Source: an uncultured Methanosarcinales archaeon (GTDB lineage: Archaea; Nanobdellota; Nanobdellia; Woesearchaeales; JAGWAF01). From it: a stretch of DNA of 64,000 nt. The stretch is taken from the NCBI GenBank assembly GCA_964359785.1, contig CAYHWL010000001.1, positions 2,422 through 66,421 of the forward strand, read 5' to 3'. The notes under the pieces were generated by a model. The model was not told where the DNA came from, did not search any database, and saw only the letters and a list, made by a program, of their open reading frames with translations. The translations under genes were made by a program, and so were the position numbers. Shown here piece by piece: positions 1-64,000 of this stretch (the stretch's first letter is position 1; every line of letters starts with the position of its first letter).

Positions 1-130
1 TGGATTATCGTTTCGACAGGGACTTTTAGCATCACATACCACCTTTATTGAGGTGACACGGCTAGAATATTTAATTGTTTGGAAACGCGGTGGAATAACA
101 TTTATATAACCAGATGCCTGCAAGAATCTC

Positions 131-436
131 ATGCAAACAAGGGACTTAGGAGAATTGATAACTGTGGTCTTGTTAGTTTCATTTGTCTTGTCCATGCTCC
201 CGCAGTATTCGGGTGCCTACGCGGTCTCTATGAGCATCAGGGATCCTTTGAACGCTGATTCGAGAGGTATTACGACTAATTGCCTCACAGGTATCCAGCG
301 TACATACTGCACCGGCAGCATTCTATTCACAGATTGTTTAGACCAAAAAGAGGGCGTTGTGAAAAGATACTGCAAGGATGGTTGTTTCACAAATGGCATG
401 AGCCATTGCGGCAGATGGATTTCTGGTATCCAATGA
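131..436 (+). CDS. hypothetical small Cys-rich protein with N-terminal hydrophobic segment
   Basis: 101-aa ORF with an N-terminal hydrophobic helix (LITVVLLVSFVLSML) and a Cys-rich C-terminus. It is the only plus-strand ORF in a minus-strand array, so it may be spurious. Confidence 0.25.
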   Translation: MQTRDLGELITVVLLVSFVLSMLPQYSGAYAVSMSIRDPLNADSRGITTNCLTGIQRTYCTGSILFTDCLDQKEGVVKRYCKDGCFTNGMSHCGRWISGIQ

Positions 437-456
437 AGGTTTCCAAAGCAGGACTA

Positions 457-1575
457 TTAAGCTAACACCTTGATGTCCTGCGTGCTTGTTATGGTTTGTT
501 GTTGACTCATTATCTTTATCACAGCCTGATATGGTGGTCTTGGGGATTCCATTGTTCCTCTTGCGATATACTCGTCCGCATTGCTTTCAAGTGTATCGGC
601 ATTCTCGCATTTGTCTCCAAGGCATATCTGCGCAGTGAACTTGTCATATGGCACTTTGATCCTTGCGCGATAATCTGCTTTGTCTCCTTCTTTCAACGCG
701 AGCGCGGTGTTTCCCACTCCTGTGGAAGGCAGTCCATTGACCATAAATGAGGTTATCTCGATAGGCGCCGACGCTGGGATATACACTGCAAATGAGTACC
801 GGATAGGATCATTCTTGAGCACGCCTTTGACGTTGTGCGCATGGCTTGTTTTTGTCTCTACGCAAAAGGTGTAGACGCGGTCATCAGTGAGTGGATTGCC
901 CGTGCACGCGCCAAGCGTCCAGTGCAATCGGTCATTGTCTAGTGGGCCAATTATGTTGTTCACGCAGAGGCTAGGATCATTCCCGTTGCACTCATCTCTT
1001 ATTCTCTCTATGCCATCACTTATTGTCTTATAGTCCCCTATGTCATAATCTACCCTGATATGGAAATCATTTTCTCCAGACAATCTTCCTCTTTTGTCGG
1101 AATAGCTTATCACTATCCTATCATCGCTTGTCCCATAGACATCGAGCATGTCATTTTGCATCACGCTGACGTATTTGATTGGGATGATGGTCTCGGGATA
1201 TGACATCAGCAGAGGGTTCATGTTCTTGAGTATCAATTTGGATAATGTTTCAGCGGTTTTGGTGATGCATGTGCCTGGGCCATTGCTTTGCGTCGCGTAG
1301 ATTGGTATCCCTTGGTTCCAGCCGCAGGAGCTTGTTCCCATCATGGCCAAGTCGGATAGGGCATCCCTTACTGCCTCTTTGGCGGACAATTCGACGTAGT
1401 AGTGCGCATTATCAAGTTTCATCTGGGCAAGGAGAAGTTCGCTTTGTTCGTATCCTATCTGATTTGTCTGTCCTTGCAATTCCATTTTTTTCTCTGTGAT
1501 CACGAAATATGATTGCACTAGTAGCACGATAGTCAGCATGCATACCAATATGGTGAAGAGGAATCCTTTTTTCAT
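457..1575 (-). CDS. secreted or membrane-anchored hypothetical protein with a class III (pilin-like) signal peptide
   Basis: N-terminus is MKKGFLFTILVCMLTIVLLV (KKG followed by a hydrophobic helix). Its start overlaps the upstream gene stop (1572..1575), and it is the last gene of the tightly packed minus-strand array. Confidence 0.6.
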   Translation of the reverse strand: MKKGFLFTILVCMLTIVLLVQSYFVITEKKMELQGQTNQIGYEQSELLLAQMKLDNAHYYVELSAKEAVRDALSDLAMMGTSSCGWNQGIPIYATQSNGPGTCITKTAETLSKLILKNMNPLLMSYPETIIPIKYVSVMQNDMLDVYGTSDDRIVISYSDKRGRLSGENDFHIRVDYDIGDYKTISDGIERIRDECNGNDPSLCVNNIIGPLDNDRLHWTLGACTGNPLTDDRVYTFCVETKTSHAHNVKGVLKNDPIRYSFAVYIPASAPIEITSFMVNGLPSTGVGNTALALKEGDKADYRARIKVPYDKFTAQICLGDKCENADTLESNADEYIARGTMESPRPPYQAVIKIMSQQQTITSTQDIKVLA

Positions 1576-2180
1576 GGTGCCCTCTGGAGTGTCACTTTGG
1601 CGTTCTTACCATCGTACAATGGCACAAGGACGCTAGCGCTGTGCTCCTCTTGCACCACGATGGTCCTCCTTGTGCTTTTGAGTGTTGATCTTATCCCACC
1701 GTCTACACCTACATCGATGTGTACATCTGCGTATTCATCGTAAGGCGGATAGTCGACTGATATTGTCGCCCTGCCAGGGATGTGGACCGTGTCTTGTATC
1801 ATTGGTCCAAGAAAGTATGTCTGTGTCGCACGATCTAGATATCCGCCCATGTCTCCTTCATAGGGCATGGCAAGATTGGTGATGAGCATAGCGACATTCA
1901 CGCCTTCCCATATTTGGGGGTTCAAAGATAGTGTCCTGCCAAGTTTCTCATCAGTTTTTCTTAGCGTGACATCAATATCTGTTGACAATGGTGTCTTGAG
2001 CACAGCCATGAGGCTTTGGTGCGCTTCAAAATCAGTTATCTGACTGCTCAACATATTTGTCTCCACACCCGACAGATTTGTTGTGGCAAATAACACTGCA
2101 GCGAATACCAAAGCAAGGACAGTGATGACCACAGCAGTGAAATCCCCTACTGTGCTGGTGACAAAACCTAGTCGGTTCAT
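1572..2180 (-). CDS. pilin-like / FlaF-FlaG-like protein with an N-terminal TM helix
   Basis: N-terminus MNRLGFVTSTVGDFTAVVITVLALVFAAVLF. It has a 4-nt overlap with both neighbours. Confidence 0.5.
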   Translation of the reverse strand: MNRLGFVTSTVGDFTAVVITVLALVFAAVLFATTNLSGVETNMLSSQITDFEAHQSLMAVLKTPLSTDIDVTLRKTDEKLGRTLSLNPQIWEGVNVAMLITNLAMPYEGDMGGYLDRATQTYFLGPMIQDTVHIPGRATISVDYPPYDEYADVHIDVGVDGGIRSTLKSTRRTIVVQEEHSASVLVPLYDGKNAKVTLQRAP

Positions 2181-2656
2181 TGTTGCATCACCACTTCTAT
2201 TGTCACTTGGCTTGCACGGTCGCCAGGATCTTCATGTATGACCACAGGCATTGTGATTTTCTTGTAGGATGGCCCCCCCTTGATGTTTATCTGTTCTATC
2301 ATGTGTCTAAAATCATCCTTATGGTACCATCTTATCTTGTCTTCTACAGTCACTTTCACTCCCACTGTATTTGGCCGGGGATATGCCATGGCCTCATCCA
2401 TCATTGTGTCAGTCTCCTCATTTCCTAATTTGTCCCCATCAAGCACACCGGTCTGTGCGCGTAGGGTATAAGGGTCCACATAAGTGAGTTCATGTATGGC
2501 TCTTGCTGCGATTATGTCCATCCTGGTCTCTCCAAGTTCAATATTTGTGGGTGTGTTGAGCGCTATTATTCCAGCGATAGCGCTCACTACTGCGATGAGG
2601 AATATGATGCTCCATATCCATCCAATTGTCCAGCTTGCGATTGTTCCTTTGTTCAT
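2177..2656 (-). CDS. pilin-like protein (class III signal peptide-like N-terminus)
   Basis: N-terminus MNKGTIASWTIGWIWSIIFLIAVVSAIAGIIAL. Start and stop overlap neighbours by 4 nt. Confidence 0.5.
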   Translation of the reverse strand: MNKGTIASWTIGWIWSIIFLIAVVSAIAGIIALNTPTNIELGETRMDIIAARAIHELTYVDPYTLRAQTGVLDGDKLGNEETDTMMDEAMAYPRPNTVGVKVTVEDKIRWYHKDDFRHMIEQINIKGGPSYKKITMPVVIHEDPGDRASQVTIEVVMQQ

Positions 2657-3645
2657 GTCTCAAGTGTCATGCGGGTTATACGCAATGTTTTTTGGATTAG
2701 GTCTGTTGTTAGTGATGCGTCCAAGTTTATGCTTCCTATCTCGAGATACACTCCATTCTCTGCAAATTTTAGTATCTTTTTTGTGTCTTGGGCAAGATCA
2801 GGGTCGATTGGCATGGGGATGGCGTCTATCCCTTGCGCGCGTAGTGCGTTTGCGAGATGGCATGCCACGGCTGCATTCTTGGGAAAATGCAGGGATGTCC
2901 CGTCATAATCTATTATGGCTTTGTTGAGCAGATCCCCTGTGTGTATGCTCACAAGGGTTAAGCCGCTTGTTTTGATCGTTTCCTCTCTTTGGGTGGATGT
3001 GAGATATTGATCCTTCGAGAGACTTCTTGTAGTGGCAAATGTTCCCATCCCGGAGTCTAACGCGGCGGTCCTCAATATTTCAGCTTCAGTTTTTCCGGCA
3101 TTGACTTGGCCTGTGTCTACGCCGCTTGGGTTCGTCCACATCCCTCCATGTCCGATATCAAGGATGTATTTTTGGGATTCTAATTTTGGGCAGGTCAATG
3201 AGTCTAACAACATAGTAGGTTTAGTCGATATCATGCTTATTTGGTCGCCGTTTCGCATGAGCGTCATCCCTAAAGGTTTTAGCACATCCGTTGATGTGTA
3301 CTTGAGTTTCTTGCTGCCAAGATAAGGCGCACGCGTCTGTCCCACACTGGCGCGGCCGGAATTCATTGGGGTGGTCTCATATACTAGCACATCATCAGAT
3401 AGCCGGTAATTGAATTTTTCAAGTGATGGGGGGGTGTAGAAGAGCGCTGTGTTTTCCGCCAGGGGGATGACACTTAGCAATAACGCCAGATCGTTGGAGA
3501 GATATGTCTTTGCGAAGTAGGTGTTTTCTTGTATGGGTTTTAGGAATTGGCCGTATAGCACGACGCCTACCATCAGCACGAGCCCTATTTCGAAGAGCAC
3601 CATTGTGGTGTCGAAAAGTTCTGTCTGCGCCCGTCTGTTTAGCAT
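2653..3645 (-). CDS. pilin-like protein, start moved to internal ATG (MLNRRAQTELFDTTMVLFEIGLVLMVGVV)
   Basis: The internal Met at 3643..3645 gives a class III-like N-terminus RRAQ followed by a hydrophobic helix. The upstream gene's stop (TAA, 3639..3641) is 1 nt away. The longer 378-aa ORF in the track would overlap the upstream gene by 150 nt. Confidence 0.55.
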   Translation of the reverse strand: MLNRRAQTELFDTTMVLFEIGLVLMVGVVLYGQFLKPIQENTYFAKTYLSNDLALLLSVIPLAENTALFYTPPSLEKFNYRLSDDVLVYETTPMNSGRASVGQTRAPYLGSKKLKYTSTDVLKPLGMTLMRNGDQISMISTKPTMLLDSLTCPKLESQKYILDIGHGGMWTNPSGVDTGQVNAGKTEAEILRTAALDSGMGTFATTRSLSKDQYLTSTQREETIKTSGLTLVSIHTGDLLNKAIIDYDGTSLHFPKNAAVACHLANALRAQGIDAIPMPIDPDLAQDTKKILKFAENGVYLEIGSINLDASLTTDLIQKTLRITRMTLET

Positions 3646-5591
3646 TTTTCCCCCAGTTGGAAGTGCGAAGGATTCTTCTTGTTTTTTCCAAATCCGTTGT
3701 GGCACATCGACTCTTGTAGGACGGCAAGTGTTGTTTTCCCGATTGGTTCGACATCGACTGCGGTTCCAGCGCCATGTCCTGCAGAACAAGTAGGCATTGA
3801 TTCAGTGTGTCCTAGCAAGAATGATTTCTGCGCATTTTCTTGTGTTTGATATGCCAAAAGCACATTTAGCCCATAGCTTCCTGTGCTGCTTTGTTCTGCG
3901 GCTTTCGCGGAAAGGCTGCTTCTGGCGCCATTCAATGCCTTGACTAGTTCTGGGCTTCCCCGGCAGTCTTGCGCGTTGCAGTCGACTTCGATGTTCTTGA
4001 GTGCAGGTTGTGGACATTTGACTGCGGCTTGAGAGATCATCTTATCACTCAAGAGATCTTTGCACATCTTGAACACCTCATCATTGAGGATGTTTCTTGC
4101 GCATGCTTCTTCAATTATGTCTCTTATCTTGAGATTAGATGATTTATCAGTTAAGACAAGCGTGTTATCTATTCTAAGCGCGATTGCGTGATGAGTGATA
4201 GCCAAGACGGGCTTGTCTGTTCTTTGATATGACATCCCAAGGTATCCTTCTGCCAGGCCAAGATTGCCTGATTCCTTGTGCCGCGTCAGGTATTCTGTGA
4301 ATTTCGTGATCGCCAGTTTATAGTCGCCAGAATCAAACGCGCTTCTTGCTAGCAGCATATCCACGCTCTCGACTCCGCCAGGTAATCTCGTCACCTCACT
4401 TTCGACAGTTCTTATCAGATTTTGGAGTCGTGTCTGTGTCTGTGTATTTGGGGTTGCGAATCCTTTTGCGGTCCGCGCAAGCGTGCTTGCCCGTATCAAG
4501 GCATCTTTGCGGATATCTGTATTCTCGGTCTTGCTTGCCTCAAGGTAGAAACTTAACGCGTCCACAGAGACGAGCGCACTTGGTCTGTCAGCGTCTTGCA
4601 TTGGGACATTAGGGAACCCGAATTTGGGATAGAGATCGACTATGACAGCAGGTGGACTGCGCAGTGCGGCGGTTAGTGTATCTCCCGCGATTATCCTTGT
4701 CTTTGCGACGAATTCGGATTCATCGCCTCGTAGCTGCCAGACTAAGCGCAAGTCTTTGAAAAGTCTCTCATATGCTCTTTGCGCAAGTAGATTCTCAAGG
4801 TCACTGATGTCTGTCTGGTATTTGATGCGCAATGTCTCCGAACGTTTCCTCTCCTGGGCCCGATCGCTTCCAAAGAACATGTAGGTCTGTCCTTTGTGGA
4901 TCAATTTCTCGAGATACACTATACGAGTCATCGAGGGTACCGTTCCCGCCGCAGGATCACATGCTCCAAAGTAGACCAAATCGCTTGGTTGAGGTTGATA
5001 ATCAGGCACGGCGAAATTGATGAGTCCGGTATCCACGGCTCCACGATAATTGTCTACTTGCGGGTCGTCTAGGATTTTCCCGCTGTCTATCCTCTCAAAA
5101 GCGCCTTGCCGGTAATCGCTTGAGTATAGCACGTCTGCGTCTATTGTCCGGCATGCCGGGTTGCCTGTTGGGACCCTTTGTGAAGTGGTGGTGATCTTTA
5201 CGCGAGTGCCAGTGACTGTGTTTATGGTCTTTTGGGTATCATAAAGACAGACGCATGCCTTGCCATGCTTGCATCCGCTTGGTCTAGTGAGTATGAATTG
5301 TTCTCCGCAAGCTCCACTCACGGTCTCTTGATTCTTGCCAAATCCCACAAGCACTTTTTCAGGATCTACGAAATATGGTATGGTGGTCGTGCTTAACGTT
5401 TTCTTATCTAGTGTGAGTTCGGTCATTTTGGCGGCGAGCGTATTTAGGTTCATCTCGCTTGTCTCGCTTTGCGCTCCAAAGAAGATGTCATACACGCCTC
5501 CTCCAAATATGAAAAGTGTTGTGATGGTCGTGAGCATCAAGGCTAACACAGCCAGCTCCAATAATGATATGCTCGTGACCCCTCTTTCCAT
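3639..5591 (-). CDS. large (650 aa) pilin-like secreted protein
   Basis: N-terminus MERGVTSISLLELAVLALMLTTITTLFIF (RG followed by a hydrophobic helix). The rest is large and Cys-containing, with no recognised catalytic motifs. Confidence 0.6.
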   Translation of the reverse strand: MERGVTSISLLELAVLALMLTTITTLFIFGGGVYDIFFGAQSETSEMNLNTLAAKMTELTLDKKTLSTTTIPYFVDPEKVLVGFGKNQETVSGACGEQFILTRPSGCKHGKACVCLYDTQKTINTVTGTRVKITTTSQRVPTGNPACRTIDADVLYSSDYRQGAFERIDSGKILDDPQVDNYRGAVDTGLINFAVPDYQPQPSDLVYFGACDPAAGTVPSMTRIVYLEKLIHKGQTYMFFGSDRAQERKRSETLRIKYQTDISDLENLLAQRAYERLFKDLRLVWQLRGDESEFVAKTRIIAGDTLTAALRSPPAVIVDLYPKFGFPNVPMQDADRPSALVSVDALSFYLEASKTENTDIRKDALIRASTLARTAKGFATPNTQTQTRLQNLIRTVESEVTRLPGGVESVDMLLARSAFDSGDYKLAITKFTEYLTRHKESGNLGLAEGYLGMSYQRTDKPVLAITHHAIALRIDNTLVLTDKSSNLKIRDIIEEACARNILNDEVFKMCKDLLSDKMISQAAVKCPQPALKNIEVDCNAQDCRGSPELVKALNGARSSLSAKAAEQSSTGSYGLNVLLAYQTQENAQKSFLLGHTESMPTCSAGHGAGTAVDVEPIGKTTLAVLQESMCHNGFGKNKKNPSHFQLGEKC

Positions 5592-5647
5592 GCCAAAATC
5601 AATGCCGATTTTGATTTATAAACTATTCGACGAGAGAAACAATATCT

Positions 5648-6139
5648 TCAAGGGGGTGTTGGGGTGAGCACGAAAGCAGGGATCTTGCATGGAGGCATAT
5701 TTTGGATGGCGCCCTGCGACTCTTTGCACTTGCCTTTCATATCTCTTTGACAATAGCTATCCTTTGAGTTCCATGGGTCTACATCGCATGCGTCGGGCAT
5801 CCCATCTTTGTCATAATCACATTGGTTTGACCCTCTTGCCTGTCGCAATTTATCTCCGGTTGAACCTGCCCCTTTCTCGGCAAGGATGCAAAAGTCGCAT
5901 TTATCAGGTGCGCAGTCTCCGTCTTTGTCATCATCTGTTATTTTACATTGCTCGTTTTGCTTCACGCCAAATCCGACACAGCTCATATATTGTTGATGAT
6001 ATGTCAATGGTTGAGTGTTTGCGAGTATCACATTGCTCTCCTTTGAGAGGAATGGAATGATTATGATCATGAGAAAGGCGCCAAGTATGAAATATACTAT
6101 GCTTCCGACAGTCATCTCTACGCCGCGTCGATTCATCAT
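5648..6139 (-). CDS. Cys-rich pilin-like protein with DxDxDG (TSP3-like) Ca-binding motifs
   Basis: N-terminus MMNRRGVEMTVGSIVYFILGAFLMIIIIPFL. Motifs DDDKDGDCAPDKCDFC and DYDKDGMPDACD are present. Start ATGs at 6134..6139 overlap the upstream gene's TGA at 6136..6138. Confidence 0.55.
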   Translation of the reverse strand: MMNRRGVEMTVGSIVYFILGAFLMIIIIPFLSKESNVILANTQPLTYHQQYMSCVGFGVKQNEQCKITDDDKDGDCAPDKCDFCILAEKGAGSTGDKLRQARGSNQCDYDKDGMPDACDVDPWNSKDSYCQRDMKGKCKESQGAIQNMPPCKIPAFVLTPTPP

Positions 6140-6378
6140 TTTACAAGACAGCATTTTTGTTTTATTGAGGCGACATCAGGGCATACGAATTGTTTTGCGG
6201 GCACAGCGCAATCAGAGGTTTCTGCCATGCAGGCCCCGTTCTTCTGCTCGCAGCTATTCACGTTTGTTTGGAAGTTTCCTGTCTGTTTTGTGAGGATTAG
6301 CCCCAAAACAAGCAACACTAATAACACGAGCACTGCGATGACTATTGTCGATAATGCCAATTCTTGTCCTTTTCGCAT
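6136..6378 (-). CDS. small archaeal type IV pilin (class III signal peptide), candidate major pilin
   Basis: N-terminus MRKGQELALSTIVIAVLVLLVLLVLGLIL (KG|Q followed by a hydrophobic helix). 80 aa with a Cys-rich C-terminus (…KCCLVK). It is a paralog of the 8565..8846 gene. Confidence 0.7.
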   Translation of the reverse strand: MRKGQELALSTIVIAVLVLLVLLVLGLILTKQTGNFQTNVNSCEQKNGACMAETSDCAVPAKQFVCPDVASIKQKCCLVK

Positions 6379-6413
6379 ATGAATTCACTTCCAAAGTGGG
6401 TTTTTATGTCTTG

Positions 6414-6563
6414 CTATGGTTTGAGTTTGCTGATCATGTCCACCCCTCCTTGGGCCAAATTGTAGGGCTTCTGTCCGAATATGTACAACAAGATCACAAC
6501 GGCTACTAGCATCAAGATTATCTCGATTATATGATCCATGATGATATTGCCTTTCTTGTTCAT
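6414..6563 (-). CDS. 49-aa pilin-like mini-protein (not in the ORF track)
   Basis: Hand translation gives MNKKGNIIMDHIIEIILMLVAVVILLYIFGQKPYNLAQGGVDMISKLKP with stop TAG at 6414..6416. Its start ATG (6561..6563) overlaps the upstream gene's TGA in an ATGA arrangement. It is paralogous to the adjacent 49-aa gene. Confidence 0.45.
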   Translation of the reverse strand: MNKKGNIIMDHIIEIILMLVAVVILLYIFGQKPYNLAQGGVDMISKLKP

Positions 6564-6709
6564 GGCATAAGCCTCCATCCGGAGACAATCGTCTTGAATC
6601 CTCCTTGTTCATATGCGAGAATCATTAATAGCACTAGCAATAACACGGCCACAAGGATGAATTCGCCAAGGTGATCCATTACGATGCTTCCTTTATGGTT
6701 CCTTCCCAT
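6560..6709 (-). CDS. 49-aa pilin-like mini-protein (not in the ORF track)
   Basis: Hand translation gives MGRNHKGSIVMDHLGEFILVAVLLLVLLMILAYEQGGFKTIVSGWRLMP with stop TGA at 6560..6562. It shares the motif KGxIxMDHxxExIL with its tandem paralog. Confidence 0.45.
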   Translation of the reverse strand: MGRNHKGSIVMDHLGEFILVAVLLLVLLMILAYEQGGFKTIVSGWRLMP

Positions 6710-6744
6710 ACCTTTCCAATGAGATCCAATCTTCTTAATGATTT

Positions 6745-7659
6745 CTATTTAGTGCGCACTTCAGTGCATCCCATCCTCTCCAAAGAATTTCTTTCAAGCG
6801 GAACGAACCATACGCTTGAATACCATTGGAATTGGGTGCTCTTCACGTAGGTGCTTAGCACGGTGGGTATCATGCTTCCTAGGGCCAGCAGTCCTCCTTT
6901 GAACTGCAACGCTCCCCCAACAGCCACCCCCGTGTATTGCAACATTGCCACGCCTGTCCACGCACTTGCTGCGATGACAGCCCCTCCTGTATACATGACT
7001 CCAAGGCCCATGATAGCCCCAGCGGCAGGAATTAGCGCCGTCTGTAGTGTATCAGTGAATACATCAAGAGAATCTCTTCCTTTGGCATGATAGAATATGA
7101 CCGCGTATTGGTCTTGTTTTGTCGGATCTATATAGTCTGCTGTTTTATGTTTCTCGAGCTGGCTCAACACCTCATTGGAGAATGTGGCGACACCTGCAAG
7201 TGATTCAGCGTAAGTCTTGGTCGATCCTGGTATCTTGGTAGAGAATAGATAACTATTCATTCCCGCTAACGTATTTTTCTTGTCAGAGAAATCGACATAG
7301 TCGCAGATCTGGCAATAAGCGCCAGGTCCACCATACAGTTCCAGTTTTCCATTGCCAAATTGGTTAAAACAAGTCATCATCGACTGTGCTATCCGCGTTT
7401 TAGCCTCCCTCTGACTGCTTTCACTTGAAAGGTCCCCGATCTTCACATTTCGGACAGGACAGTTGAGTTTTGCAGGAAAATCATAGAGTTTGGTGTGGAA
7501 GCTTGCCGCGGTGTAGACGCTGTCCCTGCATTTCTCATAGGGTATCCTCTCGTCGATAGCTTGTTGGACGTTTGAGAAGTATATCATTGCCATCAGAAGT
7601 ATCACGACAGTGACGGCCAGAGCCACGACGCTAGGCATCGTTATGTCCCCTTTTCTCAT
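6745..7659 (-). CDS. pilin-like protein, start at internal ATG (MRKGDITMPSVVALAVTVVILLMAMIYF)
   Basis: The internal ATG at 7657..7659 overlaps the upstream stop TGA at 7656..7658 (ATGA). The N-terminus is a class III-like signal (RKGD followed by a hydrophobic helix). Confidence 0.55.
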   Translation of the reverse strand: MRKGDITMPSVVALAVTVVILLMAMIYFSNVQQAIDERIPYEKCRDSVYTAASFHTKLYDFPAKLNCPVRNVKIGDLSSESSQREAKTRIAQSMMTCFNQFGNGKLELYGGPGAYCQICDYVDFSDKKNTLAGMNSYLFSTKIPGSTKTYAESLAGVATFSNEVLSQLEKHKTADYIDPTKQDQYAVIFYHAKGRDSLDVFTDTLQTALIPAAGAIMGLGVMYTGGAVIAASAWTGVAMLQYTGVAVGGALQFKGGLLALGSMIPTVLSTYVKSTQFQWYSSVWFVPLERNSLERMGCTEVRTK

Positions 7660-8384
7660 TTTGGCTCCGTTGACAGTTGATAATATTCCTGACAAGCTAG
7701 ATTTGGTACGGTTTCAGTGGGTACAAACACGAGATGGCTCTGCGGTTTGTCATCCACTATCCTGCTTAGAAAGACGATCTCATGGGGTACTCCTTTTTGT
7801 ATGACACTCAAAGGTCGGACTGGCGCGTCCTGTCCAGGTAATGGGATATCGTTTAGCACCGGATTGAGGAACATATTTATGACAGAGAGTTTTCCAAACG
7901 AGGTGTCCAGATAATCTGAATATGTGATCTTGTCGTTTCCCAATAGTTTTGTCTTGGCAAGGTATTGTTTCATCTCTCCGACGGGTACGTCGCTCCCAAG
8001 TGTTATCCGTGAACAATCCAGACAATAGATTTCTCCGCTTCGCACCATCCGTGCCAGCTGATTCTTATTCCCATTCATCTTATCCCAGCAGTTGCGTAAT
8101 TCTTCGGCGATTTTTATCTTGAGTTCAAGATTCTCTCCATTGAGTGTCAATTTATTATAGGGGCAGTTGAGCACAGGCGGGTTGAATCCTTTCTTGAAGA
8201 GGCTCGATCCTGCTCCAGTGGGTTCGAGATAGTTGCTCCGCAGAACCACGCTTGTTTTGCACAATAAGGAGGGTGTGGCTTCATTCACAGATCCTTTATA
8301 CCATTGCGTCACGCCAGCTAGACCGATGATGACGACTAGCACGATTATCATCTCGACCAAAGTATACGCCTGTCCTTTCATCAC
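7656..8384 (-). CDS. pilin-like protein (MMKGQAYTLVEMIIVLVVIIGLAGV)
   Basis: The N-terminus has KG|QAYTLVEM followed by a hydrophobic helix, resembling type IV prepilins. It is the first gene of the lower array. The start is GTG at 8384 or ATG at 8381. Confidence 0.6.
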   Translation of the reverse strand: MMKGQAYTLVEMIIVLVVIIGLAGVTQWYKGSVNEATPSLLCKTSVVLRSNYLEPTGAGSSLFKKGFNPPVLNCPYNKLTLNGENLELKIKIAEELRNCWDKMNGNKNQLARMVRSGEIYCLDCSRITLGSDVPVGEMKQYLAKTKLLGNDKITYSDYLDTSFGKLSVINMFLNPVLNDIPLPGQDAPVRPLSVIQKGVPHEIVFLSRIVDDKPQSHLVFVPTETVPNLACQEYYQLSTEPK

Positions 8385-8564
8385 GGCCCCACTAGGATTT
8401 TCGAGAATATGAGCCCTATGATGATGATGACTATCGATGCTAATATCATCATGACTAGTGACATCGATCCGCCTTCAACGACTTCAGACATGGGCTATTG
8501 GGCGTTTTGTCGATATAAATATGTTTGCAGAAAAAATAGAGATGAAAAATATCAAAGAGAAGTT

Positions 8565-8846
8565 TCAGGCTTTCGATTTACAGCAACAGCGTGAGCCTTC
8601 CTGCACATCTGTGATGAATGCGCTTAGCTCATTTTCTCCGTCAAGACATGCCGTCCCTCTCACTGTCCCGCTCTCAAAATTTCGGGATTGACAGTTCGAT
8701 AAGCATGTGTTGGATTCGACTTTGGAGACCCCACCGCCGAATTTTGCTAGTTTTCCTGTGAATATCGCCACTAGGACCACTAGTACGATTAGCGCGATTG
8801 CCGCGACAACGATGACTGTGACTGATAATTCTTGTCCTTTTGCCAT
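8565..8846 (-). CDS. small archaeal type IV pilin (class III signal peptide)
   Basis: N-terminus MAKGQELSVTVIVVAAIALIVLVVLVAIF. 93 aa with a Cys-rich C-terminus (…RCCCKSKA). It is a paralog of 6136..6378. A TATA box lies about 25 nt upstream. Confidence 0.7.
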   Translation of the reverse strand: MAKGQELSVTVIVVAAIALIVLVVLVAIFTGKLAKFGGGVSKVESNTCLSNCQSRNFESGTVRGTACLDGENELSAFITDVQEGSRCCCKSKA

Positions 8847-8867
8847 ATTGGGGGATTCCGATATTCG

Positions 8868-8880
8868 ATTATATAAACAT
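8868..8880 (-). promoter_or_regulatory. TATA box (tttatataa on the minus strand) about 25-30 nt upstream of the pilin ATG; leaderless promoter
   Basis: Reverse complement of 8847..8900 reads …ggcgtaatgtTTATATAAtcgaatatcggaatcccccaatATG. Confidence 0.4.
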
Positions 8881-8891
8881 TACGCCTGCGC

Positions 8892-9353
8892 TCATCGCTT
8901 GTACGCCCAGTCAGCGGCTTGCGGGCTGGAGAGGAAATCATGCTCTTTTAGGGAGTCTATCACATAATGGGTCACTTTGTTGCGGATACCGTACTGTCTC
9001 TCCAATAGGTCAAAGAGATTTTCGACCTCTTTCACATTGGAGAATATCCCTTCGAAGAGGAAGTCATACCCATTGTTTATCCTCCATAGATTATTGACGT
9101 GGGGATGGCCCATCAAGAATTGTTTCACGTCCTCTTTGTCCTTTGCGCGCACTGATAGCAGCACATATGCCCTTGTGGAGAATCCTATCATGGAAAAATC
9201 AGGCACTGCGGTGAATTTCTTGATGAATTTCTGTTTTGTTAGCCTCTCGTATAGTGTCGACACAGGTATCCCTGTGAGCTTGCTCATCTCGGTGAGTTGT
9301 ATCCGGGCATTGTTGCGTAGATGGCATAGCATTATTAGGTCTTTTTTGTTCAT
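8892..9353 (-). CDS. lrp: Lrp/AsnC family transcriptional regulator
   Basis: 153 aa. N-terminal HTH (LTEMSKLTGIPVSTLYERL) and a C-terminal RAM-like domain (…YVLLSVRAKDKEDVKQFLMGHPHVNNLWRINNGYDFLFEG…). Confidence 0.85.
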   Translation of the reverse strand: MNKKDLIMLCHLRNNARIQLTEMSKLTGIPVSTLYERLTKQKFIKKFTAVPDFSMIGFSTRAYVLLSVRAKDKEDVKQFLMGHPHVNNLWRINNGYDFLFEGIFSNVKEVENLFDLLERQYGIRNKVTHYVIDSLKEHDFLSSPQAADWAYKR

Positions 9354-9401
9354 GGGAGCACCTCAAGTTCAGTCGGTGCTTTTGGACCTGATAATCCTTG
9401 G

Positions 9402-9427
9402 CCTTATACCTTATAAGATACCTTATA
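9402..9427. promoter_or_regulatory. three CCTTATA direct repeats in the divergent Lrp / PhoU-like promoter region
   Basis: Sequence gCCTTATACCTTATAagataCCTTATAcatatatat. It lies between the Lrp TATA box and the Lrp start, and upstream of the TATA box (9445..9456) of the AbrB-PhoU gene. Confidence 0.3.
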
Positions 9428-9475
9428 CATATATATTTCGAGAAAATTTATATACTTACAGGAAATTGAGCTCTC

Positions 9476-10402
9476 ATGCGTAGACATGCGATTCAATTGG
9501 CGAAGAATACTCTGGTGGTCTCTCTTCCTTCGGATTGGGTGAAGCAAAACGGCATCAAGAAAGGGGATTCCTTGAATATCGAGAGCAAAGGGAATCAGTT
9601 GATAATCGCTGGAGAGGGAAAAAAGGCGGTGACAAGCGTCCTGCTAGACACCAAAGGTTTGAATGAACGGAGCCTGCGATGGGCATTCTCCTCTCTGCAA
9701 AAACAAGGTGTTGATGAGATTGAGGTCAGACCTATCTCTCCATTGATAATCAAGCTCTCTCAAGAGATCGTGAGGGATCTCTTTGTCGGGTTTGCGATTG
9801 TGTCGCAAAAAGACAACTCTCTTCTGATCCGCAAGATCTCAAAGGACGCGGTGGATCAGTTCGGCGCCATCATGCGTAGGGCTTTTCTTGTCACTGTGTC
9901 TCTTGCCGAAGGGTTCGCTGATGCGCTTGAACGTGGGGATTTCGAAGAAGCCAGATCTCTGGGATATCTAGAGAAGACGAATAATCAGTTGACGAATTTC
10001 TGTCAGCGATTGATCAATCGGGGTGAAGCTGGTGTTGGATATTCTTCATTCTATTATGTCATTCTCTGGAACATGGAGAAGATAGCTGACGAATACAAAG
10101 CCATGAGTCTCCTCTTGCCAAAAAAGCCAAATATCAGTCCAGGTATGGCTAAGTCCCAAAAGGGGGTTGCAGCGCTGGTAAGGGGGTATTATGATGTTTT
10201 TTATGAAGGGGATGCAAGACAGCTCGGTTTGCTTTCTGAGAGGAAAGCGGCCCTGGAGCAGTCACTTCTCCTTCTGCTGGAGAGGCAGGACAAGACACAG
10301 AGATTGCTTGCGCATCATCTTCTTGATATTGTCTCAAGACTGCAGGATTTCTCCGCCAGTTTCATGACGGTTCGTGGTCTTTTTCAAGTTCAAGAGCTAT
10401 GA
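9476..10402 (+). CDS. phoU: archaeal PhoU-family regulator with an N-terminal SpoVT/AbrB swapped-hairpin domain
   Basis: The N-terminus LAKNTLVVSLPSDWVKQNGIKKGDSLNIE is AbrB-like. The central and C-terminal helices resemble the PhoU domain (…NMEKIADEYKAM…). Confidence 0.6.
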   Translation: MRRHAIQLAKNTLVVSLPSDWVKQNGIKKGDSLNIESKGNQLIIAGEGKKAVTSVLLDTKGLNERSLRWAFSSLQKQGVDEIEVRPISPLIIKLSQEIVRDLFVGFAIVSQKDNSLLIRKISKDAVDQFGAIMRRAFLVTVSLAEGFADALERGDFEEARSLGYLEKTNNQLTNFCQRLINRGEAGVGYSSFYYVILWNMEKIADEYKAMSLLLPKKPNISPGMAKSQKGVAALVRGYYDVFYEGDARQLGLLSERKAALEQSLLLLLERQDKTQRLLAHHLLDIVSRLQDFSASFMTVRGLFQVQEL

Positions 10403-13190
10403 CTTGGAGATTTCCGGCATACGCATCCTCATCGCTAATCATGGAGATGATTCTTGCCCCGTTATGCAGGACTTCTCTTCGTTTTGGCCGCATTGATTCG
10501 CGGTTTGGGCTGCTCCATGCTCCGCACAATGCGACTGCGCGATAATGTATAGCTCCTTGCAGTGATTGTAGGTAATCATCGCTCCTTATCTCGGGACAGA
10601 ACATCTCATGGTGGTTCTTCGCCGCGTCCATCACGATTTTATAGTCGATATCTTGATCAAAGAGAAGAAGATTTGCGATATCGCAAGTGGCAGGAAGCGT
10701 CTCGTATGCGTTTTGCATATCTATCTTCACCGGTTTTTCTCCCATGATGAAATTCATTGGATGTGCGTCTTGGTTTGGCGCGGGAGGACATTTCATCAAC
10801 TGCTCTATGATATAAGATGACATTCTCTTTGTCTGCGCATTGATATCCCGATTTATTTCAAGCCCATCTATCCTTCGATGATACGATTCCGATATATCCC
10901 TGGGTTTCACGCCAGGCACTGGCAATGAATGCAGTTCTGCCAAAAAGAGTGATATCCGATTGTACTCATCACCCACTTGCCTGGATTGTATCATCTCATA
11001 CATTGTCTTTCCATTCTCAAAATGCGTGAGCAGTAATGGTGATTTGCCTTGTATCACATTGATTGGACGGACGACTTTCCCATTCCGAAATTCATTATGA
11101 TGATAATGTTTAGACAGCATAAGCTCCCTGCATGCCTCATCCATGGATGCCATCTCCTTGAGCATGAACGACGCCCCTTTTTTGCTGGTATAGTGTGCCA
11201 CTCTATGGCTGCATTCACTTAGTGAATCGCAGGCGAATTCCGAATTGGCGGCTATCTTCACCGCTGCGATGCCCAGGAGAGTGTTCGAATATTGCTCGTC
11301 ATATTTTGCCATGACGGCGCCTTCGATCAGATATGCTTCGGTGCTATGCCCCATTAGAAGTATCAACTGATCCGTGTATTTTCTGATATCAGGCAGGCTA
11401 TTTCCCATGACAGCGGTGTATTGCGCGGCTAAAAGATTGTGCAGATCCGGTTTTCTAGCCAGGTTTATGCCCCTTCTATTTATCAAATTGAAGAATATAT
11501 CCGTAGTTTTGTTGACAAGAGTGGATCCGTCGAATCCATGCCTAAATGATCGTTCATACGCTTCTATATCTGGCAGTTCATTTGTGTCCGCGACGGTTTC
11601 AGTGAGATAAGGGCGCATCTCATCCGGGACATTCATAAGCTCATTGGATGTTGGGATTCCAGATTTATCCTTTTTGAAAGCGCGTTTCCATATATGGAGA
11701 AAGCTTGTCAATCTTGGTTTCCGGCAATTAGCTCCAAACATCAGCATAGGATGGATAAGATAAGCCCCGGCTAATCCATAAGCGAGGGCTGGAATAGTTA
11801 TCTCCAAAGCAAAAACAGGGCTTGCGCTTGAGATCTCAATAGCTCTACGGAATAGTCCAAGGCTGAGGTATCCTCCAAAACACAGAGCGCTTGTCAGGGG
11901 ATGGTCGGTTATCACATCGATAGGCAGACTCAATGTTCTCTCTAAACATTCTGCTGACAGAGCGTCTCTTGTATCCGCCCTCCGATTGGATCTCAATAGG
12001 TATCCAGCGGATAATGCTATCATTATTGTTGGCAGTATCTGTTTCCATGGAGGAGGGATCTTGACTGTCTTTGGAGTGAGTTGTGTATGTTTGCCATTGA
12101 CGATGTCTATGGAATAGATAAGTCCATCACGATTGTCTATGTGACTGCCGCACAATACCGCTAGGTTTCTCCCGTCTAACCACTTATAGGGCCTCTCATC
12201 ATGATGGAGGGGAGTGAGTCTTCTTATGGCCCCCTCATTTTCATAGATAAGGATCTCGTTCATGTGGGTATCCCATTTCTTGATCAAGACCACCGCGTCA
12301 TGGTTTATGGGATTGTGTAAGATTGAGAGGATTCTGCCAGGCAGATTCTCTCTTTTTATCGAGTCGCCTATCCGTTTTGCCAATACATTCTTTTCTGCAT
12401 ACCATATCTGCTTGCCGTCGCTAGATATGCTGGCGCATGCGGGTCTTGGAGAGATATTTTGCCTCATCTCTAATCCATTCGCGCAGATCTCATATACTGC
12501 CATAGAACTCTCCTTGGAAAATAGGGCGAATGATCGTGGGCCATGCCGGATGACATCTTCAAGTTTTCCGAGATTTGCACCTATCTGACGGGTGTGATTT
12601 GGCCCAAGTATAGCTATCGAGTCATCAGCATGCTGTGCCAAGAAAAGATCAGTCCCTATAAGGTAGGCATTGGAGATCTCTTTTGTCGAGCGCACAATCT
12701 CCCCGTCATCTAGTCGTATCAATCGGCCTTTTGCCCCATCGGTCTCATGTGAATTGAGAAGAAGGTATTTTTCAGAGAACACTTTGGATGATCCATCTGG
12801 ATTCTTGAGCTCCTTTCTTGTTCCTTTCTCTAGGTTTGACAATGCGCAAGAAGACCCGTCAAAGGATTGTGTGATTACTGATTTGCCATCTAAAGAGACC
12901 AAGGAGGCCATCTCTTCTATTCCTAGCGGAGTGATGTTTCTGATACCCGAATCAGTGAGCTCATAGACAGATCTCTTGCCGTGAGCATCTTCCATGGCGC
13001 ACAGATGTCTAGAAAGGTCACTGCTGTACAAAGATAGATTATTTGGCGTCTGTCTATACATCCTCAATGCGGCACTTCTCTTGGGATCACGGTCATTAGA
13101 CCCCCATGCCAAACCAGCCACAACCGCCCCAGATAATAGAGCGTCCCGAATTCCCCGTCTTGCCCCCCATACTTTCTCCCATAGGCTCAT
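10362..13190 (-). CDS. 942-aa membrane protein with an extracellular TolB/PD40-like beta-propeller and a C-terminal aminoglycoside-phosphotransferase / protein-kinase-like domain
   Basis: An N-terminal TM helix (DALLSGAVVAGLAWG) is followed by repeated TolB-like blades (…SVYELTDSGIRNITPL…SLDGKSVI…, …ILIYENEGAIRRLTPL…) and three TM helices. The C-terminal domain carries a kinase-like catalytic loop QDAHPMNFIM (compare HGDLHPGNIL) and KIDMQNAY (compare IDFE/DFG). It is the last gene of the pilin-like operon. Confidence 0.6.
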   Translation of the reverse strand: MSLWEKVWGARRGIRDALLSGAVVAGLAWGSNDRDPKRSAALRMYRQTPNNLSLYSSDLSRHLCAMEDAHGKRSVYELTDSGIRNITPLGIEEMASLVSLDGKSVITQSFDGSSCALSNLEKGTRKELKNPDGSSKVFSEKYLLLNSHETDGAKGRLIRLDDGEIVRSTKEISNAYLIGTDLFLAQHADDSIAILGPNHTRQIGANLGKLEDVIRHGPRSFALFSKESSMAVYEICANGLEMRQNISPRPACASISSDGKQIWYAEKNVLAKRIGDSIKRENLPGRILSILHNPINHDAVVLIKKWDTHMNEILIYENEGAIRRLTPLHHDERPYKWLDGRNLAVLCGSHIDNRDGLIYSIDIVNGKHTQLTPKTVKIPPPWKQILPTIMIALSAGYLLRSNRRADTRDALSAECLERTLSLPIDVITDHPLTSALCFGGYLSLGLFRRAIEISSASPVFALEITIPALAYGLAGAYLIHPMLMFGANCRKPRLTSFLHIWKRAFKKDKSGIPTSNELMNVPDEMRPYLTETVADTNELPDIEAYERSFRHGFDGSTLVNKTTDIFFNLINRRGINLARKPDLHNLLAAQYTAVMGNSLPDIRKYTDQLILLMGHSTEAYLIEGAVMAKYDEQYSNTLLGIAAVKIAANSEFACDSLSECSHRVAHYTSKKGASFMLKEMASMDEACRELMLSKHYHHNEFRNGKVVRPINVIQGKSPLLLTHFENGKTMYEMIQSRQVGDEYNRISLFLAELHSLPVPGVKPRDISESYHRRIDGLEINRDINAQTKRMSSYIIEQLMKCPPAPNQDAHPMNFIMGEKPVKIDMQNAYETLPATCDIANLLLFDQDIDYKIVMDAAKNHHEMFCPEIRSDDYLQSLQGAIHYRAVALCGAWSSPNRESMRPKRREVLHNGARIISMISDEDAYAGNLQVIALELEKDHEPS

Positions 13191-13228
13191 AGATGGAAAA
13201 AATCTGATTTAGCTTAAAAAGATGGACT

Positions 13229-13723
13229 TTAGGCGTCACAGATGTCAAGGGTCACTCTTATCGGGAGATTGCCCCCCAGTGACGCGGGGATTATCTGGCT
13301 CGCTTGGTCTTTTGTCCCTTTGCATTGTTTGCCAAGGGGTGTGTCTATGTCTCTTACGCCAGTTATTGTCAGATAGTACTGCTTGTTTTCTGGTACAAGT
13401 GCGATTTCTAGGACTTGTTTGTTTAGCACTGCGTTGATATATTGACAGCTGTTGTCCCCTCTGATATTCCCGATGTCGCTTGTGCATTTCGCCAATCGCT
13501 CACCTGCGCAGTCTTGCAGCAGTTGTCTAAATGTATTTTTTTGACAGCCTGTGGTGGTGCCAAGCATTGTGTTGAGGAAGCTTGCTGCGAGTCTTTTTTG
13601 TTCATATCCGTGCTGGATATTCTCTGTGGGTTTGTTGATGATAGAAAGCGCGAACAATACCCCCAGGCTCACGAGTATCACTATGATCGCAAGCCCCATT
13701 ATCTCCATCTGTCCCCTACGCAT
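13229..13723 (-). CDS. pilin-like protein (class III signal peptide MRRGQMEIMGLAIIVILVSLGVLFAL)
   Basis: N-terminal KRG|Q followed by a hydrophobic helix. It overlaps its upstream neighbour. Confidence 0.6.
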   Translation of the reverse strand: MRRGQMEIMGLAIIVILVSLGVLFALSIINKPTENIQHGYEQKRLAASFLNTMLGTTTGCQKNTFRQLLQDCAGERLAKCTSDIGNIRGDNSCQYINAVLNKQVLEIALVPENKQYYLTITGVRDIDTPLGKQCKGTKDQASQIIPASLGGNLPIRVTLDICDA

Positions 13724-14213
13724 AGATCCTCACCTTTAGTATTCCAAATGAGTATGTCTTCTTTGCGCTGTCCTGTATCAATACTGGGATGACGCTGGGT
13801 ATCACGGATGTGGCATTCGCCAGTTTGTTGTTGTATAATTGATAGGTATGCCTGTTGGGGTATATCTCTTCGATTGTGACATTCGTATTGCGAAAGACAG
13901 TGTAGTACTGTTCGCGTAAGGTAGCATTATTGTTCAATAACCATGTGAAATTGGCTATCTTGGCTTTATCAAAGCATCTCTCCACCTGTTCCCCTACCCT
14001 GATACAATCCAGTTCTGGGATAGTGCTTATTTTCTGCGAAAGCACTATTGTCTGCAATTGAAGCTCCCGTTCGTAGTCTTTTCCTGCCTGTGCTTTAGAT
14101 ATCAAAAAGTAGAATGAAAGCCCAAATGCGATGAGGAAAAAGAATATGATGAGGACTGCGATAGTCTCAAACATCTGTATCTGCCCTTTTCTTGTGGTTA
14201 TCACGGTTGCCAT
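13716..14213 (-). CDS. pilin-like protein (…TTRKGQIQMFETIAVLIIFFFLIAFGL)
   Basis: Class III-like signal peptide. 165 aa. Confidence 0.6.
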   Translation of the reverse strand: MATVITTRKGQIQMFETIAVLIIFFFLIAFGLSFYFLISKAQAGKDYERELQLQTIVLSQKISTIPELDCIRVGEQVERCFDKAKIANFTWLLNNNATLREQYYTVFRNTNVTIEEIYPNRHTYQLYNNKLANATSVIPSVIPVLIQDSAKKTYSFGILKVRIYA

Positions 14214-14214
14214 C

Positions 14215-15255
14215 TTAGTATATCTCCGGACAGCTTTTCCTGATGTATTCCAGTGACATGGTGGATAATTTGCTTATGTCTCCTGTGATATTGGTGGCGT
14301 CAGTGGCGACGCGCGCATGCCAAGCGAGTGTTTGCAGTGCGTTCACAGGCATGTCATAGTTCATGCCGCATAGATCTTTGTTATTGAATGATTCTGCTCG
14401 CATGGAATAGATATCTGCAAGTGATGCCAGCCGGATATACGCTTCTCTCATGTTGCATGCGTATTGTTTGAAATCTTCGGTGAATATCGCGGCCAGCAGA
14501 TCTCCATCGCTTGCGAATTGTCGGTTTCCTGCCGCGTTCCAGTTGCCGTATTTGTCTTTTGCGAACCAGTATACCGCCTTATGGTCCATATCTATATTGA
14601 GACAGCTGTAATCCTGTCCTTCAAGGGTTGCCATGGTGGGGATATCCTTTGTGCATCCGCCTTGTCCTTGCAACAAGAAGAACACCAGCCTCAATTTTCC
14701 ACCGTCATTGCGTATGTTCTTGGCTCGGTTTACGGCGTCAAGTCCCGTGGCGTTGGCTCTGTTGATGTTGTCTGGGATCATAGATAGTATCCTTCGTATT
14801 TCTGGTGTCAATACTGGTACGGCCATGACGTATTTCACACGTTGATTGGTGGCTATCAAGAAATTCGTCACGCGGAATGGCGCGGCCCAATCGACTGAAT
14901 AGAGCACCATGTTTGGTCCTGTGATTGTTTTGGGCCCAAAGATCAAGGTATCCCCAAACTCCTTTGTTATCGACCCGATGCGGTATCTGCAATCACAGTC
15001 TTCGCAGGAGAAATCGACATCGAGTTCTGGGAATTCGATGAGTTGCGCTGTCCCTTTGGCGGTCTGGGCTCCAGCGGCGATTGCGGAGAGGTCAGATATC
15101 AGGCTCTCTGCGCTTGATTGCTCACTTGCGGTTTTTTGTTTTTGTATGAATCCAAAGAAGGTGATTAGTATTATTCCCCCTGCGATCAGGATAAATACCC
15201 AGTTGATGGGTACTTCTAATTGCCCGGCTCGGTTATTCATTGTTCTTCTTGCCAT
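14215..15255 (-). CDS. pilin-like protein (MARRTMNNRAGQLEVPINWVFILIAGGIILITFF)
   Basis: RAG|Q followed by a hydrophobic helix. 346 aa, Cys-containing extracellular part. Confidence 0.55.
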   Translation of the reverse strand: MARRTMNNRAGQLEVPINWVFILIAGGIILITFFGFIQKQKTASEQSSAESLISDLSAIAAGAQTAKGTAQLIEFPELDVDFSCEDCDCRYRIGSITKEFGDTLIFGPKTITGPNMVLYSVDWAAPFRVTNFLIATNQRVKYVMAVPVLTPEIRRILSMIPDNINRANATGLDAVNRAKNIRNDGGKLRLVFFLLQGQGGCTKDIPTMATLEGQDYSCLNIDMDHKAVYWFAKDKYGNWNAAGNRQFASDGDLLAAIFTEDFKQYACNMREAYIRLASLADIYSMRAESFNNKDLCGMNYDMPVNALQTLAWHARVATDATNITGDISKLSTMSLEYIRKSCPEIY

Positions 15256-15791
15256 TTGCCAACTTGTGTGGTCTTTCCAAGTCCCTCCAGACGCAAAGAG
15301 ACTGTTGATGACTCTATATTGTCTATGCAGAAGAATCCTTGGTTCTCAAGGACTGTTAGTGGCCCCACACGGATCTGTGTCTCGCTTGCGGGTTTGAGGA
15401 ATATGTTCTGGTCGCTTCCGCTTCGTACGGCGTCAGCCATTAGCGCGCTTTGGTTTTCAGCCAGGAAATCTACGCGGGTCTTGTATGTGTTAGGGCCTGT
15501 CTGTATCTGGGAGTCTGTGTAGCTACTTCCCTGGAACATCCTGTTATCGACAAAGCATATGGTCTCAAAACCAGGGCATAGCGTCAAGTCCATCCTGCGC
15601 ACGGTCCCGACAGATGCGGTCACTCGTTCTATCTGATTTTTGAGCGTGTTTTGCGTTTCTATCACGCAGACTTGACTTTTCATCTCTCCAAGAGTGGAGA
15701 TAGACCGATATCCATAGAGGAGGATCATGGCGAATATTATCGCGCCTAATACAAACAGTAACGCTTGTCCTAGTATCTGGGCACGTCTCAT
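15237..15791 (-). CDS. pilin-like protein (MRRAQILGQALLFVLGAIIFAMILLYG)
   Basis: Class III-like N-terminus. Its start overlaps the giant gene's stop (15788..15791). Confidence 0.6.
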   Translation of the reverse strand: MRRAQILGQALLFVLGAIIFAMILLYGYRSISTLGEMKSQVCVIETQNTLKNQIERVTASVGTVRRMDLTLCPGFETICFVDNRMFQGSSYTDSQIQTGPNTYKTRVDFLAENQSALMADAVRSGSDQNIFLKPASETQIRVGPLTVLENQGFFCIDNIESSTVSLRLEGLGKTTQVGKWQEEQ

Positions 15792-18700
15792 TTTCTCCTC
15801 TTCACAGCTGGTTTCTTCCAGGTCTCAAATTGCTTTTGGATCAGGTCTTTGTTCTTTTCCCAATATGCCGCGGTGATCCGGAGTTTCTTGAATAGTTCTT
15901 CAAGGTCTTTCTTGCTTAACTTGCCTTTGCGTGCCAGATCCAATTTTTTCTTTAGCTCTTCACGTTCAGAATCGGTGAATCTCATCAAGGCCATGTTCTC
16001 CAGTGCCTGCATTTCAGGTGATAATGTGCTCTCTTCTCCTTTTGAGATGCCGCTAAAGCTTCTTAATTTACCAAATGCGCTTGTGTCAGGAGCGGCTTCT
16101 TTTTTGCCCAGTTTGCCTACAGCGATGTACTCCTCTTTTCCGGCGCCAGCCGTCCGTGTTGTCACGCTTGATTCGGGCAGGTTCTTTGCCATTCTTCCTG
16201 TTTCGGGTGGTGTTGTCATGCCAGAGCTAAGGTCCAGCTTTGGCATTTGCTCTTTTTTCTTCTCTTTATTCACTACATTTGAAGCGTTTTTAGTCCATAG
16301 GTAATAGAAGATGAATCCTCCTATGATGATTATGCTTGCTGTGAGTATCCATTTTGCCCAGTCGAAAGCTGGTGTGCTTGTGGCGTCGGTTGGATTGCTT
16401 CCCCCTATTATTTCTGCGCCATCGTGGTAGCCGTCTCCGTCTGTGTCAGAATTTGTGGGGTCCACAAATGATCCTGTCCTGTGGTAATAGTTGTATTCAT
16501 CCAGGTTTGTTGCGCCGTCTCCATCCGAGTCTTCCATAGCATCAGCGCTGTTCTTTGGATCAAATCCATATTTGCTCTCCCACCAATCAGGCACGCCATC
16601 TCCATCGGAATCAGGCGGTATGCTATTTGGGTCAGCTGGATTCGAGCCGGCAAGCACTTCTTCGCCATCTAGGTAGCTGTCTCCATCAGTGTCATTCTTG
16701 TGAGGATCCATATCTTGGCCGTTCTGGTTGAAGTGGTTGTATTCTTCCAGGTTTGTGAGACCGTCGCCGTCTGGATCTCCTGTCGCGTCATTAGGGTCGT
16801 TTGGATCAAGGTTATATTTTTTCTCCCACCAGTCAGGCATGCCATCCATATCTGTATCTTTGTCATCGCGTGGATAGCTTTTGCTGTCTGTCGGGTCTGT
16901 CCCGGCGTCGATCTCTGCCTTATCATTGAATCCATCCCCGTCGGTGTCAGCTTTGTTTGGGTCTATCTCTTTTCCGACCGTCTTAAGATACCTATACTCG
17001 GCGAAGTTACTTAGGCCGTCATTGTCATTGTCGAGATTTGCGTCCAAAGGATCGTTTGGATTGAGTCCATGCGCGCGTTCCCAATCATCGGGCATTCCGT
17101 CTCCATCGCTATCGACGTCGCTTGGTCTGCTGTTTGGGTCTATGGGGTTGGTGTTGGCTTTTACTTCAAGGCCATCAGGCGCCCCATCGCCATCGGTGTC
17201 CGCTTTTTTGGGGTTTATGTCTCTATTGTTGTCTTTGAAATAATTGTATTCTTCAAGATTGGTCATTCCATCCCCATCTGAATCCATACTTGCATCGCTG
17301 GCAGAATTAGGATTGAGGCCGTATTTTATCTCCCACCAATCAGGCATGCCATCTGCGTCCGAATCCTTGCCAGAGTCTTGGCAAGTGTGCGTGTCTGCTA
17401 TGGTTATCATGCATGCAAGTCCGCTGCCGCAATCGCTTGTTGTCTTGCATTGCAGGCCGTCTCCGCATTTTGTGGGGCACGCCCCTCCGCAATCAGTGTC
17501 GGTTTCTGTGCCATCTGTCGCATTATTCTCGCATCGGGGTGTCGCTTGACAGATGCCATAGGTGCATCGGCCGCCATTGCAGTCAGAGTCGTAGATACAG
17601 CTTGAGATATTGCGGCATTCGTCAAGGGTGCGGCAAGTGCGGTTTGGACGACTAGTGTCGTTGGATATCACAACAATTGTCCCATTTGACAGCACGATAG
17701 TGTTGTTATATGTCACAACAATTGTACCATTTGGCAGCACGGTAACAACAGGACACGCGCTGCAGCTTCCACCGCAATCTATTGCGGTTTCATCGCCGTT
17801 TCTTGCGCCATCTGTGCAGGAGACTGTCCTGCATATTCCGCCTAAGCATGAGGAGTTTAGACAATCCCAATTTACCGAACATCGCAAACCGTCTTTGCAC
17901 CCTAGGCAATTTCCGCCGCAATCAGTGGCTGTCTCTCTGCCGTCTGTTCGGTTATTGGAACACGTGAGTGGGCGTGAGGCGTTGTCTATTCTGACACCTG
18001 TTGACCGCATGATTGAGGAGTTTCTGCCAGCTCTATCTACTGCCTGCATCTCGAAGTAATAGCTCTCTGTGTTTCTAAGAGTTAGTCCTGTGACGACATT
18101 CGCGTGTTCAGGATTATTCTCACTCACTGGACCTCGTATGGCTGATCCGTTCTGGGCTCTTAGAGTATATGTATATCGGACTATTCCAGTATCCGGATCG
18201 CTTCCGTTATACCATAACGGCAGTCTGTCAAAGTCCGCGCTCACTTGAGAGTCTTCGAATTGTGTGCTGTCATTCACGATTAACATTGTGGGATCGCGCA
18301 AGTCGATCCAAAAATCAGTATTTACCTCTCCAGTCTCCGGTACTCCGCTTATCACGGTATTGCCTAGTGTCCTGCAGTTTGTCCGGGTGTTATGTCGTCC
18401 GCCGGAATTGACATCGAAATTGGTTGTGAGGTTGTGGACTTGGCTTCCGGCGCTCTCTGTGAGACGCACCACAGTGTCTATGGCAAATGAGCAGGTAGCG
18501 TCTTTATTAGATCCTATAGAGAATAATGCGGTGGGTATCCCAAATATCTTTCCGCTGGGAGTGTAATCAGTCAAGATGAACTGTCTGCCGGGGTCTACCC
18601 TAAATAGGATTGTGGCGCCAACTGATCCAAGACCTGATGCGCTCTTGCACGCGACCCGATAAGTATAGCTTCCTACATTTCCCACTGTCAGGTCTGTGAT

Positions 18701-21700
18701 GTGACTGTTGAGTGCCATGAAATTATATCCCGAAAATGTGTTTTCCATTTGGTCATAATTAGCGGTTGTATTGGAATATTTGCAGAATGTCTCTATATCC
18801 GTGCTGACTTTTAATGTGGTTGTGAGTGGTGATTGGATTATTGGGTTTGGGTCTGCGACCGCGCTGATTATCACAGGTGTCTGATCTTGCACTATTAGTG
18901 TGAAGTCCTGCCTTATGTCACGATTTTGTGCATCGACGCATCTGACAAGGAAATCAAACCGCCTGTTCCGATTCGATGGAAGAGGCGCGATCTCATTGAA
19001 ATTCGTTATCACATGCTGTGATGATATTGCGTCATTATCCATCTTTCTCCAATTCGCGAAATCAGGATATATGAATCCACCAGGATCGAATAAGAATCTG
19101 CATTTTGTGAGCGTGAGTGTCTCCACTCCAACATCAAAAGTGAAATTTGGCGCGGCTCCATATGGAGGCAGATAAAGCCTTATCGGACTTGCATGTGCGG
19201 TGACCATGAAGTCAGCTCGGCTTGAGATCTGGTTCAAGGCGTCATCTTCAGCTTGTAGAAGCAAAGTGTTTGGCCCATCATCAAGTGTCAGCGATAATCC
19301 GTATAGGTTGCCTTGGGTATTTTGGCGGCTTAGATTAGTTGTGATTTCCACAGGTTCTATCCTGCTGGAGAATTGGTTTATCGTAGTATGTACCAATGTG
19401 ACGTTCTTGAGTGTGACTGGTTCGGAGAATCTTAAGACTAGCATCCCTGCGCTAGTGTCTATATTCGCGCCATTCAAGGTTATCGCGTTTATGGTGGCGT
19501 TCACAGTTGGTGGGGTGAGGTCAACTATCAGTATAGTCTGGTCAGGTTGATCCATGGGTATGTTGGTATTGCCAATGGCTCGCATCCTGAATGTATATGT
19601 GCCCTCAAGCAGGTCTTCTATAGGGGAGAAACTGAAGTTATATTTTGGCACCATCACGGTTTGATCTGCTGCGATCACTCTTGTGGGCGTCCCAAATATT
19701 CTTTCTGTGACAGTTGATTCGACATTCATTCCGATTGTGATAATAGGCCGTCTATCCGATGTTCGGTAGGTGTCATTTGCTATTCTTTTTGCGTGAGAGA
19801 CATTCTTGCCTATAACAAGCGGCCCATAGCATCCCTTGCATGCGCGGAAAGTTAGCTCATTGATTATCTCAAGATTATGTGAAGGATCCTCTCCGAAGAA
19901 TCGAAGTGTGGTGTCTCCATCAAATAATGGTTGTGTCACCAATGAGCCGTCCACAAGTCCGGCCTCGCTAAAGGTCAATCTATCGGCAGTGGTTGTTTTA
20001 GAGGGGATGCATGGCGTGGCTCCAGGGGCATAGGTGCAGTATTTTGTGGGCGCGCTAAGTCCAGATATGATGTTCGCTGAATACAGCGCATTCACGCGGT
20101 CAAGTCTTGTGATTGAGACATAGTCTATTCTGGATGGGTTTGTGGTGCTCATTGGCACCATGCGCGTTTCGGGGGGGAAATAATCCATTTCACAGCTTCG
20201 TAGTTTTGCGTCTCCTGCTCCGTATGGGCAGTCGCGGAAGTCATTGTTTTGTTCTGCGCCATCCGCGTTTTTGGCGCATTTCTTGATGTCGTTCCACTGG
20301 CATACGCCTATATTGCACTGGTCCGTGCTGCGTATGAGTATCCTATTCGTATTTCGGTCTATTGTGATTCCTGGACCTGCGCAGTCTTCCCTTGTCTTGT
20401 AATCCAGACAGGTTGCGTTGATGCATGAGAAGCTGGATCCTGATCCTTGAGAATTGTAGAAGCAGGGGAATTGCGAGGTTGACAATGCGTCGCTTTTCGC
20501 TTTTGTGCAGGCATCAAAGATTTCATTGTAGGATCTATGAGGAGGTCGGTTATTGTCCGCTCCAAGCGTGCCCTTGGCATCGCAATAATAGCAATTGGTT
20601 TGGCTCGTGTCTATGCATACCCCTATTCCGATGGCTGGGAAGATGTCTTTCCATTGACAGTTTTTCACTCTGCAATTATCTTTTTCACATGCGTTTCTTG
20701 TCTTATAATCATAGCAAGCATTGGTAGGTTCGCATTGGAAGCAGTAATCGATCAAAGAAGCGCTTCTATCATAGAAGCAGTATCGGTAGTCCTTTGAATT
20801 TCCTTCGCATATATCGCTGGTGATGGATAACCCAAAATGAGGCGTGACATTGTGGCAAGTATCAAATGGCACACAGGCCGGCCCGGCAGATTGTATCGCG
20901 CAATAGCTGTTGGTTTGGCTGCAATCAAGATTGCTGACTAATTGATTCAATGGATTACAGCTATACGCTTTTTTGAATCGTCCAAAAAAAGAGTCTACTA
21001 CCCTCTGTTGGAAGTTCGAGGAGAATGCTGATTTGTCGACATTCGAGTATCCGTATGAAGTGAGATAAGTGGAGAACTGTTGATAGAACACTGGGCCATT
21101 GATGCAGAAGAGGGCATCGGTGGTTTTTCCTTGGCATTCGAGATCCCCCAGGTATGAGCTTGCGAATGTGGGATTTGATTCCTTGCCACCTTTGAATAGC
21201 ACTTTGACTTGGTAAGTGAAAGATTTGTTCCATATGAGGTCAGGACGGTTATCCAGAAATCCCGTCTCGTTTGCCGCGAGTATTGTGCTTGTCGTGAACA
21301 TTGTGGTGGCGCAATTGTCTCCCTGGCATCTGCTGACATTGAATCCGTTTATTTGTTCTGTGCAGTTTGATTTCCAGACTATCTGGAGGGATCGTTCTCC
21401 TCTGATAGGATGTATCCCCAAGTCGTATACTGGGGGCGTATAATCAGGATTTCCGCATTGATATGAGATGTTCACGAATGTGATGTTGACTTTAGTCTGG
21501 TTGCACACCACATAACAGATGTCCTTTAAGTCTATGGCTTGAGTTATTCCGAATATAGATGGGCTTGTTGGAGTGAAATTCTTTGAGGTATCGCATTCGC
21601 TCACTTGCAACATCGTCCCCTTTTGTGCTGTGCCATTCGAGTTACAGCAGCATACATTTGAACCGCTTTGAGGGCTCGCGCTTGGCAAGGTCACAATATA

Positions 21701-21757
21701 TAGTATAGCGCACGCTACAAAGAGCAACATGAATCCTCTTTTTTGGCGTTTTTCCAT
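15788..21757 (-). CDS. giant (1989 aa) Cys-rich surface protein with four thrombospondin-type-3 Ca-binding super-repeats, a C-terminal TM anchor and a Lys/Glu-rich cytoplasmic tail
   Basis: Sec-type signal peptide (MEKRQKRGFMLLFVACAILYIVTLPSA) and many N-x-S/T sequons. Three Cys modules of the form TDGxETxxDCGGxCxxC are present. There are four repeats of about 84 aa of the form DSDGDGMPDWWExKYGLNPN…DTDGDG. A TM segment (ILTASIIIIGGFIFYYLW) is followed by a KE-rich tail. Confidence 0.8.
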   Translation of the reverse strand: MEKRQKRGFMLLFVACAILYIVTLPSASPQSGSNVCCCNSNGTAQKGTMLQVSECDTSKNFTPTSPSIFGITQAIDLKDICYVVCNQTKVNITFVNISYQCGNPDYTPPVYDLGIHPIRGERSLQIVWKSNCTEQINGFNVSRCQGDNCATTMFTTSTILAANETGFLDNRPDLIWNKSFTYQVKVLFKGGKESNPTFASSYLGDLECQGKTTDALFCINGPVFYQQFSTYLTSYGYSNVDKSAFSSNFQQRVVDSFFGRFKKAYSCNPLNQLVSNLDCSQTNSYCAIQSAGPACVPFDTCHNVTPHFGLSITSDICEGNSKDYRYCFYDRSASLIDYCFQCEPTNACYDYKTRNACEKDNCRVKNCQWKDIFPAIGIGVCIDTSQTNCYYCDAKGTLGADNNRPPHRSYNEIFDACTKAKSDALSTSQFPCFYNSQGSGSSFSCINATCLDYKTREDCAGPGITIDRNTNRILIRSTDQCNIGVCQWNDIKKCAKNADGAEQNNDFRDCPYGAGDAKLRSCEMDYFPPETRMVPMSTTNPSRIDYVSITRLDRVNALYSANIISGLSAPTKYCTYAPGATPCIPSKTTTADRLTFSEAGLVDGSLVTQPLFDGDTTLRFFGEDPSHNLEIINELTFRACKGCYGPLVIGKNVSHAKRIANDTYRTSDRRPIITIGMNVESTVTERIFGTPTRVIAADQTVMVPKYNFSFSPIEDLLEGTYTFRMRAIGNTNIPMDQPDQTILIVDLTPPTVNATINAITLNGANIDTSAGMLVLRFSEPVTLKNVTLVHTTINQFSSRIEPVEITTNLSRQNTQGNLYGLSLTLDDGPNTLLLQAEDDALNQISSRADFMVTAHASPIRLYLPPYGAAPNFTFDVGVETLTLTKCRFLFDPGGFIYPDFANWRKMDNDAISSQHVITNFNEIAPLPSNRNRRFDFLVRCVDAQNRDIRQDFTLIVQDQTPVIISAVADPNPIIQSPLTTTLKVSTDIETFCKYSNTTANYDQMENTFSGYNFMALNSHITDLTVGNVGSYTYRVACKSASGLGSVGATILFRVDPGRQFILTDYTPSGKIFGIPTALFSIGSNKDATCSFAIDTVVRLTESAGSQVHNLTTNFDVNSGGRHNTRTNCRTLGNTVISGVPETGEVNTDFWIDLRDPTMLIVNDSTQFEDSQVSADFDRLPLWYNGSDPDTGIVRYTYTLRAQNGSAIRGPVSENNPEHANVVTGLTLRNTESYYFEMQAVDRAGRNSSIMRSTGVRIDNASRPLTCSNNRTDGRETATDCGGNCLGCKDGLRCSVNWDCLNSSCLGGICRTVSCTDGARNGDETAIDCGGSCSACPVVTVLPNGTIVVTYNNTIVLSNGTIVVISNDTSRPNRTCRTLDECRNISSCIYDSDCNGGRCTYGICQATPRCENNATDGTETDTDCGGACPTKCGDGLQCKTTSDCGSGLACMITIADTHTCQDSGKDSDADGMPDWWEIKYGLNPNSASDASMDSDGDGMTNLEEYNYFKDNNRDINPKKADTDGDGAPDGLEVKANTNPIDPNSRPSDVDSDGDGMPDDWERAHGLNPNDPLDANLDNDNDGLSNFAEYRYLKTVGKEIDPNKADTDGDGFNDKAEIDAGTDPTDSKSYPRDDKDTDMDGMPDWWEKKYNLDPNDPNDATGDPDGDGLTNLEEYNHFNQNGQDMDPHKNDTDGDSYLDGEEVLAGSNPADPNSIPPDSDGDGVPDWWESKYGFDPKNSADAMEDSDGDGATNLDEYNYYHRTGSFVDPTNSDTDGDGYHDGAEIIGGSNPTDATSTPAFDWAKWILTASIIIIGGFIFYYLWTKNASNVVNKEKKKEQMPKLDLSSGMTTPPETGRMAKNLPESSVTTRTAGAGKEEYIAVGKLGKKEAAPDTSAFGKLRSFSGISKGEESTLSPEMQALENMALMRFTDSEREELKKKLDLARKGKLSKKDLEELFKKLRITAAYWEKNKDLIQKQFETWKKPAVKRRK
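16200..17370 (-). repeat. four tandem coding super-repeats of about 250 nt (TSP3-like DxDxDG modules) inside the giant gene
   Basis: Recurring DNA motifs such as ccaatcaggcatgccatc (encoding DGMPDWW) appear at about 16590, 16830, 17080 and 17330 on the plus strand, a period of about 250 nt. Confidence 0.6.
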
Positions 21758-21761
21758 GGAT

Positions 21762-23156
21762 TTAACCTAATTTCTTGACGATTGCTGGGAATATAAGCGT
21801 TTGGCTGTCCGCCAATTCATCGTCGGTGACATTGACGCTAAAGACAAATCTCATAGATGGTTCCCTCGCCACAAACTCCACCATCAAGAAGGGGATGGGT
21901 TTTTCAGGGTTTGCAGGGTCCCTTGGTTCTGGGGCGACGCTTGGTTCAGGCAGCTCCATGGTGTACTCGAATCGCAATGGATTATCATCAGGATCTATCG
22001 CGTTTAAGGTGATGCATAATTGTTGGGGAGAGCATAATGGAGCATTCTTGATGCAAAACACTTGATTGACGATCCCGATTGTAGGCTCTATCTTGTTCCC
22101 CTCCTTATCTTCTGTTGCACAGACCACGAAATTATTGACTGCGTCACGGCGTGCGGAATCATTTAGGAGGAACAGCGCAGGCCTCCTGTTTTTTATCGCG
22201 AATCGGAATTCAAATGGACGCTCCAATATGTTGCTATATGGGTCTCTGACGATGTAGAGATAATCCAATCGGTTCACATTTGGCTTTCTGTCATAGGTCA
22301 GGTTTTCTACTTTGATCTCGCTGATATTTATCGAGAGATTGCTCACGTCTTGATCTAACAACTGGCTGGTGAATTCTATTATTTGCCCAAGCCTGACTGG
22401 ATAGTCTACCTCAAAATTTTCCAGTTTTGACTCGGCTTGTGTGACTGTATTGGATAGGTTGATTGGCCAATTGAGTTGGACCGTTACGTCGGCTAGATTG
22501 ACTGTGACTGTTGTGTTTGGGCCTGATTTGCGTATTCTTATATTGCCCTTGGATAGGTCCTGCCAGCGTACGCAAGTCTGCATCTTGTTTGTGATATATA
22601 CTTCCAACTGCTCCTGGATGCTTCTGGAGAATGTCTTGGTGAGATGGGTGAGTCTATTGTATCCTGCGAATGCCAATGTGTTGTATCCCGGGCTGCATGG
22701 TTGTGTTATGCATTGGGTCTCCGGAAAGCCCGCCCAGGGATATTCCGGAGGGCTGGATTTATAGAATCCAAATAGATCCCCCATAGGTCCTACGACTGCA
22801 TATGGCACGTCCTTGTCTTCATAGCGCAGGTATTCTTGCCCAAAACATGGAGGATAATCAGATACTCCAAAGCACACCTGATTAAATGATTTGGTGGGGC
22901 CGCCCTGTGTGTCGTATATCACCCCTCCTTGGTCCCCTAGTAATGCCAGTCCCTTGCGCGCCGCAAGATCCAGGCAATATTTCACTTCCTGTTTGATAGG
23001 AAGGATCTCTTCCGCTCCAAGCTGCGTCTTTGCTATGGTTTGGCTTGTGGTTTGCGCGATGAAGTTATTATAGATATAATAGAATGAGCTAAACAGAAAG
23101 ATCAGTACTATGCATATGATTAGGAATACTGTGACTTGTCCGGTCTTCTTTCGCAT
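21762..23156 (-). CDS. hypothetical secreted protein with a class III-like signal (MRKKTGQVTVFLIICIVLIFLF); start at internal ATG
   Basis: The internal Met (residue 36 of the tracked ORF) gives a KKTG|Q plus hydrophobic-helix N-terminus. The stop lies 4 nt upstream of the giant gene's start. Confidence 0.55.
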   Translation of the reverse strand: MRKKTGQVTVFLIICIVLIFLFSSFYYIYNNFIAQTTSQTIAKTQLGAEEILPIKQEVKYCLDLAARKGLALLGDQGGVIYDTQGGPTKSFNQVCFGVSDYPPCFGQEYLRYEDKDVPYAVVGPMGDLFGFYKSSPPEYPWAGFPETQCITQPCSPGYNTLAFAGYNRLTHLTKTFSRSIQEQLEVYITNKMQTCVRWQDLSKGNIRIRKSGPNTTVTVNLADVTVQLNWPINLSNTVTQAESKLENFEVDYPVRLGQIIEFTSQLLDQDVSNLSINISEIKVENLTYDRKPNVNRLDYLYIVRDPYSNILERPFEFRFAIKNRRPALFLLNDSARRDAVNNFVVCATEDKEGNKIEPTIGIVNQVFCIKNAPLCSPQQLCITLNAIDPDDNPLRFEYTMELPEPSVAPEPRDPANPEKPIPFLMVEFVAREPSMRFVFSVNVTDDELADSQTLIFPAIVKKLG

Positions 23157-23273
23157 TTTGTCCTCTATTTTCCCGAGCCCTTCCTGACGGCAAACATTTC
23201 GGCAAGGGTGATTCCCTCGTATGTCACTATATATAGTTTTGGATAGGCAAGATTGCATCAAAGAATAAGTGTC

Positions 23274-24083
23274 TTACTCGGTTCGGTTCATCTGTCCTAT
23301 CGCTGATTTACATATGCGTCTTGCTTCGTCATTTGGGATCATGTCACAGTAATTCACGTCTGTGAGATTTATCGCTAATTGTTGCGATGATTGCAGCTTG
23401 CATTCTTCTACCATGAATTCATATGGCAGTGACTGGCATGTCAAGGAATTCTTCGTGATTATAGCTGTTTGGATGGCTGATTTCACTTTCTCTCTCAATT
23501 GTTCCTGCGCTCCCGGATCCACTCTTGCAAGTATATCCAGCACGCAACGCGATTGCAGTGCAGGATCGTTCTTTGGACAGGCCGTTGGATCGACGTTCAT
23601 TCTTGCTTTGATCAATTGCATGAATGTCTCGCAATTTTGTCTGTTGTCTCCAAGGTTCGCACACAATGATGGATTGTCTGTCAAGGCGCCAAGCCCTATG
23701 GTGGCTTTCAATTTGGTGGATTCTTCATTCACGGCCTTAGCCAAGGCCTCTTTGAGTTTTGTCATGCATTCTTCTCTGGCATTTTTCTCGTCCATTCCAA
23801 GGCATTGGAATGGATCAAGGGCAATTATCGCTTGTTCTGTGATTATTTGCGCAAGGGAAGGGGCGGCTTGTCTTTGATATAGATAATATGTGGATCCAGC
23901 CAGCACAAGACATACCAATAAGAGCGCGTAAGCCGCGATCCTGTATCCTCTGACGTGGTCTGCGAGGAGGCCTACGATATCCGAGTACCCTTCATTGTGG
24001 AGTTCTCTTATGATCTCATCGCTAGAAAGTTTCTGTTTTCTTTTCGTGGAGATGAATTTCTCGATTGGAACTTGTTTGACCAT
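23274..24083 (-). CDS. single-pass membrane protein (about 50-aa cytoplasmic N-terminus, TM helix, Cys-rich extracellular domain)
   Basis: TM segment YALLLVCLVLAGSTYYLY. The C-terminal region has about 10 Cys residues. Confidence 0.55.
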   Translation of the reverse strand: MVKQVPIEKFISTKRKQKLSSDEIIRELHNEGYSDIVGLLADHVRGYRIAAYALLLVCLVLAGSTYYLYQRQAAPSLAQIITEQAIIALDPFQCLGMDEKNAREECMTKLKEALAKAVNEESTKLKATIGLGALTDNPSLCANLGDNRQNCETFMQLIKARMNVDPTACPKNDPALQSRCVLDILARVDPGAQEQLREKVKSAIQTAIITKNSLTCQSLPYEFMVEECKLQSSQQLAINLTDVNYCDMIPNDEARRICKSAIGQMNRTE

Positions 24084-24137
24084 AGGATTGGGATGTATAT
24101 CGGCTTATTATATGTTTTGTGCATTACAGTGAGGTGT

Positions 24138-26225
24138 CTACCTTAGTTTCGCGCTAAAGTCTCTCCATACATCCTTGAGATTGCCCCATGAGCTGGTTGT
24201 GAATGCTGCGAATTTCAGGGTATTCCCGCTTTGTGTGCAGTCCCTTGGCAGGTCGGTCCTTAGGTTGTTGTTTAGAAGATCGCACCCGGTCATCCCAGTT
24301 GGGTCGGTGATATTGATATTGACATATCGCGCCGCAGTGTAATCTACTTTGCTTCCATTGAGGTATCTTTGTCTTTGGATGAAGCTAAAGAGGTCTTTTG
24401 GAGTCTTTCGGTTATAATATATCGCGTCAAATACTGTGGTGCTGGACAACGTGCTTTGCATATCCGCAAGAGTGGGTTTTCCAGCATAATTGACAAGATC
24501 CGCGAATCGGGTGGCGAGTGCTGGCCATCTTCTGGTTTCCACCTCATTTGGCCCAATTGAGCTTATCGCGCCATAAGGCGTGTAGATCAAAGTGTTAAGT
24601 CCCGGATTATAGGATATCCCGTTTCCGCATGGATGGAACAGACTGTCGCCTATGGCAAGCGCGTTATCACATGAATGTATACTCTTCCCAAGTGCGGGCA
24701 GGAAGCTTTGCATGCTGTCATTCACTGCCACATTCAGGCTGGTGCCAAAAGCCGCTCCCTTGGTGCTTGTGAGTACACAGAACTGGTTCACACAAGAAGT
24801 CTTTGTCCCTCTGATGACGCAAGGTTTCTCTAAGTAGCTCCTTACAGGCCCTGCGTTTGGAAGCGCTTCATAGTCGATGAAATTGAGGGTCTCGTTGAAA
24901 TAATCGCAGAATATGGAGTAATTGTTCACCGAGTTTATCTCTGCGTAATCCACTAGGTACATGGCAAGAAGTTTGGTCCTGCTTGACCAGTTTCCGGATG
25001 CGCAATAATACTGTTGGATTGAGGTCTTGTCATTTATGCAGGCTGGTTGTTTGGTTGTGTAAAAAGAGTCCGGATCATCCGCTAAGGATATGTTGCCTGC
25101 GGGATTGACAAGACACTGTGTCATATTGGGGCAGTATCCCTTATTTTGGTCATTCCAAGTGTACTTTACAGGCTGGTACACCCAGTCTCCAGCTATACAT
25201 CGATAGCCTCCGCTTGTGGTCGGTCTTGTTTCAAAGGTTTGGTCGGCTATGCAGGAGATGCCATTCCAGCAGCCTGTCTCTGGGCAGCATTCGACATTGT
25301 TTGCTGAATTGTTGAGTGGGTATAGAAGTTGGTTTCTCACTTCTGGGATCACATATTTTGGTTTGAGTTTGTTTTGTTTTGTTGTGAGTGTCCATGTCCC
25401 GTTGAATGAGCAATAGTAATTGACATTGACTGCGCGCGTGGCATTGTACGCCAAAGTGCAACGGTTTGTATCGTTGATGAGGGGTTTGCCATTATGTGAA
25501 TCCTTCATGGTCAATAGATTTGGATTTGTCTCGTTTAGTTGGCATCCGAAGAATTGGCCAAGTATGGTGAGCACGCTTCCGTTTGTGTTGTTCACGGTAT
25601 ATCCATTCGCCGCGAATCTGCTTTTGAAACATGCTCCGCTTTCATCGTCTTTATAGTCAGGTGGATTTGGGTCTTGGTATGATTCATTTGGCCAATCGTA
25701 TTTCTCGCCGCAACATTTCTTGCCTGTCCATCGTAGATTTGCGAGTTTGCAGGTTAACGGATCTTTGTTGTCAAGGTCCTGTGCCCATTCAGCGTCTTTT
25801 GCGCAGTAGAAAGTAGGGCTTGACGGATTTTCGCTGATGCTGATGGTGATTGGGCTTGCTGCTGATATTGAGCCAGGCGGTCCAGTATTGATATACATCT
25901 CTATGGCTTTTATTGCCACAAAACCAGTCCTCCCGATTTTTTGGCTATCCAATTCACAGCTCATAGTTGAGGCATCAGAATCATAATCCAAGATGATAGT
26001 ATGGTCCGAATTAGGCGCCCATGAGGAGACATCAAATACAGTTTCTACCCTGCCTGCCCCTTTGACATTCTTGCAGATGATTTTCGTGTCAACCTTTTCG
26101 ATCGATAGGTAGGCATCAGGCGCTTCCTTGGCATGGAAGAGCACCCTATTGAGGTTCTCCTTGCCTTCCCATGTGTTATGGATTGAGAGCACGATGTGTC
26201 CTCTTGTTGAATTGTAATTTGCCAA
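24138..26225 (-). CDS. C-terminal 695-aa part of a secreted Cys/N-glycosylation-sequon-rich protein (in frame with the 26343..27056 ORF; separated by a single TGA)
   Basis: The tracked ORF starts at a TTG codon and has no signal peptide of its own. It carries many NxS/T sequons and Cys residues typical of an extracellular protein. It is in the same frame as the upstream ORF. Confidence 0.55.
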   Translation of the reverse strand: MANYNSTRGHIVLSIHNTWEGKENLNRVLFHAKEAPDAYLSIEKVDTKIICKNVKGAGRVETVFDVSSWAPNSDHTIILDYDSDASTMSCELDSQKIGRTGFVAIKAIEMYINTGPPGSISAASPITISISENPSSPTFYCAKDAEWAQDLDNKDPLTCKLANLRWTGKKCCGEKYDWPNESYQDPNPPDYKDDESGACFKSRFAANGYTVNNTNGSVLTILGQFFGCQLNETNPNLLTMKDSHNGKPLINDTNRCTLAYNATRAVNVNYYCSFNGTWTLTTKQNKLKPKYVIPEVRNQLLYPLNNSANNVECCPETGCWNGISCIADQTFETRPTTSGGYRCIAGDWVYQPVKYTWNDQNKGYCPNMTQCLVNPAGNISLADDPDSFYTTKQPACINDKTSIQQYYCASGNWSSRTKLLAMYLVDYAEINSVNNYSIFCDYFNETLNFIDYEALPNAGPVRSYLEKPCVIRGTKTSCVNQFCVLTSTKGAAFGTSLNVAVNDSMQSFLPALGKSIHSCDNALAIGDSLFHPCGNGISYNPGLNTLIYTPYGAISSIGPNEVETRRWPALATRFADLVNYAGKPTLADMQSTLSSTTVFDAIYYNRKTPKDLFSFIQRQRYLNGSKVDYTAARYVNINITDPTGMTGCDLLNNNLRTDLPRDCTQSGNTLKFAAFTTSSWGNLKDVWRDFSAKLR

Positions 26226-26342
26226 GGTTCCAGTACGTACCGATTCGGTGGCAAGAAGGCTTGCCGCATAGAGTTCTCCGGCGGTATGGCTTTCTCCGAT
26301 CTGTGCGACCCTTCCATCTTGGGTGTCATATGCTGGATCGTC

Positions 26343-27056
26343 TCAGGAGCATTCCAGGATGTTCCTATAGCTGTCATTGTTGCTGGGGGTGTCTTCCGCG
26401 CAAAGATATGAATGGGAGGGTTTGTCGCCCACCCCTGTCTTGGTCATGTTCATCAAAGTGAACGTCTTATATGTATTCACGCTGCCTAACCCTATGCCGC
26501 ACAGATAAAAATCATTTCCATCGCTAAGGATTTGCGCTTGGGCGCATTGGAGATTGAATATGTCTGCTTTGTTCGAGATTAATTTTGCCCATTTCCAGGT
26601 TTCGGGGCCTATCGAGGGATTCACGCATGCTTCGCTGCCTATGCGCATCCCGCAGTTGTCCGTCGGATGAGCGCCGCAGCATTTGGAATTAGCAGTGGAC
26701 CAGTTCACGGTCTTGTTCGCGAAGCATACGGGAAGTGTGAGGTAATTGTTTCCTCTGCAATATGTGGAGGTATCCCACGAGACGGCATGCGTGTTTAGTT
26801 CCGCGTAATTCGCCTGATCATTTCCGCCGACGGTGAATTTGAGTTTGTACTGTCCCTCTTGAGAGCATACTTTGGCCACATCTTGTATCGGAAGCTTACA
26901 TTCTCCATTTCCTTCGCATGTGTTTGTCTCCATCGCCACAGAGGCATCCGGTGCTAGAAGCTGCAGTTTGCTTGATTGCGCGGACACAGCTATCGAGAAG
27001 ATTATACAGACAGCTAAATAGAACACGATAACCAGGTTTCTCCTGTCGATATGCAT
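26343..27056 (-). CDS. N-terminal 237-aa part (with signal peptide) of the same secreted protein; ends at an in-frame TGA
   Basis: N-terminus MHIDRRNLVIVFYLAVCIIFSIAVSAQS (signal peptide). A TATA box (ctttatatata) lies about 25 nt upstream of the ATG at 27054..27056. The stop TGA at 26343..26345 is followed in frame by DDPAYDTQDG…. Confidence 0.6.
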   Translation of the reverse strand: MHIDRRNLVIVFYLAVCIIFSIAVSAQSSKLQLLAPDASVAMETNTCEGNGECKLPIQDVAKVCSQEGQYKLKFTVGGNDQANYAELNTHAVSWDTSTYCRGNNYLTLPVCFANKTVNWSTANSKCCGAHPTDNCGMRIGSEACVNPSIGPETWKWAKLISNKADIFNLQCAQAQILSDGNDFYLCGIGLGSVNTYKTFTLMNMTKTGVGDKPSHSYLCAEDTPSNNDSYRNILECS

Positions 27057-27119
27057 GCTATAAAACCCGTTCTCCGTATATATAAAGGTAATCGCTCGCC
27101 AGTTCGATTATCTTGTTCG

Positions 27120-27281
27120 TTGTCAAAAGTTCGCACCCACCACCGTGATCGCACTCCGGCGCTCAACACAGGTGGCATGCTCGGTCTGAGGACCTCGGGG
27201 TGCTCACGACGCGAACTTTTGACTACCGAATGGAACCGGTTGCGAACCACCGGTGAGCACACCGGTGGAATGACTGTATTC
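27120..27281 (+). repeat. copy 1 of a structured repeat element of about 160 nt (candidate small RNA or promoter-associated element)
   Basis: About 90% identical to 47361..47516. It contains a 13-bp long-range inverted repeat (gtcaaaagttcgc … gcgaacttttgac) and a perfect 9-bp hairpin (ccaccggtg agca caccggtgg). It ends about 15 nt upstream of a TATA box. Confidence 0.7.
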
Positions 27282-27328
27282 GATTGTCTTCGCAATCCTT
27301 ATATCCACAAGATGATTTCGTGGAAAGT

Positions 27329-28006
27329 ATGAGATTCGCGCTCCGTTTTGATGCAGTCCAGTCTGTCAATAAGGACTTTGCGGCATTGATCGATCTATTG
27401 ATCGAGAAGAAGATTGCGGCCACTTACGCTGTGATCCCTTCTTTGATCGATCACCAATCCACTAGTTTACTCTCTGAAAAGGCGCGGAGCCATCCCAGAT
27501 TGGTGAGTATCGTCCCTTATGGTTGGTCTGGTTCAAATTATGGATCGGGCGCAAGGCCCGGCGAATTCGGGGAGTTCCGTTCAAGGGCGCAGCAATGGGA
27601 GGATATCAAGAGGTCTATCGAAAGGATGGACCGGCTTTTCATGCATCGCTGGTCTAGGGTCTTTGTTCTGCCATTCAACAATTATGATCATATCACCCAG
27701 GAGATTCTCAAAAGCAATATGTTTATGGCCTTTAGCGCAAGGTGCTCCCCTTATCAAAAACATCTCTTGCCCGATGTGGGAGCGAGCATCGTTCTTGGTA
27801 AGCCGACGCTGGCCAAGTCTATCGTGTCTGAATGCCAGTTCTTGCTTAATGCCAGGGAAGGCATCGTGATCGCGATTAGGCCAGAGGCGCTAGCGGGGGT
27901 TTATGTCGAGGAGATAAAGAAGGCCGCGCTGGTCTTGGTGGCCAGGAATGCCCGGCCTGTGATCTTATCAGAGCTAGCAGGTGTTTCTCTAGAAAAGGTT
28001 ATATAA
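27329..28006 (+). CDS. hypothetical protein, possibly polysaccharide-deacetylase-like (DUF2334-like)
   Basis: Start moved to ATG 27329 (MRFALRFDAVQSV…). A TATA box (ccttatatcc) lies about 25 nt upstream. The RFDAV motif weakly resembles NodB/DUF2334 motif 1. Function is low confidence. Confidence 0.45.
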   Translation: MRFALRFDAVQSVNKDFAALIDLLIEKKIAATYAVIPSLIDHQSTSLLSEKARSHPRLVSIVPYGWSGSNYGSGARPGEFGEFRSRAQQWEDIKRSIERMDRLFMHRWSRVFVLPFNNYDHITQEILKSNMFMAFSARCSPYQKHLLPDVGASIVLGKPTLAKSIVSECQFLLNAREGIVIAIRPEALAGVYVEEIKKAALVLVARNARPVILSELAGVSLEKVI

Positions 28007-28028
28007 TCAGCTGCGCATTCTATATACT

Positions 28029-28349
28029 ATGGAAGGTGTAGAGGTCTTCTCCGATGGATTATGCCACACTATTGAGATAGACTCTTCTTTTTTCGATAAG
28101 GAGGTGGTGATGACCACGGCGTATTCTTTTATGGATCGTTTCTATGTGAAGATTAGCGGGGATCCATTGGGGAGCATCTTGGTGTCGTTGCTGCCCAAAG
28201 GCCAGGATATTGACTCGGGATCCATTGAAGGGGAGTTTGGCAATGCCCTTCTTGCGTATGCACAGCATCAAATGATGGCAAAAGGTTCAAAACAGGTGAG
28301 AGAGATGATTGTCTACAGCGCGCTGATGGCAGGTGAACGGCATGGTTGA
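28029..28349 (+). CDS. hypothetical 106-aa protein (candidate precursor or accessory protein for the downstream radical SAM enzyme)
   Basis: Small ORF overlapping the next ORF by 17 nt. No recognisable domain. Confidence 0.35.
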   Translation: MEGVEVFSDGLCHTIEIDSSFFDKEVVMTTAYSFMDRFYVKISGDPLGSILVSLLPKGQDIDSGSIEGEFGNALLAYAQHQMMAKGSKQVREMIVYSALMAGERHG

Positions 28350-28518
28350 TTTTTTACTGCTCAACTCTGATTTCTATGATCTTGGGAAGATCGAGGATTT
28401 CATACATGCAAAAGATGAAGGGCCAAGATTTTACAGGCAGGATGGCATCTTGCGGGTTGAAGGTGAAAGGCAAGAGCTCTTGATGATCGCAAATGCCGCG
28501 TTGCATCTTTCGAGGTGA
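28333..28518 (+). CDS. hypothetical 61-aa protein (candidate precursor peptide or chaperone)
   Basis: Small ORF overlapping both neighbours, consistent with translational coupling. Confidence 0.3.
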   Translation: MNGMVDFLLLNSDFYDLGKIEDFIHAKDEGPRFYRQDGILRVEGERQELLMIANAALHLSR

Positions 28519-29893
28519 GATTATGCGCAGCAACATCTTAAGATGGCGCAAGGTAGGGGGAAGGATCCTTCTTGTTTCCGACTCTGGCGCATGGATATTT
28601 CTTGATCCTCTAGAGTTTGAGGGGTTCATGGCAGATGAGATCTCACATGGACTGCATTCCAAGCTAAAGGCCAACCGTATCATTCTTGATCAAGATAATG
28701 AGTCAGCTGAGATTGCGGCGTACAAAGCGAAAAAAGATTTCGTGCGGCAAGGCACTTCTTTGCATATCATGATCCCCACTCTAAGATGCAATCAAAGATG
28801 CGTCTATTGCCACGCATCTTCAAGACCTATGGATGCTAAAGGAGTGGACATGGATAAAGACACGGCAAATAAGGCGATCGAGTTCATATTGCAGTCTCCG
28901 GCGGGTTCTATCGAGATTGAATTTCAGGGTGGGGAGCCTCTTGTGGATTTTGGGATGGTCAAGCACATCTGCAAGACCGCTAAGGTTGCGGCGTTGGAGA
29001 CTGGTAAAATGATTAGGTTCTCGATGACCAGCAACCTTCTGTTGATGGACCAGGAGAAGCTGGATTTCCTGATTGATCATGATGTGGCCGTCTGCACTAG
29101 TCTTGACGGCCCAAGAGATGTGCATGATAAGAGCAGAGGCCATTATGACGAGCTTATTTCTAAGATCCATTTTGTCAATTCAGTCTATCAACAAAAAGGG
29201 TTGCCAAATAGGCTTGGGGCTCTTTTCACACTCACAAGGACCGCGTTGTCATGCCCTAAAGACATCATCGATGAATATATCCGGCTTGGTATGGATCAGA
29301 TCCATATCAGATGGCTCAACCCTCTTGGATCTGCGCAAGACGCGTTTGACGAAGTTGGCTGCACACCGCAAGAATATATAGAGTTCTGGAAGGCTTCCAT
29401 GGAGTATATTTTGGAGAAGAACCGGACTGGCACTCGGTTCATCGAGCGGCAGGCGCGTATCATGCTCCACAAGATACTAAGATCCACCGATCCCAATTAC
29501 CTTGAGATGCGCTCGCCTTGCGGCGCGGTCACAGGCCAGCTTGCCTACGGACCGGATGGGAAGATATATACTTGTGATGAAGGCAGGATGATCGGTGAAG
29601 GTCTCTTTTGTGTTGGCGATGCGAAGATGGATTCTTACAAGGAGGTCCTTGAGAGCCCCACTTCACTCTCTATGATCAATGCATCTATAACTGATTCCCT
29701 TTTCTGTGACACTTGCGCTTATAAGCCATGGTGTGGGGTATGTCCTGTCATGAATTATGCCGAACAAGGCTCCTTGATTGGTGACATTGTAAATACTCCA
29801 AGGCACAAGATCTTCCTCGCTCAATTCGATTGGATATTTATGCGCCTCCAGATAGAAGAGGATGCGCAGATATTAAAGTCATGGGTCAAATAG
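28493..29893 (+). CDS. radical SAM / SPASM-domain enzyme (peptide- or protein-modifying maturase family)
   Basis: CNQRCVYCHA (Cx3Cx2C) is preceded by an N-terminal extension of about 95 aa. The C-terminus has a 7-Cys SPASM-like motif (…SPCG…YTCDE…LFCVG…FCDTCAYKPWCGVCP). Confidence 0.85.
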   Translation: MPRCIFRGEIMRSNILRWRKVGGRILLVSDSGAWIFLDPLEFEGFMADEISHGLHSKLKANRIILDQDNESAEIAAYKAKKDFVRQGTSLHIMIPTLRCNQRCVYCHASSRPMDAKGVDMDKDTANKAIEFILQSPAGSIEIEFQGGEPLVDFGMVKHICKTAKVAALETGKMIRFSMTSNLLLMDQEKLDFLIDHDVAVCTSLDGPRDVHDKSRGHYDELISKIHFVNSVYQQKGLPNRLGALFTLTRTALSCPKDIIDEYIRLGMDQIHIRWLNPLGSAQDAFDEVGCTPQEYIEFWKASMEYILEKNRTGTRFIERQARIMLHKILRSTDPNYLEMRSPCGAVTGQLAYGPDGKIYTCDEGRMIGEGLFCVGDAKMDSYKEVLESPTSLSMINASITDSLFCDTCAYKPWCGVCPVMNYAEQGSLIGDIVNTPRHKIFLAQFDWIFMRLQIEEDAQILKSWVK

Positions 29894-29964
29894 CCGCACT
29901 TCGGGGCCAGGATCGAGATGTTAAAGTAGGTTTTTTATATTCGAATATCGCTCTTTCTCTCATG

Positions 29965-31182
29965 TTAAAGCAGGAGCTTAGGTCATTCTTGTTGGAAGAA
30001 TCAGGCGCAGTTGACAAAGATGTGATCCTAAGGGCTGGTTCTATGATCATCGCAAGCGCCATCGCCTCTGGCATCGCACACGCCCAGACAGCAGGGACTA
30101 CTGAAGCGGCGGCAAACACACATACTGTCGTCCTTCCTGATGGTAGCCTCACTACTGTGCCTTGGTACTTGAGCATTGAGAACAATCAATGGGTGTGCCG
30201 TCCTGAAGGCAAGAATGTCACTTGTCCTTCAGAGGCGAATATTACTGCGGGTAATGCGGAGCTTGCCAGGCAGACATCATTAGCGGCAGCTGTGGCCGCG
30301 ACTGGTTGTCCTTCTTGCCAGACGGGTTGTGGTCAGCCCGCTTGTCATGCCAATTGCGCGGATATCCACACTGATGCTGTGAACTATATTGGTCAGCATA
30401 CCCATCGGATTGAGCCAAGCGGTCCTTGTCCTCCGCCGCTGCCTGCGGGAGGTGACGACGGTGGATGGATCATGGACGCTATTGGCACGGCATATGCGCC
30501 AGGGATTCATAATAATGGCGAAGTGTTCGGAGCTTTGATTATTGAAGCCAGCAAGAAAGATAAATCTTTTTTGGTTGATTGCTATCATGCGAGTGGTGTG
30601 ATCTTCAGGATCAAAGGCATCAAACATATCCAAAAAGGGGGTATGGCAGATAGATTGCGCAGATGGATCGCGCCAAAGCATGATCTTGCCAAGGACGACT
30701 GGTGGGCGAAACCCTTGCTGACCGCGAGCGCACGCTTCGGATGGATCCACGGCAGAACAATGCTCACTGCCACGGCAAAAGATGGTTTGCTTGCTCCTAT
30801 CACGATGAGATATCTAGAGAATATGGATGTTTCGATGGAATGGCCTGACCATGTCAAACGATTGAACGCGCTTGTTGGCGGATTGGAAAGAGGTGACGAC
30901 AAAGCTGGTCTCGCGATGGTATTGGGACACAAAAATTATCTCAAGCTAAAAAAAGACGCTATAAATTATAGGGTATCCACTGATACGACCAATCATATCG
31001 GAAGCCGCGATGGATCTATCTTATTGCCAAATCAGGTCACGGTCAGATGGCAAGAAAAATTCTGGGATCTTGTCCTTCGAAGCTGTGGATTGAGTTTATT
31101 GACAAAAATGGTCTACAACATCCAGTTTAAGCGCGCATGCGGCCATTGTCTGGACCCAAGAAGCACCCCAAACATTGCTTGA
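29965..31182 (+). CDS. secreted Cys-rich hypothetical protein
   Basis: Signal-peptide-like N-terminus …MIIASAIASGIAHAQTAG. Cys cluster CPSCQTGCGQPACHANC. The start is uncertain: 29830, 29965 or 30046. Confidence 0.5.
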   Translation, partial: LKQELRSFLLEESGAVDKDVILRAGSMIIASAIASGIAHAQTAGTTEAAANTHTVVLPDGSLTTVPWYLSIENNQWVCRPEGKNVTCPSEANITAGNAELARQTSLAAAVAATGCPSCQTGCGQPACHANCADIHTDAVNYIGQHTHRIEPSGPCPPPLPAGGDDGGWIMDAIGTAYAPGIHNNGEVFGALIIEASKKDKSFLVDCYHASGVIFRIKGIKHIQKGGMADRLRRWIAPKHDLAKDDWWAKPLLTASARFGWIHGRTMLTATAKDGLLAPITMRYLENMDVSMEWPDHVKRLNALVGGLERGDDKAGLAMVLGHKNYLKLKKDAINYRVSTDTTNHIGSRDGSILLPNQVTVRWQEKFWDLVLRSCGLSLLTKMVYNIQFKRACGHCLDPRSTPNIA

Positions 31183-31220
31183 ATTTTTGACCGAATCTTC
31201 CTTTGCATAGCATTCTCAGT

Positions 31221-31934
31221 CTATCCTAGCAAGGGATAAATTACGACAAGGATCGCCCCCAGAAATAGGAATGGCGCAAAGGCGATTTCTTGGTCCTTCT
31301 TTGATTGCATCACGAGTCTAGTCATCATCACTATCACGCTGCTGGAGACTGCGACGATCGCGATTTGTTTGTCGAAGCCTTTAAGATATAATCCCAAGAC
31401 TAGCATGGCAAAATATAGGCCCATCTGATGATTAAAAGGTAATCTTCCGATGATATAGGCTATTGCTAAGACTAGGGCTACTGATGGGAAAAATGCTAGT
31501 CCCAATGAGTTCACGAGAAATGAGTTTGCGATGACAGATAATGCCACAAGCAGTATGTCTCTTCTTCCCAGATGCGCAAGATTGACTCTTCGGTGATTGA
31601 ATATGATGATGGACAGATAACCGGAAAGGGCTGTCACGATACAAAAGAGTATCACGTTTTCCAGATTGAGCCAGGTCATCCCGATAATAGCGTAGGTTAA
31701 CGCAAGTTTCCCATCGCCTGCCCCTATCCACCTGCATCTATACATGAGAAACATGAGCAATATGATGCCCACAAGCCAGCCCCATTGCGCAAAGGATATC
31801 ATTCCGAAGATAAGAGTATTGATTATCCCGATTATCGCAAAGAATGCCACAAGGCTATTTGGTATCTTGTGGGTCTTGATATCTTGATAACTAGAGCACA
31901 ATCCCAATCCTATCAATAGGAGGAGATTTATCAT
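31221..31934 (-). CDS. archaeal prepilin / preflagellin peptidase (A24 family, PibD/FlaK-like)
   Basis: Polytopic membrane protein with the two catalytic Asp motifs: SYQDIKTHKIPN near the N-terminus and WIGAGDGKLALTY. Confidence 0.8.
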   Translation of the reverse strand: MINLLLLIGLGLCSSYQDIKTHKIPNSLVAFFAIIGIINTLIFGMISFAQWGWLVGIILLMFLMYRCRWIGAGDGKLALTYAIIGMTWLNLENVILFCIVTALSGYLSIIIFNHRRVNLAHLGRRDILLVALSVIANSFLVNSLGLAFFPSVALVLAIAYIIGRLPFNHQMGLYFAMLVLGLYLKGFDKQIAIVAVSSSVIVMMTRLVMQSKKDQEIAFAPFLFLGAILVVIYPLLG

Positions 31935-32524
31935 TTCTCCAGTATCCTGCCCACATGCAGGATGGATCTCTTTGCCTGTGATGTATTCATGCCAAATGCG
32001 AGATAAGTCCTTTGAAGGTCATGTGGGCTTCTCAGGTGATATGGGTTTGTGGCCATGCTCACAATCGCTGTATCGACGCCATATTTTTCGCATAATCCAA
32101 AATTCTGTCTCATCCGTCCAAGTATGACTCCCCTTCTGGATACCTCAAGCCCAAGTATGGTCTCAAACGGGAATGCCAGTCCTATTTTCTTCTTGACCAT
32201 GATATTACAATAGATATGGTTTAGTCCGCTTTGTCTTTGGTGCATGGAATCATGTTTTTGTTTCTTTTCTATGTCATAGAGCAGTTGGAACCCTCCTGCT
32301 TCGATTGTGTCCCTATCATCTCCTTTGCTCTCTTTGATGATCAGGTTCGCGTGGGAATCGCTTGGGGACGCGTGATAGATGGGCATTTTCGATTTTACTC
32401 CACCCAAACGGAGAGCATCCGGCTTATTAGGATAGAAGAAACATAGACCATCCCATCCCAGAGTTTGCGCCATCTGGATGTATTCCTCTTCGTTTTTTTG
32501 GGGTATGACAATGTCGATATGCAT
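31931..32524 (-). CDS. rnp3: RNase P protein subunit Rpp30 (Rnp3)
   Basis: Start moved to MHIDIVIP…. The C-terminal region GLAFPFETILG…RRGVILGRMRQNFGLCEKYGVDTAIVSMATNPYHLRSPHDLQ…FGMNTSQAKRSI aligns with human RPP30 (GLAFELVYS…VIISSAAERPLEIRGPYDVANLGLLFGLSESDAKAAV). Confidence 0.75.
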   Translation of the reverse strand: MHIDIVIPQKNEEEYIQMAQTLGWDGLCFFYPNKPDALRLGGVKSKMPIYHASPSDSHANLIIKESKGDDRDTIEAGGFQLLYDIEKKQKHDSMHQRQSGLNHIYCNIMVKKKIGLAFPFETILGLEVSRRGVILGRMRQNFGLCEKYGVDTAIVSMATNPYHLRSPHDLQRTYLAFGMNTSQAKRSILHVGRILEK

Positions 32525-32547
32525 GCTTCGGGTCCAAGAAGCATGAT

Positions 32548-33471
32548 TTATATTACTTTGCAGCCACACCCCACACCACACATGCGTCCTGCGCCATTTT
32601 GCGCCTTACTAAGGATCATGCAGGTCTTGCACAGTTTGTTGCTTGCGGGTTCTCCGCATCCAAAACAGGCGCCTATTTTCTCCAGACTGGCGTTGATCTC
32701 ACGCAATCGCGGCAATACTCTCAAAAACTCCTCTACCATCTTCAGTTTTGTCCCTGGTTTTGTGTTTTCGATTGAATCAAGGTATGACCGTATATGTCTT
32801 CTCATGGCATCATCGCCGCACGGACACAAGTTATATGCGACTGGGAATCCTTTGATTCTTGCGTATTTCTCTATCTCAAGATTTGATAGGTAATACAATG
32901 GTTTCACTCTTGGGATGAAACGCGAGTCTTCTATCGCTCCTACCATAGGCCCCATCCTGGCGCTTAATTGAAGATTGTTGCGGAGGAAATTCATCACTAT
33001 TGATTGGCATTCATCGTCAAGATTGTGTCCTGTGACTACCACATCTGCCCCCATACTTCGGGTGTATTTGTTCAGTAGGTATCTGCGCGGCACCCCGCAC
33101 ACTGTGCAGCTCTTGATATTTAGTCCAGCTTCCTTCATTGCTTCGTGCAGGTATTGCACTGAATACCCGAATTCATCATGGAAGTCTATCACCTTTAGAG
33201 GTATGTTGTTCTCCTTGCAATAGCTTTTCACGTTGAGTAAGTTCTCCTTTGTGTAGCATCCGATATGAGTGTCCACAGTAAGGGCGCAAAAGTCATATCC
33301 TAGCCTTTTGAGGAGGTGCATCACGGTTGTGCTATCTTTGCCTCCACTCGCGGCGACTACAAGATTCGTCCTTCCGGCAAGCAGTTTATGTGCTGCTATA
33401 GTCTGTTTTACCCTCTTCTCAAAAGCGTTTGAGAATTCCTTGCCATTTTTTGGGAGCCTTCCAAATTTCAT
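32548..33471 (-). CDS. TtuA/Ncs6-type PP-loop ATPase (tRNA 2-thiolation family)
   Basis: PP-loop SGGKDS, with Cys motifs CTVCGV, GH and CPCG, plus a C-terminal zinc ribbon (CFGCG…CKTC). Confidence 0.8.
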   Translation of the reverse strand: MKFGRLPKNGKEFSNAFEKRVKQTIAAHKLLAGRTNLVVAASGGKDSTTVMHLLKRLGYDFCALTVDTHIGCYTKENLLNVKSYCKENNIPLKVIDFHDEFGYSVQYLHEAMKEAGLNIKSCTVCGVPRRYLLNKYTRSMGADVVVTGHNLDDECQSIVMNFLRNNLQLSARMGPMVGAIEDSRFIPRVKPLYYLSNLEIEKYARIKGFPVAYNLCPCGDDAMRRHIRSYLDSIENTKPGTKLKMVEEFLRVLPRLREINASLEKIGACFGCGEPASNKLCKTCMILSKAQNGAGRMCGVGCGCKVI

Positions 33472-34271
33472 AAATACTCACTCTTTAAGGTCTCTATCTC
33501 ATTTTCTAAAAATCCCACAAGCGGATTTAATACTACAAGCCCGGGGAATGTTTCTCGCTGGGTGCAGACGCATGCCTGCAGATCCAGTCGGATTATCTCT
33601 TCTTTGTTCACCTCATTTATGCACAATGGAAGACTTCCATGATATCTTGCCAAAGGAGATAGGTCTAGGCCTGCAGGGTTTAACACCATCAAGTTGCATC
33701 CTCTTTTCATCATCATTATGCCAGCTAGAATGTCGATTTGCGTGTCTAGCACAAGCAATGCCTTCCCCTGGCTTCCGACCGGATATCCGCCATGGCCTTT
33801 GAGTTTTGAGTCAAATACATATGCCATCTTATTCACTAATTCTACTCCTATCTCTAGATCATACGCTGACAAATCGACTTTTGCGCCGCTTTTCTCCACG
33901 ACATATGCCCCAAGTTCAATGTCTACATCCCTGCTTCGCAATGTGATGGCCTTGTCTATCCTCTTTGCGCTTATCCTGAATTTTGTGTTTGTGTTCATCA
34001 GCTGTATTATCGGATCAGCTGCTTTTTTGATGTCAGTGATTGTGGCAGGGCATATCTGCGCGTATGAATATGTGCATATCCCAAAGATGTCTCCAAACCA
34101 TGCAGGCCTCTCTTCCGTCTCAATTATGAGCCTCCCATGGGTCTTTCTTATTTTTGGTTTGGGACGGCCATATTTTACGAAAAACATCTCTATGGACTTC
34201 GCTAATTGCCGTATGAATTGGTCTTGGTTTTGTCCCTTGAGCGCAATCTCATCATATCGTACCAGTATCAT
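33468..34271 (-). CDS. ThiI-like THUMP-domain protein with a degenerate PP-loop (truncated ThiI)
   Basis: Aligns with E. coli ThiI residues 1..~230: MILVRY…FRISAKR…GYPVGSQGKALLVLDTQIDILAGIMMMKRGCNLMVLN versus [32 protein letters not shown]. The SGGFDS PP-loop is replaced by LDTQID, and the protein ends about 70 aa later. Confidence 0.8.
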   Translation of the reverse strand: MILVRYDEIALKGQNQDQFIRQLAKSIEMFFVKYGRPKPKIRKTHGRLIIETEERPAWFGDIFGICTYSYAQICPATITDIKKAADPIIQLMNTNTKFRISAKRIDKAITLRSRDVDIELGAYVVEKSGAKVDLSAYDLEIGVELVNKMAYVFDSKLKGHGGYPVGSQGKALLVLDTQIDILAGIMMMKRGCNLMVLNPAGLDLSPLARYHGSLPLCINEVNKEEIIRLDLQACVCTQRETFPGLVVLNPLVGFLENEIETLKSEYL

Positions 34272-34337
34272 GTGTATGTTTGTTTTCTCGACATATTTAA
34301 ATATGGACGTGGAAGGGATTTCGCAAGAGGTGATTAG

Positions 34338-34652
34338 GTGATAGATAGGTGTTTAGAGTGCGGTCTTGCTCTTTCACATCCGCTGTGCCATTCTTGTCTT
34401 GCTGATGAATCTGTCCACTTCTTATTGGATCACAAGCCTAAATTGATTCCCTCTCTAAAAAAAGTGCATGGGATTGAGCTTCCCGGCATTGATAGCTCCG
34501 TATCCTGTGTGTCTTGCAAGGATTCTGTTATTGTTTGCCCCAGTTGTTTCAACAGGCATGTTGCGATATGGCTCTTTAGGGAGAATGCCATTCTTGCGAG
34601 ATTATTTAAGCAGCAGATGGGTTTATCTAATCCTCTTGGAGATTCTAAGTAG
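34338..34652 (+). CDS. small zinc-ribbon protein (two CxxC…CxxC pairs)
   Basis: CLECG…CHSC and CVSCKD…CPSC. It fills the 350-nt gap between the ThiI-like gene and the cysteine desulfurase gene on the opposite strand. Low confidence. Confidence 0.35.
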   Translation: MIDRCLECGLALSHPLCHSCLADESVHFLLDHKPKLIPSLKKVHGIELPGIDSSVSCVSCKDSVIVCPSCFNRHVAIWLFRENAILARLFKQQMGLSNPLGDSK

Positions 34653-35741
34653 ATTTGAGTGCGATTCGATTATTTTATCTGCGGCATATTCTATCTCAGA
34701 TAGCGTGTTTTGTCTGCCAAAGCTCAAACGTATCGTTTCTTGGCTTGCTATCCTGCTTTTCCCTATTGCGCTAAGCACATGACTTGATTCCTTGCTCTTC
34801 GAGTCGCATGCCGCTCCGGCGCTTGCGTATATCTTCTTTAAGTTCAGATGTGCAAGCATTGTCTCTGCTTCTACTCCGGGGAATCGCACGCTAAGTATTG
34901 TAGGAAGCCCATTAGCAGGGCCGTTGATTTCCATAGTGGGAATTCCTGATAAAAGTTTTGAGGCCATCTTTTTTCTTAGATTGGACACCCTCAAGATCTC
35001 TTTTGGGGTATATTCTTGCGCGGCGCATGCCATTCCGGCTATAGCTGGCACATTTTGTGTTCCTCCCCGCTTGCCATTCTCCTGCTCTCCGCAGATTATT
35101 GGCCCAATATCGACCCCTTCTCGGACAAATAATGCTCCCGCCCCTAATGGTCCATGGATCTTGTGTGAGCATATGCTCATCATATCCACATAGGTGAGAT
35201 CTATTGGGGCCTTGCAAAATGATTGGCATGCATCGATATGGAGTATTATCCCTTTGTCTTTGCATATTTTTCCAAGGAGATTTATGTCTTGTATCGTGCC
35301 CACTTCATTATTCCCATGGATGATGCTTACCATCCCTACGTGTGGATCAAGGGATTCCATGAAAACCTTCATCAAGATCATCCCGTCTTTATCCACGGGG
35401 ATCTCATGGATTACAATCCCATTAGCTTCAAGTTCTTTGGCATATTTCCGGATACTGTTGTGTTCGATTGCGCTTATCACCAGATTTTTTTGAGGGAGAT
35501 TACGCATGAGATTTAGGGCCATCGAATTTGACTCGCTTCCTCCGCTTGTGAAGATTACCTCACAAGGTCGGGCCCCGATCTTAGCCGCGATGATGCCTCG
35601 CGCTTCCTCCATGGCATCTTTTGCTAGATGTCCTAACCTGTGTTCGCTTGAAGCATTGCCATAAGACATAGCTTTCCTCATCGCGGCATGCGCCGCCTTC
35701 GATATCGAGGTGGTCGCGGCATTGTCTAAGTAGCATTCCAT
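34623..35741 (-). CDS. cysteine desulfurase (class V aminotransferase, IscS/NifS-like)
   Basis: PLP Lys region (ICSHKIHGPLGAG) and the active-site Cys motif SAGAACDS. Confidence 0.9.
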   Translation of the reverse strand: MECYLDNAATTSISKAAHAAMRKAMSYGNASSEHRLGHLAKDAMEEARGIIAAKIGARPCEVIFTSGGSESNSMALNLMRNLPQKNLVISAIEHNSIRKYAKELEANGIVIHEIPVDKDGMILMKVFMESLDPHVGMVSIIHGNNEVGTIQDINLLGKICKDKGIILHIDACQSFCKAPIDLTYVDMMSICSHKIHGPLGAGALFVREGVDIGPIICGEQENGKRGGTQNVPAIAGMACAAQEYTPKEILRVSNLRKKMASKLLSGIPTMEINGPANGLPTILSVRFPGVEAETMLAHLNLKKIYASAGAACDSKSKESSHVLSAIGKSRIASQETIRLSFGRQNTLSEIEYAADKIIESHSNLLRISKRIR

Positions 35742-35794
35742 ATGCCTTTTCAGACCCTAAACCTTTATAAACCCGTCCCAGCTCCCATGCGACT

Positions 35795-36058
35795 ATGGTT
35801 CGTGGAAATCAAAAATCAAGGACATTCATCAGGGTTAAACGCAGGACTCCAGGGGCAAAGACTGTGCTCCGTTACATCAGGCGTAAACCCGCTAAATCGA
35901 CGTGCGGCAAGTGCGGTGTCAATCTTATGGGAGTTCCACGTAAGTTGCCTCGGGAGCTTAGCCGTGTGGCAAAGACCAAAAGGAGGCCCCAGCGCATGTT
36001 TGGTGGCGTTCTTTGTGTCAGATGTTCCCGTCGCGAGATCATAAACAGGTCACGATAG
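35795..36058 (+). CDS. rpl34e: 50S ribosomal protein L34e
   Basis: MVRGNQKSRTFIRVKRRTPG…CGKCG zinc-ribbon L34e signature. Confidence 0.85.
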   Translation: MVRGNQKSRTFIRVKRRTPGAKTVLRYIRRKPAKSTCGKCGVNLMGVPRKLPRELSRVAKTKRRPQRMFGGVLCVRCSRREIINRSR

Positions 36059-36119
36059 ATCACAATCAAATCTCTTGCAGGAAAGCGGTGACGCCCTGCT
36101 TGGATAGGAGGTTGCAAAA

Positions 36120-36467
36120 ATGCTAGATATAGGAAGAGTTTGTATAAAGATCGCAGGCAGGGATTCTGGAGAACGCTGTGTCATTGTTGATGTGATTGAC
36201 CATAATTTTGTCCAGATAGATGGCGCTACGCGAAGGCGTAGATGCAATATTTTACATCTTGAGCCTATGCCAGAGACATTGGATTTGAAGAAGGGCGCTT
36301 CACATGAAGAGGTTGCTCAAGCTTTCAAAGCCAAGAGTTGGGGATTCATGACAACAAAGCCTAAGGCAAAAGCCCAAAAACCAGCACGCGTCCGCAGAAG
36401 CGGTGCACAATCTGACAAGAAGGTAAAACCAAGCAAGCTTACGCCAAAGGCAGATGCCAAGAAGTGA
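36120..36467 (+). CDS. rpl14e: 50S ribosomal protein L14e
   Basis: KOW motif GRVCIKIAGRDSGERCVIVDVID. Lys-rich C-terminal tail. Confidence 0.85.
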   Translation: MLDIGRVCIKIAGRDSGERCVIVDVIDHNFVQIDGATRRRRCNILHLEPMPETLDLKKGASHEEVAQAFKAKSWGFMTTKPKAKAQKPARVRRSGAQSDKKVKPSKLTPKADAKK

Positions 36468-36499
36468 AGCATATTCTTTGTTTTGTATTTATCTATTCC

Positions 36500-38155
36500 C
36501 TATTTTAAAGGTTTATCCTTCTTTCTTATTAATGCTCCCAGGTTCAATTCTCCTCCGATAGTGGGTGTTCGGAGTTCAAAGTTATCAAGCACAATCGGGT
36601 TTATCTCGCCAACTGTTCCTACTTGTTCGCCGTCTACTATCACATCCGCGCTTCGGCCGTTGATAAAAGAGGGATTTTTGCTTGGGGTTAATTCATATTT
36701 GAGGTCGATGCCTCTCATATACGCGTCCAAGACCTGTTGCGCGTTCACATAGGCGGCATCTGATTCTATGTGTGCGAATGCGATATGCTCGGATTCGCTA
36801 ATCGATTTGCCTTTTCTTCCGGCGACTTCCCCGCACTCGAATATTTTTTGAGGGTAATCATTATGTTTATTTTGTGATAGTATGTCGAGCAATGCGGGAA
36901 GTATCCAGCTACGCAGCACGGAATATCGGAGCGTGGCATATTCCAGCAATTCGACTGTTCCGATATCTGGATGGTTCATCTTGTTGTAGAGGATCTCTTT
37001 TGCGCTCAAGATGGCATTTAGAGTCTCTTGGTATCCCATCCCTACGAATATGTCTCTTGAGGCGTCGATTATCTCTATGCTTGGTTTAGTGGATCCCCGC
37101 GTGTAGGTGGAGAGCGCAAGATCAGGCACCTGGTTATATCCGTGGCTGATTAGGACATCTTCTGCTATGTCGACTGGATGCATTATATCATCTCTATAAC
37201 AGGGGATTATGATGTTGTTTCCGCTTATTCCATATCTCATCTTGCCAAGCAATTGTATCGTTCTTGTTTTCCCCAGTGTTAGACCTGTGAGTGATTCGAT
37301 GTGCTTGATGTCAAGCTTGATTTTCTGTTCACAGAAGGTTGGTGTGCTTCTTTTTTTGTTACCTTGGATACTTACGCTTCGTATTGTCCAACCCCTGTCG
37401 GCGAATGCGCAGGCTAGGATGTTGCAAGATAAGTCCACTGCGCTTTGGTCTGTTCCTGTGAATTCCACCAGCAGTTCCGTGTCTCCAGGTTCTATTTTTC
37501 CTAGGTGATCGCTGTTTATTATTGGAGGAAAGCTTAACACAGCTCCAACAGCATCCATGAGGAGGGGATATTTTTTGTGCCCTTGCAGGATGCTTGCGAA
37601 TTTTTTTCCTGTGTCATGCGTCTCTAGGATCTCAGAGAGGTTGTATTCCTTGCTATGGCCAAGGGGGGTGAATTTCACGCTAGTGGGGCCTACCGCTTTG
37701 TATTCGACAGGCCACTTGATGTCGCCATATTTGTAGATTCCAATGCTCACTTTCTTGCGTTTCATCCCAAAGCCATCGCAGAGTTTCTCTTGGAATTGGA
37801 TGAGTGTCTTGATGAAGTTATCATCGATGGCTGGCCCTTTGGCTGAGAACGCGGCTATGCATGGTCGGATTTTATCTAGTTCCCTGTCGACTTTTATTAT
37901 GTCCTTGGTGGGCATTGATTTGTACACGGCAAGGCCTTTCTCTACATCCAACTGGCCTCGAAATACCCTGGCTATCCCTTCTGTGCTCCATAGATATGGA
38001 AGATTCGTGTCCTCAAGTTTGATGCGTATTGTGTCGCCGTCTTGACTCTCTATCTCGGCTTTCACATATTCAAGCAATTCTTCGATTGCTTTGATGGAAA
38101 GTTTCCGCCGGATGAGTTTGCATAGATCCTCGACAGAGCAGTCGATCGTGACCAT
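36500..38155 (-). CDS. pheT: phenylalanyl-tRNA synthetase beta subunit (archaeal type)
   Basis: 551 aa with archaeal PheT architecture, immediately downstream of pheS. Confidence 0.9.
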   Translation of the reverse strand: MVTIDCSVEDLCKLIRRKLSIKAIEELLEYVKAEIESQDGDTIRIKLEDTNLPYLWSTEGIARVFRGQLDVEKGLAVYKSMPTKDIIKVDRELDKIRPCIAAFSAKGPAIDDNFIKTLIQFQEKLCDGFGMKRKKVSIGIYKYGDIKWPVEYKAVGPTSVKFTPLGHSKEYNLSEILETHDTGKKFASILQGHKKYPLLMDAVGAVLSFPPIINSDHLGKIEPGDTELLVEFTGTDQSAVDLSCNILACAFADRGWTIRSVSIQGNKKRSTPTFCEQKIKLDIKHIESLTGLTLGKTRTIQLLGKMRYGISGNNIIIPCYRDDIMHPVDIAEDVLISHGYNQVPDLALSTYTRGSTKPSIEIIDASRDIFVGMGYQETLNAILSAKEILYNKMNHPDIGTVELLEYATLRYSVLRSWILPALLDILSQNKHNDYPQKIFECGEVAGRKGKSISESEHIAFAHIESDAAYVNAQQVLDAYMRGIDLKYELTPSKNPSFINGRSADVIVDGEQVGTVGEINPIVLDNFELRTPTIGGELNLGALIRKKDKPLK

Positions 38156-39691
38156 CTAGATCACCTTGATGTTGCGCAGGAACGCGAGGTCTGTTGAGTA
38201 TAGGTTTCTGATGTCTTTGATTCCCATGTTGAACATGCCGATCCGGTCTATGCCAAGTCCCCATGCGATTACTGGCGCGTCTACTCCCAGTGGTTTGGTG
38301 AGTTCTGGGCGGAATATGCCTGCTCCTCCAAGTTCTATCCATCCTAGTTCTGGATGTTTTGCGAAGAGCTCGCAGCTTGGTTCCGTGAATGGGAAATATC
38401 CTGGTTTGATCCGGATATGGTCTGTCTTGGCGAATTCTTTTGCGAATTCCAACAGCAGTCCTTTTAGGTGTCGGAAGTTCAATCCTTCCTCTACGATGAT
38501 TCCTTCTGTCTGGAAGAAATCAGGCAGATGTGTGGCGTCGATCACGTCATATCTGAAATTCTTTGCGATAGCGAAATATTTTCCAGGGATCTTCAGATCC
38601 TTGCTGGCCAATTTCCGGGCGGAACAAGCGGTGGTCTGCGTCCGCAATAATAGTCTTTTTGTCCGCTCTACATCGAAGTTGTATCGCCATCCCTTGCTTC
38701 CCGTGTCTGCTCCATTCTCATGTGCGGCTTTCACTTTCCGCAATACTGCTTCATCGACTTCTCCATGGGTTGGCTCTTTGATATAATATGCTTGATGGAT
38801 GTCTCGCGCTGAATGGAATTGCGGCATGTATAGCGCATCCATGTCCCAGAAATCTGTTTCCACAAGTGGTCCGCCTATCTCCGCGAAGCCCATGGATACG
38901 AATCTTTTGCGGACTTCATCCAGGAATGCCCTGTAATGATGTTTCCTTCCGATGTGGAAGGGTTTGCTTGGTATTTTCACGTCGTAGCTGCGGAAGGCTT
39001 TGCCTTTCCATGAACCTTGGGCTAGCATCTCTGGTGTGAGGGTGTCGATCACGTCCCCTACTTTGATCCCGCTTTCTATTGCTTGCTTGCCAAGGCCGCT
39101 TAATTGGAATGAGATCGTCTTTACTATCTTGGTCTTGATCATCTGTTTGCGCTTGCGTAACATCTCATAAGCATGTTTTTCTTGGGGCTCAAGGCTGGCT
39201 AGATCGATCTCTTTTGATTTGCTTAATTTTTTCAGGAATGCGTCTTCGAGCCTCTCTTTGGATAATGCGTCACGTCCTTGATTTGTGAGTTCGATCCTTT
39301 TGTCAGGTAAGAAGTTTATCAGCACAGCTCCTCGGAGTACGCCAAGTCCTGCTTGTATCTCTTGGACATCCATCCCAGTGGATTTCGCCACATCCGCTAT
39401 GCTTTTTGCCTTGTCAGCAAGCGCCTGGATTATCACGCGTTCAGGAAGGCCTCGATTGGCGTATTTCTCTCCATTGACATCCAAAAGGACAAACTCCGCA
39501 AGGTCTGTCTTGGTGCAGATGATCCCCTTTGCTTCTAGCCACTGGATGGCGCGGTAGCATTCGGCTTCCTGCATTCCGCTTGCGTCAATTATCTGTGTTA
39601 GTGTATGTTTGGTGGACAGCAGCGGAAATATCGCTCTCTCTAGAGGATGAAGGCTCGATACTAGCTCCTTTATGTCCATAATGACTCCCAA
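38156..39691 (-). CDS. pheS: phenylalanyl-tRNA synthetase alpha subunit (archaeal type)
   Basis: Class II aaRS motif 3 near the C-terminus (…GAGIFRPEL…WGLGIDRI). Confidence 0.9.
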   Translation of the reverse strand: MGVIMDIKELVSSLHPLERAIFPLLSTKHTLTQIIDASGMQEAECYRAIQWLEAKGIICTKTDLAEFVLLDVNGEKYANRGLPERVIIQALADKAKSIADVAKSTGMDVQEIQAGLGVLRGAVLINFLPDKRIELTNQGRDALSKERLEDAFLKKLSKSKEIDLASLEPQEKHAYEMLRKRKQMIKTKIVKTISFQLSGLGKQAIESGIKVGDVIDTLTPEMLAQGSWKGKAFRSYDVKIPSKPFHIGRKHHYRAFLDEVRKRFVSMGFAEIGGPLVETDFWDMDALYMPQFHSARDIHQAYYIKEPTHGEVDEAVLRKVKAAHENGADTGSKGWRYNFDVERTKRLLLRTQTTACSARKLASKDLKIPGKYFAIAKNFRYDVIDATHLPDFFQTEGIIVEEGLNFRHLKGLLLEFAKEFAKTDHIRIKPGYFPFTEPSCELFAKHPELGWIELGGAGIFRPELTKPLGVDAPVIAWGLGIDRIGMFNMGIKDIRNLYSTDLAFLRNIKVI

Positions 39692-39821
39692 GAGATGGTG
39701 TCCTTAAAAATCTTTAGAAAAAAAGTAACCATTCAGTGTTCTGATACTGTTCGTCGATAATTGATTTATATTCTGTAGTGGCGATATCTTTATATCCTAG
39801 TGTAGTTACATTGTAACTACA

Positions 39822-39959
39822 ATGAAATCGTTGATCGAAATGAAAATGAATGGATTTGAGGCCATTGAGAAAATCGCTCAAGCTGGCGGAAATAGTGCTC
39901 GGGTCTATGTGCCTAAGCATTGGCAAGGGAAAAAAGTCAAAGTGGTGTTGATAGAATGA
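39822..39959 (+). CDS. 45-aa transposon-associated small protein (DUF2080-like, AbrB/SpoVT-like hairpin)
   Basis: Translation MKSLIEMKMNGFEAIEKIAQAGGNSARVYVPKHWQGKKVKVVLIE. Its stop overlaps the transposase ATG (ATGA). Confidence 0.5.
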   Translation: MKSLIEMKMNGFEAIEKIAQAGGNSARVYVPKHWQGKKVKVVLIE

Positions 39960-41311
39960 ACACAACTGAAGAAGGACTTCGCAAAAGGATTCGCGAGTTG
40001 GAGCGTGAGCTCCAACAAACAAAGGAGGAGAAGCAGCGTATTGAGGATGCGAAAAAGAAAATTGAGAAAGAGTTTGAAGAGTTCCGAGCAAAATATGCAT
40101 GTACTGTAGACAATCTGAAGATTGCATTGAAGATTAAGGGCGATGTTTCAAATTCTGCAGAACCTGGTGCAAGAAAAGGGCATGTTGGTCATGGGCGTAA
40201 AGCGCCGGAGCATGTTGACAAGAATGAGGAGATTCGACTTGATAATTGTCCTTATTGTAAGACTCACCTTCGAGGAAAAACTATCAGCACGCGTCATCGT
40301 ATTGTCACGACGATAAAAATCATCAATCCTGCACAAGTCATCCGTTATTTGCTTCATCGCAAGTGGTGTCCGACTTGTGAGAAACTGGTAGAACCCGAAG
40401 TGCCAGGTGTGCTTCCAAATGCGCGATTCAGCCTAAATATCATGCTTTTAGTCATGTATTTGCATCTGGCACTGCGTGTGCCTGGCGCGAAGGTGCGCGA
40501 ATATTTTCAGACTGTGCACAATGTCAATATCAGCACGGGTGAGATCCCGCACATGCTCACGCAACTCGCACGAGAATACGGAGACCATTACGCCAGTTTA
40601 GAAAAACTCGTGCGAGCTGCACGAGTCAAACACACTGATAGTACAAGTTGGCGCATAAGCGGTAAAAACTATGCCGCATGGGTATTTGTCATTCAAGGAG
40701 TCGTGCTCTACAAAATCAGTAAAAGTACAAGTCACAAACTACCACTCAAAGTGCTTGGCAGAATCGGCAAAAACATCACACTTGTCGTAGATAGACACTC
40801 TGCATTCCGCACCCTCGCACAAAAAGCAGGATATCTACTCCAATTATGCTGGTCACACATACTCCAAGACAGCAAGGAACTAGCCAAAAATTTCGGCGCC
40901 GAAGGACGCTACGTCCACCGCCACCTCAAAGAAATCTACGCACAAGCCAAATCCCTAAACCACCAAGCCACACAAGAACAAGTAGACGCACTCAAATGCG
41001 AAATACTCCAACTCACCTACAGACATTACAAAAGCCACGCCATACGCCGATTCGTCGACAATCTCGCATACCGCGACCTAGACAACCTATTCCGATTCAC
41101 AACAGACCCCACAATCGACCCGACCAACAACATAAGCGAAAGAGAACTACGACACTTAGTCATGATACGACGCATCAGCCACGGCAGCAGAAGCCGCCGC
41201 GGCGCCAATGCCATGACCCAACTTCTAAGCATCATTCAAACACTACGACTAAACCAACAAAACCCCCTCGAAGGACTACAAAACATACTCAACCCCCTAT
41301 CAATCAACTGA
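39956..41311 (+). CDS. IS66-family transposase (TnpC-like)
   Basis: N-terminal coiled coil (ELERELQQTKEEKQRIEDAKKKIEKEFEE). Zinc finger CPYCKTH…CPTCEKL. DDE core. IS66-type C-terminus NNISERELRHLVMIRRISHGSRSRRGANAMTQLLSIIQT. Confidence 0.85.
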   Translation: MNTTEEGLRKRIRELERELQQTKEEKQRIEDAKKKIEKEFEEFRAKYACTVDNLKIALKIKGDVSNSAEPGARKGHVGHGRKAPEHVDKNEEIRLDNCPYCKTHLRGKTISTRHRIVTTIKIINPAQVIRYLLHRKWCPTCEKLVEPEVPGVLPNARFSLNIMLLVMYLHLALRVPGAKVREYFQTVHNVNISTGEIPHMLTQLAREYGDHYASLEKLVRAARVKHTDSTSWRISGKNYAAWVFVIQGVVLYKISKSTSHKLPLKVLGRIGKNITLVVDRHSAFRTLAQKAGYLLQLCWSHILQDSKELAKNFGAEGRYVHRHLKEIYAQAKSLNHQATQEQVDALKCEILQLTYRHYKSHAIRRFVDNLAYRDLDNLFRFTTDPTIDPTNNISERELRHLVMIRRISHGSRSRRGANAMTQLLSIIQTLRLNQQNPLEGLQNILNPLSIN

Positions 41312-41344
41312 ACGATTACGAAAAAAAGATGATAAAAGAAAAAA

Positions 41345-42151
41345 TTACTTTCCAATTGGTTTCATGCCTTTCCATGCGGTGTCAAAGAGGCTCTCTACCG
41401 CGCTGGCGAAGAATGGCGTGTTGACCCAGACTCCTATGTCATAGATTGGGTGCACGTCCTTGTCATCAAGGACCATGAATACCATCTGTTTGCCATCGAC
41501 TATGGCGAAGCGTGCTCGGCTGTCGGTCTCGCGGATCTCTGCATATGGCGCGATTTCGCTCACAGCCGCCCTGGTGTCTTTGTTGCTAGGTGAGGCGATC
41601 CTGATTTTGACCCCTTTCTTTTTGAGTTTCTCAAACACGGGTTTCAAGGAATCCGCTTTTCGGATGAGTCCTTGGGCAGTCGTCATCAGTGTGACTGATT
41701 TCTCCGCATTTTTGATCGCGAGTTCAAGATGCGCGTAAAGGTTCTGTCTTCCTCGCAGTGATCCTGACAGTTCGGTAGGGTCGATCATCTCGACGCCTTG
41801 ATTGTGCAATGCGCTTAATTCCTCTAAGACATCTGTGCTTTTTAGGTCTTCAAGCCTTCGCACTCGCTCTTCGGCTTCCACTTTGGTGTTTTTCTTGACA
41901 CGTTCAACCACTTCAGTGGGTGCGACTGCGATATACTTGATAGGTTTTCCAAGTTTCATGACGACATATCCACGTTTCTCTAATGATTCAAGGACATCGT
42001 ATGCTCGACTTCTTGGCACGTCGGCCAAGTCAGATAGTTCTCCTGCGGTCGCGACACCACGTGACAGCAACGCGGCCCATATTTTCACTTCGTATAGGTT
42101 CAAATTGAAGAGCCTTCGCAATTTCGATAAGAATTCGTCTTTTACGAGCAT
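41345..42151 (-). CDS. TrmB family transcriptional regulator
   Basis: N-terminal wHTH (LYEVKIWAALLSRGVATAGELSDLADVPRSRAYDVLESLEKRGYV) plus a C-terminal TrmB domain. It is a paralog of 60279..61058. Confidence 0.85.
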   Translation of the reverse strand: MLVKDEFLSKLRRLFNLNLYEVKIWAALLSRGVATAGELSDLADVPRSRAYDVLESLEKRGYVVMKLGKPIKYIAVAPTEVVERVKKNTKVEAEERVRRLEDLKSTDVLEELSALHNQGVEMIDPTELSGSLRGRQNLYAHLELAIKNAEKSVTLMTTAQGLIRKADSLKPVFEKLKKKGVKIRIASPSNKDTRAAVSEIAPYAEIRETDSRARFAIVDGKQMVFMVLDDKDVHPIYDIGVWVNTPFFASAVESLFDTAWKGMKPIGK

Positions 42152-42374
42152 GTTTTGTTCCCCCCTCTTTTCCGTCGTGACGGTCCGGTATTATTAATAC
42201 GTTTTGTTTTCGCGGTGTTTTTTTACCTTTCTGGAGTTAAACACTGCCAATCCCACTAAAGAGTAATATCAAAATGCACCTATATAAGCGTTGTCATGGA
42301 AAATATTTTATCGTCGATATCTTTCCTGTTTCATTGTAGCTGAGTAACATATTATTGTTTTCCTGGTTGTTTTT

Positions 42375-43406
42375 CTAGTTCAGTTTATACCTTAATATCG
42401 CCCCTATGCCTCCAAGCCCCCAGAGTTTCCTGCCCCCGTCATTGTCTTCCGAGATGATTCGGATATCGCCCTCCATCCGGTCGACATCTTTCATCATCGT
42501 GTCGATCTCGATATATTTCTTGGCGGCTCGCTTCTCTTTTATCAGTCTCTCGCACACAAGCAGGATCTTTACCGCTCCGCTCTCGATAGCGGTTTTTGTC
42601 TGGCGTATCCCATAGGCGTAATTCCCGTCCTTGGATATCTCTTTTAGCAATTCCTCTACGATTCTCAATTCATCAGCGGATTTATGGGCCAAAAGCGCCG
42701 TCTTGGTCTCATCACGTTTAAGTGTTTCATCAATCCCGTTCTTGCCCACGGAGCCTATGGTGGCATAGATTAATCTGGATTTCATCTCTTTGGATAATGC
42801 TTTTGCCAGGTCTTCTTTGAAGAATGCGGGGCTTGCGAGTATGATACGTGTGGGTTTATATCGTTCATCATATTGTTCTAGGACTTTTTTGATCTCTAAG
42901 TAGAAATCTTTGCCAGAGGGATTGTCTTTTTTGATTGGCTCTCCTTCAAGATGAACTAGGATATCGTACCCCGTACGTGTCATCTTGGCGATGAACGCTT
43001 CTTCCCGGTCGTGGACTACGATTAGCACCTGCGCAGGGCCGCCTGCGCATGCTTCATCGACTTTTTCCAATTGATGACGAAGCCACTCCTTGCGTATTGT
43101 GATTTCTTCATGCAGCCGCAATTTGATCGAGTGATGCGACCCTCTGGTCAGTTCTTCGCTGCCTCCGATGATGATTCCAGCGACCCGCAGCTCGTCGCCT
43201 GTGAGTTCGCATTCGTCCGCTTTAATGATCGCGAATACTGGGATCTTGATGGCATCCCCTTCTTCTGTGGCTTTTACTTTGCGTACTGTGCGGGCGGCCA
43301 CGCTATCCCCCTCATCGATTATTGTGGATAGATACCATAAGTCTTCCTTGGAATCGCACGCGAGTGTCATCTCGCCCAGTTTCATGTTTTTCTTGATGAT
43401 TCTCAT
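42375..43406 (-). CDS. pelA: Pelota (archaeal Dom34 homolog, mRNA surveillance)
   Basis: eRF1-like domains. The N-terminus is taken at MRIIKKNMKLGEM…. Confidence 0.85.
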   Translation of the reverse strand: MRIIKKNMKLGEMTLACDSKEDLWYLSTIIDEGDSVAARTVRKVKATEEGDAIKIPVFAIIKADECELTGDELRVAGIIIGGSEELTRGSHHSIKLRLHEEITIRKEWLRHQLEKVDEACAGGPAQVLIVVHDREEAFIAKMTRTGYDILVHLEGEPIKKDNPSGKDFYLEIKKVLEQYDERYKPTRIILASPAFFKEDLAKALSKEMKSRLIYATIGSVGKNGIDETLKRDETKTALLAHKSADELRIVEELLKEISKDGNYAYGIRQTKTAIESGAVKILLVCERLIKEKRAAKKYIEIDTMMKDVDRMEGDIRIISEDNDGGRKLWGLGGIGAILRYKLN

Positions 43407-43491
43407 TGTGTTCCTTCTCGTGCATATATCATCCAAACATTTATATATTCTCCTAAGGAGGATTTGTATCTATATATAGGCGGTGATGGAA

Positions 43492-44664
43492 ATGCGTCGT
43501 GGTCAGTCTGGTAATGAGGCTTGGGTGGTGATAGGGCTAATAACCTTGCTCTTGATTTTCTATATTCTTTTCTTGCCGCCGGCGGAAAGGCAAAAACTTC
43601 TGGATGACTCCACAACCTATGATTCCACTACAGATGGTAGTATTAGCGTCGCGAATAACACTCTTCTAAAAGAGAGGGTTGGCACTCTTGAGGCTCATGA
43701 GCCAATCATCACTCATTCTCTCCCAGCATCAAGGATCTATGAGTCGAAGAAGGCTGTTGTTTTTGATGAACCAAATGCGTTTTATGTGAAGCGAGGATGG
43801 TTTTCGCGTAAAGATAATATTATAGACTTTGGAGTTCCTGACCTTGCCAACAGCGATAATATCATGCTCGCTTATGACACGACTGTGAGGACTGGGATTT
43901 TGACAGTCACACTAAATGAGAAGGTCATCTTTGAAGGCCAGATCCCAAGATCTCCTGCGCCTATCAGGTTGAGGAAGGATCTTCTTCAAAAGGATAATAC
44001 TCTCAGATTCAGTGTCAATAATGTAGGATTCGCGTTCTGGTCATCCAATGAGATTGATTTTACAAATGTCAAGATCATAGGTGATGTCTCTGATGTCACA
44101 AGGCAAAAGGCGCAGAATGTCTTTGCTGTTTCGCCGGTAGAGAAGAACAATGTTGTCACGGCGACCCTGGAATATACTGCCGAATGTGATGAGGCTTCTG
44201 CTGGGCCCTTGTCTATCATGATCAACGACCAAAGGGTTTACCAGGGGGTTCCGGATTGTGGAGGCAAGAACCGTGCGGAGATTAACTCTGCCGCGCTCCA
44301 AGAGGGATCAAATGCGCTTTTCTTCGAGACGACAAAAGGGGATTATTATCTAAGCGGGATGAAGCTAACGACGCTTCTGAAAAAGACCCGGTCTTTCATT
44401 GGGTACTTCGATGTTTCAGATGCGGTCGTCCAACGCGCGAAGGACAACACTGCCCGGGTGATGCTGGAGATTGATTTTGTGGATGACAAGCTTCCCAAAC
44501 GTGCGCAAGTGAACGTGAATGGCCATCTTACTTTCATCGATCAGGTAGAACCGTTCTATGCCAAGAACCTCAACGCGTTTGTCCTGTCTGGTCCAAGGAA
44601 CTATATCGAGGTGATTCCAGAGTCTTCGATTGGTATTCCAGAGCTTCGCGTTGTGGTCAAGTAG
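43492..44664 (+). CDS. secreted hypothetical protein with a class III-like signal peptide (MRRGQSGNEAWVVIGLITLLLIFYILFL)
   Basis: RRG|Q followed by a hydrophobic helix. A TATA box (ctatatatag) lies about 25 nt upstream, consistent with a leaderless transcript. Confidence 0.55.
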   Translation: MRRGQSGNEAWVVIGLITLLLIFYILFLPPAERQKLLDDSTTYDSTTDGSISVANNTLLKERVGTLEAHEPIITHSLPASRIYESKKAVVFDEPNAFYVKRGWFSRKDNIIDFGVPDLANSDNIMLAYDTTVRTGILTVTLNEKVIFEGQIPRSPAPIRLRKDLLQKDNTLRFSVNNVGFAFWSSNEIDFTNVKIIGDVSDVTRQKAQNVFAVSPVEKNNVVTATLEYTAECDEASAGPLSIMINDQRVYQGVPDCGGKNRAEINSAALQEGSNALFFETTKGDYYLSGMKLTTLLKKTRSFIGYFDVSDAVVQRAKDNTARVMLEIDFVDDKLPKRAQVNVNGHLTFIDQVEPFYAKNLNAFVLSGPRNYIEVIPESSIGIPELRVVVK

Positions 44665-44675
44665 GTGATGATGAT

Positions 44676-46367
44676 ATGGTAGAAGGTTCAACACTGCCTG
44701 TCACTCCTTCTTCTCAGCCACTGCTGATTTTTTTGTTTGTGACTGCGGCAGTGGTCACTGGAGCGATTTATGGATTCCCTTTTGAGGTCATTCTTGCGCT
44801 CGCAGGCATTGGACTAGCGATCACCCTATTTCTTGGTAACAAAGATTATTTTATTCTAGGGTGCGCTATCCTCCTCCATTTTGTGGATTCGGTATTCGGA
44901 TTCAACCGTACCGTCTACTTCGGCGTCTTTGCGATGTTGTATATCTTGATGGCTATGGCAGCGATTATGGTATTTGTCTTTGGCGCGGACAATCATAAGA
45001 ATTTAGGCAGTCAGGCTGTCGCTTTCTTTGGTATATCAGTGCTTTCATTTGGACTTCCCTATATCAAGGAATTATTGAAAGGGGCTCTAAGCAGGATATT
45101 TCCTAGTTTCTTCACTGTCTACTTTGACGGACTTGTTCTCTTCGCCCCGTTCTGGGTAATCTTTTTGCTTGTTAGAGACCCGGCTTTAAGGCAAGCAGGT
45201 TCACTATACTTGATGTTCTGGATGGTCATGTTCAGCATAAATATAGCTTATGTCTCATCAACGCAAGGTATGGATGTTTTTGGTAGATTGGGTCTATCTG
45301 CTGATGTCATAAACGTGTACACTCCAGCAAGACAGATGTGGGATAATACGCTCAAGTCTTTCAAGTATCTCTGGAGCAGGACTTACTCTATGATCACAGG
45401 CATCCAGGAGCAGGTAGGCTCTGGTTTTGAGGCGCAAATTGATGAGGCGATTAACGGCAAACAGGAGCAGATTAAGAAGTTCGTGGGCCTTGATGTCATG
45501 AATTTCCAGCCTATCGATTCGAGTTTCAAGGAAGGCGAGCCTGTCACAATCGAAGGGCAGATCAAGGCTGGCGCGTTGGATGTGGAGATTCCAGTCAAGT
45601 TCATCTGCGATGCCAAAAAAGAGGACCAGACTAAGTCTACCTCGGCAGATCTGCTGACACCAGACCATATGACAGTCTATGAATCAGACGAACGATTGCT
45701 TGATTGCAAATTCGACTCACTTGAGAAGGGTTCTTATCAGATCAAACTGACGGCGGAATACGATTTTGGCACTAAAGGTGAGGTCTCTCACTATACGATA
45801 AAATCTGACTTGTTCAATGCCCTTTTGGATACCGCAAGAAAACAAGGTGGAGACGCATACAATCTGTTCTATTCACAATATGGACTCTCGCCAAATGGGG
45901 AGTCTCTCTCTTCTCCAGGCCCGGTGACTGTGGCTCTATCAGCTGGAAAGGATGTGTTGGTGATCAATCCTGCATCACCCACGGATATTATTCTGAAGAT
46001 CACCTTGAAGAATTCATGGGAGGGGCTAATAGGTGATGTGAGATCGCTCACGATGGTCATTCCCAAGGGTTTTGGCATCAAAGATGTCGCTGGCAAGGAT
46101 CCAAAAGAGCAAGTCAAGCAGATCCGTTGCGAGGAGATGCCAGGGAACCGTGATGTCTCCGCTGGCTGCGACAATGCAAAACATAATGTTTATGTCATCC
46201 CGATGAAAAAGGAGCCGATCCAGCTCCTTAGAAATATCCGGGCTTATCTTTCTCTAGACGATCCAGATTCGGTTGTGGGTAAGGCTCTCTACAATGTCCA
46301 GACTTTCAAGCTCTTTGCTGATTACACTTACAGGATAGAGAGGCAAGCCGAGGTGAGGGTGCAATGA
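44676..46367 (+). CDS. polytopic membrane protein with a C-terminal soluble domain
   Basis: About 7 predicted TM helices in the first 220 aa. It overlaps the downstream lipoprotein gene by 4 nt. Confidence 0.6.
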   Translation: MVEGSTLPVTPSSQPLLIFLFVTAAVVTGAIYGFPFEVILALAGIGLAITLFLGNKDYFILGCAILLHFVDSVFGFNRTVYFGVFAMLYILMAMAAIMVFVFGADNHKNLGSQAVAFFGISVLSFGLPYIKELLKGALSRIFPSFFTVYFDGLVLFAPFWVIFLLVRDPALRQAGSLYLMFWMVMFSINIAYVSSTQGMDVFGRLGLSADVINVYTPARQMWDNTLKSFKYLWSRTYSMITGIQEQVGSGFEAQIDEAINGKQEQIKKFVGLDVMNFQPIDSSFKEGEPVTIEGQIKAGALDVEIPVKFICDAKKEDQTKSTSADLLTPDHMTVYESDERLLDCKFDSLEKGSYQIKLTAEYDFGTKGEVSHYTIKSDLFNALLDTARKQGGDAYNLFYSQYGLSPNGESLSSPGPVTVALSAGKDVLVINPASPTDIILKITLKNSWEGLIGDVRSLTMVIPKGFGIKDVAGKDPKEQVKQIRCEEMPGNRDVSAGCDNAKHNVYVIPMKKEPIQLLRNIRAYLSLDDPDSVVGKALYNVQTFKLFADYTYRIERQAEVRVQ

Positions 46368-47311
46368 GACCGCATGAGTCACAGGTCATTTTGGCATGCG
46401 CTGTTTCCTTGATTCTAGTCATGGCCTGCGGCAACATCTATAACACTGGCGTAGCGAAGTCTCCCGATATCTACTTAGGGACAGATGGTCTCACTGCCAG
46501 TTTTATCGCGAACACTCCTCCAGGTCAGGTCCTGGAGAATTCAAATTTCGAGATGCTTCTTGATGTTGCCAATCAGGGTGCATATGATATTGACCAGGCA
46601 TTCTTTTCGATTAGCTCAAATCCCGAATACCTGGACATCACGACCACAGAAGGTCAAAGAGTGCTTACGCTTCCTGGCAGGTCAGTTGAGAATCCAAGAG
46701 GGGAAAAATCCCTTCTTAGCCTCAAAGCCCATGCGAATCGTGTTTCAAAGACTAGTGCAGTGAGCACTCCTGTCTCACTGACGTTTTGTTATGCTTATCA
46801 GACTCATGCTACGCCTATAGTCTGCATTGACACCGATCCTGCTAATCAAAAGACGCAGATGAAAGCCTGTTCATTAGATTCCTCTTCCTCGACATCTCTA
46901 GGGGGTGGGCAAGGTGGTCCAATGACAGTCACAAGGGTCGAGACAAGCATGCTTTCTCATGATGATCCAGACCGGCTTATTCCCGATGTGAAGGTATTTA
47001 TCGCAAACCAAGGTAATGGAGACATTATTGATACCAGTCAAGTTGAACAATATTGTGGGGGATCCCCTTCCAAGAACGCGTTTAATATAGTGAATGTGAA
47101 AGTGAAATTACAGGAGGATTTCCTTTTGTGCAATAAGGAGGCGCTCACTTTAAAGACGCAAGATTCTAGCGAGAACTATATTGAATGTCAGTATCCGCAG
47201 GGCATAAACAAGAAGATCCCATCGTATTTGGCTCCGCTCTCTGTCACAATCGATTATGGTTACACGTTTACTGTCACAAAGATGATTTCTATCCAGCCAA
47301 AGAGCCGTTAA
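46364..47311 (+). CDS. lipoprotein-like secreted protein, paralog 1 of 3
   Basis: Lipobox-like LILVMACGN. Shared family motifs: CYAYQT…VCIDTDP…KAC…GGGQGGPMTV. Confidence 0.6.
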   Translation: MRPHESQVILACAVSLILVMACGNIYNTGVAKSPDIYLGTDGLTASFIANTPPGQVLENSNFEMLLDVANQGAYDIDQAFFSISSNPEYLDITTTEGQRVLTLPGRSVENPRGEKSLLSLKAHANRVSKTSAVSTPVSLTFCYAYQTHATPIVCIDTDPANQKTQMKACSLDSSSSTSLGGGQGGPMTVTRVETSMLSHDDPDRLIPDVKVFIANQGNGDIIDTSQVEQYCGGSPSKNAFNIVNVKVKLQEDFLLCNKEALTLKTQDSSENYIECQYPQGINKKIPSYLAPLSVTIDYGYTFTVTKMISIQPKSR

Positions 47312-47360
47312 GCCCATCTGTGTATTACCTAGGAGATACTGACCGGGAGCGCCAGTGAGA

Positions 47361-47516
47361 TTGTCAAAAGTTCGCGCCACCGATGATCACGCTCCAGCGC
47401 TCAACACAGGTGGCATGCTCCTGAGGACCTCAGGGTGCTTACTAAGCGAACTTTTGACTACCGAATGGAACCGGTTGCGAACCACCGGTGAGCACACTGG
47501 TGGAATGACTGTATTC
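47361..47516 (+). repeat. copy 2 of the structured repeat element of about 160 nt
   Basis: About 90% identical to 27120..27281. The 13-bp long-range stem is retained. A C-to-T change in the 9-bp hairpin converts a G-C pair to a G-U wobble. It ends about 25 nt upstream of a TATA box (atatttatatacta). Confidence 0.7.
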
Positions 47517-47571
47517 ACCACAGCCTGATGCATGGCAATATTTATATACTATATCGTCGGGGTTTAAGACC

Positions 47572-48504
47572 ATGAGATGGCTTGCCATGACCCTTGTCCT
47601 TGTCCTCTTGGTAGGATGTGGTGGAACTTCTACAGCTGAAAATCGGGGCAATGCTAATTTCCGCACTGGGACGACAGGTATTCTCATGCAGTTCATGCCT
47701 AATCTTCCTCCAGTGAGACAATATGATGATCAAGAGTTCAACGTGCAGTTGAAAGTCTCCAATCTGGGCGCAAGCAATATCGGCTCGGCGAACGACCGTA
47801 TCTATCTGTCAGGTTTTGACCCAAGCATTATCACAGGTGTCTCAAGTTTTGGCGAGGCCATTCCTAAGTTGGAGGGCAAGACACAGTTCAATGTCCAGGG
47901 CACATATGGTTTTGTGAGCTTCAAGGGTGTGCCAAGATCTTTAGCTTCCAAGAAGATCGATAAATACCCATTTACTCTCATAGCTACAGCATGTTACAAT
48001 TATCAGACTATCGCCCAAGGCACTGTCTGTATTGATCCGGATCCTTTTTCGACCACACTAAAACAGAAGGCTTGCGTCCCGACGACAACGACTATGGGGG
48101 GCTCTCAAGGTGGTCCGATTGCGGTTAGCGGCACGACGGTAGAGCCTTCTCCAGGCCGGACAAGATTTCGCATAGATATCACAAACAGCGGAGGCGGTCT
48201 CGTGTATAAATTTGGGCCTGAATTCTCGCAGAAATGCTCGCCGTATGACCAGAAGGGATTGATGTATAACGAGATTGATGCTATTAGGTTGGACCGTGTC
48301 GAGATAGCGGGAACAAATATCCTGCCCAGCTGTAAACCTCTCGATCAAGGGTTTGTGAGACTATATAGTGGCAGGGGAAGTATCACCTGTGAATATGTCT
48401 CGCAAAGGACTGCGGCCGCTTTCGTGACCCCCCTCCTGGTGGAACTGTCGTATGGCTACCAACAGACTCTTCAGACTAGTGTTGAGATTGATTCCTCCAG
48501 GTAG
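47572..48504 (+). CDS. lipoprotein-like secreted protein, paralog 2 of 3
   Basis: LLVGCGG lipobox. Motifs CYNYQT…VCIDPDP…KAC…GGSQGGPIAV. Confidence 0.6.
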   Translation: MRWLAMTLVLVLLVGCGGTSTAENRGNANFRTGTTGILMQFMPNLPPVRQYDDQEFNVQLKVSNLGASNIGSANDRIYLSGFDPSIITGVSSFGEAIPKLEGKTQFNVQGTYGFVSFKGVPRSLASKKIDKYPFTLIATACYNYQTIAQGTVCIDPDPFSTTLKQKACVPTTTTMGGSQGGPIAVSGTTVEPSPGRTRFRIDITNSGGGLVYKFGPEFSQKCSPYDQKGLMYNEIDAIRLDRVEIAGTNILPSCKPLDQGFVRLYSGRGSITCEYVSQRTAAAFVTPLLVELSYGYQQTLQTSVEIDSSR

Positions 48505-48543
48505 ACCCTGGCGTTGGCATGAGAAACATTTTTATACGTCGAT

Positions 48544-49497
48544 TTGGCTTGTTCCTGCATGGATACTCGCCTATTGAATGTGTTATGTGTTGTCGCCATC
48601 ATATCCCTGGCTGGATGTACTACCCAGCAAGGTCCCTCGCCTTCTGCGGCATATATAGGTGGCCAGAATGGTTTTATGGTGGAGTTCCAGGCTGACGCTC
48701 CTCCAAAGGAGGTGTTTGATGGCGGAAGATATCCGTTCACCGCGGTTGTCAAGATTCAAAATGACGGCGAGTTTAGCGTCACAAAAGATAAGGTGAGAGT
48801 GACTCTCACTGGCGTCAAGGCGGAAGAGTTTTCAGTGACTCCAAATGACCTTACTAAATCCCCGACAGACGATATGACTGCTAAGAGGAAGGATGCGGCA
48901 GGCAATGTAATCCCAAGCAATCCTTTCTTTATGGAATTCAAGAACCTAAATCATGTCCAACCTATCGCAGGTTCTGCGCTAGAGTATCCGCTTAGGGCAG
49001 ATGTATGTTATAATTATGGGACCACCGGCACAGCCAAACTATGTAGCAGGTCCAGTATCCTCAATCCTGCGCCAAACGGGATCTGTGTCATCAATGAAGG
49101 TAAGTCCGTGAGCAATTCAGGCTCTCCAGTCCAGATAACCTCTTTGATTGAGACTCCAAGGGCGGCTGATAAGGTCGCTTTCACTTTCAAGGTCCAGCAT
49201 GTGGGCAAAGGCCTTCTCTATAGGAGAGGCACTTGGTGTGACAAATCCCAAGTGGTCAGGATCAATGAACAGAAAGTCTATGTGAAAGTCAGAGAGCCGC
49301 TAGGCGTTGAATGTGTTGGTTTATCCGGCACGACCCCAAGCGAGGGTGAAGTGACCCTCTTTGAAGGGCAGAACACTGTCACATGCACCGTGCCATTGGC
49401 AAGGCCGGGAGACTTTGAGTTCCCGGTTGTGATAGACCTTAACTATGATTATGAGGATAGCGTAAGCACTTCATTTGTGGTCAAACACGCTGAATGA
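48544..49497 (+). CDS. lipoprotein-like secreted protein, paralog 3 of 3
   Basis: ISLAGCTT lipobox. CYNYGT…LC…GICVINEG, a diverged member of the same family. Confidence 0.6.
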   Translation: MACSCMDTRLLNVLCVVAIISLAGCTTQQGPSPSAAYIGGQNGFMVEFQADAPPKEVFDGGRYPFTAVVKIQNDGEFSVTKDKVRVTLTGVKAEEFSVTPNDLTKSPTDDMTAKRKDAAGNVIPSNPFFMEFKNLNHVQPIAGSALEYPLRADVCYNYGTTGTAKLCSRSSILNPAPNGICVINEGKSVSNSGSPVQITSLIETPRAADKVAFTFKVQHVGKGLLYRRGTWCDKSQVVRINEQKVYVKVREPLGVECVGLSGTTPSEGEVTLFEGQNTVTCTVPLARPGDFEFPVVIDLNYDYEDSVSTSFVVKHAE

Positions 49498-49603
49498 AGG
49501 TTTTATTCTTTCTTCTTTTGTTTCTTTCCCCTCCAATTCCTTCTCAACGGTCATAGAAATTCCAATCCAAACGTTTAAATTGCGATCCTGTGTCCGGGTT
49601 ATT

Positions 49604-50563
49604 ATGGAGCTCTCTATATGGACTGAAAAGTACCGTCCAAAGGAATTTAGCGACGTGCACGGACAAGACGAGATCGTGCAGAAAGTGAAGGCTTTTGTGG
49701 AGCAGAAAAACATGCCTCACTTGCTTTTGGTAGGTCCCGCAGGTGTTGGCAAGACGTCGCTATCGCTAGTCATCGCAAAAAAACTCTTTGGTGATGCCTG
49801 GCGCGAAAATCTTTTGGAGCTCAACGCTTCTGATGAGCGTGGTATCGATGTGGTCAGGGTGAAAGTGAAAGACTTCGCAAGGACAAGAGCCATTGGCGAT
49901 GTCCCTTTCAAGATCATCCATATGGATGAATGTGACGCGCTCACAAGAGAAGCTCAGCAAGCCCTAAGGCGCACGATGGAAAACTACGCCCAGACTTGCA
50001 GGTTCATCCTTAGCGCGAACTATTCTTCAAAGATCCTTGATCCGATACAATCCAGATGCGCGGTTTTCAGGTTCAAGCCTCTAAAGAAAGAGGATATATT
50101 CAGTATTATGGATAAGGTGGCCTCACAAGAAGGCCTTTCCTTAGCTGGCGATGCCAAAGATGCCTTATTCGAAGTCTGCGATGGAGATTGCAGGCGTTTG
50201 GAGAATATCCTTCAGTCATGCGCCGCAATGAGCAAGACCATCACGGCAGAATCTGTCTTTTCCATGGCAAGTGTGGCTAGGCCTAAAGAGATCAGGGAAG
50301 TTTTGGACTTGGCCTTGGCAAACAAGTTCCAGGATGCCAAAAAACGCCTTCTCGAAGTCCTCCTCAACTATTCCTTGAGCGGCACAGATGCTATCAAGCA
50401 GATAGAGCAAAAGATCTGGGATCTGGATATTTCTGATAAGAAGAAGGTCCATCTCATCGATAGATGTGGTGAGATCGAGTTTAGGATGACTGAAGGATCT
50501 GACGAGATCTTGCAACTCGAAGCATTCCTAGCACAAGTGACCGCGGCAGGATTAAAGGACTAA
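49604..50563 (+). CDS. rfcS: replication factor C small subunit
   Basis: WTEKYRPKEFSDV…, Walker A GPAGVGKTS, DECD box and SRC motif. The start is taken at MELSIW. No intein. Confidence 0.9.
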   Translation: MELSIWTEKYRPKEFSDVHGQDEIVQKVKAFVEQKNMPHLLLVGPAGVGKTSLSLVIAKKLFGDAWRENLLELNASDERGIDVVRVKVKDFARTRAIGDVPFKIIHMDECDALTREAQQALRRTMENYAQTCRFILSANYSSKILDPIQSRCAVFRFKPLKKEDIFSIMDKVASQEGLSLAGDAKDALFEVCDGDCRRLENILQSCAAMSKTITAESVFSMASVARPKEIREVLDLALANKFQDAKKRLLEVLLNYSLSGTDAIKQIEQKIWDLDISDKKKVHLIDRCGEIEFRMTEGSDEILQLEAFLAQVTAAGLKD

Positions 50564-50593
50564 ATTAATAAGATATTACCTATTTCTCTGTCC

Positions 50594-51481
50594 ATGGGCG
50601 AACTCACTCTTGAGATCACGAACAACTGTCCGCTTTATTGCGTCCATTGTTCGACCAGAGCATCACGCCAAGGCGACGTCTACTGGTCACTAGAAGACGT
50701 GGAACATTACACCAAAAAATATGATCACCATCAAGATATCCGTCTCTCGGGGGGAGAACCTTTCCAGCATCCGCAATTAGAAGATATCGTCAAGTATCTC
50801 CACAACCAAGGCAAGTCAGTCACTATTCTCTCAAGTGGTGTGACCAATTTCGGTGAGAATGAACTCGGAGCAAGACCCTTAACCAAGACAACCCTAAGAA
50901 GAGTCAAGCCTTTTATCAAGGAGATTGTCTTCTCAATGCAAGGTCATTATGACTCCCATGATAGGATTGTCATATCAGATCATAACCCGTATAGGCATCC
51001 GCCCTATTGGGATATACTGCTAGACTCAACAGAGCCAGTCCAAGAGCTCAATATCCCATTCTCCTTCCACACCGTCTTGATGAAATCCAACATAGATTCC
51101 ATCCCTGATATCCTTCGTGATGTCGCTTTGTTCGGTTACCATCATGGAAGGTGTGTTCGCCTCATGCATCTTCACCTCCTAAGGTTCGTCAAGCAAGGGC
51201 GTGGAAAAAAGAATGACAAGGAAGCATTGGAGCCAAAAGACTTCCAAAGAGTGCAAAAAATGATAGATGATTTCCAAGAGACTATTGATTCAGGGCAGCA
51301 TTTTCTCTTTCAGCCTGGGAAATACATTTATGTCACCCAGACCAATTCTATTCACTCAAGCGGATGTGATTGTGGCACAGCCAAATCTGTGGTTACTTAC
51401 GATAAAGAGGAGATCCCTTGCAGTGCGATGAAGAGATTCAAGGGGGTTCCAAAACCGTTCATGTGCAGGCATAGACTCTAA
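50594..51481 (+). CDS. radical SAM domain protein (unassigned subfamily)
   Basis: CPLYCVHC (Cx3Cx2C) at residues 12-19 and a GGEP motif. 295 aa. Confidence 0.75.
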   Translation: MGELTLEITNNCPLYCVHCSTRASRQGDVYWSLEDVEHYTKKYDHHQDIRLSGGEPFQHPQLEDIVKYLHNQGKSVTILSSGVTNFGENELGARPLTKTTLRRVKPFIKEIVFSMQGHYDSHDRIVISDHNPYRHPPYWDILLDSTEPVQELNIPFSFHTVLMKSNIDSIPDILRDVALFGYHHGRCVRLMHLHLLRFVKQGRGKKNDKEALEPKDFQRVQKMIDDFQETIDSGQHFLFQPGKYIYVTQTNSIHSSGCDCGTAKSVVTYDKEEIPCSAMKRFKGVPKPFMCRHRL

Positions 51482-51522
51482 GAATAAATCAAGAAAAAAA
51501 CCAAGAGATAGGAAAAAAGGAT

Positions 51523-51786
51523 CTAGATGATATCTTCTTCAGAGATGACCATAAAGTCTCCGATTGCGATGACGGCTGAGAATGGGACAAGCAGATTTCC
51601 TTCTTTATCTTTCTCAAGCTCTAATTTCTCACAGTAATTTGTTGGATTGATAAGGACCATATGGATGAGTTCACCGCTTCTTGTCTCGAATATCACATCG
51701 CCTACTTCGCCGAATCTCTTTCCTGTCTTTGACACGATTGTTTTGCCGATGATCTGTTTTGAGAATTTTTTATCTTCTTCAGCCAT
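51523..51786 (-). CDS. PRC-barrel domain protein
   Basis: 87 aa. GKTIVSKTGKRFGEVGDVIFETRSGELIHMVL pattern. Confidence 0.6.
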   Translation of the reverse strand: MAEEDKKFSKQIIGKTIVSKTGKRFGEVGDVIFETRSGELIHMVLINPTNYCEKLELEKDKEGNLLVPFSAVIAIGDFMVISEEDII

Positions 51787-51963
51787 GCACTCTCGATGCT
51801 TGATTAGCGTATATAAACTTTTCTGTGTATAGCCTATTTAGGTTCACTGGATGGGGGTTACCAAAATCCATATTTCAGATGGATCTTGATGGCCTAACTA
51901 CTTATCCGTGACGCAGTGCGTATCTTCTTAAAGCCGATCTAGGCTTTGGCATAATCTTTATAA

Positions 51964-53127
51964 GTGACTGGCATGGGTAAAGTTTTGATGGCTACAAGGG
52001 AAGAGTACGACAAGATGATGTTCTCATATGGCCTTAATTTGCAGGATCTCGAAGAACAGAATAGATATCTCAAAGAGACTGTCGATAACCTGAAAGTTGA
52101 GATTGAGCGCTACAGGAAAAAACCATTGCTGGTCTGTAAGATCAAGGAGATCCACAATGGTGATGCGTTGGTCCGTCTTCCTAACGGGAACGAATTTCTG
52201 GTGGGCATCGCAGAGAGCCTCTTGAATCTTGAACCCGGTGATACCGTTCTTGCGGAGCAGAAGAATCTTACTATCCTCTCAAAGATCGAGGCGCCAAAGC
52301 GTTTTGAGGTCGAGAAATTTGTGATCATCGAGAAGCCGCAAGTGGATTGGACTAGCGTTGGCGGTCTTAAAGACCAAGAGCGAGAGCTAAAAGAAGTAAT
52401 TGAGCTTCCCCTCCTAAAGCCGGATCTGTTCAAGAAGGTCGGTATTCATCCTCCAAAAGGTGTCCTCTTGCATGGTCCACCTGGCACAGGAAAGACTCTC
52501 CTTGCCAAGGCCGTAGCTTCAAGCACAAAGTCTACTTTTATTGAGATTGTAGGGAGCGAATTGGTCCAGAAATTCATCGGTGAAGGGGCTAAGATGGTCA
52601 AGGAGGTCTTCGATCTTGCTAGGCAAAAAGCACCAAGCGTCATTTTCATCGATGAGATCGATGCTATCGCGGCGACTAGGATGGATGTTGGCACAAGCGG
52701 CGAGAGGGAAGTGCAAAGGACTTTCATGCAGCTTCTGGCGGAGATCGATGGTTTCAAATCTTTGGATAATGTCAAGATCATCGGTTGCACTAACAGGAGG
52801 GATATCTTGGACACTGCGATCATCAGGCCAGGCCGTCTAGACCGTCTCATCTATGTCCCTAATCCTACGATTGAAGGGAGGATGGAGATCCTGAATATCC
52901 ATACAAAGGATATGTCGCTTGACAAAGGTATCAGTCTAAATGAAGTTGCCGCCCAGACTGACAAATTCAGCGGAGCTGAGTTGAAAGCCATCTGCACGGA
53001 AGCAGGTTATTTCGCGATCAGAAAAAACAAGACTAAAGTCAACAAAGAGGATTTCAACAATGCGATTGAGAAGATCAAAGAGGACAAACGTATGGAGTCC
53101 ACCGAATACAAGAGCATGTTTGGTTGA
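51964..53127 (+). CDS. pan: proteasome-activating nucleotidase PAN (AAA+ ATPase)
   Basis: N-terminal coiled coil, Walker A GPPGTGKTLLAKAVA, Walker B and SRH motifs. Confidence 0.9.
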   Translation: MTGMGKVLMATREEYDKMMFSYGLNLQDLEEQNRYLKETVDNLKVEIERYRKKPLLVCKIKEIHNGDALVRLPNGNEFLVGIAESLLNLEPGDTVLAEQKNLTILSKIEAPKRFEVEKFVIIEKPQVDWTSVGGLKDQERELKEVIELPLLKPDLFKKVGIHPPKGVLLHGPPGTGKTLLAKAVASSTKSTFIEIVGSELVQKFIGEGAKMVKEVFDLARQKAPSVIFIDEIDAIAATRMDVGTSGEREVQRTFMQLLAEIDGFKSLDNVKIIGCTNRRDILDTAIIRPGRLDRLIYVPNPTIEGRMEILNIHTKDMSLDKGISLNEVAAQTDKFSGAELKAICTEAGYFAIRKNKTKVNKEDFNNAIEKIKEDKRMESTEYKSMFG

Positions 53128-53506
53128 GCCGTTTCTTGCACTACCTTTTTAACCTCCCTTCCCATCAGTTGTACGTGCACGATGACCGCGTGAACACCCG
53201 ATGAGGCGAGAGCCCGTGACTTACGGATGTAACTGGAGAGTGCACTTTCCTGATCCAAAGCAATATCAGAAGAGATTTATCGATTATGCCCGCTTGTGGC
53301 GTAACATATTAACAGGACAGGTTCGAGGCATCTGTATAATCCATTACAATCCCAATATGCGCAAGAGGGTGCTCACAGACTGGTTTGGGGATATCCCGAT
53401 AGAGTCCACATTAAAGAAAGCAGGTTACAAGATCAAGAACCTTCACCTGCCAAATAGCAGAGTATCGACTGTCTACGCCAAATATATTAATCCTTGTAAC
53501 CACTAT

Positions 53507-54337
53507 TCATTGACAAATCAAATCCACACACACCCTAAACACGTGTGGTTTGTATGCTCCGCATTTATAGACCCCAGTTGACTTGACAATTCTTCCAAGC
53601 CCTTTGCATATTTCGACAATCCGCGCAGCCTCCAAAGCAAATTCTTCTTCATGCGCAAATGAGTATAGATGTACGATTCCTCCTTTCTTGACTGCAGGAA
53701 GCCCGACATCCAGAAATTCAGGTGCATCCTTAGGTAGCGCCATTATCACTCGATCAAACGCTCCAAGTTTAGGCACAACCTTGCGTACGTCCCCCAGATG
53801 ATTTATGACATTGGAAAGTCGATTCAACTCCTTGTTAATTTCAGCGTACTTATGTCCGATAGCGTTCAACTCAACTCCTTCCACTATACACAGTTTCTGC
53901 GCCCGTCCAATCACCATCTGGTATGGTCCGCATCCAGAGAACATTACTAAGACCCGTTCTCCAGGCATGACCATTTTTGCGATCCGCAATCTTTCAGAGG
54001 ATAATCGCGGAGAGAAAAACACTTTCTCCGCGTGTAATCGTATCTTCACGCCGCTTTCAAAATAATCCGCTTCTTTCGTCCGTTTTCCGGCTATCACTTT
54101 GAGTTTCTGCGTCCGATATGTCCCGCCATGTATTCCATTTTTCATGCAGACAGTACGGACTCCAGGATGGGCAGAAAGTAACGTCTCTCCAATCAGTTTG
54201 GCCTTCTTCAATAGTGTCGAAGGCACCTCGATGATTATCAGGTTTCCAAGCCGATCATATGAAGTGATCAACTCACCCAGCTCTTTGGGATTTAATTTCC
54301 CGGCTAGGGCGCTTTTGAGATCCTGTGGTTTGTCCAT
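53507..54337 (-). CDS. Met-10+ family tRNA methyltransferase (Trm5 m1G37 / Taw2-like)
   Basis: SAM-binding region and FDRVIMALPKDAPEFL (the NLP/NPPY-type motif of Trm5). Start moved to MDKPQDL (1 nt after the FEN1 stop). Confidence 0.75.
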   Translation of the reverse strand: MDKPQDLKSALAGKLNPKELGELITSYDRLGNLIIIEVPSTLLKKAKLIGETLLSAHPGVRTVCMKNGIHGGTYRTQKLKVIAGKRTKEADYFESGVKIRLHAEKVFFSPRLSSERLRIAKMVMPGERVLVMFSGCGPYQMVIGRAQKLCIVEGVELNAIGHKYAEINKELNRLSNVINHLGDVRKVVPKLGAFDRVIMALPKDAPEFLDVGLPAVKKGGIVHLYSFAHEEEFALEAARIVEICKGLGRIVKSTGVYKCGAYKPHVFRVCVDLICQ

Positions 54338-54338
54338 T

Positions 54339-55370
54339 TTAGTAGTCAAACAAACTTTTCTGTTTGGTCGATTCATTTGCTTCGTTTAGGTCCGATATCG
54401 TCTTCTCTACTCTATCAGCTGAAAAATCATGTCTATCGATTAGCAGTTTGCGTATCTTCTCGCCATCAGTCATATCCCATTTCAATTTATAATCATCAGT
54501 CACAGGCATATCTTTGAAAGTGTCAAATATCTCTTTCCAGGTGTGTTCGCTATGTTTTTGGAAGTCCACGTCCTTGAATAGTTCAGGATAATGCTCCCCG
54601 TTCAATTTGACAAGACGATATGCTTTTTTGGGTCCTATTCCATGCACTCCCCCATAATTGTAGTCTGTCCCAACAAGTATGGCTAGAGCGATCAATTGGT
54701 CATTTGATAATCCCAGTCGTTTCAGGTTACTGGCAAGCTCGATCAATGTAGGTTGCACTATCACGGTTCCCAATTTGGCTGTTTTCTTTCGTCGGCCTGC
54801 CGCGGACAGATTCTGTATGAGTTTGGGGCATCCGTAGAGCAAGGAATCATAATCTTGCGATACTGACGCCCAGGCGTGTCCTTTCTTGACCATGTATGCG
54901 GCCTGGGCTTCTCCTTCGCTTGGGGCCTGCACCCATGGCAATCCCAAGGCGTCAAGCAATTCCTGGCTTTCCTTGATTATTTCAGGTGTAAGAGACACGA
55001 TCCGGGACCCATACTTTTTCATCGATGCTACGTCCTTCTCCTTGATAGCCTCTTCATATTTCACCAATGCCTCATCTTTCAAGCCTCGTCTGCGTGCTCT
55101 TTCAGCCTCTTTTATCTTGGGAGGTTTTCCGTCAAAGACAAAGGCCAATTTTATCCCTTTGCACATGAAGTTCGCGCATCTAGAATGCAGGCCTATTAGA
55201 TGGCTAGTCACATTCCCATGTGAATCTGTGAAGGCCGCTCCATCAGGTTGCCTTATGGTTGTCAAGAATTGATACAGCATATTGAATCCATCGACAACAA
55301 GGGTTTTTGAGCGTAGGTCATCTACTTTGATTTCCTTGCTTTCAAATAGCTCCTTTAGGTTTACTCCCAT
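54339..55370 (-). CDS. fen: flap endonuclease FEN1
   Basis: MGVNLKEL… N-terminus. XPG-N and XPG-I domains with conserved acidic residues. C-terminal PIP-like tail. Confidence 0.9.
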   Translation of the reverse strand: MGVNLKELFESKEIKVDDLRSKTLVVDGFNMLYQFLTTIRQPDGAAFTDSHGNVTSHLIGLHSRCANFMCKGIKLAFVFDGKPPKIKEAERARRRGLKDEALVKYEEAIKEKDVASMKKYGSRIVSLTPEIIKESQELLDALGLPWVQAPSEGEAQAAYMVKKGHAWASVSQDYDSLLYGCPKLIQNLSAAGRRKKTAKLGTVIVQPTLIELASNLKRLGLSNDQLIALAILVGTDYNYGGVHGIGPKKAYRLVKLNGEHYPELFKDVDFQKHSEHTWKEIFDTFKDMPVTDDYKLKWDMTDGEKIRKLLIDRHDFSADRVEKTISDLNEANESTKQKSLFDY

Positions 55371-55430
55371 AGATGATGCTATGGACCCTTTCTTTATATG
55401 TATTGTCCATAGGATGCTTGATCAATCTTC

Positions 55431-56483
55431 TTACTCCAAGGTCTTGATTATTATGCCTTTTAGTTCATTTGGCAGCATCTCGATGGCTTTTTTGGTGATC
55501 TCCCCACTAGTAATCATCAGACCAGGCAATTTATGATATTGCGCTTTGACAAGTAAAGTCGAAAGATCGCTTTCAGTCACTTTCTTCTTATTTTTTGCTT
55601 GGCAATAGAAAGTCACTGCTCCGACAGGACTTGGTACGAACAGGATATATTCATGGTCGGTATTTTTCTTTATCACAGTCTCTTTTTCCACTACGATTTT
55701 CTCGGCGATAAAGAATTGGGATAACGCCAAGGCGAAATCCGCCTTTGTTTCAGGTTTATGCTTAGGTTGCTCTTCCTTGCTTTTTTGAGGTTTTTCTGAT
55801 TTTATCTCCTTCTCTGATTCAACGTCATCGATTTTCACAGGAGGATTTTCTTTCTTTGATTTAGGTTTGGTGTCATGCGTCTCCGGCTTTGATAATTCAG
55901 CTTGTGTCTCTTTTTGGGTCCCCCCATTCTTGATATGCTCTTCTATTGGGATAGATCCTTGCGCCAGTTTGACAGGATTTGCCTCTTCCTTGATTGTCTG
56001 CGTTTCCGAATTTTGGGTTTCTTGCGCGGCTGGTTGGGTTTTGCCAATCAGCATCTCACGAATCTTCATTTCAGCATCATCATCATTTAGCAGGAACCAT
56101 TTATAGAAGATTTCAGAGGCACCCTCGACTCTTACAGTCAAAGGTATGGCGAAATCCCTTATCACTTTTAGGGTATATCGCGTCAAGGGATCAGAATGGC
56201 TCTCTCGGATGACGCCTTGCCCTTTTAGCCTTTCTACTGTGCGCTGTTCGTTCTTATCGAGATTCCCTATATAATTGAGCAGCATCTCCTCCTGTCCAGG
56301 AATATAGTACAAAGGCGACCCTCCGACTTTCACAGCGCTGACTTTGACTTTTCCTCGGCTGGAAAGTTCAGAGAGCACAGCGCCGCTCATGAGAAGGTTT
56401 TGCCCTATCTCCTTTGCGACATTCGCTGGTATGACTGGGCCTTTTTTCGCGATTATCTCAAGCACTGTGTCACTTATCACCAT
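55431..56483 (-). CDS. winged-helix protein with a Lys/Glu-rich linker and a C-terminal PD-(D/E)xK-like domain
   Basis: Two N-terminal wH-like segments. A low-complexity K/E/T/Q-rich spacer of about 90 aa. The C-terminal region DHEYILFVPSPVGAVTFYCQAKNKKK (D…E…QxK) resembles a restriction-endonuclease-like fold. Confidence 0.5.
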   Translation of the reverse strand: MVISDTVLEIIAKKGPVIPANVAKEIGQNLLMSGAVLSELSSRGKVKVSAVKVGGSPLYYIPGQEEMLLNYIGNLDKNEQRTVERLKGQGVIRESHSDPLTRYTLKVIRDFAIPLTVRVEGASEIFYKWFLLNDDDAEMKIREMLIGKTQPAAQETQNSETQTIKEEANPVKLAQGSIPIEEHIKNGGTQKETQAELSKPETHDTKPKSKKENPPVKIDDVESEKEIKSEKPQKSKEEQPKHKPETKADFALALSQFFIAEKIVVEKETVIKKNTDHEYILFVPSPVGAVTFYCQAKNKKKVTESDLSTLLVKAQYHKLPGLMITSGEITKKAIEMLPNELKGIIIKTLE

Positions 56484-56519
56484 TGATTAGAGTGGCGGAT
56501 ATGTATTATAAAAAGCATC

Positions 56520-57080
56520 CTATGGCCGGACCCATCTTATCTCATAATATGTGACATCGCCTTCGTCATCCACAACACCTATTAGCAGTCTTTTGCGTGT
56601 TGAATGGGCCACCCTGTTTTTGGCGGAGAACTCATGCCATGTGAGTATGCTTGCTTCATGCTGGGGGTACACGACCCATTTTGCATGGTCTTCTCCAGGT
56701 TTCACGCCGCGATCATAGACACGGAAATCAGCTCCGAATTTAAGGGCGGTCTTCACCACATAACCCCTGTCGCGTAGATCGCGGAACACGCAATATCTTG
56801 TCCAGAAATTTGGGTCGATCTTCTGGGCGATTTTCAAGAATGAATCGACGTTGAGCTTTTTTTTCCCGCTGCATAGATTTAGTCGTTTCTTCTCTAAAAG
56901 ATACATCGCTTCAGGCAATGATAGCTGTAATTTCCCGCTTTCAAGAAGTACGCCATAGCAGCTTGTGTTGGATAGCTCTCTGGCTGCATCTGATTCTTCT
57001 GCAAGGATCCTCTCGCGCAAGATGGCGGCGGATGCCATCTCTTTGGCGGGACCCGCCTTGTTTTCCATAGACGTGTCCAC
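56520..57080 (-). CDS. endA: tRNA-splicing endonuclease (EndA) catalytic subunit
   Basis: C-terminal catalytic domain KFGADFRVYDRGVKPGEDHAKWVVYP…AHSTRKRLLIGVVD (Tyr/His/Lys triad pattern). Confidence 0.8.
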   Translation of the reverse strand: MDTSMENKAGPAKEMASAAILRERILAEESDAARELSNTSCYGVLLESGKLQLSLPEAMYLLEKKRLNLCSGKKKLNVDSFLKIAQKIDPNFWTRYCVFRDLRDRGYVVKTALKFGADFRVYDRGVKPGEDHAKWVVYPQHEASILTWHEFSAKNRVAHSTRKRLLIGVVDDEGDVTYYEIRWVRP

Positions 57081-57100
57081 TCACCCAATGTTTATAAAGC

Positions 57101-58024
57101 TTGGCAGGCTCAATGTCGATTGGAATGGAGCTTACATTTTTAGGCACAAGCTGTATGGTCCCGACGAAACACAGGAATGTTTCGGGGATGTTCTTACAGT
57201 TTCGTGACCAAGGGATCCTCTTTGATTGCGGTGAGGGCACACAACGCCAGATGAATATCGCAGGGATCAAACGAACTTCTGTGACGAGGATACTTCTTAG
57301 CCATTGGCATGGGGATCATGTCTCTGGGCTAATTGGTCTAATCCAGACCCTTGGCCATGAGGAGAATGGCCCTACGCTCCATATATATGGTCCAGCACAG
57401 ACCAAACAAAGGATGTCGCATCTCTTCAACACTTGTATTTTTGGGAATAAGGTGGATATTGTGGTCCATGAAATGGATCCGGTGAAACTTGAGAGGATTG
57501 AGGATCAAGAGGAGTTTGAGATTTTCGCCGCGCCTTTGGATCACGAGGTCCCTTGTATAGGCTATCGTTTTGTGGAGAAGGACAGGCACAATATTGACAA
57601 AGACAAGATGCAAATTTTAGGTCTTAGATCTGGTCCTCATATGGCACAGCTAAAAGAAGGTAAATCTGTGGTTGTGAACAAGAAGAAGATATCTCCAAAG
57701 GATATTATCACTGTGATCAAAGGCAGATCTTTGGCCTATGTCCCTGATACTGTCTTGTGTAAAGGAGCCATGGATCTGGCCGAAGATGCGGATTTGCTGG
57801 TCAGCGAAGCTACATATGGTCATGATGAAGAGGAGAAGGCGGATAAGCATTTCCATCTTACGGCAAGGCAAGCTGCTCAATTAGCTAGCCAAAGCGGAGC
57901 GAAAAAATTGTTCCTCACACACTTCTCACAACGATACGCTGACGTGAGCAAGATTGAGGATGATGCTAAGATGGTTTTCCCAAATACTATTTGCGCCCAG
58001 GATTTCATGCGGATAAATGTATAA
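57101..58024 (+). CDS. rnz: ribonuclease Z (tRNA 3'-processing metallo-beta-lactamase)
   Basis: HxHxDH motif (LSHWHGDHVSG). N-terminal LTFLGTS. About 300 aa, the short archaeal form. Confidence 0.85.
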   Translation: MAGSMSIGMELTFLGTSCMVPTKHRNVSGMFLQFRDQGILFDCGEGTQRQMNIAGIKRTSVTRILLSHWHGDHVSGLIGLIQTLGHEENGPTLHIYGPAQTKQRMSHLFNTCIFGNKVDIVVHEMDPVKLERIEDQEEFEIFAAPLDHEVPCIGYRFVEKDRHNIDKDKMQILGLRSGPHMAQLKEGKSVVVNKKKISPKDIITVIKGRSLAYVPDTVLCKGAMDLAEDADLLVSEATYGHDEEEKADKHFHLTARQAAQLASQSGAKKLFLTHFSQRYADVSKIEDDAKMVFPNTICAQDFMRINV

Positions 58025-58066
58025 GAAAGGCAAACATATTTCTAGTACCAAAAAATTGATCTGCTT

Positions 58067-58453
58067 ATGAATAAGAAAGCCAAGGGTACGAATGCCGAAA
58101 GGGAGCTTATCCATAAGTTCTGGGCAGTGGATTGGGTTGCTGCAAGGGTGGCAGGCTCTGGATCTATGCAATACCCTTCTCCCGATATCATTGCGGCCAA
58201 GCACCCCAGATCATTGGTGATAGAGTCTAAAGTCACCGCAGGAGACCGGCAATATTTCGAGAGGCAGGCCATTGAGGACCTTAAGCATTTCGCCAAAGGA
58301 TTGAATGCGGAGACGTATGTCGCAGTTAAATTCAATCATGTTGGTTGGTATTTCTTTACTTTGGAGGACCTAAAAGATTCTGGGAAAAACCTTGTTATCA
58401 GTATGGATGATGCCAAAATTAGGGGTATCATCTTCGAGGAGCTCGTGCGTTGA
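58067..58453 (+). CDS. hjc: Holliday junction resolvase Hjc
   Basis: KGTNAERELIHKFW…SGS…PDIIAAK…VIESK, the PD-(D/E)xK Hjc signature. Confidence 0.85.
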   Translation: MNKKAKGTNAERELIHKFWAVDWVAARVAGSGSMQYPSPDIIAAKHPRSLVIESKVTAGDRQYFERQAIEDLKHFAKGLNAETYVAVKFNHVGWYFFTLEDLKDSGKNLVISMDDAKIRGIIFEELVR

Positions 58454-58507
58454 GCCGGTTTACATGATGGATAAGGTTTATAAAGCTCTATATGGTATTT
58501 ATAAATA

Positions 58508-59020
58508 ATGGCGACGAGCATCAAACTGACACCTAAGATGATTGAATCAGTCATATCTGAAGTGTCAGGTAAAGATACCATCAAGCTCTATAAGGCGCTC
58601 AAAGGCAAGAAGAATGTCTCTGAATTCAAGTTGGCAGATGATATTGATGAGGAGATAAACACGACAAGAAACATGCTCTATCGCCTCCATAACGCTAATC
58701 TGGTGAGTTTCACAAGGAAAAAAGACAAACAGAAAGGTTGGTACATCTATTACTGGACTTTCAATATCAATCGCATCAAAGACCTTATGTGTGATTTGAA
58801 GAAAAAACGCTTGGAGATGCTAAGGGATCGTCTTGAAAGAGAGAAGATGAGCCACTTTTTTGCGTGTCCTGACCGTTGCATCCGTCTGGATTTTGAGCAG
58901 GCCACTGATTTTGGTTATAAATGTCCGGAATGTGGTCAATTGCTCAACCAAGAAGATAACACAAAGATTATCAAGGATTTAGAGACGGAGATTGATTCGT
59001 TGAAGAAATCTAAACAATAG
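58508..59020 (+). CDS. tfe: transcription factor E (TFE alpha / TFIIE-alpha homolog)
   Basis: N-terminal winged helix plus zinc ribbon CPDRC…CPECG. Confidence 0.8.
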   Translation: MATSIKLTPKMIESVISEVSGKDTIKLYKALKGKKNVSEFKLADDIDEEINTTRNMLYRLHNANLVSFTRKKDKQKGWYIYYWTFNINRIKDLMCDLKKKRLEMLRDRLEREKMSHFFACPDRCIRLDFEQATDFGYKCPECGQLLNQEDNTKIIKDLETEIDSLKKSKQ

Positions 59021-59026
59021 ATATGC

Positions 59027-59938
59027 TTATTTTATTCTAGTCCTCGAATTGATCCATGGATACTCTTTTTGTATCTCATAGATGAAATTCGTATGTTTAT
59101 GCACCCCAAGTTCACTTATTATTCCTTTTATGAGTGATGGGTTGATCATCTCAAAAGCGGGATTGACGATTTCGACCCCTCTGGGAGCGGCATCCCACAC
59201 TTCTTTTGGGTCTCTATCTTCGATTGGTGTCTGGTTTCCATGTAATGATCTTGGATCGAATTTCAATGAATGTGTGACGATATAAATGGGTTTGCCAAAC
59301 CTATACGCGCACTCGCAAGCTAATTCTGACCCTATCTTATTTATCACCGCAGTTGGAGTGATAGCATCGCATCCGATAAGCACATAATCACATTCCTTTA
59401 TCGCCAGTCTCATGGCGCTGTCTACATGATGTTTGACAGGTATGCCATGTTTCGCCAGCTCTGCGGCCGTGATTCTTCCCTGGAATAAAGGTCGAGTCTC
59501 GGTGTTATACACAGAGATCGACTTTCCTTTGTTCTTGGCGTCGATCAATGCTCTAGTGACCGTCCCGCTGTGGCAATGTGTATAGATTGTGCAAGGACTT
59601 TTGAGTGTTCCATAAGTCATATGAGAGATATATTCCTTATGTGTCTCAAGTTTATTTTTCAATTCCAAGATCCGTGATAAGATATGGTTCTTATATGTGC
59701 TAATAGTCCCAGACGGCTCCTCTGCCAGCACGTAATTGCACAGGTTGAATAACATGGGCTCTGTCGGACGAGCTCCTAGAAGCTTGTGTGATTCGATTAA
59801 CAATTCTGTGCTCAAAAGATTCGCGCTCTTGACTTTGCTCTTCAAAGCCGTCTCTTTTAGATGCGCCAAACCGGCAGTGGCTATTTTTTCTGCGCCCTGG
59901 ATCTTTATTTGTGAGATCCGCTCTATGGTGTTTTTCAT
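59027..59938 (-). CDS. eIF-2B alpha/beta/delta family protein (ribose-1,5-bisphosphate isomerase-like)
   Basis: 303 aa with the conserved eIF-2B family core (…VLIGCDAI…). Confidence 0.75.
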   Translation of the reverse strand: MKNTIERISQIKIQGAEKIATAGLAHLKETALKSKVKSANLLSTELLIESHKLLGARPTEPMLFNLCNYVLAEEPSGTISTYKNHILSRILELKNKLETHKEYISHMTYGTLKSPCTIYTHCHSGTVTRALIDAKNKGKSISVYNTETRPLFQGRITAAELAKHGIPVKHHVDSAMRLAIKECDYVLIGCDAITPTAVINKIGSELACECAYRFGKPIYIVTHSLKFDPRSLHGNQTPIEDRDPKEVWDAAPRGVEIVNPAFEMINPSLIKGIISELGVHKHTNFIYEIQKEYPWINSRTRIK

Positions 59939-60145
59939 CTATCGCTTTCGCTTCTTGGACACTGAGCGCTCGATGCGCACTTCCTCACGCAATATTCGTT
60001 CAGTGATCTTCTCGACATGCATCTCCATCCTTGCGACTCGCCGCTCCATGAGCACAAGTACGCGTAACGAGTACACAATTGCCAAGAGCGTGCCTATGAT
60101 TACAGCCAAAGTCAATCGTAATATGTTTTCATTGTAGTCTACCAT
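59939..60145 (-). CDS. small single-TM protein (68 aa)
   Basis: TM helix LTLAVIIGTLLAIVYSLRVLVL followed by a charged, Arg/Glu-rich tail. The stop abuts the start of the downstream gene. Confidence 0.4.
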   Translation of the reverse strand: MVDYNENILRLTLAVIIGTLLAIVYSLRVLVLMERRVARMEMHVEKITERILREEVRIERSVSKKRKR

Positions 60146-60278
60146 TCCATCTCACCTCGATTTGTCGTCTGGGGTTATCCATTTGACCCGGTAACCATGT
60201 ATTTAAATGTTGGTTTTACGAAAATTCCAAAATTGATGTGGAAAGATAGAAAAAATATGGATGGGGAACTATCCAGAT

Positions 60279-61058
60279 TCAGTACTTCAAAAATGATTTC
60301 TCGAGAGATTGCGCAAAGTATGGGCTATTGACCCAAATCCCCACATCATAGCTTGGATGGGTCGTTTTATCAGACATTAGCATAAAAAGCACTTCTTTGC
60401 CATCCACGATCAAATATCTTCCCAATAGTTCTGATGTGTTTTTGACATTCGCGAATTCTCGGAGTGTTTCGACAGATTTTTGCGTGTGTTTGTTCACTGG
60501 CGCAAGGACTGTGATTGATACCCCTTTGTTTTTAGATTTGGAAAAGACGCCTTTTAGAGTTTCTGACTTTCGATTGATGCCATCTTCAGTGGTCACCAGG
60601 ATGACTGATTTCTCTGCATGCTTTAGCATGCTTTCTATATGATCGATTATATTTGACCTTCCTTTGATTGCACCTGTAAGTTCAGCAGGTTCAACCATCT
60701 CAATGCCCTTAGAATGGAGTAATTGAAGTTCTGAGAGGATATCTGACCCTTTTAATCCTTCGATTAGTTTGGATTGTTTCTGGGCGTCTTCAATCACTTT
60801 TTTTTGCACTCTTTCTATGACCGCGCTTGGAGGCACTGCGATATATTTGATTGGTTTGCCCAATTTTGTGATGATAAAACCTTTTCTTTCAAGGCTTTCG
60901 AGGACATCGTATGATCTTGATCTTGGGACATTGGCTATATCTGATAATTCCCCTGCACTTGATACTCCTCGTGAGAGCAATGCGGTCCAGAGTTTACTTT
61001 CGTAGCTGTTAAGGCCAAAATCTTTGAGTTTGTGCAAGAATTCTTTCTGAACAATCAT
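60279..61058 (-). CDS. TrmB family transcriptional regulator (paralog of 41345..42151)
   Basis: Start moved to MIVQKEFLHK, with a GGAGGA SD 7 nt upstream. About 55% identity to the other TrmB paralog across the wHTH and C-terminal domain. Confidence 0.8.
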   Translation of the reverse strand: MIVQKEFLHKLKDFGLNSYESKLWTALLSRGVSSAGELSDIANVPRSRSYDVLESLERKGFIITKLGKPIKYIAVPPSAVIERVQKKVIEDAQKQSKLIEGLKGSDILSELQLLHSKGIEMVEPAELTGAIKGRSNIIDHIESMLKHAEKSVILVTTEDGINRKSETLKGVFSKSKNKGVSITVLAPVNKHTQKSVETLREFANVKNTSELLGRYLIVDGKEVLFMLMSDKTTHPSYDVGIWVNSPYFAQSLEKSFLKY

Positions 61059-61159
61059 GATTTTTCCTCCATTTGTGGGCTGTCGTGGGGAAAGGCGAAT
61101 AGTATATAAATATGAGCGAAAGTTGTTATTAGAGAGTAGCAAAAACATCATAAGCAATG

Positions 61160-61503
61160 GATCTGCCACCCCTTCATTTCCTCTGCAAACCCACCCACAT
61201 CCAAATCACAGATTTCATACGTTTCTTGATGAAAACTAAGAGATTCCTTATTTTAAAGAAAAGAGTTAGGCACTATTTATTTATTATTATATAGAAAAGA
61301 TATATATATAATATAATATATCGTCAATATCCAATAGAAATCCCAAAAAACGCCTATATCGCGTTCTTTTAGCCAAAATTTCAATCCACCCGTTCGAAAA
61401 ACCCATTTTCCATCGGAAACGATGGGGTCTCCCTTTCAAACTCTCAAAACGAAATACATTAAAACCTCCTCTTCACTTGGAACTGTATTAGAGGGGTGGA
61501 TAG
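61160..61503. other. probable replication origin (oriC): ORB element, mini-ORB and AT-rich DUE upstream of orc1/cdc6
   Basis: ORB at 61408..61432 reads tTTCCAtcGGAAACGAtgGGGTctcc (dyad plus G-string). An inverted mini-ORB at 61166..61186 reads, on the minus strand, gcagaGGAAAtGAaGGGGTgg. An AT-rich stretch lies at 61270..61330. Confidence 0.6.
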
Positions 61504-62715
61504 ATGGCAAAATCAGTAGATAATATCTTCGAGCAATTCTTAGCAAGCAAATCTCTGTTCAAGAATAAGAGGGTGCTGCAGGCTAATTATACTCCCACTA
61601 CAATCGCTCATAGGGAAGATGAGATCTCATTGATAGCAAAGACGCTTGCTCCTGCGTTGAAATGTGATCGGCCCTCAAATCTCTTCATCTATGGTAAGAC
61701 TGGGACAGGCAAGACCGTCTCTGTTAGATACGTCGTCAACTCTCTCAAGCAGATTGCCCAGGAGAAGAATATTCCGCTAAAGCCAATATACATCAATTGC
61801 AAACTCAAGAAAGTGGCAGACACAGAGTATCGTATCATCGCGCAGATCGCGCGGGAATTTGGTAAGGATATTCCTGCCACAGGTTTGCCTACAGAGGAGA
61901 TCTACAATATCTTCTATCAAGTCTTAGACGAGAAAGCGCAGATAGTCCTTCTCGTATTAGATGAGATTGATCAGCTGGTCCAAAAGACAGGTGATGAGAT
62001 CCTCTACAATCTGACCAGGCTAAATACCGAATTGCATCAGGCGCAGATCTGCCTTGTGGGGATCTCAAATGATGTGACATTCACCGATACTCTTGATCCA
62101 AGAGTGAAGTCCAGCTTGAGTGAGGAGGAGATGATTTTTCCGCCATATAACGCGACTCAGCTTCAGAAGATTCTTGAGAATCGTGCGAAGGATGCTTTCA
62201 ATGACGACTCTATTGAGAATGGCGTTTTGGAGAAATGCGCCGCCTTCGCAGCGCGTGAGCATGGCGATGCCCGTAGGGCTCTTGAGCTTCTTCGAGTCGC
62301 TGGAGAATTGGCTGAAAGAGATAATGTGCCAAAAGTGGCGGTTAGCCATCTTGATCTTGCGGAGGATAAGATCGAACGTGATCGTATTGTGGATATTGTA
62401 GCTGCGCAACCTAAGCAATTCCAGGTCGCTTTATTTGTCATTTTGAGACTCTATGAGAGGCGCAAGGAGATGCTGTTCACAGGCGAGGTCTATGAGAATT
62501 ACAAGAATCTTTGTCAGAAAGTGCAATTGCGTCCTCTCACTCAAAGAAGGATATCTGATATCATCCAGGAGATGGATATGCTTGGTATCATTAATGCAAA
62601 GATAGTCTCTAAAGGAAGATATGGCAGGTCAAGAGATATCAAGGTCTCTCTTCCTATTTCAGTAGTGGAGAATATTCTTACCACCCTTGATGAGAAACTG
62701 GGGGTGGAACTATAA
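61504..62715 (+). CDS. cdc6: Orc1/Cdc6 replication initiator
   Basis: AAA+ Walker A GKTGTGKT, Walker B DEID, and a C-terminal winged helix. Confidence 0.9.
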   Translation: MAKSVDNIFEQFLASKSLFKNKRVLQANYTPTTIAHREDEISLIAKTLAPALKCDRPSNLFIYGKTGTGKTVSVRYVVNSLKQIAQEKNIPLKPIYINCKLKKVADTEYRIIAQIAREFGKDIPATGLPTEEIYNIFYQVLDEKAQIVLLVLDEIDQLVQKTGDEILYNLTRLNTELHQAQICLVGISNDVTFTDTLDPRVKSSLSEEEMIFPPYNATQLQKILENRAKDAFNDDSIENGVLEKCAAFAAREHGDARRALELLRVAGELAERDNVPKVAVSHLDLAEDKIERDRIVDIVAAQPKQFQVALFVILRLYERRKEMLFTGEVYENYKNLCQKVQLRPLTQRRISDIIQEMDMLGIINAKIVSKGRYGRSRDIKVSLPISVVENILTTLDEKLGVEL

Positions 62716-62756
62716 CTGATGTGATCGCTAGCAAAAAATTGATTGTGGAGTATTGT

Positions 62757-64000
62757 ATGCGCAATAGCATTCTGCTTCCTTTTGATACTTTCGAGGCCCT
62801 CGAAGAAGGTGAGGTAGTGTCCTTGAGAAGCGCGACTCTGGCGCCGCCTTCGACTTTTCAGGAGCGTCTTGCTTCGATTCTAGGTGAACGCTCCCAAAGG
62901 TTGGCTAGGCTCTCCTCTCCTCTTATCCAGCCAAAGATGGAGGGTGTCAAGGTGTTATCGACTTATCAGGAGGAGCCAAAGAAAAGGTCCTATCAGGATT
63001 TTGTCGCTTTCTTCAATAGCAGGTATTATGCTTTGGAGAAGATCCTTCGTAACCGTCAGGAGCTTTCAGGTGTCATCAGTATTGGTAGGGTAGCAGGCAA
63101 GAAAGATCGTGAGAACGTTGCTATCATTGGCATAATCTCCAGTAAATCCACTACAAAAAATGGCAATATCATCCTCAAATTGGAGGATCCTACCGGTGAG
63201 ATCAATGTTTTATTCTCTCTTAAGCGTGTTGATATGTTCGCGTTAGCCAAGGATCTCGTATTGGATGAGGTTATCGGCATCACAGGTCAATTCTCCGAGT
63301 CGCCCGAATCAAAGGGCAAGTGGGTTATGGCAAATAACGTCTTGTTCCCTGATATCCCTCTGACAAAAGAGCTCAAAAAATCTCCGGAGGAGGGTTATGC
63401 TATTTTTCTCTCGGATCTTCATATAGGCTCTAAAGAATTTTTGGAGGAGAATTTCATAAAGATGATCAAGTGGATAGCCGGTGAGCTTGGCAGCGAATCT
63501 CAAAAGGATATAGCCAAGAGGATCAAGTATGTTTTCATCGCAGGTGATTTGGTTGAAGGCATTGGGATCTATCAAGGTCAGGAGAATTCTCTTGCGATTC
63601 GGGATATTTTCAAGCAGTATGATCGTTGCGCGGAGCTCCTCTCAAATATCCCTGATCATATCCCTTTAGTGATCTGTCCTGGCAATCATGATGCTTTGAG
63701 GATCACTGAGCCTCAGCCTGCTTTGTATAAGGATTTCTCCAAGGCGATGTGGGATCTCAAGAATGTCTATCTTCTCTCGAATCCTTGCATGGTGAATATC
63801 GACTCAAGTGATGTGTTTCCAGGTTTTGACGTGCTGATGTATCATGGCTATAGCTTCGATTACTATGCCGCAAATGTGGACTCCATCCGTCAGAATGGGG
63901 GTTATGACCGTGCTGATCTTATCATGAAATTCCTCCTTCAGAGGAGGCACTTGGCTCCGACTCATACTAGTACGCAGTATCTGCCTGATACTAGGAGGGA
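62757..64000 (+). CDS. DNA polymerase II (PolD) small subunit DP1, truncated by the window edge
   Basis: OB-fold region followed by calcineurin-like phosphoesterase motifs (…DLHIG…, GDLVEG, ICPGNHD, GYSFDYY). Not in the ORF track because it has no stop within the window. Confidence 0.85.
   Translation, partial: MRNSILLPFDTFEALEEGEVVSLRSATLAPPSTFQERLASILGERSQRLARLSSPLIQPKMEGVKVLSTYQEEPKKRSYQDFVAFFNSRYYALEKILRNRQELSGVISIGRVAGKKDRENVAIIGIISSKSTTKNGNIILKLEDPTGEINVLFSLKRVDMFALAKDLVLDEVIGITGQFSESPESKGKWVMANNVLFPDIPLTKELKKSPEEGYAIFLSDLHIGSKEFLEENFIKMIKWIAGELGSESQKDIAKRIKYVFIAGDLVEGIGIYQGQENSLAIRDIFKQYDRCAELLSNIPDHIPLVICPGNHDALRITEPQPALYKDFSKAMWDLKNVYLLSNPCMVNIDSSDVFPGFDVLMYHGYSFDYYAANVDSIRQNGGYDRADLIMKFLLQRRHLAPTHTSTQYLPDTRR

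What the first reader, a model, noticed from the sequence alone, without database searches (positions are those of the whole stretch)
457..27056. Two long operon-like arrays encoding at least 18 class III signal-peptide (type IV pilin-like) proteins
Almost every gene in 457..8846 and 10362..27056 begins with [KR][GA][QDTSVF] followed by a hydrophobic helix, the hallmark of archaeal prepilins and archaellins. The genes are packed with 1-4 nt overlaps. Known archaeal T4P or archaellum loci carry a handful of pilins next to an ATPase and a platform protein. Here there are 18 or more pilin-like genes, a giant adhesin and a sensor-kinase-like protein, and no ATPase or platform gene in the window. 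A dedicated prepilin peptidase gene sits at 31221..31934. This looks like an expanded and possibly undescribed archaeal surface filament or adhesion system.
Basis: partly seen in the sequence, partly recalled or inferred. Interest (0 to 1): 0.8.

Follow-up and report, generated by a model that had tools for sequence, protein, structure and literature searches.

The report
Woesearchaeal pilin operon with wall-cutting enzymes
A small groundwater archaeon carries a lineage-typical operon of about 18 pilin-like surface proteins, a giant adhesin and a pilin-like protein fused to an enzyme that cuts bacterial cell walls, which suggests a filament for gripping and breaching bacteria.

Summary
Between 457 and 27056 I count 16 canonical and 2 near-canonical class III (prepilin-type) N-termini, including two 49-aa genes. 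The genes are tightly packed. A Peptidase_A24 gene with both catalytic Asp motifs lies at 31221-31934. No assembly ATPase or platform gene is in the window.

It is not a one-off expansion. The same array recurs in over 30 Woesearchaeota/Pacearchaeota genomes in a fixed order: giant Sec-secreted protein, four minor-pilin-like genes, one or two ~90-aa pilins, about ten more pilin-like genes, then RPA. It is never next to an ATPase or platform gene in the flanks fetched. Here a three-gene insertion splits it.

The ~90-aa family has an almost invariant N-terminal helix and a hypervariable Cys-containing head, as major pilins do.

New finding: 2653-3645 is a pilin-like module fused to an Amidase_3 peptidoglycan hydrolase. 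The module occurs alone in other genomes. Related arrays carry pilin-like proteins with Amidase_2, SLT and M15 domains.

Best reading: subunit operon of a type IV filament with a tip adhesin and wall-lytic modular pilins, aimed at bacteria. Filament assembly, processing and target are inferred.

The giant protein has a Sec signal. The 'sensor kinase' call is weak. New variant of a known kind.

The parts
8565..8846 (-). 93-aa small pilin (MAKG|QELS...); candidate major filament subunit
   Evidence: It has 121 homologues of about 90 aa, all from Woesearchaeota-type MAGs. The first 35 residues are almost invariant and the C-terminal about 50 residues are hypervariable with conserved Cys (A3).
7656..8381 (-). 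241-aa class III protein (MKG|QAYTLVEM...)
   Evidence: N-terminus shown. Sub-threshold N_methyl / IV_pilin_GFxxxE hits, E 0.03-0.05. The orthologue in L007 is 35% identical.
6745..7659 (-). 304-aa class III protein (MRKG|DITM...)
   Evidence: The orthologue in L007 is 40% identical. It passes the strict FlaFind-style pattern.
6560..6709 (-). 49-aa mini class III protein (HKG|SIVMD...), essentially helix only
   Evidence: It is conserved as L007:12312-12461. Similar 45-47-aa genes occur in L008, L017, L019 and L022.
6414..6563 (-). 49-aa mini class III protein (MNKKG|NIIMD...), paralogue of 6560-6709
6136..6378 (-). 80-aa small pilin (MRKG|QELA...), paralogue of 8565-8846
   Evidence: 42% identity over the N-terminal 45 aa to 8565-8846. 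It aligns within family A3.
5648..6136 (-). 162-aa class III protein, Cys- and Asp-rich
   Evidence: The orthologue in L007 is 41% identical.
3639..5591 (-). 650-aa class III protein; the C-terminal about 70 aa carry an HxxGxAVDV...PSHFQ motif resembling VanY/M15 peptidases (suggestive only)
   Evidence: N-terminus. The L007 orthologue (509 aa) lacks the C-terminal piece. The best match of that piece is an M15-hitting class III protein, L033:14232-15578, at E 0.2. Pfam and PDB give no hit for the window protein itself.
2653..3645 (-). 330-aa modular pilin-like protein: class III leader and helix, about 135-aa alpha/beta module, then an Amidase_3 (N-acetylmuramoyl-L-alanine amidase) domain at residues about 155-330
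   Evidence: 56 homologues. The family profile hits PDB peptidoglycan amidases at E 1e-19. 43 of 47 members hit Pfam Amidase_3. H166, E187, H235 and E302 are nearly invariant. AF2 model has pLDDT 87. The top 17 Foldseek PDB hits are Amidase_3 enzymes. The N-terminal module occurs alone in at least 12 loci.
2177..2656 (-). 159-aa class III protein (MNKG|T...)
   Evidence: The orthologue in L007 is 41% identical.
1572..2180 (-). 202-aa near-canonical class III protein (RLG|F)
   Evidence: The L007 orthologue has SRG|F.
457..1575 (-). 372-aa class III protein (MKKG|F...); last gene of the array, followed by an RPA gene
   Evidence: The orthologue in L007 is 36% identical. The array also ends at RPA in L008, L017, L019 and L024.
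8892..13190 (.). Three-gene insertion that splits the array: AsnC/Lrp regulator (8892-9353, -), AbrB/MazE-like protein (9476-10402, +), and a 942-aa membrane protein with SPDG/PD40-like repeats and a weak kinase-fold C-terminus (10362-13190, -)
   Evidence: Pfam results. Profile against PDB gives only sub-threshold kinase and APH hits. The same trio is present in L005 and L007. It is absent from the continuous arrays of L008, L017, L019, L022 and L024.
13229..15791 (-). Four minor-pilin-like genes in invariant order (184, 341, 165 and 164 aa: 15237-15791, 14215-15240, 13716-14213, 13229-13723)
   Evidence: Orthologues are in the same order in L002, L004, L005, L006 and L008, and in 27 loci by HMM. 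The G/A|Q junction and an acidic residue at +2/+3/+6 are conserved. The AF2 model of the 341-aa protein has pLDDT 82, a 50-residue N-terminal helix and a beta domain. It has no PDB structural relative.
15788..21757 (-). 1989-aa giant secreted protein (75 Cys, TSP3 calcium-binding repeats); candidate adhesin; Sec-type signal peptide followed by CCC
   Evidence: TSP3_bac E 1.4e-35. Orthologues of 1684-2155 aa always lie directly upstream of the four small genes. Sec-like N-termini are seen in all orthologues. No PDB sequence match.
21762..23156 (-). 464-aa class III-type protein (KKTG|Q)
   Evidence: Orthologues of 427-474 aa lie directly upstream of the giant gene. They are canonical RRG|Q and QKG|Q in L002 and L006.
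23274..24083 (-). 269-aa protein with one TM segment at about residues 44-62; not class III; absent from L005
24138..27056 (-). About 972-aa Sec-signal, 41-Cys secreted protein; first gene of the array; interrupted by one in-frame TGA at 26343-26345
   Evidence: same frame on both sides of the TGA, and homology to the L004 (54% identity) and L005 orthologues extends upstream of the TTG start.
31221..31934 (-). Prepilin (class III signal) peptidase, 237 aa
   Evidence: Peptidase_A24 E 3.7e-9. Both catalytic Asp motifs are present.

Best explanation
The region is the subunit operon of a Woesearchaeota-type type IV filament. It is a single conserved array that a three-gene insertion has split in this genome.

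**Proposed mechanism**
1. The prepilin-like proteins enter the membrane through their N-terminal helix.
2. The Peptidase_A24 enzyme at 31221-31934 trims them after the conserved Gly/Ala.
3. An ATPase and platform protein encoded elsewhere in the genome polymerise them.
4. The 93-aa and 80-aa proteins build the shaft.
5. The four small genes next to the giant gene form a priming or tip complex. This complex presents the Sec-secreted 1989-aa calcium-binding adhesin, in the way bacterial minor pilins present PilY1.
6. The larger pilin-like proteins are modular pilins that carry effector domains. At least one effector, at 2653-3645, is a zinc N-acetylmuramoyl-L-alanine amidase.
7. The filament would therefore attach this ultrasmall archaeon to bacterial cells and locally cut their peptidoglycan.

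**Shown**
- The signal-peptide-like N-termini and their conservation.
- The conserved gene order across the lineage.
- The major-pilin-like conservation pattern of the ~90-aa family.
- The amidase identity and its fusion to a module that also exists alone.
- The peptidase gene.

**Inferred**
- Cleavage of the leaders.
- Polymerisation into a filament.
- Tip location of the four-gene complex and the adhesin.
- The adhesin role of the giant protein.
- A bacterial target.
For: **Class III-type N-termini**
- I count 18 class III-type N-termini, against 0-5 hits in shuffled sequence.
- Orthologues at 26-70% identity keep the Gly/Ala|Gln junction in register with the helix.

**Conserved array**
- The order is giant protein, four small genes, small pilins, about ten more class III genes, then RPA. 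This holds in L008, L017, L019, L022 (complete AR15 chromosome) and L024.
- Every array-1 gene is conserved in the same order in L007.

**Major-pilin signature**
- The ~90-aa family has an invariant helix and a hypervariable head.

**Structure models**
- The AF2 models show a 50-60-residue N-terminal helix followed by an antiparallel beta-sheet.

**Amidase_3 fusion**
- Sequence profile evidence.
- Structural evidence.
- The N-terminal module occurs alone in at least 12 arrays and fused to the amidase in 7.

**Other wall-hydrolase fusions in related arrays**
- Class III proteins with Amidase_2 (3), SLT (2) and M15 (1) domains.

**Peptidase**
- The A24 peptidase carries both catalytic motifs.

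**Literature**
- Pili from ultrasmall groundwater cells penetrate host envelopes (PMC7906910). Several of the related loci come from that same groundwater data set.
- Woesearchaeota and Pacearchaeota were already suspected of attacking bacterial walls (PMC8204110, PMC9723730).
- Modular pilins and the minor-pilin/PilY1 tip complex are established in bacteria (PMC8179133).
Against: - No assembly ATPase or platform gene is present in the window or in any of about 40 related 10-20 kb flanks. Assembly into a filament is therefore unproven, and I could not inspect whole genomes.
- No protein reaches threshold for any pilin or archaellin HMM.
- A strict FlaFind-type pattern accepts only 2 of the 17 it was run on.
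- The giant protein has no PilY1-type domain.
- The window amidase itself is too divergent to hit Pfam alone. Its activity and substrate are untested.
- The M15 call for 3639-5591 is motif-level only.
Confidence: 0.55

Rival explanations
1. Bindosome-like or simply tethered surface proteome. The class III leaders are used only for export and membrane or S-layer anchoring of a set of surface enzymes and binding proteins. No extended filament is made, or only a short pseudopilus.
For: - No ATPase or platform gene is adjacent in any locus.
- Many array members are large (300-650 aa) and include enzymes.
- Archaeal non-pilin proteins with class III signals are well documented. Examples are the Sulfolobus bindosome and the substrate-binding proteins surveyed in bioRxiv 10.64898/2026.04.22.720090.
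Against: - The ~90-aa and 49-aa proteins have almost nothing but the polymerisation helix, and they show the invariant-helix, variable-head pattern of shaft pilins.
- The fixed four-gene set next to a giant secreted protein mirrors known tip complexes.
- No substrate-binding-protein domains were found.
Confidence: 0.22
2. Secretion pseudopilus, analogous to type II secretion. The small pilin-like proteins form a piston that pushes the Sec-exported giant proteins and hydrolases through the S-layer.
For: - Two very large Sec-signal proteins (972 aa and 1989 aa) head the array.
- The four small genes, one of them large, resemble the GspH-I-J-K set in number and size.
Against: - The hydrolases carry the pilin-type leader themselves rather than a Sec signal.
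- No secretin-independent archaeal type II secretion system has been described. This point rests on my own knowledge.
- No ATPase is nearby.
Confidence: 0.1
3. The amidase and related hydrolases act on the archaeon's own envelope, or serve nutrient scavenging of free muropeptides, rather than attacking a bacterial host.
For: Bacterial trans-envelope machines often recruit wall hydrolases to open a passage. This point rests on my own knowledge. Nothing in the data identifies the substrate.
Against: - I saw no peptidoglycan or pseudomurein synthesis genes in the 64-kb window. This is weak evidence, since the window is only part of the genome.
- Four different bacterial-type peptidoglycan hydrolase families recur on pilin-like carriers in the arrays.
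- The literature infers bacterial targets for this lineage (PMC8204110, PMC9723730).
Confidence: 0.08
4. Ordinary uncleaved signal-anchor (type II) membrane proteins. On this view the [KR][GA] motif is incidental and the proteins have nothing to do with type IV filaments.
For: - There are no pilin HMM hits.
- Most N-termini fail the strict FlaFind-style pattern.
Against: - The Gly/Ala|Gln junction sits at a fixed distance from the helix and is conserved through 26-70% identity.
- Eighteen such genes are clustered, against one elsewhere in the window.
- A catalytically intact prepilin peptidase is present.
- An acidic residue lies at +2 to +7 in 13 of the 16 canonical N-termini.
Confidence: 0.05

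Closest known systems
Euryarchaeal Epd-type pili / archaeal TFF 'system 1' (Methanococcus maripaludis EpdA-L, major pilin MMP1685)
   Same: - Class III leaders with Gln at +1.
- A very short major pilin.
- Several minor pilins.
- Adhesin-like accessory proteins.
- Pilin genes partly at loci separate from the ATPase.
- Reported in methanogens and some DPANN (bioRxiv 10.64898/2026.04.22.720090; PMC3875500).
   Different: - No detectable sequence similarity to any Epd or Pfam pilin family.
- The Epd core locus contains the ATPase, a split platform protein and its own peptidase, whereas these arrays never do.
- These arrays are much longer, at 17-20 class III genes.
Bacterial type IV pilus minor-pilin / PilY1 tip complex (FimU-PilVWX plus PilY1) and type II secretion GspH-I-J-K
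   Same: - Four small pilin-like genes in fixed order, one much larger than the rest.
- These lie directly beside a very large, Sec-dependent, non-pilin, calcium-binding surface protein.
   Different: - The resemblance is analogy of arrangement only.
- No homology was found, and there is no PilY1 beta-propeller domain.
- The 341-aa protein has no structural match to GspK or PilX or to anything else in the PDB.
Modular type IV pilins of bacteria (Streptococcus sanguinis PilB and PilC; many CPR bacteria), PMC8179133
   Same: A small pilin module that also exists on its own carries a grafted functional domain at its C-terminus.
   Different: - The leader here is of the archaeal class III type.
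- The grafted domains are peptidoglycan hydrolases (Amidase_3, Amidase_2, SLT, M15-like) rather than vWA or lectin modules.
Sulfolobus bindosome and archaeal substrate-binding proteins with class III signals
   Same: Non-structural proteins that use the prepilin pathway.
   Different: The cargo here is wall hydrolases and unknown domains, not solute-binding proteins. Dedicated tiny and small pilins are encoded alongside.
Large extracellular murein transglycosylase proteins of Woesearchaeota and Pacearchaeota (PMC8204110, PMC9723730) and archaeal secreted peptidoglycan hydrolases (PMC12352652)
   Same: Same lineage and the same inferred target, the bacterial cell wall.
   Different: Those reports considered giant SLT proteins or Sec/Tat-secreted enzymes. 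None of them mentions a pilin-type leader or a location inside a pilin operon.

Membership tests
Type IV filament (TFF) subunits: archaeal class III signal-peptide proteins | Short basic leader ending in Gly/Ala, followed at once by an about 20-residue hydrophobic helix | tested here: met
   16 canonical and 2 near-canonical N-termini. The junction is conserved in orthologues. Each protein has a single N-terminal TM segment.
Type IV filament (TFF) subunits: archaeal class III signal-peptide proteins | Recognition by established predictors or HMMs (FlaFind pattern, Pfam Class_IIIsignal or N_methyl, NCBIfam pilin models) | tested here: not met
   No hit reaches threshold. Only 7656-8381 gives sub-threshold N_methyl, E 0.03. 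A strict FlaFind-like expression written from memory passes 2 of the 17 it was run on. FlaFind and SignalP themselves could not be run.
Type IV filament (TFF) subunits: archaeal class III signal-peptide proteins | A prepilin peptidase (A24 family) in the genome that cleaves the leader | tested here: inconclusive
   The gene is present with both catalytic Asp motifs. Cleavage of these substrates cannot be tested with these tools.
Type IV filament (TFF) subunits: archaeal class III signal-peptide proteins | Assembly ATPase (PilB/FlaI/VirB11 family) and platform protein (PilC/TadC/FlaJ) | tested here: not met
   Absent from the 64-kb window and from all related flanks. The rest of the genome could not be examined, so this concerns linkage, not presence in the genome.
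Type IV filament (TFF) subunits: archaeal class III signal-peptide proteins | Pilin fold: long N-terminal helix whose C-terminal half packs on an antiparallel beta-sheet | tested here: inconclusive
Major pilin | Conserved polymerisation helix with a variable, often disulfide-bonded, exposed head; small size; abundant in the lineage | tested here: met
   Alignment A3 of 40 of the 121 homologues.
Minor-pilin / PilY1-type tip complex | Set of about four minor pilins co-encoded with a large non-pilin adhesin | tested here: met
   The order is invariant in L002, L004-L006, L008, L017, L019, L022 and L024.
Minor-pilin / PilY1-type tip complex | Homology to PilY1/PilC (C-terminal beta-propeller) or to GspK/PilX-type minor pilins | tested here: not met
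   The giant protein hits only TSP3 repeats in Pfam and has no PDB sequence match. The 341-aa model has no structural match.
Amidase_3 (zinc N-acetylmuramoyl-L-alanine amidase, PF01520) | Profile and structural similarity over the catalytic domain | tested here: met
   The family profile hits PDB amidases at E 1e-19. 43 of 47 members hit PF01520, best E 5e-19. The top 17 Foldseek hits are Amidase_3 enzymes. The window sequence alone does not reach Pfam threshold.
Amidase_3 (zinc N-acetylmuramoyl-L-alanine amidase, PF01520) | Zinc ligands His-Glu-His and the catalytic Glu | tested here: met
   H166 (GHGG), E187, H235 (SIH) and E302 (LEIG) are nearly invariant across 47 sequences.
Amidase_3 (zinc N-acetylmuramoyl-L-alanine amidase, PF01520) | Hydrolysis of the MurNAc-L-Ala bond of peptidoglycan | not testable with these tools
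   This needs an enzyme assay.
Archaellum | Archaellin family subunits plus FlaC-J/ArlC-J genes | tested here: not met
   No Arch_flagellin or Fla/Arl family hits in the window.
   The only hits are a weak APH hit, E 0.014, and sub-threshold protein-kinase-fold and APH hits to a 4-sequence profile, E 0.07-0.3.

The most novel reading that the evidence does not exclude
Woesearchaeota and Pacearchaeota build a lineage-specific 'lytic pilus'. On this reading the filament's minor subunits are modular pilins carrying interchangeable peptidoglycan hydrolases (Amidase_3, Amidase_2, SLT, M15), and its tip holds a giant calcium-binding adhesin. The filament would let these ultrasmall archaea latch onto bacteria and bore through their cell wall. 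That would be the first molecularly defined cross-domain attack or attachment organelle of DPANN archaea. It would also be direct genomic evidence that their hosts or prey are bacteria.
Probability: 0.3. Interest if true: 0.8.

Novelty: new variant of a known kind. Interest (0 to 1): 0.58.

Why it matters
**The open question.** Woesearchaeota and Pacearchaeota are among the most abundant uncultured archaea in groundwater and sediments. Who they attach to, and how, is still unknown.

**What this locus adds.**
- It gives a concrete, lineage-wide gene set for their surface filaments. ATPase-centred censuses cannot see it, because the array is never linked to an ATPase gene in the flanks I could fetch.
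- Its proteins match no curated family.

**Why the hydrolase fusions matter.**
- Bacterial-type peptidoglycan hydrolases fused to a pilin-like carrier inside this operon point to bacteria as the partner or prey.
- They suggest a mechanism: enzymes presented on a filament.
- They may also explain why many archaeal peptidoglycan hydrolases appear to lack a Sec or Tat signal.

**Testability.** Each step can be tested with recombinant proteins, metaproteomics of the 0.2-µm groundwater fraction, and cryo-ET.

Tried and rejected
**Family and homology searches that gave nothing**
- Pfam, NCBIfam and PHROGs scans of all array proteins gave only TSP3 repeats in the giant protein.
- A word-indexed homologue search with the 330-aa protein returned only the protein itself. 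The exhaustive phmmer search was needed to find its family.
- Single-sequence PDB searches of the 330-aa, 650-aa, 942-aa and 1989-aa proteins gave nothing significant.

**Amidase and M15 leads**
- BLAST of the 330-aa protein against a CwlC sequence written from memory was not significant. The amidase call therefore rests on the family profile and the structure model instead.
- The C-terminus of the 650-aa protein looks by eye like a VanY/M15 peptidase. It has only an E 0.2 match to an M15-hitting relative. I do not claim it.

**Structure searches**
- The AFDB Foldseek library was unavailable.

**Looking for the assembly genes and the source contig**
- I searched about 40 related loci for Walker-A or multi-TM candidates for the ATPase and platform. 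The eight candidates look like other proteins, such as a tRNA synthetase, MCM and RadA, judging from N-terminal sequence or precomputed Pfam. None resembled a secretion ATPase or PilC.
- Retrieving the window's own 67-kb NCBI contig failed.

**Other dead ends**
- Simple motif and BLAST searches could not locate the individual SLT and other Amidase_2 proteins counted.

**Readings rejected**
- Archaellum: no archaellins or Fla/Arl genes.
- Mobile element or virus: GC content is uniform, and synteny with RPA is conserved across the lineage.
- Histidine-kinase sensor for the 942-aa protein.

Full report
**Origin and context**

The window is archaeal. It encodes RNase P p30, an eRF1/Pelota-type factor, archaeal PheRS alpha and beta, RFC, a proteasome-activating AAA ATPase, tRNA-intron endonuclease and Cdc6/Orc1. 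Identical short contigs come from the 0.2-µm filter fraction of Hainich aquifer well H52. Every homologue of the array proteins comes from MAGs labelled Woesearchaeota, Nanoarchaeota, Pacearchaeota, or simply archaeon. The organism is therefore an ultrasmall DPANN archaeon of the Woesearchaeota type. GC content is even across the region. No tRNA or Rfam family is present.

**Checking the observation**

- All genes of interest lie on the minus strand.
- Sixteen start with a 2-10-residue basic leader ending in [KR][GA], followed immediately by one hydrophobic helix. Two more are near-canonical here and canonical in orthologues.
- Two of the sixteen are 49-aa genes in the apparent gap at 6379-6744. 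One has a clear orthologue in locus L007.
- The same scan gives 21 hits in the real sequence against 0-5 in shuffles. It finds only one real hit outside the arrays.
- Each protein has a single N-terminal TM-like segment.
- Junctions are mostly 1-8-nt overlaps.
- Peptidase_A24 is confirmed at 31221-31934, with both catalytic aspartate motifs.
- No ORF in the window hits a secretion ATPase or platform family. The gene beyond position 1 is an RPA homologue.

- The giant protein has a Sec-type signal peptide in all orthologues: AxA cleavage followed by a conserved Cys-Cys-Cys.
- The first gene of the array is a ~972-aa Sec protein split by one in-frame TGA.
- The 942-aa 'sensor kinase' has only sub-threshold kinase-fold similarity.

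**Not an isolated expansion**

The 341-aa protein has only 13 homologues in 5.8 billion sequences. Their contigs show the same neighbourhood: a ~1000-aa secreted protein, a 430-470-aa class III protein, a 1700-2150-aa giant, then four class III genes of about 170, 340, 160 and 160 aa.

The 93-aa pilin has 121 homologues. Scanning one genome per GTDB species with its conserved helix returned 33 loci, all from this lineage. They include the complete AR15 chromosome and two further chromosome-scale (1.5-1.8 Mb) records. Each locus holds 7-16 class III-type genes per 20 kb or less.

In L008, L017, L019, L022 and L024 the genes form one uninterrupted array: giant, four small genes, one or two ~90-aa pilins, about ten more class III genes. 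Except in L022, where the fetched stretch stops short, the array ends at the RPA gene. The window's array 1 also ends at RPA.

L007, from a neighbouring Hainich well, contains every array-1 gene in the same order at 26-70% identity. The window therefore holds a single conserved array. An AsnC regulator, an AbrB-like gene and the 942-aa membrane protein have been inserted into it. L005 and L007 share this insertion.

None of these flanks contains a candidate ATPase or platform gene.

**What the parts look like**

*The ~90-aa family.* It has an almost invariant first 35 residues, KK[AG]|QGLSxNVIIVAAIALIVLVVLVAIFTGRLG, and a hypervariable Cys-containing C-terminal ~50 residues. This is the classic pattern of a shaft-forming pilin under surface diversification.

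*The 49-aa proteins.* They are little more than leader plus helix, with Asp at +5.

*Mature N-termini.* Of the 16 canonical N-termini, 8 begin with Gln and 13 have an acidic residue at +2 to +7.

*The giant protein.* It carries five TSP3 calcium-binding repeats and 75 cysteines.

**The unexpected component**

By eye, 2653-3645 showed GHGG, SIH and LEIG motifs. Direct HMM and PDB searches failed. The evidence then came from several directions.
- The orthologue in L007 had a weak precomputed Amidase_3 hit.
- An exhaustive phmmer search found 56 full-length relatives.
- Their profile hits solved N-acetylmuramoyl-L-alanine amidases at E 1e-19.
- 43 of 47 members hit Pfam Amidase_3.
- The zinc ligands and the catalytic Glu are nearly invariant.
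- The AlphaFold model (pLDDT 87) matches Amidase_3 structures in the top 17 Foldseek hits.
- Some relatives are already named amidases in NCBI.

The N-terminal ~135 residues form a helix plus beta-sheet module. The same module occurs as a stand-alone 133-147-aa class III protein in at least 12 arrays. It is fused to the amidase in the window, L007, L012, L015, L023, L028 and L033. In L028 a second amidase, Amidase_2, follows.

Among 116 class III proteins of 190-800 aa from these arrays, Pfam finds Amidase_2 (3), SLT (2), Amidase_3 (1) and Peptidase_M15 (1). The C-terminus of the window's 650-aa protein shares the HxxGxA[VI]D...PxHF motif with the M15-hitting protein. The match is only E 0.2, so I treat it as a lead.

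**Mechanism**

The best-supported reading is a type IV filament subunit operon.
1. The A24 peptidase processes the leaders.
2. An unlinked ATPase/platform pair assembles the filament.
3. The small pilins form the shaft.
4. The four conserved genes act as a priming or tip complex that presents the Sec-secreted giant adhesin, as bacterial minor pilins present PilY1.
5. Modular pilins display wall hydrolases.

The following are shown:
- the N-termini and their conservation
- the synteny across the lineage
- the major-pilin pattern of the ~90-aa family
- the amidase fusion
- the peptidase gene

The following are inferred:
- processing of the leaders
- polymerisation
- tip location
- the adhesin role of the giant protein
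- bacteria as the target

The main rival is that the class III leaders only tether a surface proteome, in bindosome fashion, without a long filament. Lesser rivals are a secretion pseudopilus, self-directed wall remodelling, and incidental signal anchors.

**Comparison with what is known**

Already described for archaeal type IV filaments:
- Separate pilin and ATPase loci
- Multiple minor pilins
- Large adhesins

Already described for bacteria:
- Modular pilins
- The minor-pilin/PilY1 tip complex

Earlier work on Woesearchaeota and Pacearchaeota:
- They were noted to have lineage-specific extracellular proteins of unknown function and giant murein transglycosylases. Bacterial hosts or prey were proposed.
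- Pili penetrating hosts were imaged for ultrasmall groundwater cells.
- A survey of archaeal peptidoglycan hydrolases considered only Sec and Tat signals.

I found no paper in the held library that links prepilin-type leaders to peptidoglycan hydrolases in archaea, or that describes this array. That library is incomplete.

I therefore class the locus as a new variant of a known kind. It is an ordinary type of machine, with lineage-specific unannotated families, an unusually long ATPase-unlinked array, and a new cargo class.

**Verdict**

- Observation: confirmed.
- Interest: moderate to fairly high, mainly because the hydrolase-bearing pilin-like proteins make the question 'what do Woesearchaeota attach to, and how' directly testable.

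Noticed in passing
window 26343-26345 (within 24138-27056, minus strand): A single in-frame TGA splits a ~972-aa Sec-signal, 41-Cys protein into two ORFs. Similarity to the L004 and L005 orthologues continues between the TGA and the apparent TTG start. It could be a pseudogene, a sequencing error or a read-through site.
   Followed up: partly
window 43492-49497 (+): A third surface-protein cluster. It holds a 390-aa class III protein (MRRG|Q), a 563-aa protein with about six N-terminal TM segments, and three paralogous 310-317-aa secreted or lipoprotein-like proteins. None has a Pfam hit.
   Followed up: partly
window 15788-21757 and orthologues (L002:4435-9489, L004:3598-9435, L005:3593-9442): In the giant protein, the signal-peptide cleavage site is followed within a few residues by a conserved Cys-Cys-Cys motif (for example GSNVCCCNSNG). 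Its role is unknown.
   Followed up: no
window 6414-6709 (-); L007:12312-12461: Two tandem 49-aa genes encode only a class III leader, a helix and a short tail, with Asp at +5 as in bacterial pilins. Ordinary ORF length cut-offs miss them. Similar 45-47-aa genes occur in most related arrays.
   Followed up: partly
window 8381-8491 (-): A 36-aa ORF encodes a single TM helix (MSEVVEGG|SMSLVMMIL...) between two pilin-like genes. It lacks a basic residue before the Gly, so it is doubtful as a gene.
   Followed up: no
window 39920-41311 (+): An IS66-family transposase (E 1.6e-26), which shows mobile-element activity in this small genome.
   Followed up: no
window 10362-13190 (-): A 942-aa protein with repeated SPDG (PD40/TolB-like) motifs at the N-terminus, weakly hydrophobic central segments, and a C-terminal region with only sub-threshold APH and protein-kinase-fold similarity. 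This is a receptor-kinase-like architecture inserted in the pilin array, together with AsnC and AbrB-like regulators.
   Followed up: partly
L028:6766-8805: A 679-aa class III protein carries the pilin-like module, an Amidase_3-like domain and a second Amidase_2 domain (E 2.9e-14). This gives two different peptidoglycan amidases on one pilin-like carrier.
   Followed up: partly
loci L009, L015, L016, L023, L024, L026, L027, L030: GTDB records titled 'uncultured Methanosarcinales archaeon' (binchicken MAGs) carry typical Woesearchaeal pilin arrays. The record titles look like mislabels.
   Followed up: no
window 28493-31182 (+): A radical SAM enzyme is followed by a 450-aa Cys-rich protein of unknown function, lying between the array and the prepilin peptidase. 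No family hit was found for the second protein.
   Followed up: no

Follow-up and report, generated by a model that had tools for sequence, protein, structure and literature searches.

The 1989-amino-acid protein encoded on the minus strand of the window, by which we mean the whole 64,000-nucleotide stretch of DNA analysed here, is a cell-surface protein of a tiny DPANN archaeon, which NCBI files under Woesearchaeota. It is anchored in the membrane as a type I protein and rich in disulfides, its family is uncharacterised, and its gene is the central one of a conserved seven-gene operon. We lean, if only slightly, towards the reading that this giant protein is an anchored, calcium-stiffened adhesin or S-layer-like spacer that works with a set of minor pilins. 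Probably it is one component of a device for cell attachment. The order of its domains is signal peptide, Cys-rich head, beta-sandwich rod, Cys modules, TSP3 calcium-type repeats, transmembrane (TM) helix and tail, as follows:

15788..21757, minus strand: gene of the giant surface protein, 1989 aa (ORF list and translation)
21671..21757, minus strand: Sec-type signal peptide, aa 1-29 (hydrophobic stretch aa 8-27)
21158..21670, minus strand: N-terminal CCC cluster and first FN3-like beta-sandwich, aa 30-200
20168..21157, minus strand: family-specific Cys-rich head domain, aa 201-530 (about 30 invariant cysteines)
17972..20167, minus strand: rod of what appear to be about seven Ig/FN3-like beta-sandwich domains, aa 531-1262
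17378..17971, minus strand: three 8-Cys modules, aa 1263-1460 (motif search and module listing)
16367..17377, minus strand: four TSP3 super-repeats, aa 1461-1797 (Pfam PF18884, E=1.4e-35)
16292..16360, minus strand: C-terminal TM helix, aa 1800-1822 (hydropathy)
15791..16291, minus strand: basic, K/E-rich cytoplasmic tail, aa 1823-1989 (composition)

The ORF starts with an ATG at 21757 and ends with a TGA at 15788-15790, in agreement with an earlier note made from the sequence, which had also proposed a signal peptide and a type I architecture. Basic N-terminal residues precede the hydrophobic stretch, and the N-termini of homologs are classic Sec signal peptides, ending in '...A' followed across the boundary by 'DE.GCC', and not the [KR]G-Q of class III signals. 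The Cys-rich head gave no match in Pfam and NCBIfam searches, and AF2 predicts it with a pLDDT of 85-97 in most blocks (86 for the model that includes FN3 domains). As for the rod, AF2 predicts a beta-sandwich at aa 530-640, the family profile matches titin FN3 (E=1.7e-10) and, weakly, the BIg domains of SiiE (2yn3, E=7.8e-6), and Big_13, Big_3_3 and PF09136 are found in homologs. The giant contains 75 cysteines, and about 70 cysteine positions are invariant or near-invariant in the family alignment. The TM helix, which hydropathy places at aa 1803-1822, is present in all 52 aligned members, and the 167-aa tail behind it is indeed rich in lysine (17.5%) and glutamate (11.3%), as had been claimed. 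Family tails are 99-284 aa long with a net charge of +6 to +72, and a subgroup alignment shows their last ~70 aa to be conserved ('...GKL(T/S)K.E.EELFKKLRITA.YY...'). The type I architecture is thus borne out by the sequence, Pfam, the homolog alignment and the AF2 model.

The part of the ectodomain nearest the membrane was described earlier as three modules of the form TDGxETxxDCGGxC followed by four super-repeats of about 84 aa. Three modules are present (motif at aa 1271, 1319 and 1414), two of them in the exact form and the remaining one as NGDETAIDCGGSC. Their cysteines are invariant across the family, and Pfam and PDB searches with the modules gave no match; many proteins of Myxococcota, too, contain the pattern E[STA]D[VIT]DCGGxC. 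A sequon-rich insertion interrupts module 2 and holds a 45-nt tandem duplication (17648-17741, TRF). The four super-repeats, of 82-86 aa each, match Pfam TSP3_bac at 121 bits against a cutoff of 25. Each carries three Asp-rich loops, 11 of them strict DxDxDG and one a degenerate DTDGDS, which presumably bind Ca2+. What is more, the super-repeats have diverged from one another (identity 48-61% in protein and 54-64% in DNA), and most homologs have a single one. Abundant N-glycosylation sequons were likewise found: there are 36 N-x-S/T sites, compared with 24.2 +/- 4.3 in shuffled sequences, 1% of which reach 36, so that the enrichment in sequence terms is real yet modest. Six of the 36 lie within or beside the 15-aa tandem duplication, and the richness is specific to this giant, the family median being 16.

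Over 80-100% of the part outside the repeats, at least 55 full-length-type homologs share ~30% identity, and all 55 have the signal peptide, the TM helix and the basic tail. The family ranges in length from 1560 to 3186 aa, and its named records are nearly all from Woesearchaeota/Nanoarchaeota (DPANN). In 215 representative clusters the Cys-rich head keeps its relative position: the proteins are 1500-3500 aa long, and it always lies near their N-terminus.

A search for homologs with the same pilin neighbourhood found one order of seven genes shared in about 25 DPANN loci, which supports, more strongly than the sequence alone could, the earlier proposal that the giant is co-operonic with pilin-like genes. 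Namely, a secreted Cys-rich partner of ~950 aa and a prepilin-like protein of ~400 aa precede the giant, and prepilin-like proteins of ~160, 340, 160 and 160 aa follow it, the genes overlapping or being separated by tiny gaps. The giant's neighbours in the window are:

24138..27056, minus strand: secreted, Cys-rich upstream partner, ~950 aa (two ORFs that match one 971-aa ortholog)
21762..23156, minus strand: prepilin-like protein of the ~400-aa family (likely start MRKKTGQ at 23156)
15237..15791, minus strand: prepilin-like protein, 184 aa (synteny; overlaps the giant's stop codon by 4 nt)
14215..15255, minus strand: prepilin-like protein, 346 aa, 341 aa in the NCBI form (motif 'KK(A/G)(F/I)E.QFNWIF')
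13716..14213, minus strand: prepilin-like protein, 165 aa (motif and synteny)
13229..13723, minus strand: prepilin-like protein, 164 aa (motif and synteny)

Of the 4-nt overlaps claimed for both sides of the giant, the downstream one is there (ATGA, 15788-15791), whereas the upstream gene stops 4 nt before the giant's start codon and leaves a gap. The partner gene opens the module in ~22 loci, and the ~400-aa gene adjoins the giant upstream in most loci with enough upstream flank. The partner protein combines a Sec signal peptide with 29 conserved Cys columns and a conserved C-terminal 'W.D(L/F)T.KLR', and no TM helix was found in it. In this genome an in-frame TGA (26343-26345), at a position where orthologs have Gly, breaks its gene into ORFs 26343-27056 and 24138-26225; we counted this stop against the favoured reading. 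The housekeeping genes for RNase P p30 and a PP-loop ATPase adjoin the locus stably in four loci.

One could ask whether the giant simply stands alone, its adjacency to pilin-like genes being without functional meaning, or whether the ORF is an assembly artefact. Clustering of surface-protein genes is common, there is no direct evidence of interaction, and the exact protein is absent from the gene-position index. That said, the gene order is identical in ~25 loci at only ~25-30% protein identity, which is hard to explain without selection on the order, and the junctions of the giant consist of one 4-nt overlap and one 4-nt gap. Two independent ENA contigs are collinear with the locus over 15189-21256 at 97.7% identity, and a single BLASTP alignment to the L001 homolog spans the full length of the giant at 46.7% identity. 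These two collinear contigs and the full-length homolog, together with the divergence of the repeats, exclude an assembly chimera, and we consider the stand-alone explanation very improbable.

All five small families carry the class III signal-peptide motif [KR][GAS]-Q followed by ~20 hydrophobic residues. In particular, the ~400-aa family conserves [KR][GSA]-Q(I/V)T(I/L)F in 22 orthologs; the 184-aa protein belongs to a family with '[KR][AGS]Q.(I/Y)GQIFIYIL...YGY' (~28 orthologs), the 165-aa protein to one with '[KR][AGS]Q(I/V).(M/I)(F/G)ETIAVL' and the 164-aa protein to one with '[KR][AGS]QMEI(M/L)GLAIVV' (~29 orthologs each). Conserved cysteines number two in the ~400-, 184- and 165-aa families, four in the 346-aa and six in the 164-aa one, and these even numbers imply an extracellular location. 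In the AF2 model of the 346-aa protein (pLDDT 83) a 47-residue N-terminal helix leads into a beta-meander, after which come one part of alpha/beta and one of helical structure, and no solved structural relative of it was found. None of the five matches a pilin model in Pfam or NCBIfam, and no neighbour matched a known pilin family or solved pilin structure. The earlier description of the neighbours as pilin-like therefore holds for the signal-peptide motif and the predicted N-terminal helix, and only in that sense do we use the term, the family models giving it no backing.

Around the operon extends a larger island of pilin-like genes, and a prepilin peptidase is encoded close by:

31221..31934, minus strand: prepilin (class III signal) peptidase, Peptidase_A24 (Pfam PF01478, E=3.7e-9; 37.4 bits against a cutoff of 26.5)
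8565..8846, minus strand: candidate small major pilin, 93 aa (MAKGQELSVTVIVVAAIALIVLVVLVAIFTGK...; class III motif scan)
6136..6378, minus strand: candidate small major pilin, 80 aa (class III motif scan)
457..8384, minus strand: second block, of about nine ORFs on the same strand whose N-termini are class III-like

The 93-aa candidate resembles three ~90-aa genes that stand in tandem behind the module in locus L004, and neither candidate matches Pfam. The ORFs of the second block (372, 202, 159, 330, 650, 162, 80, 316 and 241 aa) have no Pfam matches either. The motif scan passes 16 long ORFs between 457 and 23156 and one elsewhere (43492-44664), a strong local enrichment of class III ORFs; it also passes the Sec leader of the giant, and what else it picks up are short ORFs, antisense or unassigned. 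Searches of the window, and of ~40 archaeal loci to a distance of 10 kb from the module, found no TFF ATPase or platform gene, and for this reason a filament is only a possibility.

Could the giant itself be a PilY1-like tip adhesin, carried out on a filament by the four downstream minor pilins? Directly before four minor-pilin-like genes lies the gene of a large non-pilin that carries calcium-type motifs and a Sec signal peptide, a layout that mirrors the bacterial fimU-pilVWX-pilY1 operon, and PilY-like adhesins have been proposed for archaeal TFF systems. Against this, a C-terminal TM helix and a highly basic tail of 99-284 aa are present in 52 of 52 members, and such a tail could not be pulled through the membrane; Pfam finds neither PilY1/Neisseria_PilC nor DUF2341 domains in the giant, and the role would better suit the untethered partner encoded upstream. 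We find the idea extremely doubtful. Since the TM anchor and the charged 167-aa tail are incompatible with incorporation into a pilus, the physical link between the giant and the pilins is purely contextual.

Another possibility is a lattice-forming, calcium-stabilised S-layer or envelope glycoprotein, or an S-layer-like sheath at the pilus base, anchored by the C-terminal TM helix, with the prepilin-like proteins as membrane-retained partners tying other structures to it, in the way that FlaF and FlaG serve the archaellum. The classic archaeal S-layer glycoprotein has a signal peptide, a large ectodomain, sequons and a C-terminal TM anchor, which is the layout of the giant. The conservation of the family across many genomes and the stable placement of the locus beside the two housekeeping genes also speak for it, and C-terminally anchored Cys-rich proteins of T4P loci have been termed 'S-layer-like' (Makarova 2016, PMC4858521). 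On the other side, protein length and TSP3 copy number (1-4 fold) are both very variable, and no S-layer family model matches; the ~30 full-length loci among the best 80 matches of a motif-seeded scan of species-representative genomes do not show universality in the order. The long conserved tail with its structured-looking motif and the highly conserved distal head would suit a receptor or adhesin better than a lattice subunit, and we regard this alternative as rather unlikely.

In the reading that we favour, of an anchored adhesin or spacer, the A24 peptidase would process the five prepilin-like proteins, and these would form a minor-pilin set, either a short collar anchored in the membrane or the complex that primes or tips a type IV filament, with assembly machinery encoded elsewhere in the genome. 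The giant would remain in the membrane; Ca2+ held by the DxDxDG loops would stiffen its membrane-proximal stalk, and the resulting rod would hold the conserved head tens of nanometres out from the cell surface, where it may bind a host cell or a surface and so act as an adhesin. The conserved tail would be a cytoplasmic docking site, and the untethered partner may be a pilus-associated, PilY1-like component.

Several known systems share parts of this design. As in the type 3 repeats of eukaryotic thrombospondin/COMP, Asp-rich DxDxDG-type calcium loops stand in tandem, but the giant matches TSP3_bac and not the eukaryotic TSP_3 model, has no cysteines interleaved within its repeats and no TSP C-terminal domain, and phmmer found no solved structure. 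Bacterial-type TSP3 repeats also occur in Myxococcus CglD (gliding adhesion complex) and MtsD, bacterial outer-membrane lipoproteins, whereas the giant is an archaeal type I membrane protein. Its NCBIfam matches to these (MtsD E=1.2e-18, CglD E=1.5e-17) are confined to the last Cys module and the TSP3 region (aa 1420-1642), and membership was rejected at 63-67 bits against cutoffs of 400-800 bits. With giant adhesins that are built of Ig repeats and stiffened by Ca2+, namely Salmonella SiiE and RTX adhesins such as LapA, the giant shares a long Ig-like rod and, probably, a distal binding region; it differs in having no RTX or T1SS signal, in its Sec signal peptide, TM anchor and disulfides, and in keeping its calcium-type motifs in a separate TSP3 stalk. 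Bacterial fimU-pilVWX-pilY1 and T2SS GspHIJK have four small (pseudo)pilin genes in fixed order, one of them larger (GspK). By analogy, the giant's operon has four small pilin-like genes, one of them markedly larger at ~340 aa in the manner of GspK, and, as with pilY1, the set appears coupled to a large Sec-exported non-pilin with calcium-type motifs. No sequence or structural similarity to either was found, and the TM anchor with its cytoplasmic tail, the fifth prepilin-like gene and the second large protein upstream set the giant's operon apart from them.

A close counterpart, known by description, is that of the Thermoproteales T4P loci of subclades 4B/4E/4G (Makarova, Koonin and Albers 2016, PMC4858521), which contain small minor pilins and two large proteins, of which the first has a C-terminal TM anchor ('S-layer-like') and the second a signal peptide alone ('adhesin or minor pilin'). 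Both systems have this two-large-protein layout, several small class III 'minor pilins' and conserved cysteines in nearly all components. The locus described here comes from a different phylum (DPANN) and lacks an adjacent ATPase or platform gene, and its giant adds 8-Cys modules, TSP3 calcium-type repeats and a long cytoplasmic tail that is conserved. Large adhesin-like proteins are also described in archaeal TFF loci (2026 TFF survey). In this sense, the giant's system is uncharacterised, yet systems of its kind had already been anticipated for archaeal pilus loci.

The main new result of our analysis is a conserved gene order. Namely, the giant, a 1989-aa membrane-anchored surface protein, belongs to a seven-gene operon, here referred to as the module, whose genes in the window are the following:

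24138-27056, minus strand: gene 1, the ~950-aa partner, with a Sec signal peptide (~750-1100 aa across loci, up to 1728 aa in one locus, two ORFs in several)
21762-23156, minus strand: gene 2, a prepilin-like protein of ~400 aa
15788-21757, minus strand: gene 3, the giant
15237-15791, minus strand: gene 4, prepilin-like, ~160 aa
14215-15255, minus strand: gene 5, prepilin-like, ~340 aa
13716-14213, minus strand: gene 6, prepilin-like, ~160 aa
13229-13723, minus strand: gene 7, prepilin-like, ~160 aa

The earlier note had proposed looking for homologs with the same pilin neighbourhood, and these exist. Comparing three loci obtained by exact look-up and ~25 archaeal loci (species-representative genomes, the best 80 hits of a motif-seeded scan), we found the same gene order in both sets, although the encoded proteins are only 24-32% identical to their window copies. 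As for the 4-nt overlaps described for the giant and its neighbours, the downstream one is real (an ATGA junction), whereas the upstream gene stops 4 nt before the giant's ATG. In the window, genes 1 and 2 are separated by an inserted gene (23274-24083, minus), whose product is a 269-aa bitopic protein with its N-domain in the cytoplasm, a TM helix and a Cys-rich exterior; at this position, the locus of the giant's closest homolog (L001) lacks it. In another locus, L003, a 232-aa ORF lies immediately upstream of the partner gene, its N-terminus loosely resembling, by eye, that of the 269-aa protein.

The N-termini of all five small families of the module follow the class III (prepilin) signal-peptide pattern: the basic leader is short, ~20 hydrophobic residues come after a [KR][GAS]-Q junction, and the [KR][GAS]-Q motif is conserved in 18-31 orthologs per family. 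The Gln at +1 is as in EppA-type archaeal pilins. What is more, the families have signatures of their own, e.g. 'AQMEI(M/L)GLAIVV', 'AQIQMFETIAVL' and 'KKAFE.QFNWIF', and the number of conserved cysteines, which is 2, 2, 4, 2 and 6, is always even, a pattern that would be consistent with extracellular disulfide-bonded heads. None of the five matches a curated pilin or archaellin model of Pfam or NCBIfam at threshold, and searching all module neighbours and the small candidate pilins of the window against the same two databases likewise returned nothing at threshold.

The partner lacks a TM helix, and its family, with 29 conserved Cys columns and a conserved 'W.D(L/F)T.KLR' motif at the C-terminus, is unrelated to that of the giant in hhalign (probability 1.4%). 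In the window, its gene is broken by one in-frame TGA (26343-26345, minus), situated between ORFs 26343-27056 and 24138-26225; in six aligned orthologs, this position is occupied by Gly in five ('EC.GD') and by Thr in one. Recoding of UGA as Gly is ruled out, since the giant gene itself ends in TGA, making it a normal stop in this genome. The codon is likely a GGA-to-TGA nonsense mutation or a sequencing error, and read-through is possible.

Turning to the giant itself, what the earlier note had observed is confirmed, and its interpretation is supported with the caveats mentioned here. In particular, the ORF list and translation give a single unbroken frame of 1989 aa, in which scripts locate a basic N-terminus with a hydrophobic leader at aa 8-27, in keeping with the proposed signal peptide, 75 cysteines, the three expected Cys modules (DCGGxC at aa 1279, 1327 and 1422) and 11 DxDxDG motifs in the super-repeat region (aa 1465-1776). 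The C-terminal anchor and KE-rich tail are likewise there, the former as a hydrophobic helix (aa 1803-1822) and the latter, directly behind it, containing 17.5% K and 11.3% E. When cut at the first Asp loop of every triplet, the TSP3 region resolves into four super-repeats of 82-86 aa with three loops apiece, in a 4 x 3 register with a period of ~28 aa, where 11 loops are exact DxDxDG and the ninth is a degenerate DTDGDS. The suggested Pfam search yields a single significant family, TSP3_bac (PF18884; 121.1 bits against a cutoff of 25, E=1.4e-35, 5 stretches), and a phmmer search of the PDB with the TSP3 region found no solved homolog and nothing meaningful. The claim that sequons are abundant stands only in part: there are 36 N-x-S/T sites, compared with 24.2 +/- 4.3 in composition-preserving shuffles, ~1% of which attain 36, but the excess is modest and lineage-specific, the median across the giant's family being 16. 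Six sequons lie within or next to a 15-aa unit, 'L(P/S)NGTIVV..N.T', encoded by a 45-nt tandem duplication in the middle of Cys module 2 (window 17648-17741, aa 1339-1370; 2.1 copies, 85% match).

Could an ORF of this size be an assembly chimera, as the earlier note had considered? This is excluded on three counts. First, mis-assembly of the super-repeats is unlikely because they are too diverged, with identities between them of 54-64% in DNA and 48-61% in protein. Second, the closest homolog aligns with the giant in one full-length BLASTP segment at 46.7% identity and shares its 11-motif TSP3 expansion. Third, two independent low-coverage ENA contigs of a near-identical strain, each from a separate assembly, match window 15189-21256 collinearly (97.7% identity), a stretch that includes the Cys modules, the four super-repeats, the TM helix and the tail and continues across the junction with the following gene. 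The two contigs (L084 and L085) both stop at window coordinate 15189, within the 346-aa gene, and this shared end may mark a strain-variable point or a drop in coverage.

An AF2 model of aa 1-640 (51-sequence alignment, mean pLDDT 85.9) has beta-sandwiches at ~aa 105-200 and 530-640 on either side of a mixed Cys-rich core. The family profile matches titin FN3 immediately before the Cys modules (E=1.7e-10) and the BIg domains of SiiE (2yn3) in mid-protein (E=7.8e-6), and homologs of the giant have Big_13, Big_3_3 and PF09136 matches. The three 8-Cys modules themselves have no match in Pfam, NCBIfam or the PDB (phmmer), and Myxococcota proteins frequently contain the core pattern of these modules, E[STA]D[VIT]DCGGxC. 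Sequence comparison suggests an 8-Cys cassette common to different domains of life and without a Pfam model. Dozens of Myxococcota proteins (L034, L040-L083) contain it at 31-39% identity, often with adjoining sequence that matches giant aa ~1185-1550, and one Altiarchaeota record has it too.

With aa 1-1460 of the giant as query, the TSP3 region being left out, the family search found 55 proteins (990-2498 aa), which share ~30% identity with the query over 52-100% of its length; in 46 of the 55, this coverage is at least 80%. The 52-sequence family alignment contains ~70 invariant or near-invariant cysteines. In all aligned members, the N-terminus is a classic Sec signal peptide ('...A|DE.GCC') and in none a class III one, by which a class III signal on the giant is ruled out, and all 52 end in a TM helix and a basic tail of 99-284 aa with a net charge of +6 to +72. 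Most members have one TSP3 super-repeat, and four occur only in the giant and its closest relative. The end of the tail (~70 residues, 'GKL(T/S)K.E.EELFKKLRITA.YY..HK.EL..EL') is conserved in a subgroup including the giant, suggestive of a folded cytoplasmic domain; a homolog search with the giant's tail alone found nothing beyond one near-identical fragment. For the Cys-rich head (aa 200-560), exhaustive phmmer gave 215 representative clusters (E<=1e-3), of which 103 reach E<=1e-30, with the domain nearly always at residues ~180-600 (weaker matches at ~500-900) and the full-length proteins mostly 1500-3500 aa long. Wherever homologs of the giant are named, their source is a Candidatus Woesearchaeota or Nanoarchaeota MAG. 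A few records of the genome scan contain the full-length module under another title, namely 'uncultured Methanosarcinales' (binchicken MAGs) and, once, 'Binatia', and these we read as mislabelled or mis-binned. One homolog may, at a guess from its record name 'Hain_H51_02um' alone, originate from groundwater. Our literature search found nothing on this woesearchaeal family or its TSP3 repeats.

As far as filament machinery is concerned, the window contains a Peptidase_A24 (prepilin peptidase) gene at 31221-31934 (37.4 bits against a cutoff of 26.5). No assembly ATPase or platform gene of the type IV filament (TFF) type was found within its 64 kb, and no T2SSE-type Walker motif of a TFF ATPase within 10 kb of the module in ~40 loci. 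Two ORFs, of 93 aa (8565-8846, minus) and 80 aa (6136-6378, minus), are candidate major pilins, with 'KGQEL' class III leaders, very hydrophobic helices and no Pfam match; they resemble three tandem ~90-aa genes downstream of the module in locus L004 (18772-19672). A second class III block (457-8384, minus) comprises about nine same-strand ORFs of 80-650 aa, all with class III-like leaders and none with a family match, and three ORFs of this block are weakly linked by BLAST to ORFs that L003, L004 and several other loci have downstream of the module. Outside the pilin island, the sole long ORF with a class III-like leader is 43492-44664 (plus; 390 aa, 'MRRGQSGNEAWVVIGLITLLLIF'), after which come four ORFs without family matches (44676-49497).

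Directly after the module lies the gene of a 942-aa protein (10362-13190, minus), possibly a signalling partner. Its N-terminal region is long, it has hydrophobic segments, and it weakly matches an APH-like kinase (E=0.014); a homolog also follows the module in locus L018 (17171-19027). The stretch that separates the module from RNase P p30 has genes on the other strand (28029-31182, plus), namely for a radical SAM/SPASM enzyme and a small upstream protein, along with an ORF of 450 aa, and L001 likewise has a radical SAM gene next to the module, together with one of the HxsD family (3568-5535). Archaeal housekeeping genes in the window include those for RNase P p30, an archaeal-type PheRS, an eRF1-family protein (aRF1/Pelota type), RFC, a PAN-like AAA ATPase, FEN1, tRNA-intron endonuclease and Cdc6/Orc1, with an IS66-family transposase (39920-41311, plus; E=1.6e-26) in their midst. 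A tRNA scan and an Rfam scan of the window were both empty.

The giant is a conserved, exported, anchored and disulfide-rich protein with TSP3 repeats; its operon, also conserved, encodes five prepilin-type proteins and a secreted partner as well. As to how these might act together, we infer that the DxDxDG loops would bind Ca2+ and thereby stiffen the membrane-proximal stalk, and that the beta-sandwich rod would project the conserved head. The A24 peptidase would cleave the prepilin-like proteins, and these would serve as a minor-pilin set, which could form either the priming or tip complex of a filament whose machinery is encoded elsewhere, or a collar retained in the membrane. One could also imagine the giant itself being carried on the filament, but its TM helix and long basic tail speak against this, and the untethered partner would be the more plausible PilY1-like passenger. 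A bolder reading takes the module as an undescribed attachment organelle specific to Woesearchaeota and Nanoarchaeota, namely a dedicated minor-pilin-only assembly of five prepilin-like proteins, without a solved relative for their globular folds, that is physically coupled to an integrin-like giant transmembrane receptor. The receptor's Ca-dependent ectodomain would attach to the host cell, and its conserved basic tail domain in the cytoplasm would pass force or signal on to the symbiont. This reading strikes us as rather improbable; if true, the organelle would be an archaeal analogue of the focal adhesion.

The prevailing view of DPANN archaea is that they live in attachment to other cells and, to our knowledge, their contact molecules are almost unknown beyond a few cultured pairs. 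Woesearchaeota, in turn, are among the most widespread uncultured archaeal groups. With at least 215 diverged clusters, a fixed seven-gene context and a conserved distal head and cytoplasmic tail, we have a concrete, testable candidate for their contact apparatus. The analysis also adds five new prepilin-like families and an unmodelled 8-Cys module that Myxococcota also have, all of them invisible at present to Pfam/NCBIfam annotation.

A PilY1-type tip adhesin is soluble after export, whereas the giant and its aligned relatives are all membrane-anchored with a basic tail; what is more, the giant has no Pfam match to a PilY1/PilC beta-propeller or DUF2341 at E up to 0.1. Neither is it a member of the NCBIfam equivalogs for Myxococcus CglD and MtsD (62.7 against 400 and 66.6 against 800 bits, respectively), and with Amuc_1099 it scores 48.8 bits, just under the cutoff of 50; all three matches lie within aa 1420-1642, where they involve only the TSP3 region and the last Cys module. 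Makarova et al. 2016 (PMC4858521) described crenarchaeal T4P loci with two large proteins and small minor pilins, with conserved cysteines throughout, one large protein being C-terminally anchored and 'S-layer-like' and the other, with a signal peptide only, an 'adhesin or minor pilin'. By description, the giant is like the former, having a signal peptide, a single C-terminal TM helix, conserved cysteines and a pilin locus, and an S-layer-like structural role is a serious rival to the mechanism we favour. The same group found DPANN pilin islands to be unrecognisable by sequence, and a 2026 survey reported large adhesin-like proteins in several archaeal TFF systems. Since large anchored Cys-rich proteins beside minor pilins are known from crenarchaeal pilus loci, the module is no conceptual surprise, and its organisational theme was already anticipated. 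What is new at the family level is the head domain, the 8-Cys modules, the TSP3 stalk and the conserved tail, together with the five unmodelled prepilin-like families and the fixed order of the seven genes.

Follow-up and report, generated by a model that had tools for sequence, protein, structure and literature searches.

A short and probably mobile element of the probable palindrome-associated kind in the intergenic spacers of a groundwater DPANN lineage

Palindrome-associated elements (PATEs), which have been described in Haloquadratum walsbyi (PMC3119063) and in Geobacillus (PMC10055086), are gene-less elements derived from the IS200/IS605 family, and they represent the closest described kind to the element that is the subject of the present study. 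They are devoid of terminal repeats, carry palindromes near their termini, generate no target duplication, and are frequent targets of other small repeats (PMC3119063); the IS200/IS605 family from which they derive is the most widespread IS family in archaea (PMC13343696). The SMR-A repeats of Haloquadratum, which insert into these elements, are approximately 110 bp in length, have prominent inverted repeats, and generate no duplication, and the means of their mobilisation are unknown (PMC3119063). The omega RNAs of TnpB and IscB are encoded at the right end of IS200/IS605 elements, can be carried by palindrome-associated elements, and are usable in trans (PMC10055086). A limited search of the literature revealed no description of elements such as the present one in DPANN archaea.

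Other small repeats also need to be considered. REPINs are doublets of REP sequences that form hairpins and are moved by the Y1 transposases called RAYTs, which are bacterial. Repeats of the REPIN, ERIC, and Correia types are dispersed, intergenic, often passively transcribed, and located near promoters or terminators, and Correia elements possess terminal repeats and TA duplications.

The window, by which we mean the whole stretch of 64,000 nucleotides that was analysed, derives from a DPANN archaeon of the Woesearchaeota/Nanoarchaeota type, as indicated by replication factor C (RFC) and other housekeeping genes, with a compact genome in which many proteins have no Pfam match. DPANN archaea have genomes that are among the smallest and most compact known. 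The sequence-only reading of this DNA had reported a repeat present twice in intergenic positions, and our comparison agrees with it: 27120-27281 and 47361-47516 are direct copies in the same orientation with 89.6% identity over 163 aligned columns (BLAST E=3e-57). The flanking gene coordinates place copy A between the divergent genes 26343-27056 (minus strand) and 27329-28006 (plus strand), and copy B between 46364-47311 and 47572-48504 (both on the plus strand). Most of the differences between the copies are transitions (G/A and C/T, in either direction), to which two 3-nt indels are added, and only one base differs within the 3' 76 nt; a 41-mer from the repeat occurs exactly twice in the window against an expectation of 0 from shuffled sequences. 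The element itself, hereafter element X, is 151-158 nt in length, non-coding, and has a G+C content of 52-59% in a genome of 46% G+C. With ends set by the empty allele described below, copy A spans 27120-27276 and copy B 47361-47511, both with the termini TTGTCAAAAG...GGAATGACTG and with covariance-model scores of 180 and 161 bits, respectively. The repeat as originally delimited runs on to 27281 because the adjoining flank motif is also conserved; this motif, TATT (AATA on the minus strand, to which it is assigned), occupies 27277-27280 next to copy A, where it is a candidate target or adjacent motif, and is conserved at 47512-47515 next to copy B.

Element X resembles PATEs in being too short for a protein, in having neither terminal inverted repeats nor target duplications, in the similar palindromes near both ends of the window copies (CCACC-GTG/CACAGGTGG and CCACCGGTG/CACCGGTGG), in what is probably a short conserved motif at one flank only, and in its heterogeneous copies, its nesting with small repeats, and its precise presence/absence alleles. 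It differs from them in that no end-sharing IS200/IS605 transposon was found in the window or the loci examined in relatives, in that the flank motif is only 4 nt and the two empty-site comparisons place the boundary 2 nt apart, and in its DPANN host. It is also unlike the described IS200/IS605 ends in that a 13-bp long-range stem, one arm of which lies at the very end of the element, encloses a conserved 70-76 nt.

Copy B is present and identical in a sibling assembly (L005) from the Hainich aquifer that is 99.9% identical to the window. The search for more copies that the sequence-only reading had proposed was successful in a related genome from the same aquifer (GCA_964597775.1), the RFC protein of which is 78% identical and the coding DNA 65-75% identical to that of the window genome. 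A two-anchor pattern search identified four full copies in this genome, on four contigs and at unrelated loci (L012, L011, L008, and L009). The first relative copy adjoins an acetate kinase gene and aligns with element X from base 1 to within one base of the end. All four share 78-84% identity with the window copies along their full length and are 84-93% identical among themselves; they start with TTGTCAAAAGTTCGC and end with GAATGAGTG followed by CATT, and the window copies end with GAATGACTG followed by TATT. In a covariance model based on seven sequences, the copies in the relative scored 116-199 bits, and the model revealed no further full copy within the window. The evidence for the family comprises only six independent full copies from two species, those of the relative sharing ancestry. 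The model also matched a diverged short member in the relative (X', L011:5499-5609), in which a perfect 13-bp stem is made up of the arms GTCAAGAACCACC/GGTGGTTCTTGAC, with both sides altered at six positions relative to the stem of X, and which keeps the loop motifs TGATCGC, CGCTCAACAC, and GGTGA-ATG. The X' arms are also present in a third genome (L006). A 56-aa gene has been called across one copy of X.

Regarding the distribution of X in other collections, an exact 22-mer from the conserved junction was absent from the genome, metagenome, and viral collections, the two-anchor pattern retrieved nothing from metagenomes or viral contigs, and its one match in Desulfovibrio was rejected as a chance hit that sits in G+C-rich coding DNA. 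The 80 loci retrieved by a looser viral scan all failed to score with the covariance model, and phage and plasmid collections contained no similarity to X. The Rfam check that had been suggested gave no family at the gathering score for the window and relative copies, with only chance-level matches at E up to 10, and a tRNA search of the window copies gave no match.

The sites that lack X show how it came to lie where it does. At the copy B site, the orthologous genes of the relative are separated by only 22 nt, with the TATA box and leader unchanged, and a second relative has a 120-nt gap without the element (no match to the covariance model). The spacer between the divergent genes at the copy A site is 273 nt long in the window and 99 nt long at the orthologous position in a related genome (L013), where it contains two TATA boxes and lacks the element. 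In the spacer upstream of a HerA-like gene in the relative, X is present in three assemblies and missing from a fourth contig of the same bin (L102); in comparison with L100 and L099, exactly 155 nt are missing from L102, which is otherwise 100% identical over 55 + 4026 nt. The empty allele reads AAGTG directly followed by CATTTAAT, and the filled allele has TTGTC...GAGTG between these two, with no target duplication. More distant relatives have element-free spacers of 17-109 nt at the HerA-like gene site. The L102 junction coincides with a 4-nt microhomology (AGTG). This allele could therefore reflect a deletion by slippage between the two AGTG repeats, instead of being a virgin site or the product of transposase excision. 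In the relative, contigs 6 and 61 both begin with one 55-mer, the end of which marks the edge of the element, as is usual for repeats in de Bruijn assemblies. Relative to orthologous sites, element X is an insertion, and it is unstable within one population.

Further evidence for insertion was provided by the nesting of X with a second element, Y, a 100-nt hairpin element that lies inside X in L009, directly after the internal arm of the long stem. In L008, X in the opposite orientation interrupts a Y that is 99/100 identical to that of L009, and this insertion neither added nor removed any base. Y fits the description of SMR-A well; X is longer than SMR-A, is devoid of a terminal inverted repeat, and has also inserted into Y, so that targeting occurs both ways. 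Taken together, X has fixed ends, occupies unrelated loci in two species, lacks duplications and terminal inverted repeats, is nested, and shows presence and absence on identical haplotypes. The sequence-only reading had favoured a structured RNA over a neutral repeat, and this did not survive the finding of copies that are at unrelated loci, absent from orthologous spacers, polymorphic, and in one case interrupted.

The two empty-site comparisons agree on the length of X and on the absence of duplication, and their frames differ by 2 nt. The comparison of the Y pair gives the element as GTC...GCA in a site inside TTT/TTT, with an exact fit, and the comparison of the L102 allele gives TTGTC...GTG followed by CATT. 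We prefer the latter frame because it is based on identical haplotypes, because it fits the arm in L006, which is preceded by GT and not TT, and because the linker of Y is variable, as the sole other difference between the two Y copies is located only 7 nt from the junction. This frame requires two adjacent substitutions between the Y copies; that of the Y pair, shifted by 2 nt, would make the flank motif a T-run target. A crossover-core model with a shared TT was rejected since it predicts empty sites 2 nt shorter than both of those observed. In the preferred frame, (C/T)ATT follows all six independent copies; the minus-strand 5' flanks are GAATA, GAATA, CAATG, AAATG, AAATG, and AAATG, with AAT(G/A) immediately 5' of X in 6/6 copies and an arbitrary sequence on the opposite flank. 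By analogy, this one-sided flank motif is a layout of the IS200/IS605 type. The ends of X, TTGTCAAAAG... and ...GAATGAGTG, are not complementary, and the terminal 13-mer pairs with an internal sequence that lies 53-58 nt from the opposite end. The earlier judgement that X is not a canonical MITE is hence upheld by the absence of both a terminal inverted repeat and a target duplication, and Correia elements differ from X by their terminal repeats and TA duplications.

Concerning secondary structure, the proposed 13-bp long stem GTCAAAAGTTCGC/GCGAACTTTTGAC, hereafter P1, is present and encloses 76 nt in copy A (arms at 27122-27134 and 27211-27223) and 70 nt in copy B (47363-47375 and 47446-47458). 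Its cells are 96.7% paired. The arm GTCAAAAGTTCGC at the element end is invariant in all full copies, the internal arm GCGAACTTTTGAC shows a T>C in three related copies that gives an A.C on the plus strand, and the stem is fully compensated in X'. Inside P1, the loop motif GCGCTCAACAC (27159-27169) is invariant in all full copies and kept as CGCTCAACAC in X', and the hairpin P3 (GGTC-TGAG-GACC, 27183-27194; 96.0% of cells paired) has 3/4 pairs changed on both sides across copies. The P1 domain is similar to a REPIN in that two short inverted sequences approximately 70 nt apart form a long hairpin; unlike REPINs, X has an extra tail of 50-55 nt with its own hairpins and a low copy number.

The tail (27234-27268) contains three motifs of the CACCGGTG type (27234-27243, 27247-27255, and 27260-27268), which allow alternative folds. 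One is the 9-bp hairpin ccaccggtg-agca-caccggtgg of the sequence-only reading, located at 27247-27268 in copy A, in which the single C>T of copy B gives a G-U pair, as had been stated. This hairpin arises because the palindrome CACCGGTG is present in two direct copies, and P4L (AACCGGUUGC with GCACACCGGU) is a competing fold of the same tail. Only 85.7% of the cells of the 9-bp hairpin are paired, and across five further sequences (four loci and one strain variant) it has 0 compensatory changes and 4/9 pairs broken in some copies, which is the pattern that had been named as counting against a structured RNA. P4L has 89.9% of its cells paired with two compensatory pairs, and is a perfect 10-bp stem in L008.

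The folding z-scores of the window copies against shuffled sequences are -3.7 and -4.8 on the plus strand. The claim of a strong structure is borne out by these values and by the covariation of the other helices; it fails for the 9-bp hairpin, and it does not single out the plus strand, since the minus strand of X folds equally well (z -4.05). Among the 15 non-Watson-Crick cells in P1, P3, and P4L, 12 are A.C on the plus strand, equivalent to G.U on the minus strand, and only two are G.U on the plus strand, an asymmetry that corresponds to approximately 8-9 independent events. The minus strand is the more stable fold in 5/7 sequences, and on this basis it appears more likely to be the strand that folds. 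Folding has been lost in the L012-type copies (z -0.7). Palindromes near both ends are found in the window copies, and the end-proximal one is also found in L009; their registers differ in L008, they are degenerate in L012 and L011, and the hairpin-like 5' pairing CCACC...GGTGG is not conserved in the latter two copies. Selection on the folding of X nevertheless seems to be real because P3, P4L, and P1 (in X') show compensatory change, the counts being drawn from only seven related sequences, and this pattern is equally expected for hairpin-dependent transposon ends.

The proximity of X to promoters had been one reason for attention to this repeat. The TATA box TTATATCC of gene 27329-28006 (27299-27306, plus strand) and the TATA box TTTATATAC of gene 47572-48504 (47541-47549, plus strand) begin 18 and 25 nt past the repeat ends as first delimited, so that the closeness stands and only the position given for the first box (27297) is off by 2 nt. 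Both boxes are host sequence, the first lying outside the element and the second being kept together with its 5' leader in an element-free relative. In 4/6 copies of the family (the two in the window, L011, and L009), the element terminates 16-28 nt before a TATA box and is oriented with the gene; in L008, half of Y is located between X and the TATA box, and in L012, X lies between convergent genes. The genes downstream are functionally unrelated, encoding a deacetylase-like protein, a lipoprotein, a HerA-like ATPase, and proteins of unknown function. X is not part of the downstream mRNA because it is located upstream of the TATA box of the next gene. The flanks of the copies share no conserved promoter upstream of X, and X itself contains no A/T-rich box. 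In the relatives examined, element-free orthologous sites have spacers of only 17-120 nt, and the closeness to TATA boxes is best explained, as a default reading, by AT-rich targets and very short spacers: given an A/T-rich target and selection against hitting a gene or the BRE/TATA, surviving insertions would lie just upstream of promoters.

Based on these sequence comparisons, X is probably a non-autonomous palindrome-associated element of approximately 155 nt, similar to those of IS200/IS605, that has spread through the intergenic spacers of a groundwater DPANN lineage. It may move as single-stranded DNA in the manner of "peel and paste", with the minus strand being active. The hairpins would be recognised by a Y1 (HUH) transposase provided in trans, which would cleave adjacent to AAT(G/A) and carry out precise insertion or excision of the element, and the joined-end or circle junction on the minus strand is predicted to read ...TTTTGACAA joined to CACTCATT.... 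The conserved stems and compensatory changes would then reflect the needs of mobilisation, and the position upstream of TATA boxes would be a by-product of target choice. No IS200/IS605 transposase (TnpA or TnpB) was present in the window or in any relative locus examined, and no solo element end adjoining a transposase was found among these loci.

An extension of this reading, which we consider unlikely, is that X is mobile and that its P1 domain additionally encodes an omega-RNA-like guide scaffold, transcribed on the minus strand toward the ...TTTTGACAA end and the flank, possibly from a host TATA box firing in reverse, and employed in trans by a TnpB-type nuclease. Omega RNAs are frequently found on palindrome-associated elements (PMC10055086), and the P1 domain, with its covarying stem and conserved loops, is common to X, X', and the element in L006. 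The bias of folding and wobble pairs toward the minus strand would suit such a transcript, as would the start of minus-strand X 16-28 nt from a TATA box at 4/6 loci, which is about the distance of a divergent start; however, the reverse firing of these boxes is pure inference. Moreover, neither the window nor the relative loci examined contain a TnpB gene, no Rfam family matched, and the flank motif is only 4 nt. A putative RNA borne by X would be similar to omega RNAs in being structured, approximately 100-150 nt in length, and terminated at the transposon boundary, but no sequence or covariance-model similarity of X to omega RNAs was found, and this likeness may be regarded as a lead rather than a finding. 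In its widest form, the proposal holds that X, X', and Y constitute an undescribed DPANN class of duplication-free hairpin elements, the long stem of which would be an omega-RNA-like scaffold for a TnpB-type nuclease encoded elsewhere, with the host TATA box fired in reverse; we regard this as doubtful.

It is quite improbable that X is a stand-alone structured non-coding RNA gene or a cis-regulatory RNA expressed as a plus-strand transcript. Strong folding z-scores, compensatory changes in P3 and P4L, a stem that covaries between X and X' around conserved loop motifs, and the strong conservation of these loops are also expected of a functional RNA, and the copies of X are more alike between genomes than is coding DNA. 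Nevertheless, such a gene is difficult to reconcile with the absence of X from orthologous sites and its polymorphism in the population, with a copy split by another element, with the loss of folding in L012-type copies, or with the 9-bp hairpin, in which four pairs are broken in some copies and none is compensated. The wobble pairs favour the opposite strand, no Rfam match was obtained, and there is no obvious source of a transcript: the upstream flanks share no promoter, X has no A/T-rich box, and 2/6 loci have no co-oriented upstream gene for read-through. A C/D-box sRNA, which was noted by eye (AUGAUCA ... CUGA), was rejected because CUGA is lost in the copies of the relative.

Similarly, there is little to commend the view that X is a portable regulatory module that operates as DNA and is spread by transposition, in which up to five CAC-NN-GTG sites, including the palindrome CACCGGTG, would be bound by a transcription factor. 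The four copies that end shortly upstream of a TATA box in the direction of the gene are what such a module predicts, and in L008, 4/5 sites are the same non-palindromic 8-mer in either orientation (CACAGGTG twice, CACCTGTG, and AACCTGTG), as expected for double-strand recognition. However, the downstream genes have no function in common, one copy is located between convergent genes, the L012 and L011 copies have degenerate sites, and the population tolerates the loss of X from the spacer upstream of the HerA-like gene.

IS66 elements make 8-bp target duplications. It is highly improbable that X is a canonical MITE moved by a DDE transposase, such as the product of the IS66-family gene at 39920-41311, which is the sole transposase gene in the window and lies between the copies, or that the copies, which are directly repeated at a distance of 20.2 kb, represent attachment sites or a segmental duplication around a 20-kb island, because X has neither a terminal inverted repeat nor a target duplication, the ends of X do not resemble the gtaacc (39726) and gattac (~41318) of the DNA surrounding the IS66 gene, the interval holds housekeeping genes (RNase P p30, ThiI, PheRS, and Pelota) that are partly syntenic in relatives, the copies differ by 10% and by indels, and the other copies of X are solitary. 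Three other candidates were rejected: an integron attC site, suggested by eye, since the core-site consensus is unmatched and the copies are solitary (attC sites conserve structure rather than sequence); the template and variable repeats of a diversity-generating retroelement, since the differences are not confined to adenines, indels are present, and both copies are intergenic; and protein coding, since any frame would be shifted by the 1-, 3-, and 4-nt indels that separate the copies.

In comparison with the described kinds of small mobile element, the distinguishing features of X as a probable palindrome-associated element are the 13-bp long-range stem with a terminal arm, the conserved loop, the very short flank motif, and the DPANN host. 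The X family is a ready source of false calls of "structured RNA" and small ORFs in annotation, and causes contig breaks in assembly. Active small transposable elements, with their gain and loss visible within one aquifer population, would indicate that the streamlined genomes of episymbionts still carry mobile DNA that reshapes promoter-proximal spacers. If the guide-RNA reading were true, X would be a very small RNA-guided selfish element of approximately 155 nt that relies on borrowed host promoters in an unexplored lineage.

Regarding the second small element Y, two copies of 100 nt and 99% identical to each other were found in the related groundwater genome GCA_964597775.1, one within the hairpin-rich repeat X (L009:1465-1564) and one interrupted by X (L008:4165-4202 and 4361-4422). 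The terminal arm of Y, TCTCAAATGGGT, pairs with an internal arm, ACCTATTTGAGA; its inner hairpin is CCGATGC-TCT-GCATCGG, and its tail hairpin is flanked by A6/T6. The parts of Y are arranged like those of X, and the start of Y, TTCTCAAA, is similar to that of X, TTGTCAAA.

Besides Y, short and diverged relatives of X are present as X' (L011:5499-5609) and at L006:2499-2560, which share a compensated 13-bp stem, GTCAAGAACCACC/GGTGGTTCTTGA[C/G], and the loop motifs of X are also present in X'. X' is located between convergent genes, immediately 3' of the HerA-like gene that carries X on its upstream side. The L006 copy is located in a divergent promoter region and is followed by three more hairpins. 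A weak C/D-box-like match (SNORD47 model, 25.6 bits, E 0.045) was also recorded at L011:5431-5482, the end of the gene directly upstream of X'.

The genes 3' of copy A of X (window 27329-29893) look like a small cluster, which comprises a weakly polysaccharide-deacetylase-like protein, a 106-aa protein, the ortholog of which has PF27806 (HxsD), and a radical SAM enzyme, and which is kept in L013, the locus orthologous to the copy A site. Upstream of its ortholog of the gene that follows copy A, a third relative has a hairpin-rich segment of another kind, approximately 200 nt long (L015:790-1020 and L016:150-370), with hairpins such as ACAAAGTCGT-CGCT-ACGACTTTGT and AAAAATGC-TCG-GCATTTTT. This segment also stops shortly upstream of a TATA box, and the DNA farther upstream of it is unlike between L015 and L016.

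In L099, which carries X upstream of a HerA-like gene, a public gene call of 56 aa (L099:3371-3541) overlaps X and is almost certainly a false ORF produced by the repeat. The same locus contains a tRNA-Met gene (L099:7544-7930), behind which the 3' end of the gene is repeated two or three times together with a 55-nt unit, and the tail of this unit is complementary to the T-arm. These repeats adjoin a run of N and may either be scars left by integration or result from assembly or masking.

Within the window, an IS66-family transposase gene on the plus strand (39920-41311) is flanked by PheRS genes and TrmB. Since PheRS and TrmB are neighbors without an intervening gene in the relative, the IS66-family gene looks like inserted DNA (39700-41340), with possible ends at gtaacc (39726) and gattac (approximately 41318). 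The interval between TrmB and Pelota holds phosphotransacetylase and acetate kinase genes in the relative (L001:511-2570), whereas only a 224-nt spacer is present in the window (42151-42375).

Several families of internal repeats, with units of 66 nt, 44 nt, and 45 nt (the last in tandem), are present in a giant ORF of 1989 aa on the minus strand (15788-21757), and the ORFs scanned around this ORF (10362-15791 and 21762-24083) had no Pfam match. No tRNA gene was detected across the 64 kb (1-64000). An Orc1/Cdc6 gene (61504-62715) lies behind a 335-nt spacer, and, therefore, a replication origin may be close by.
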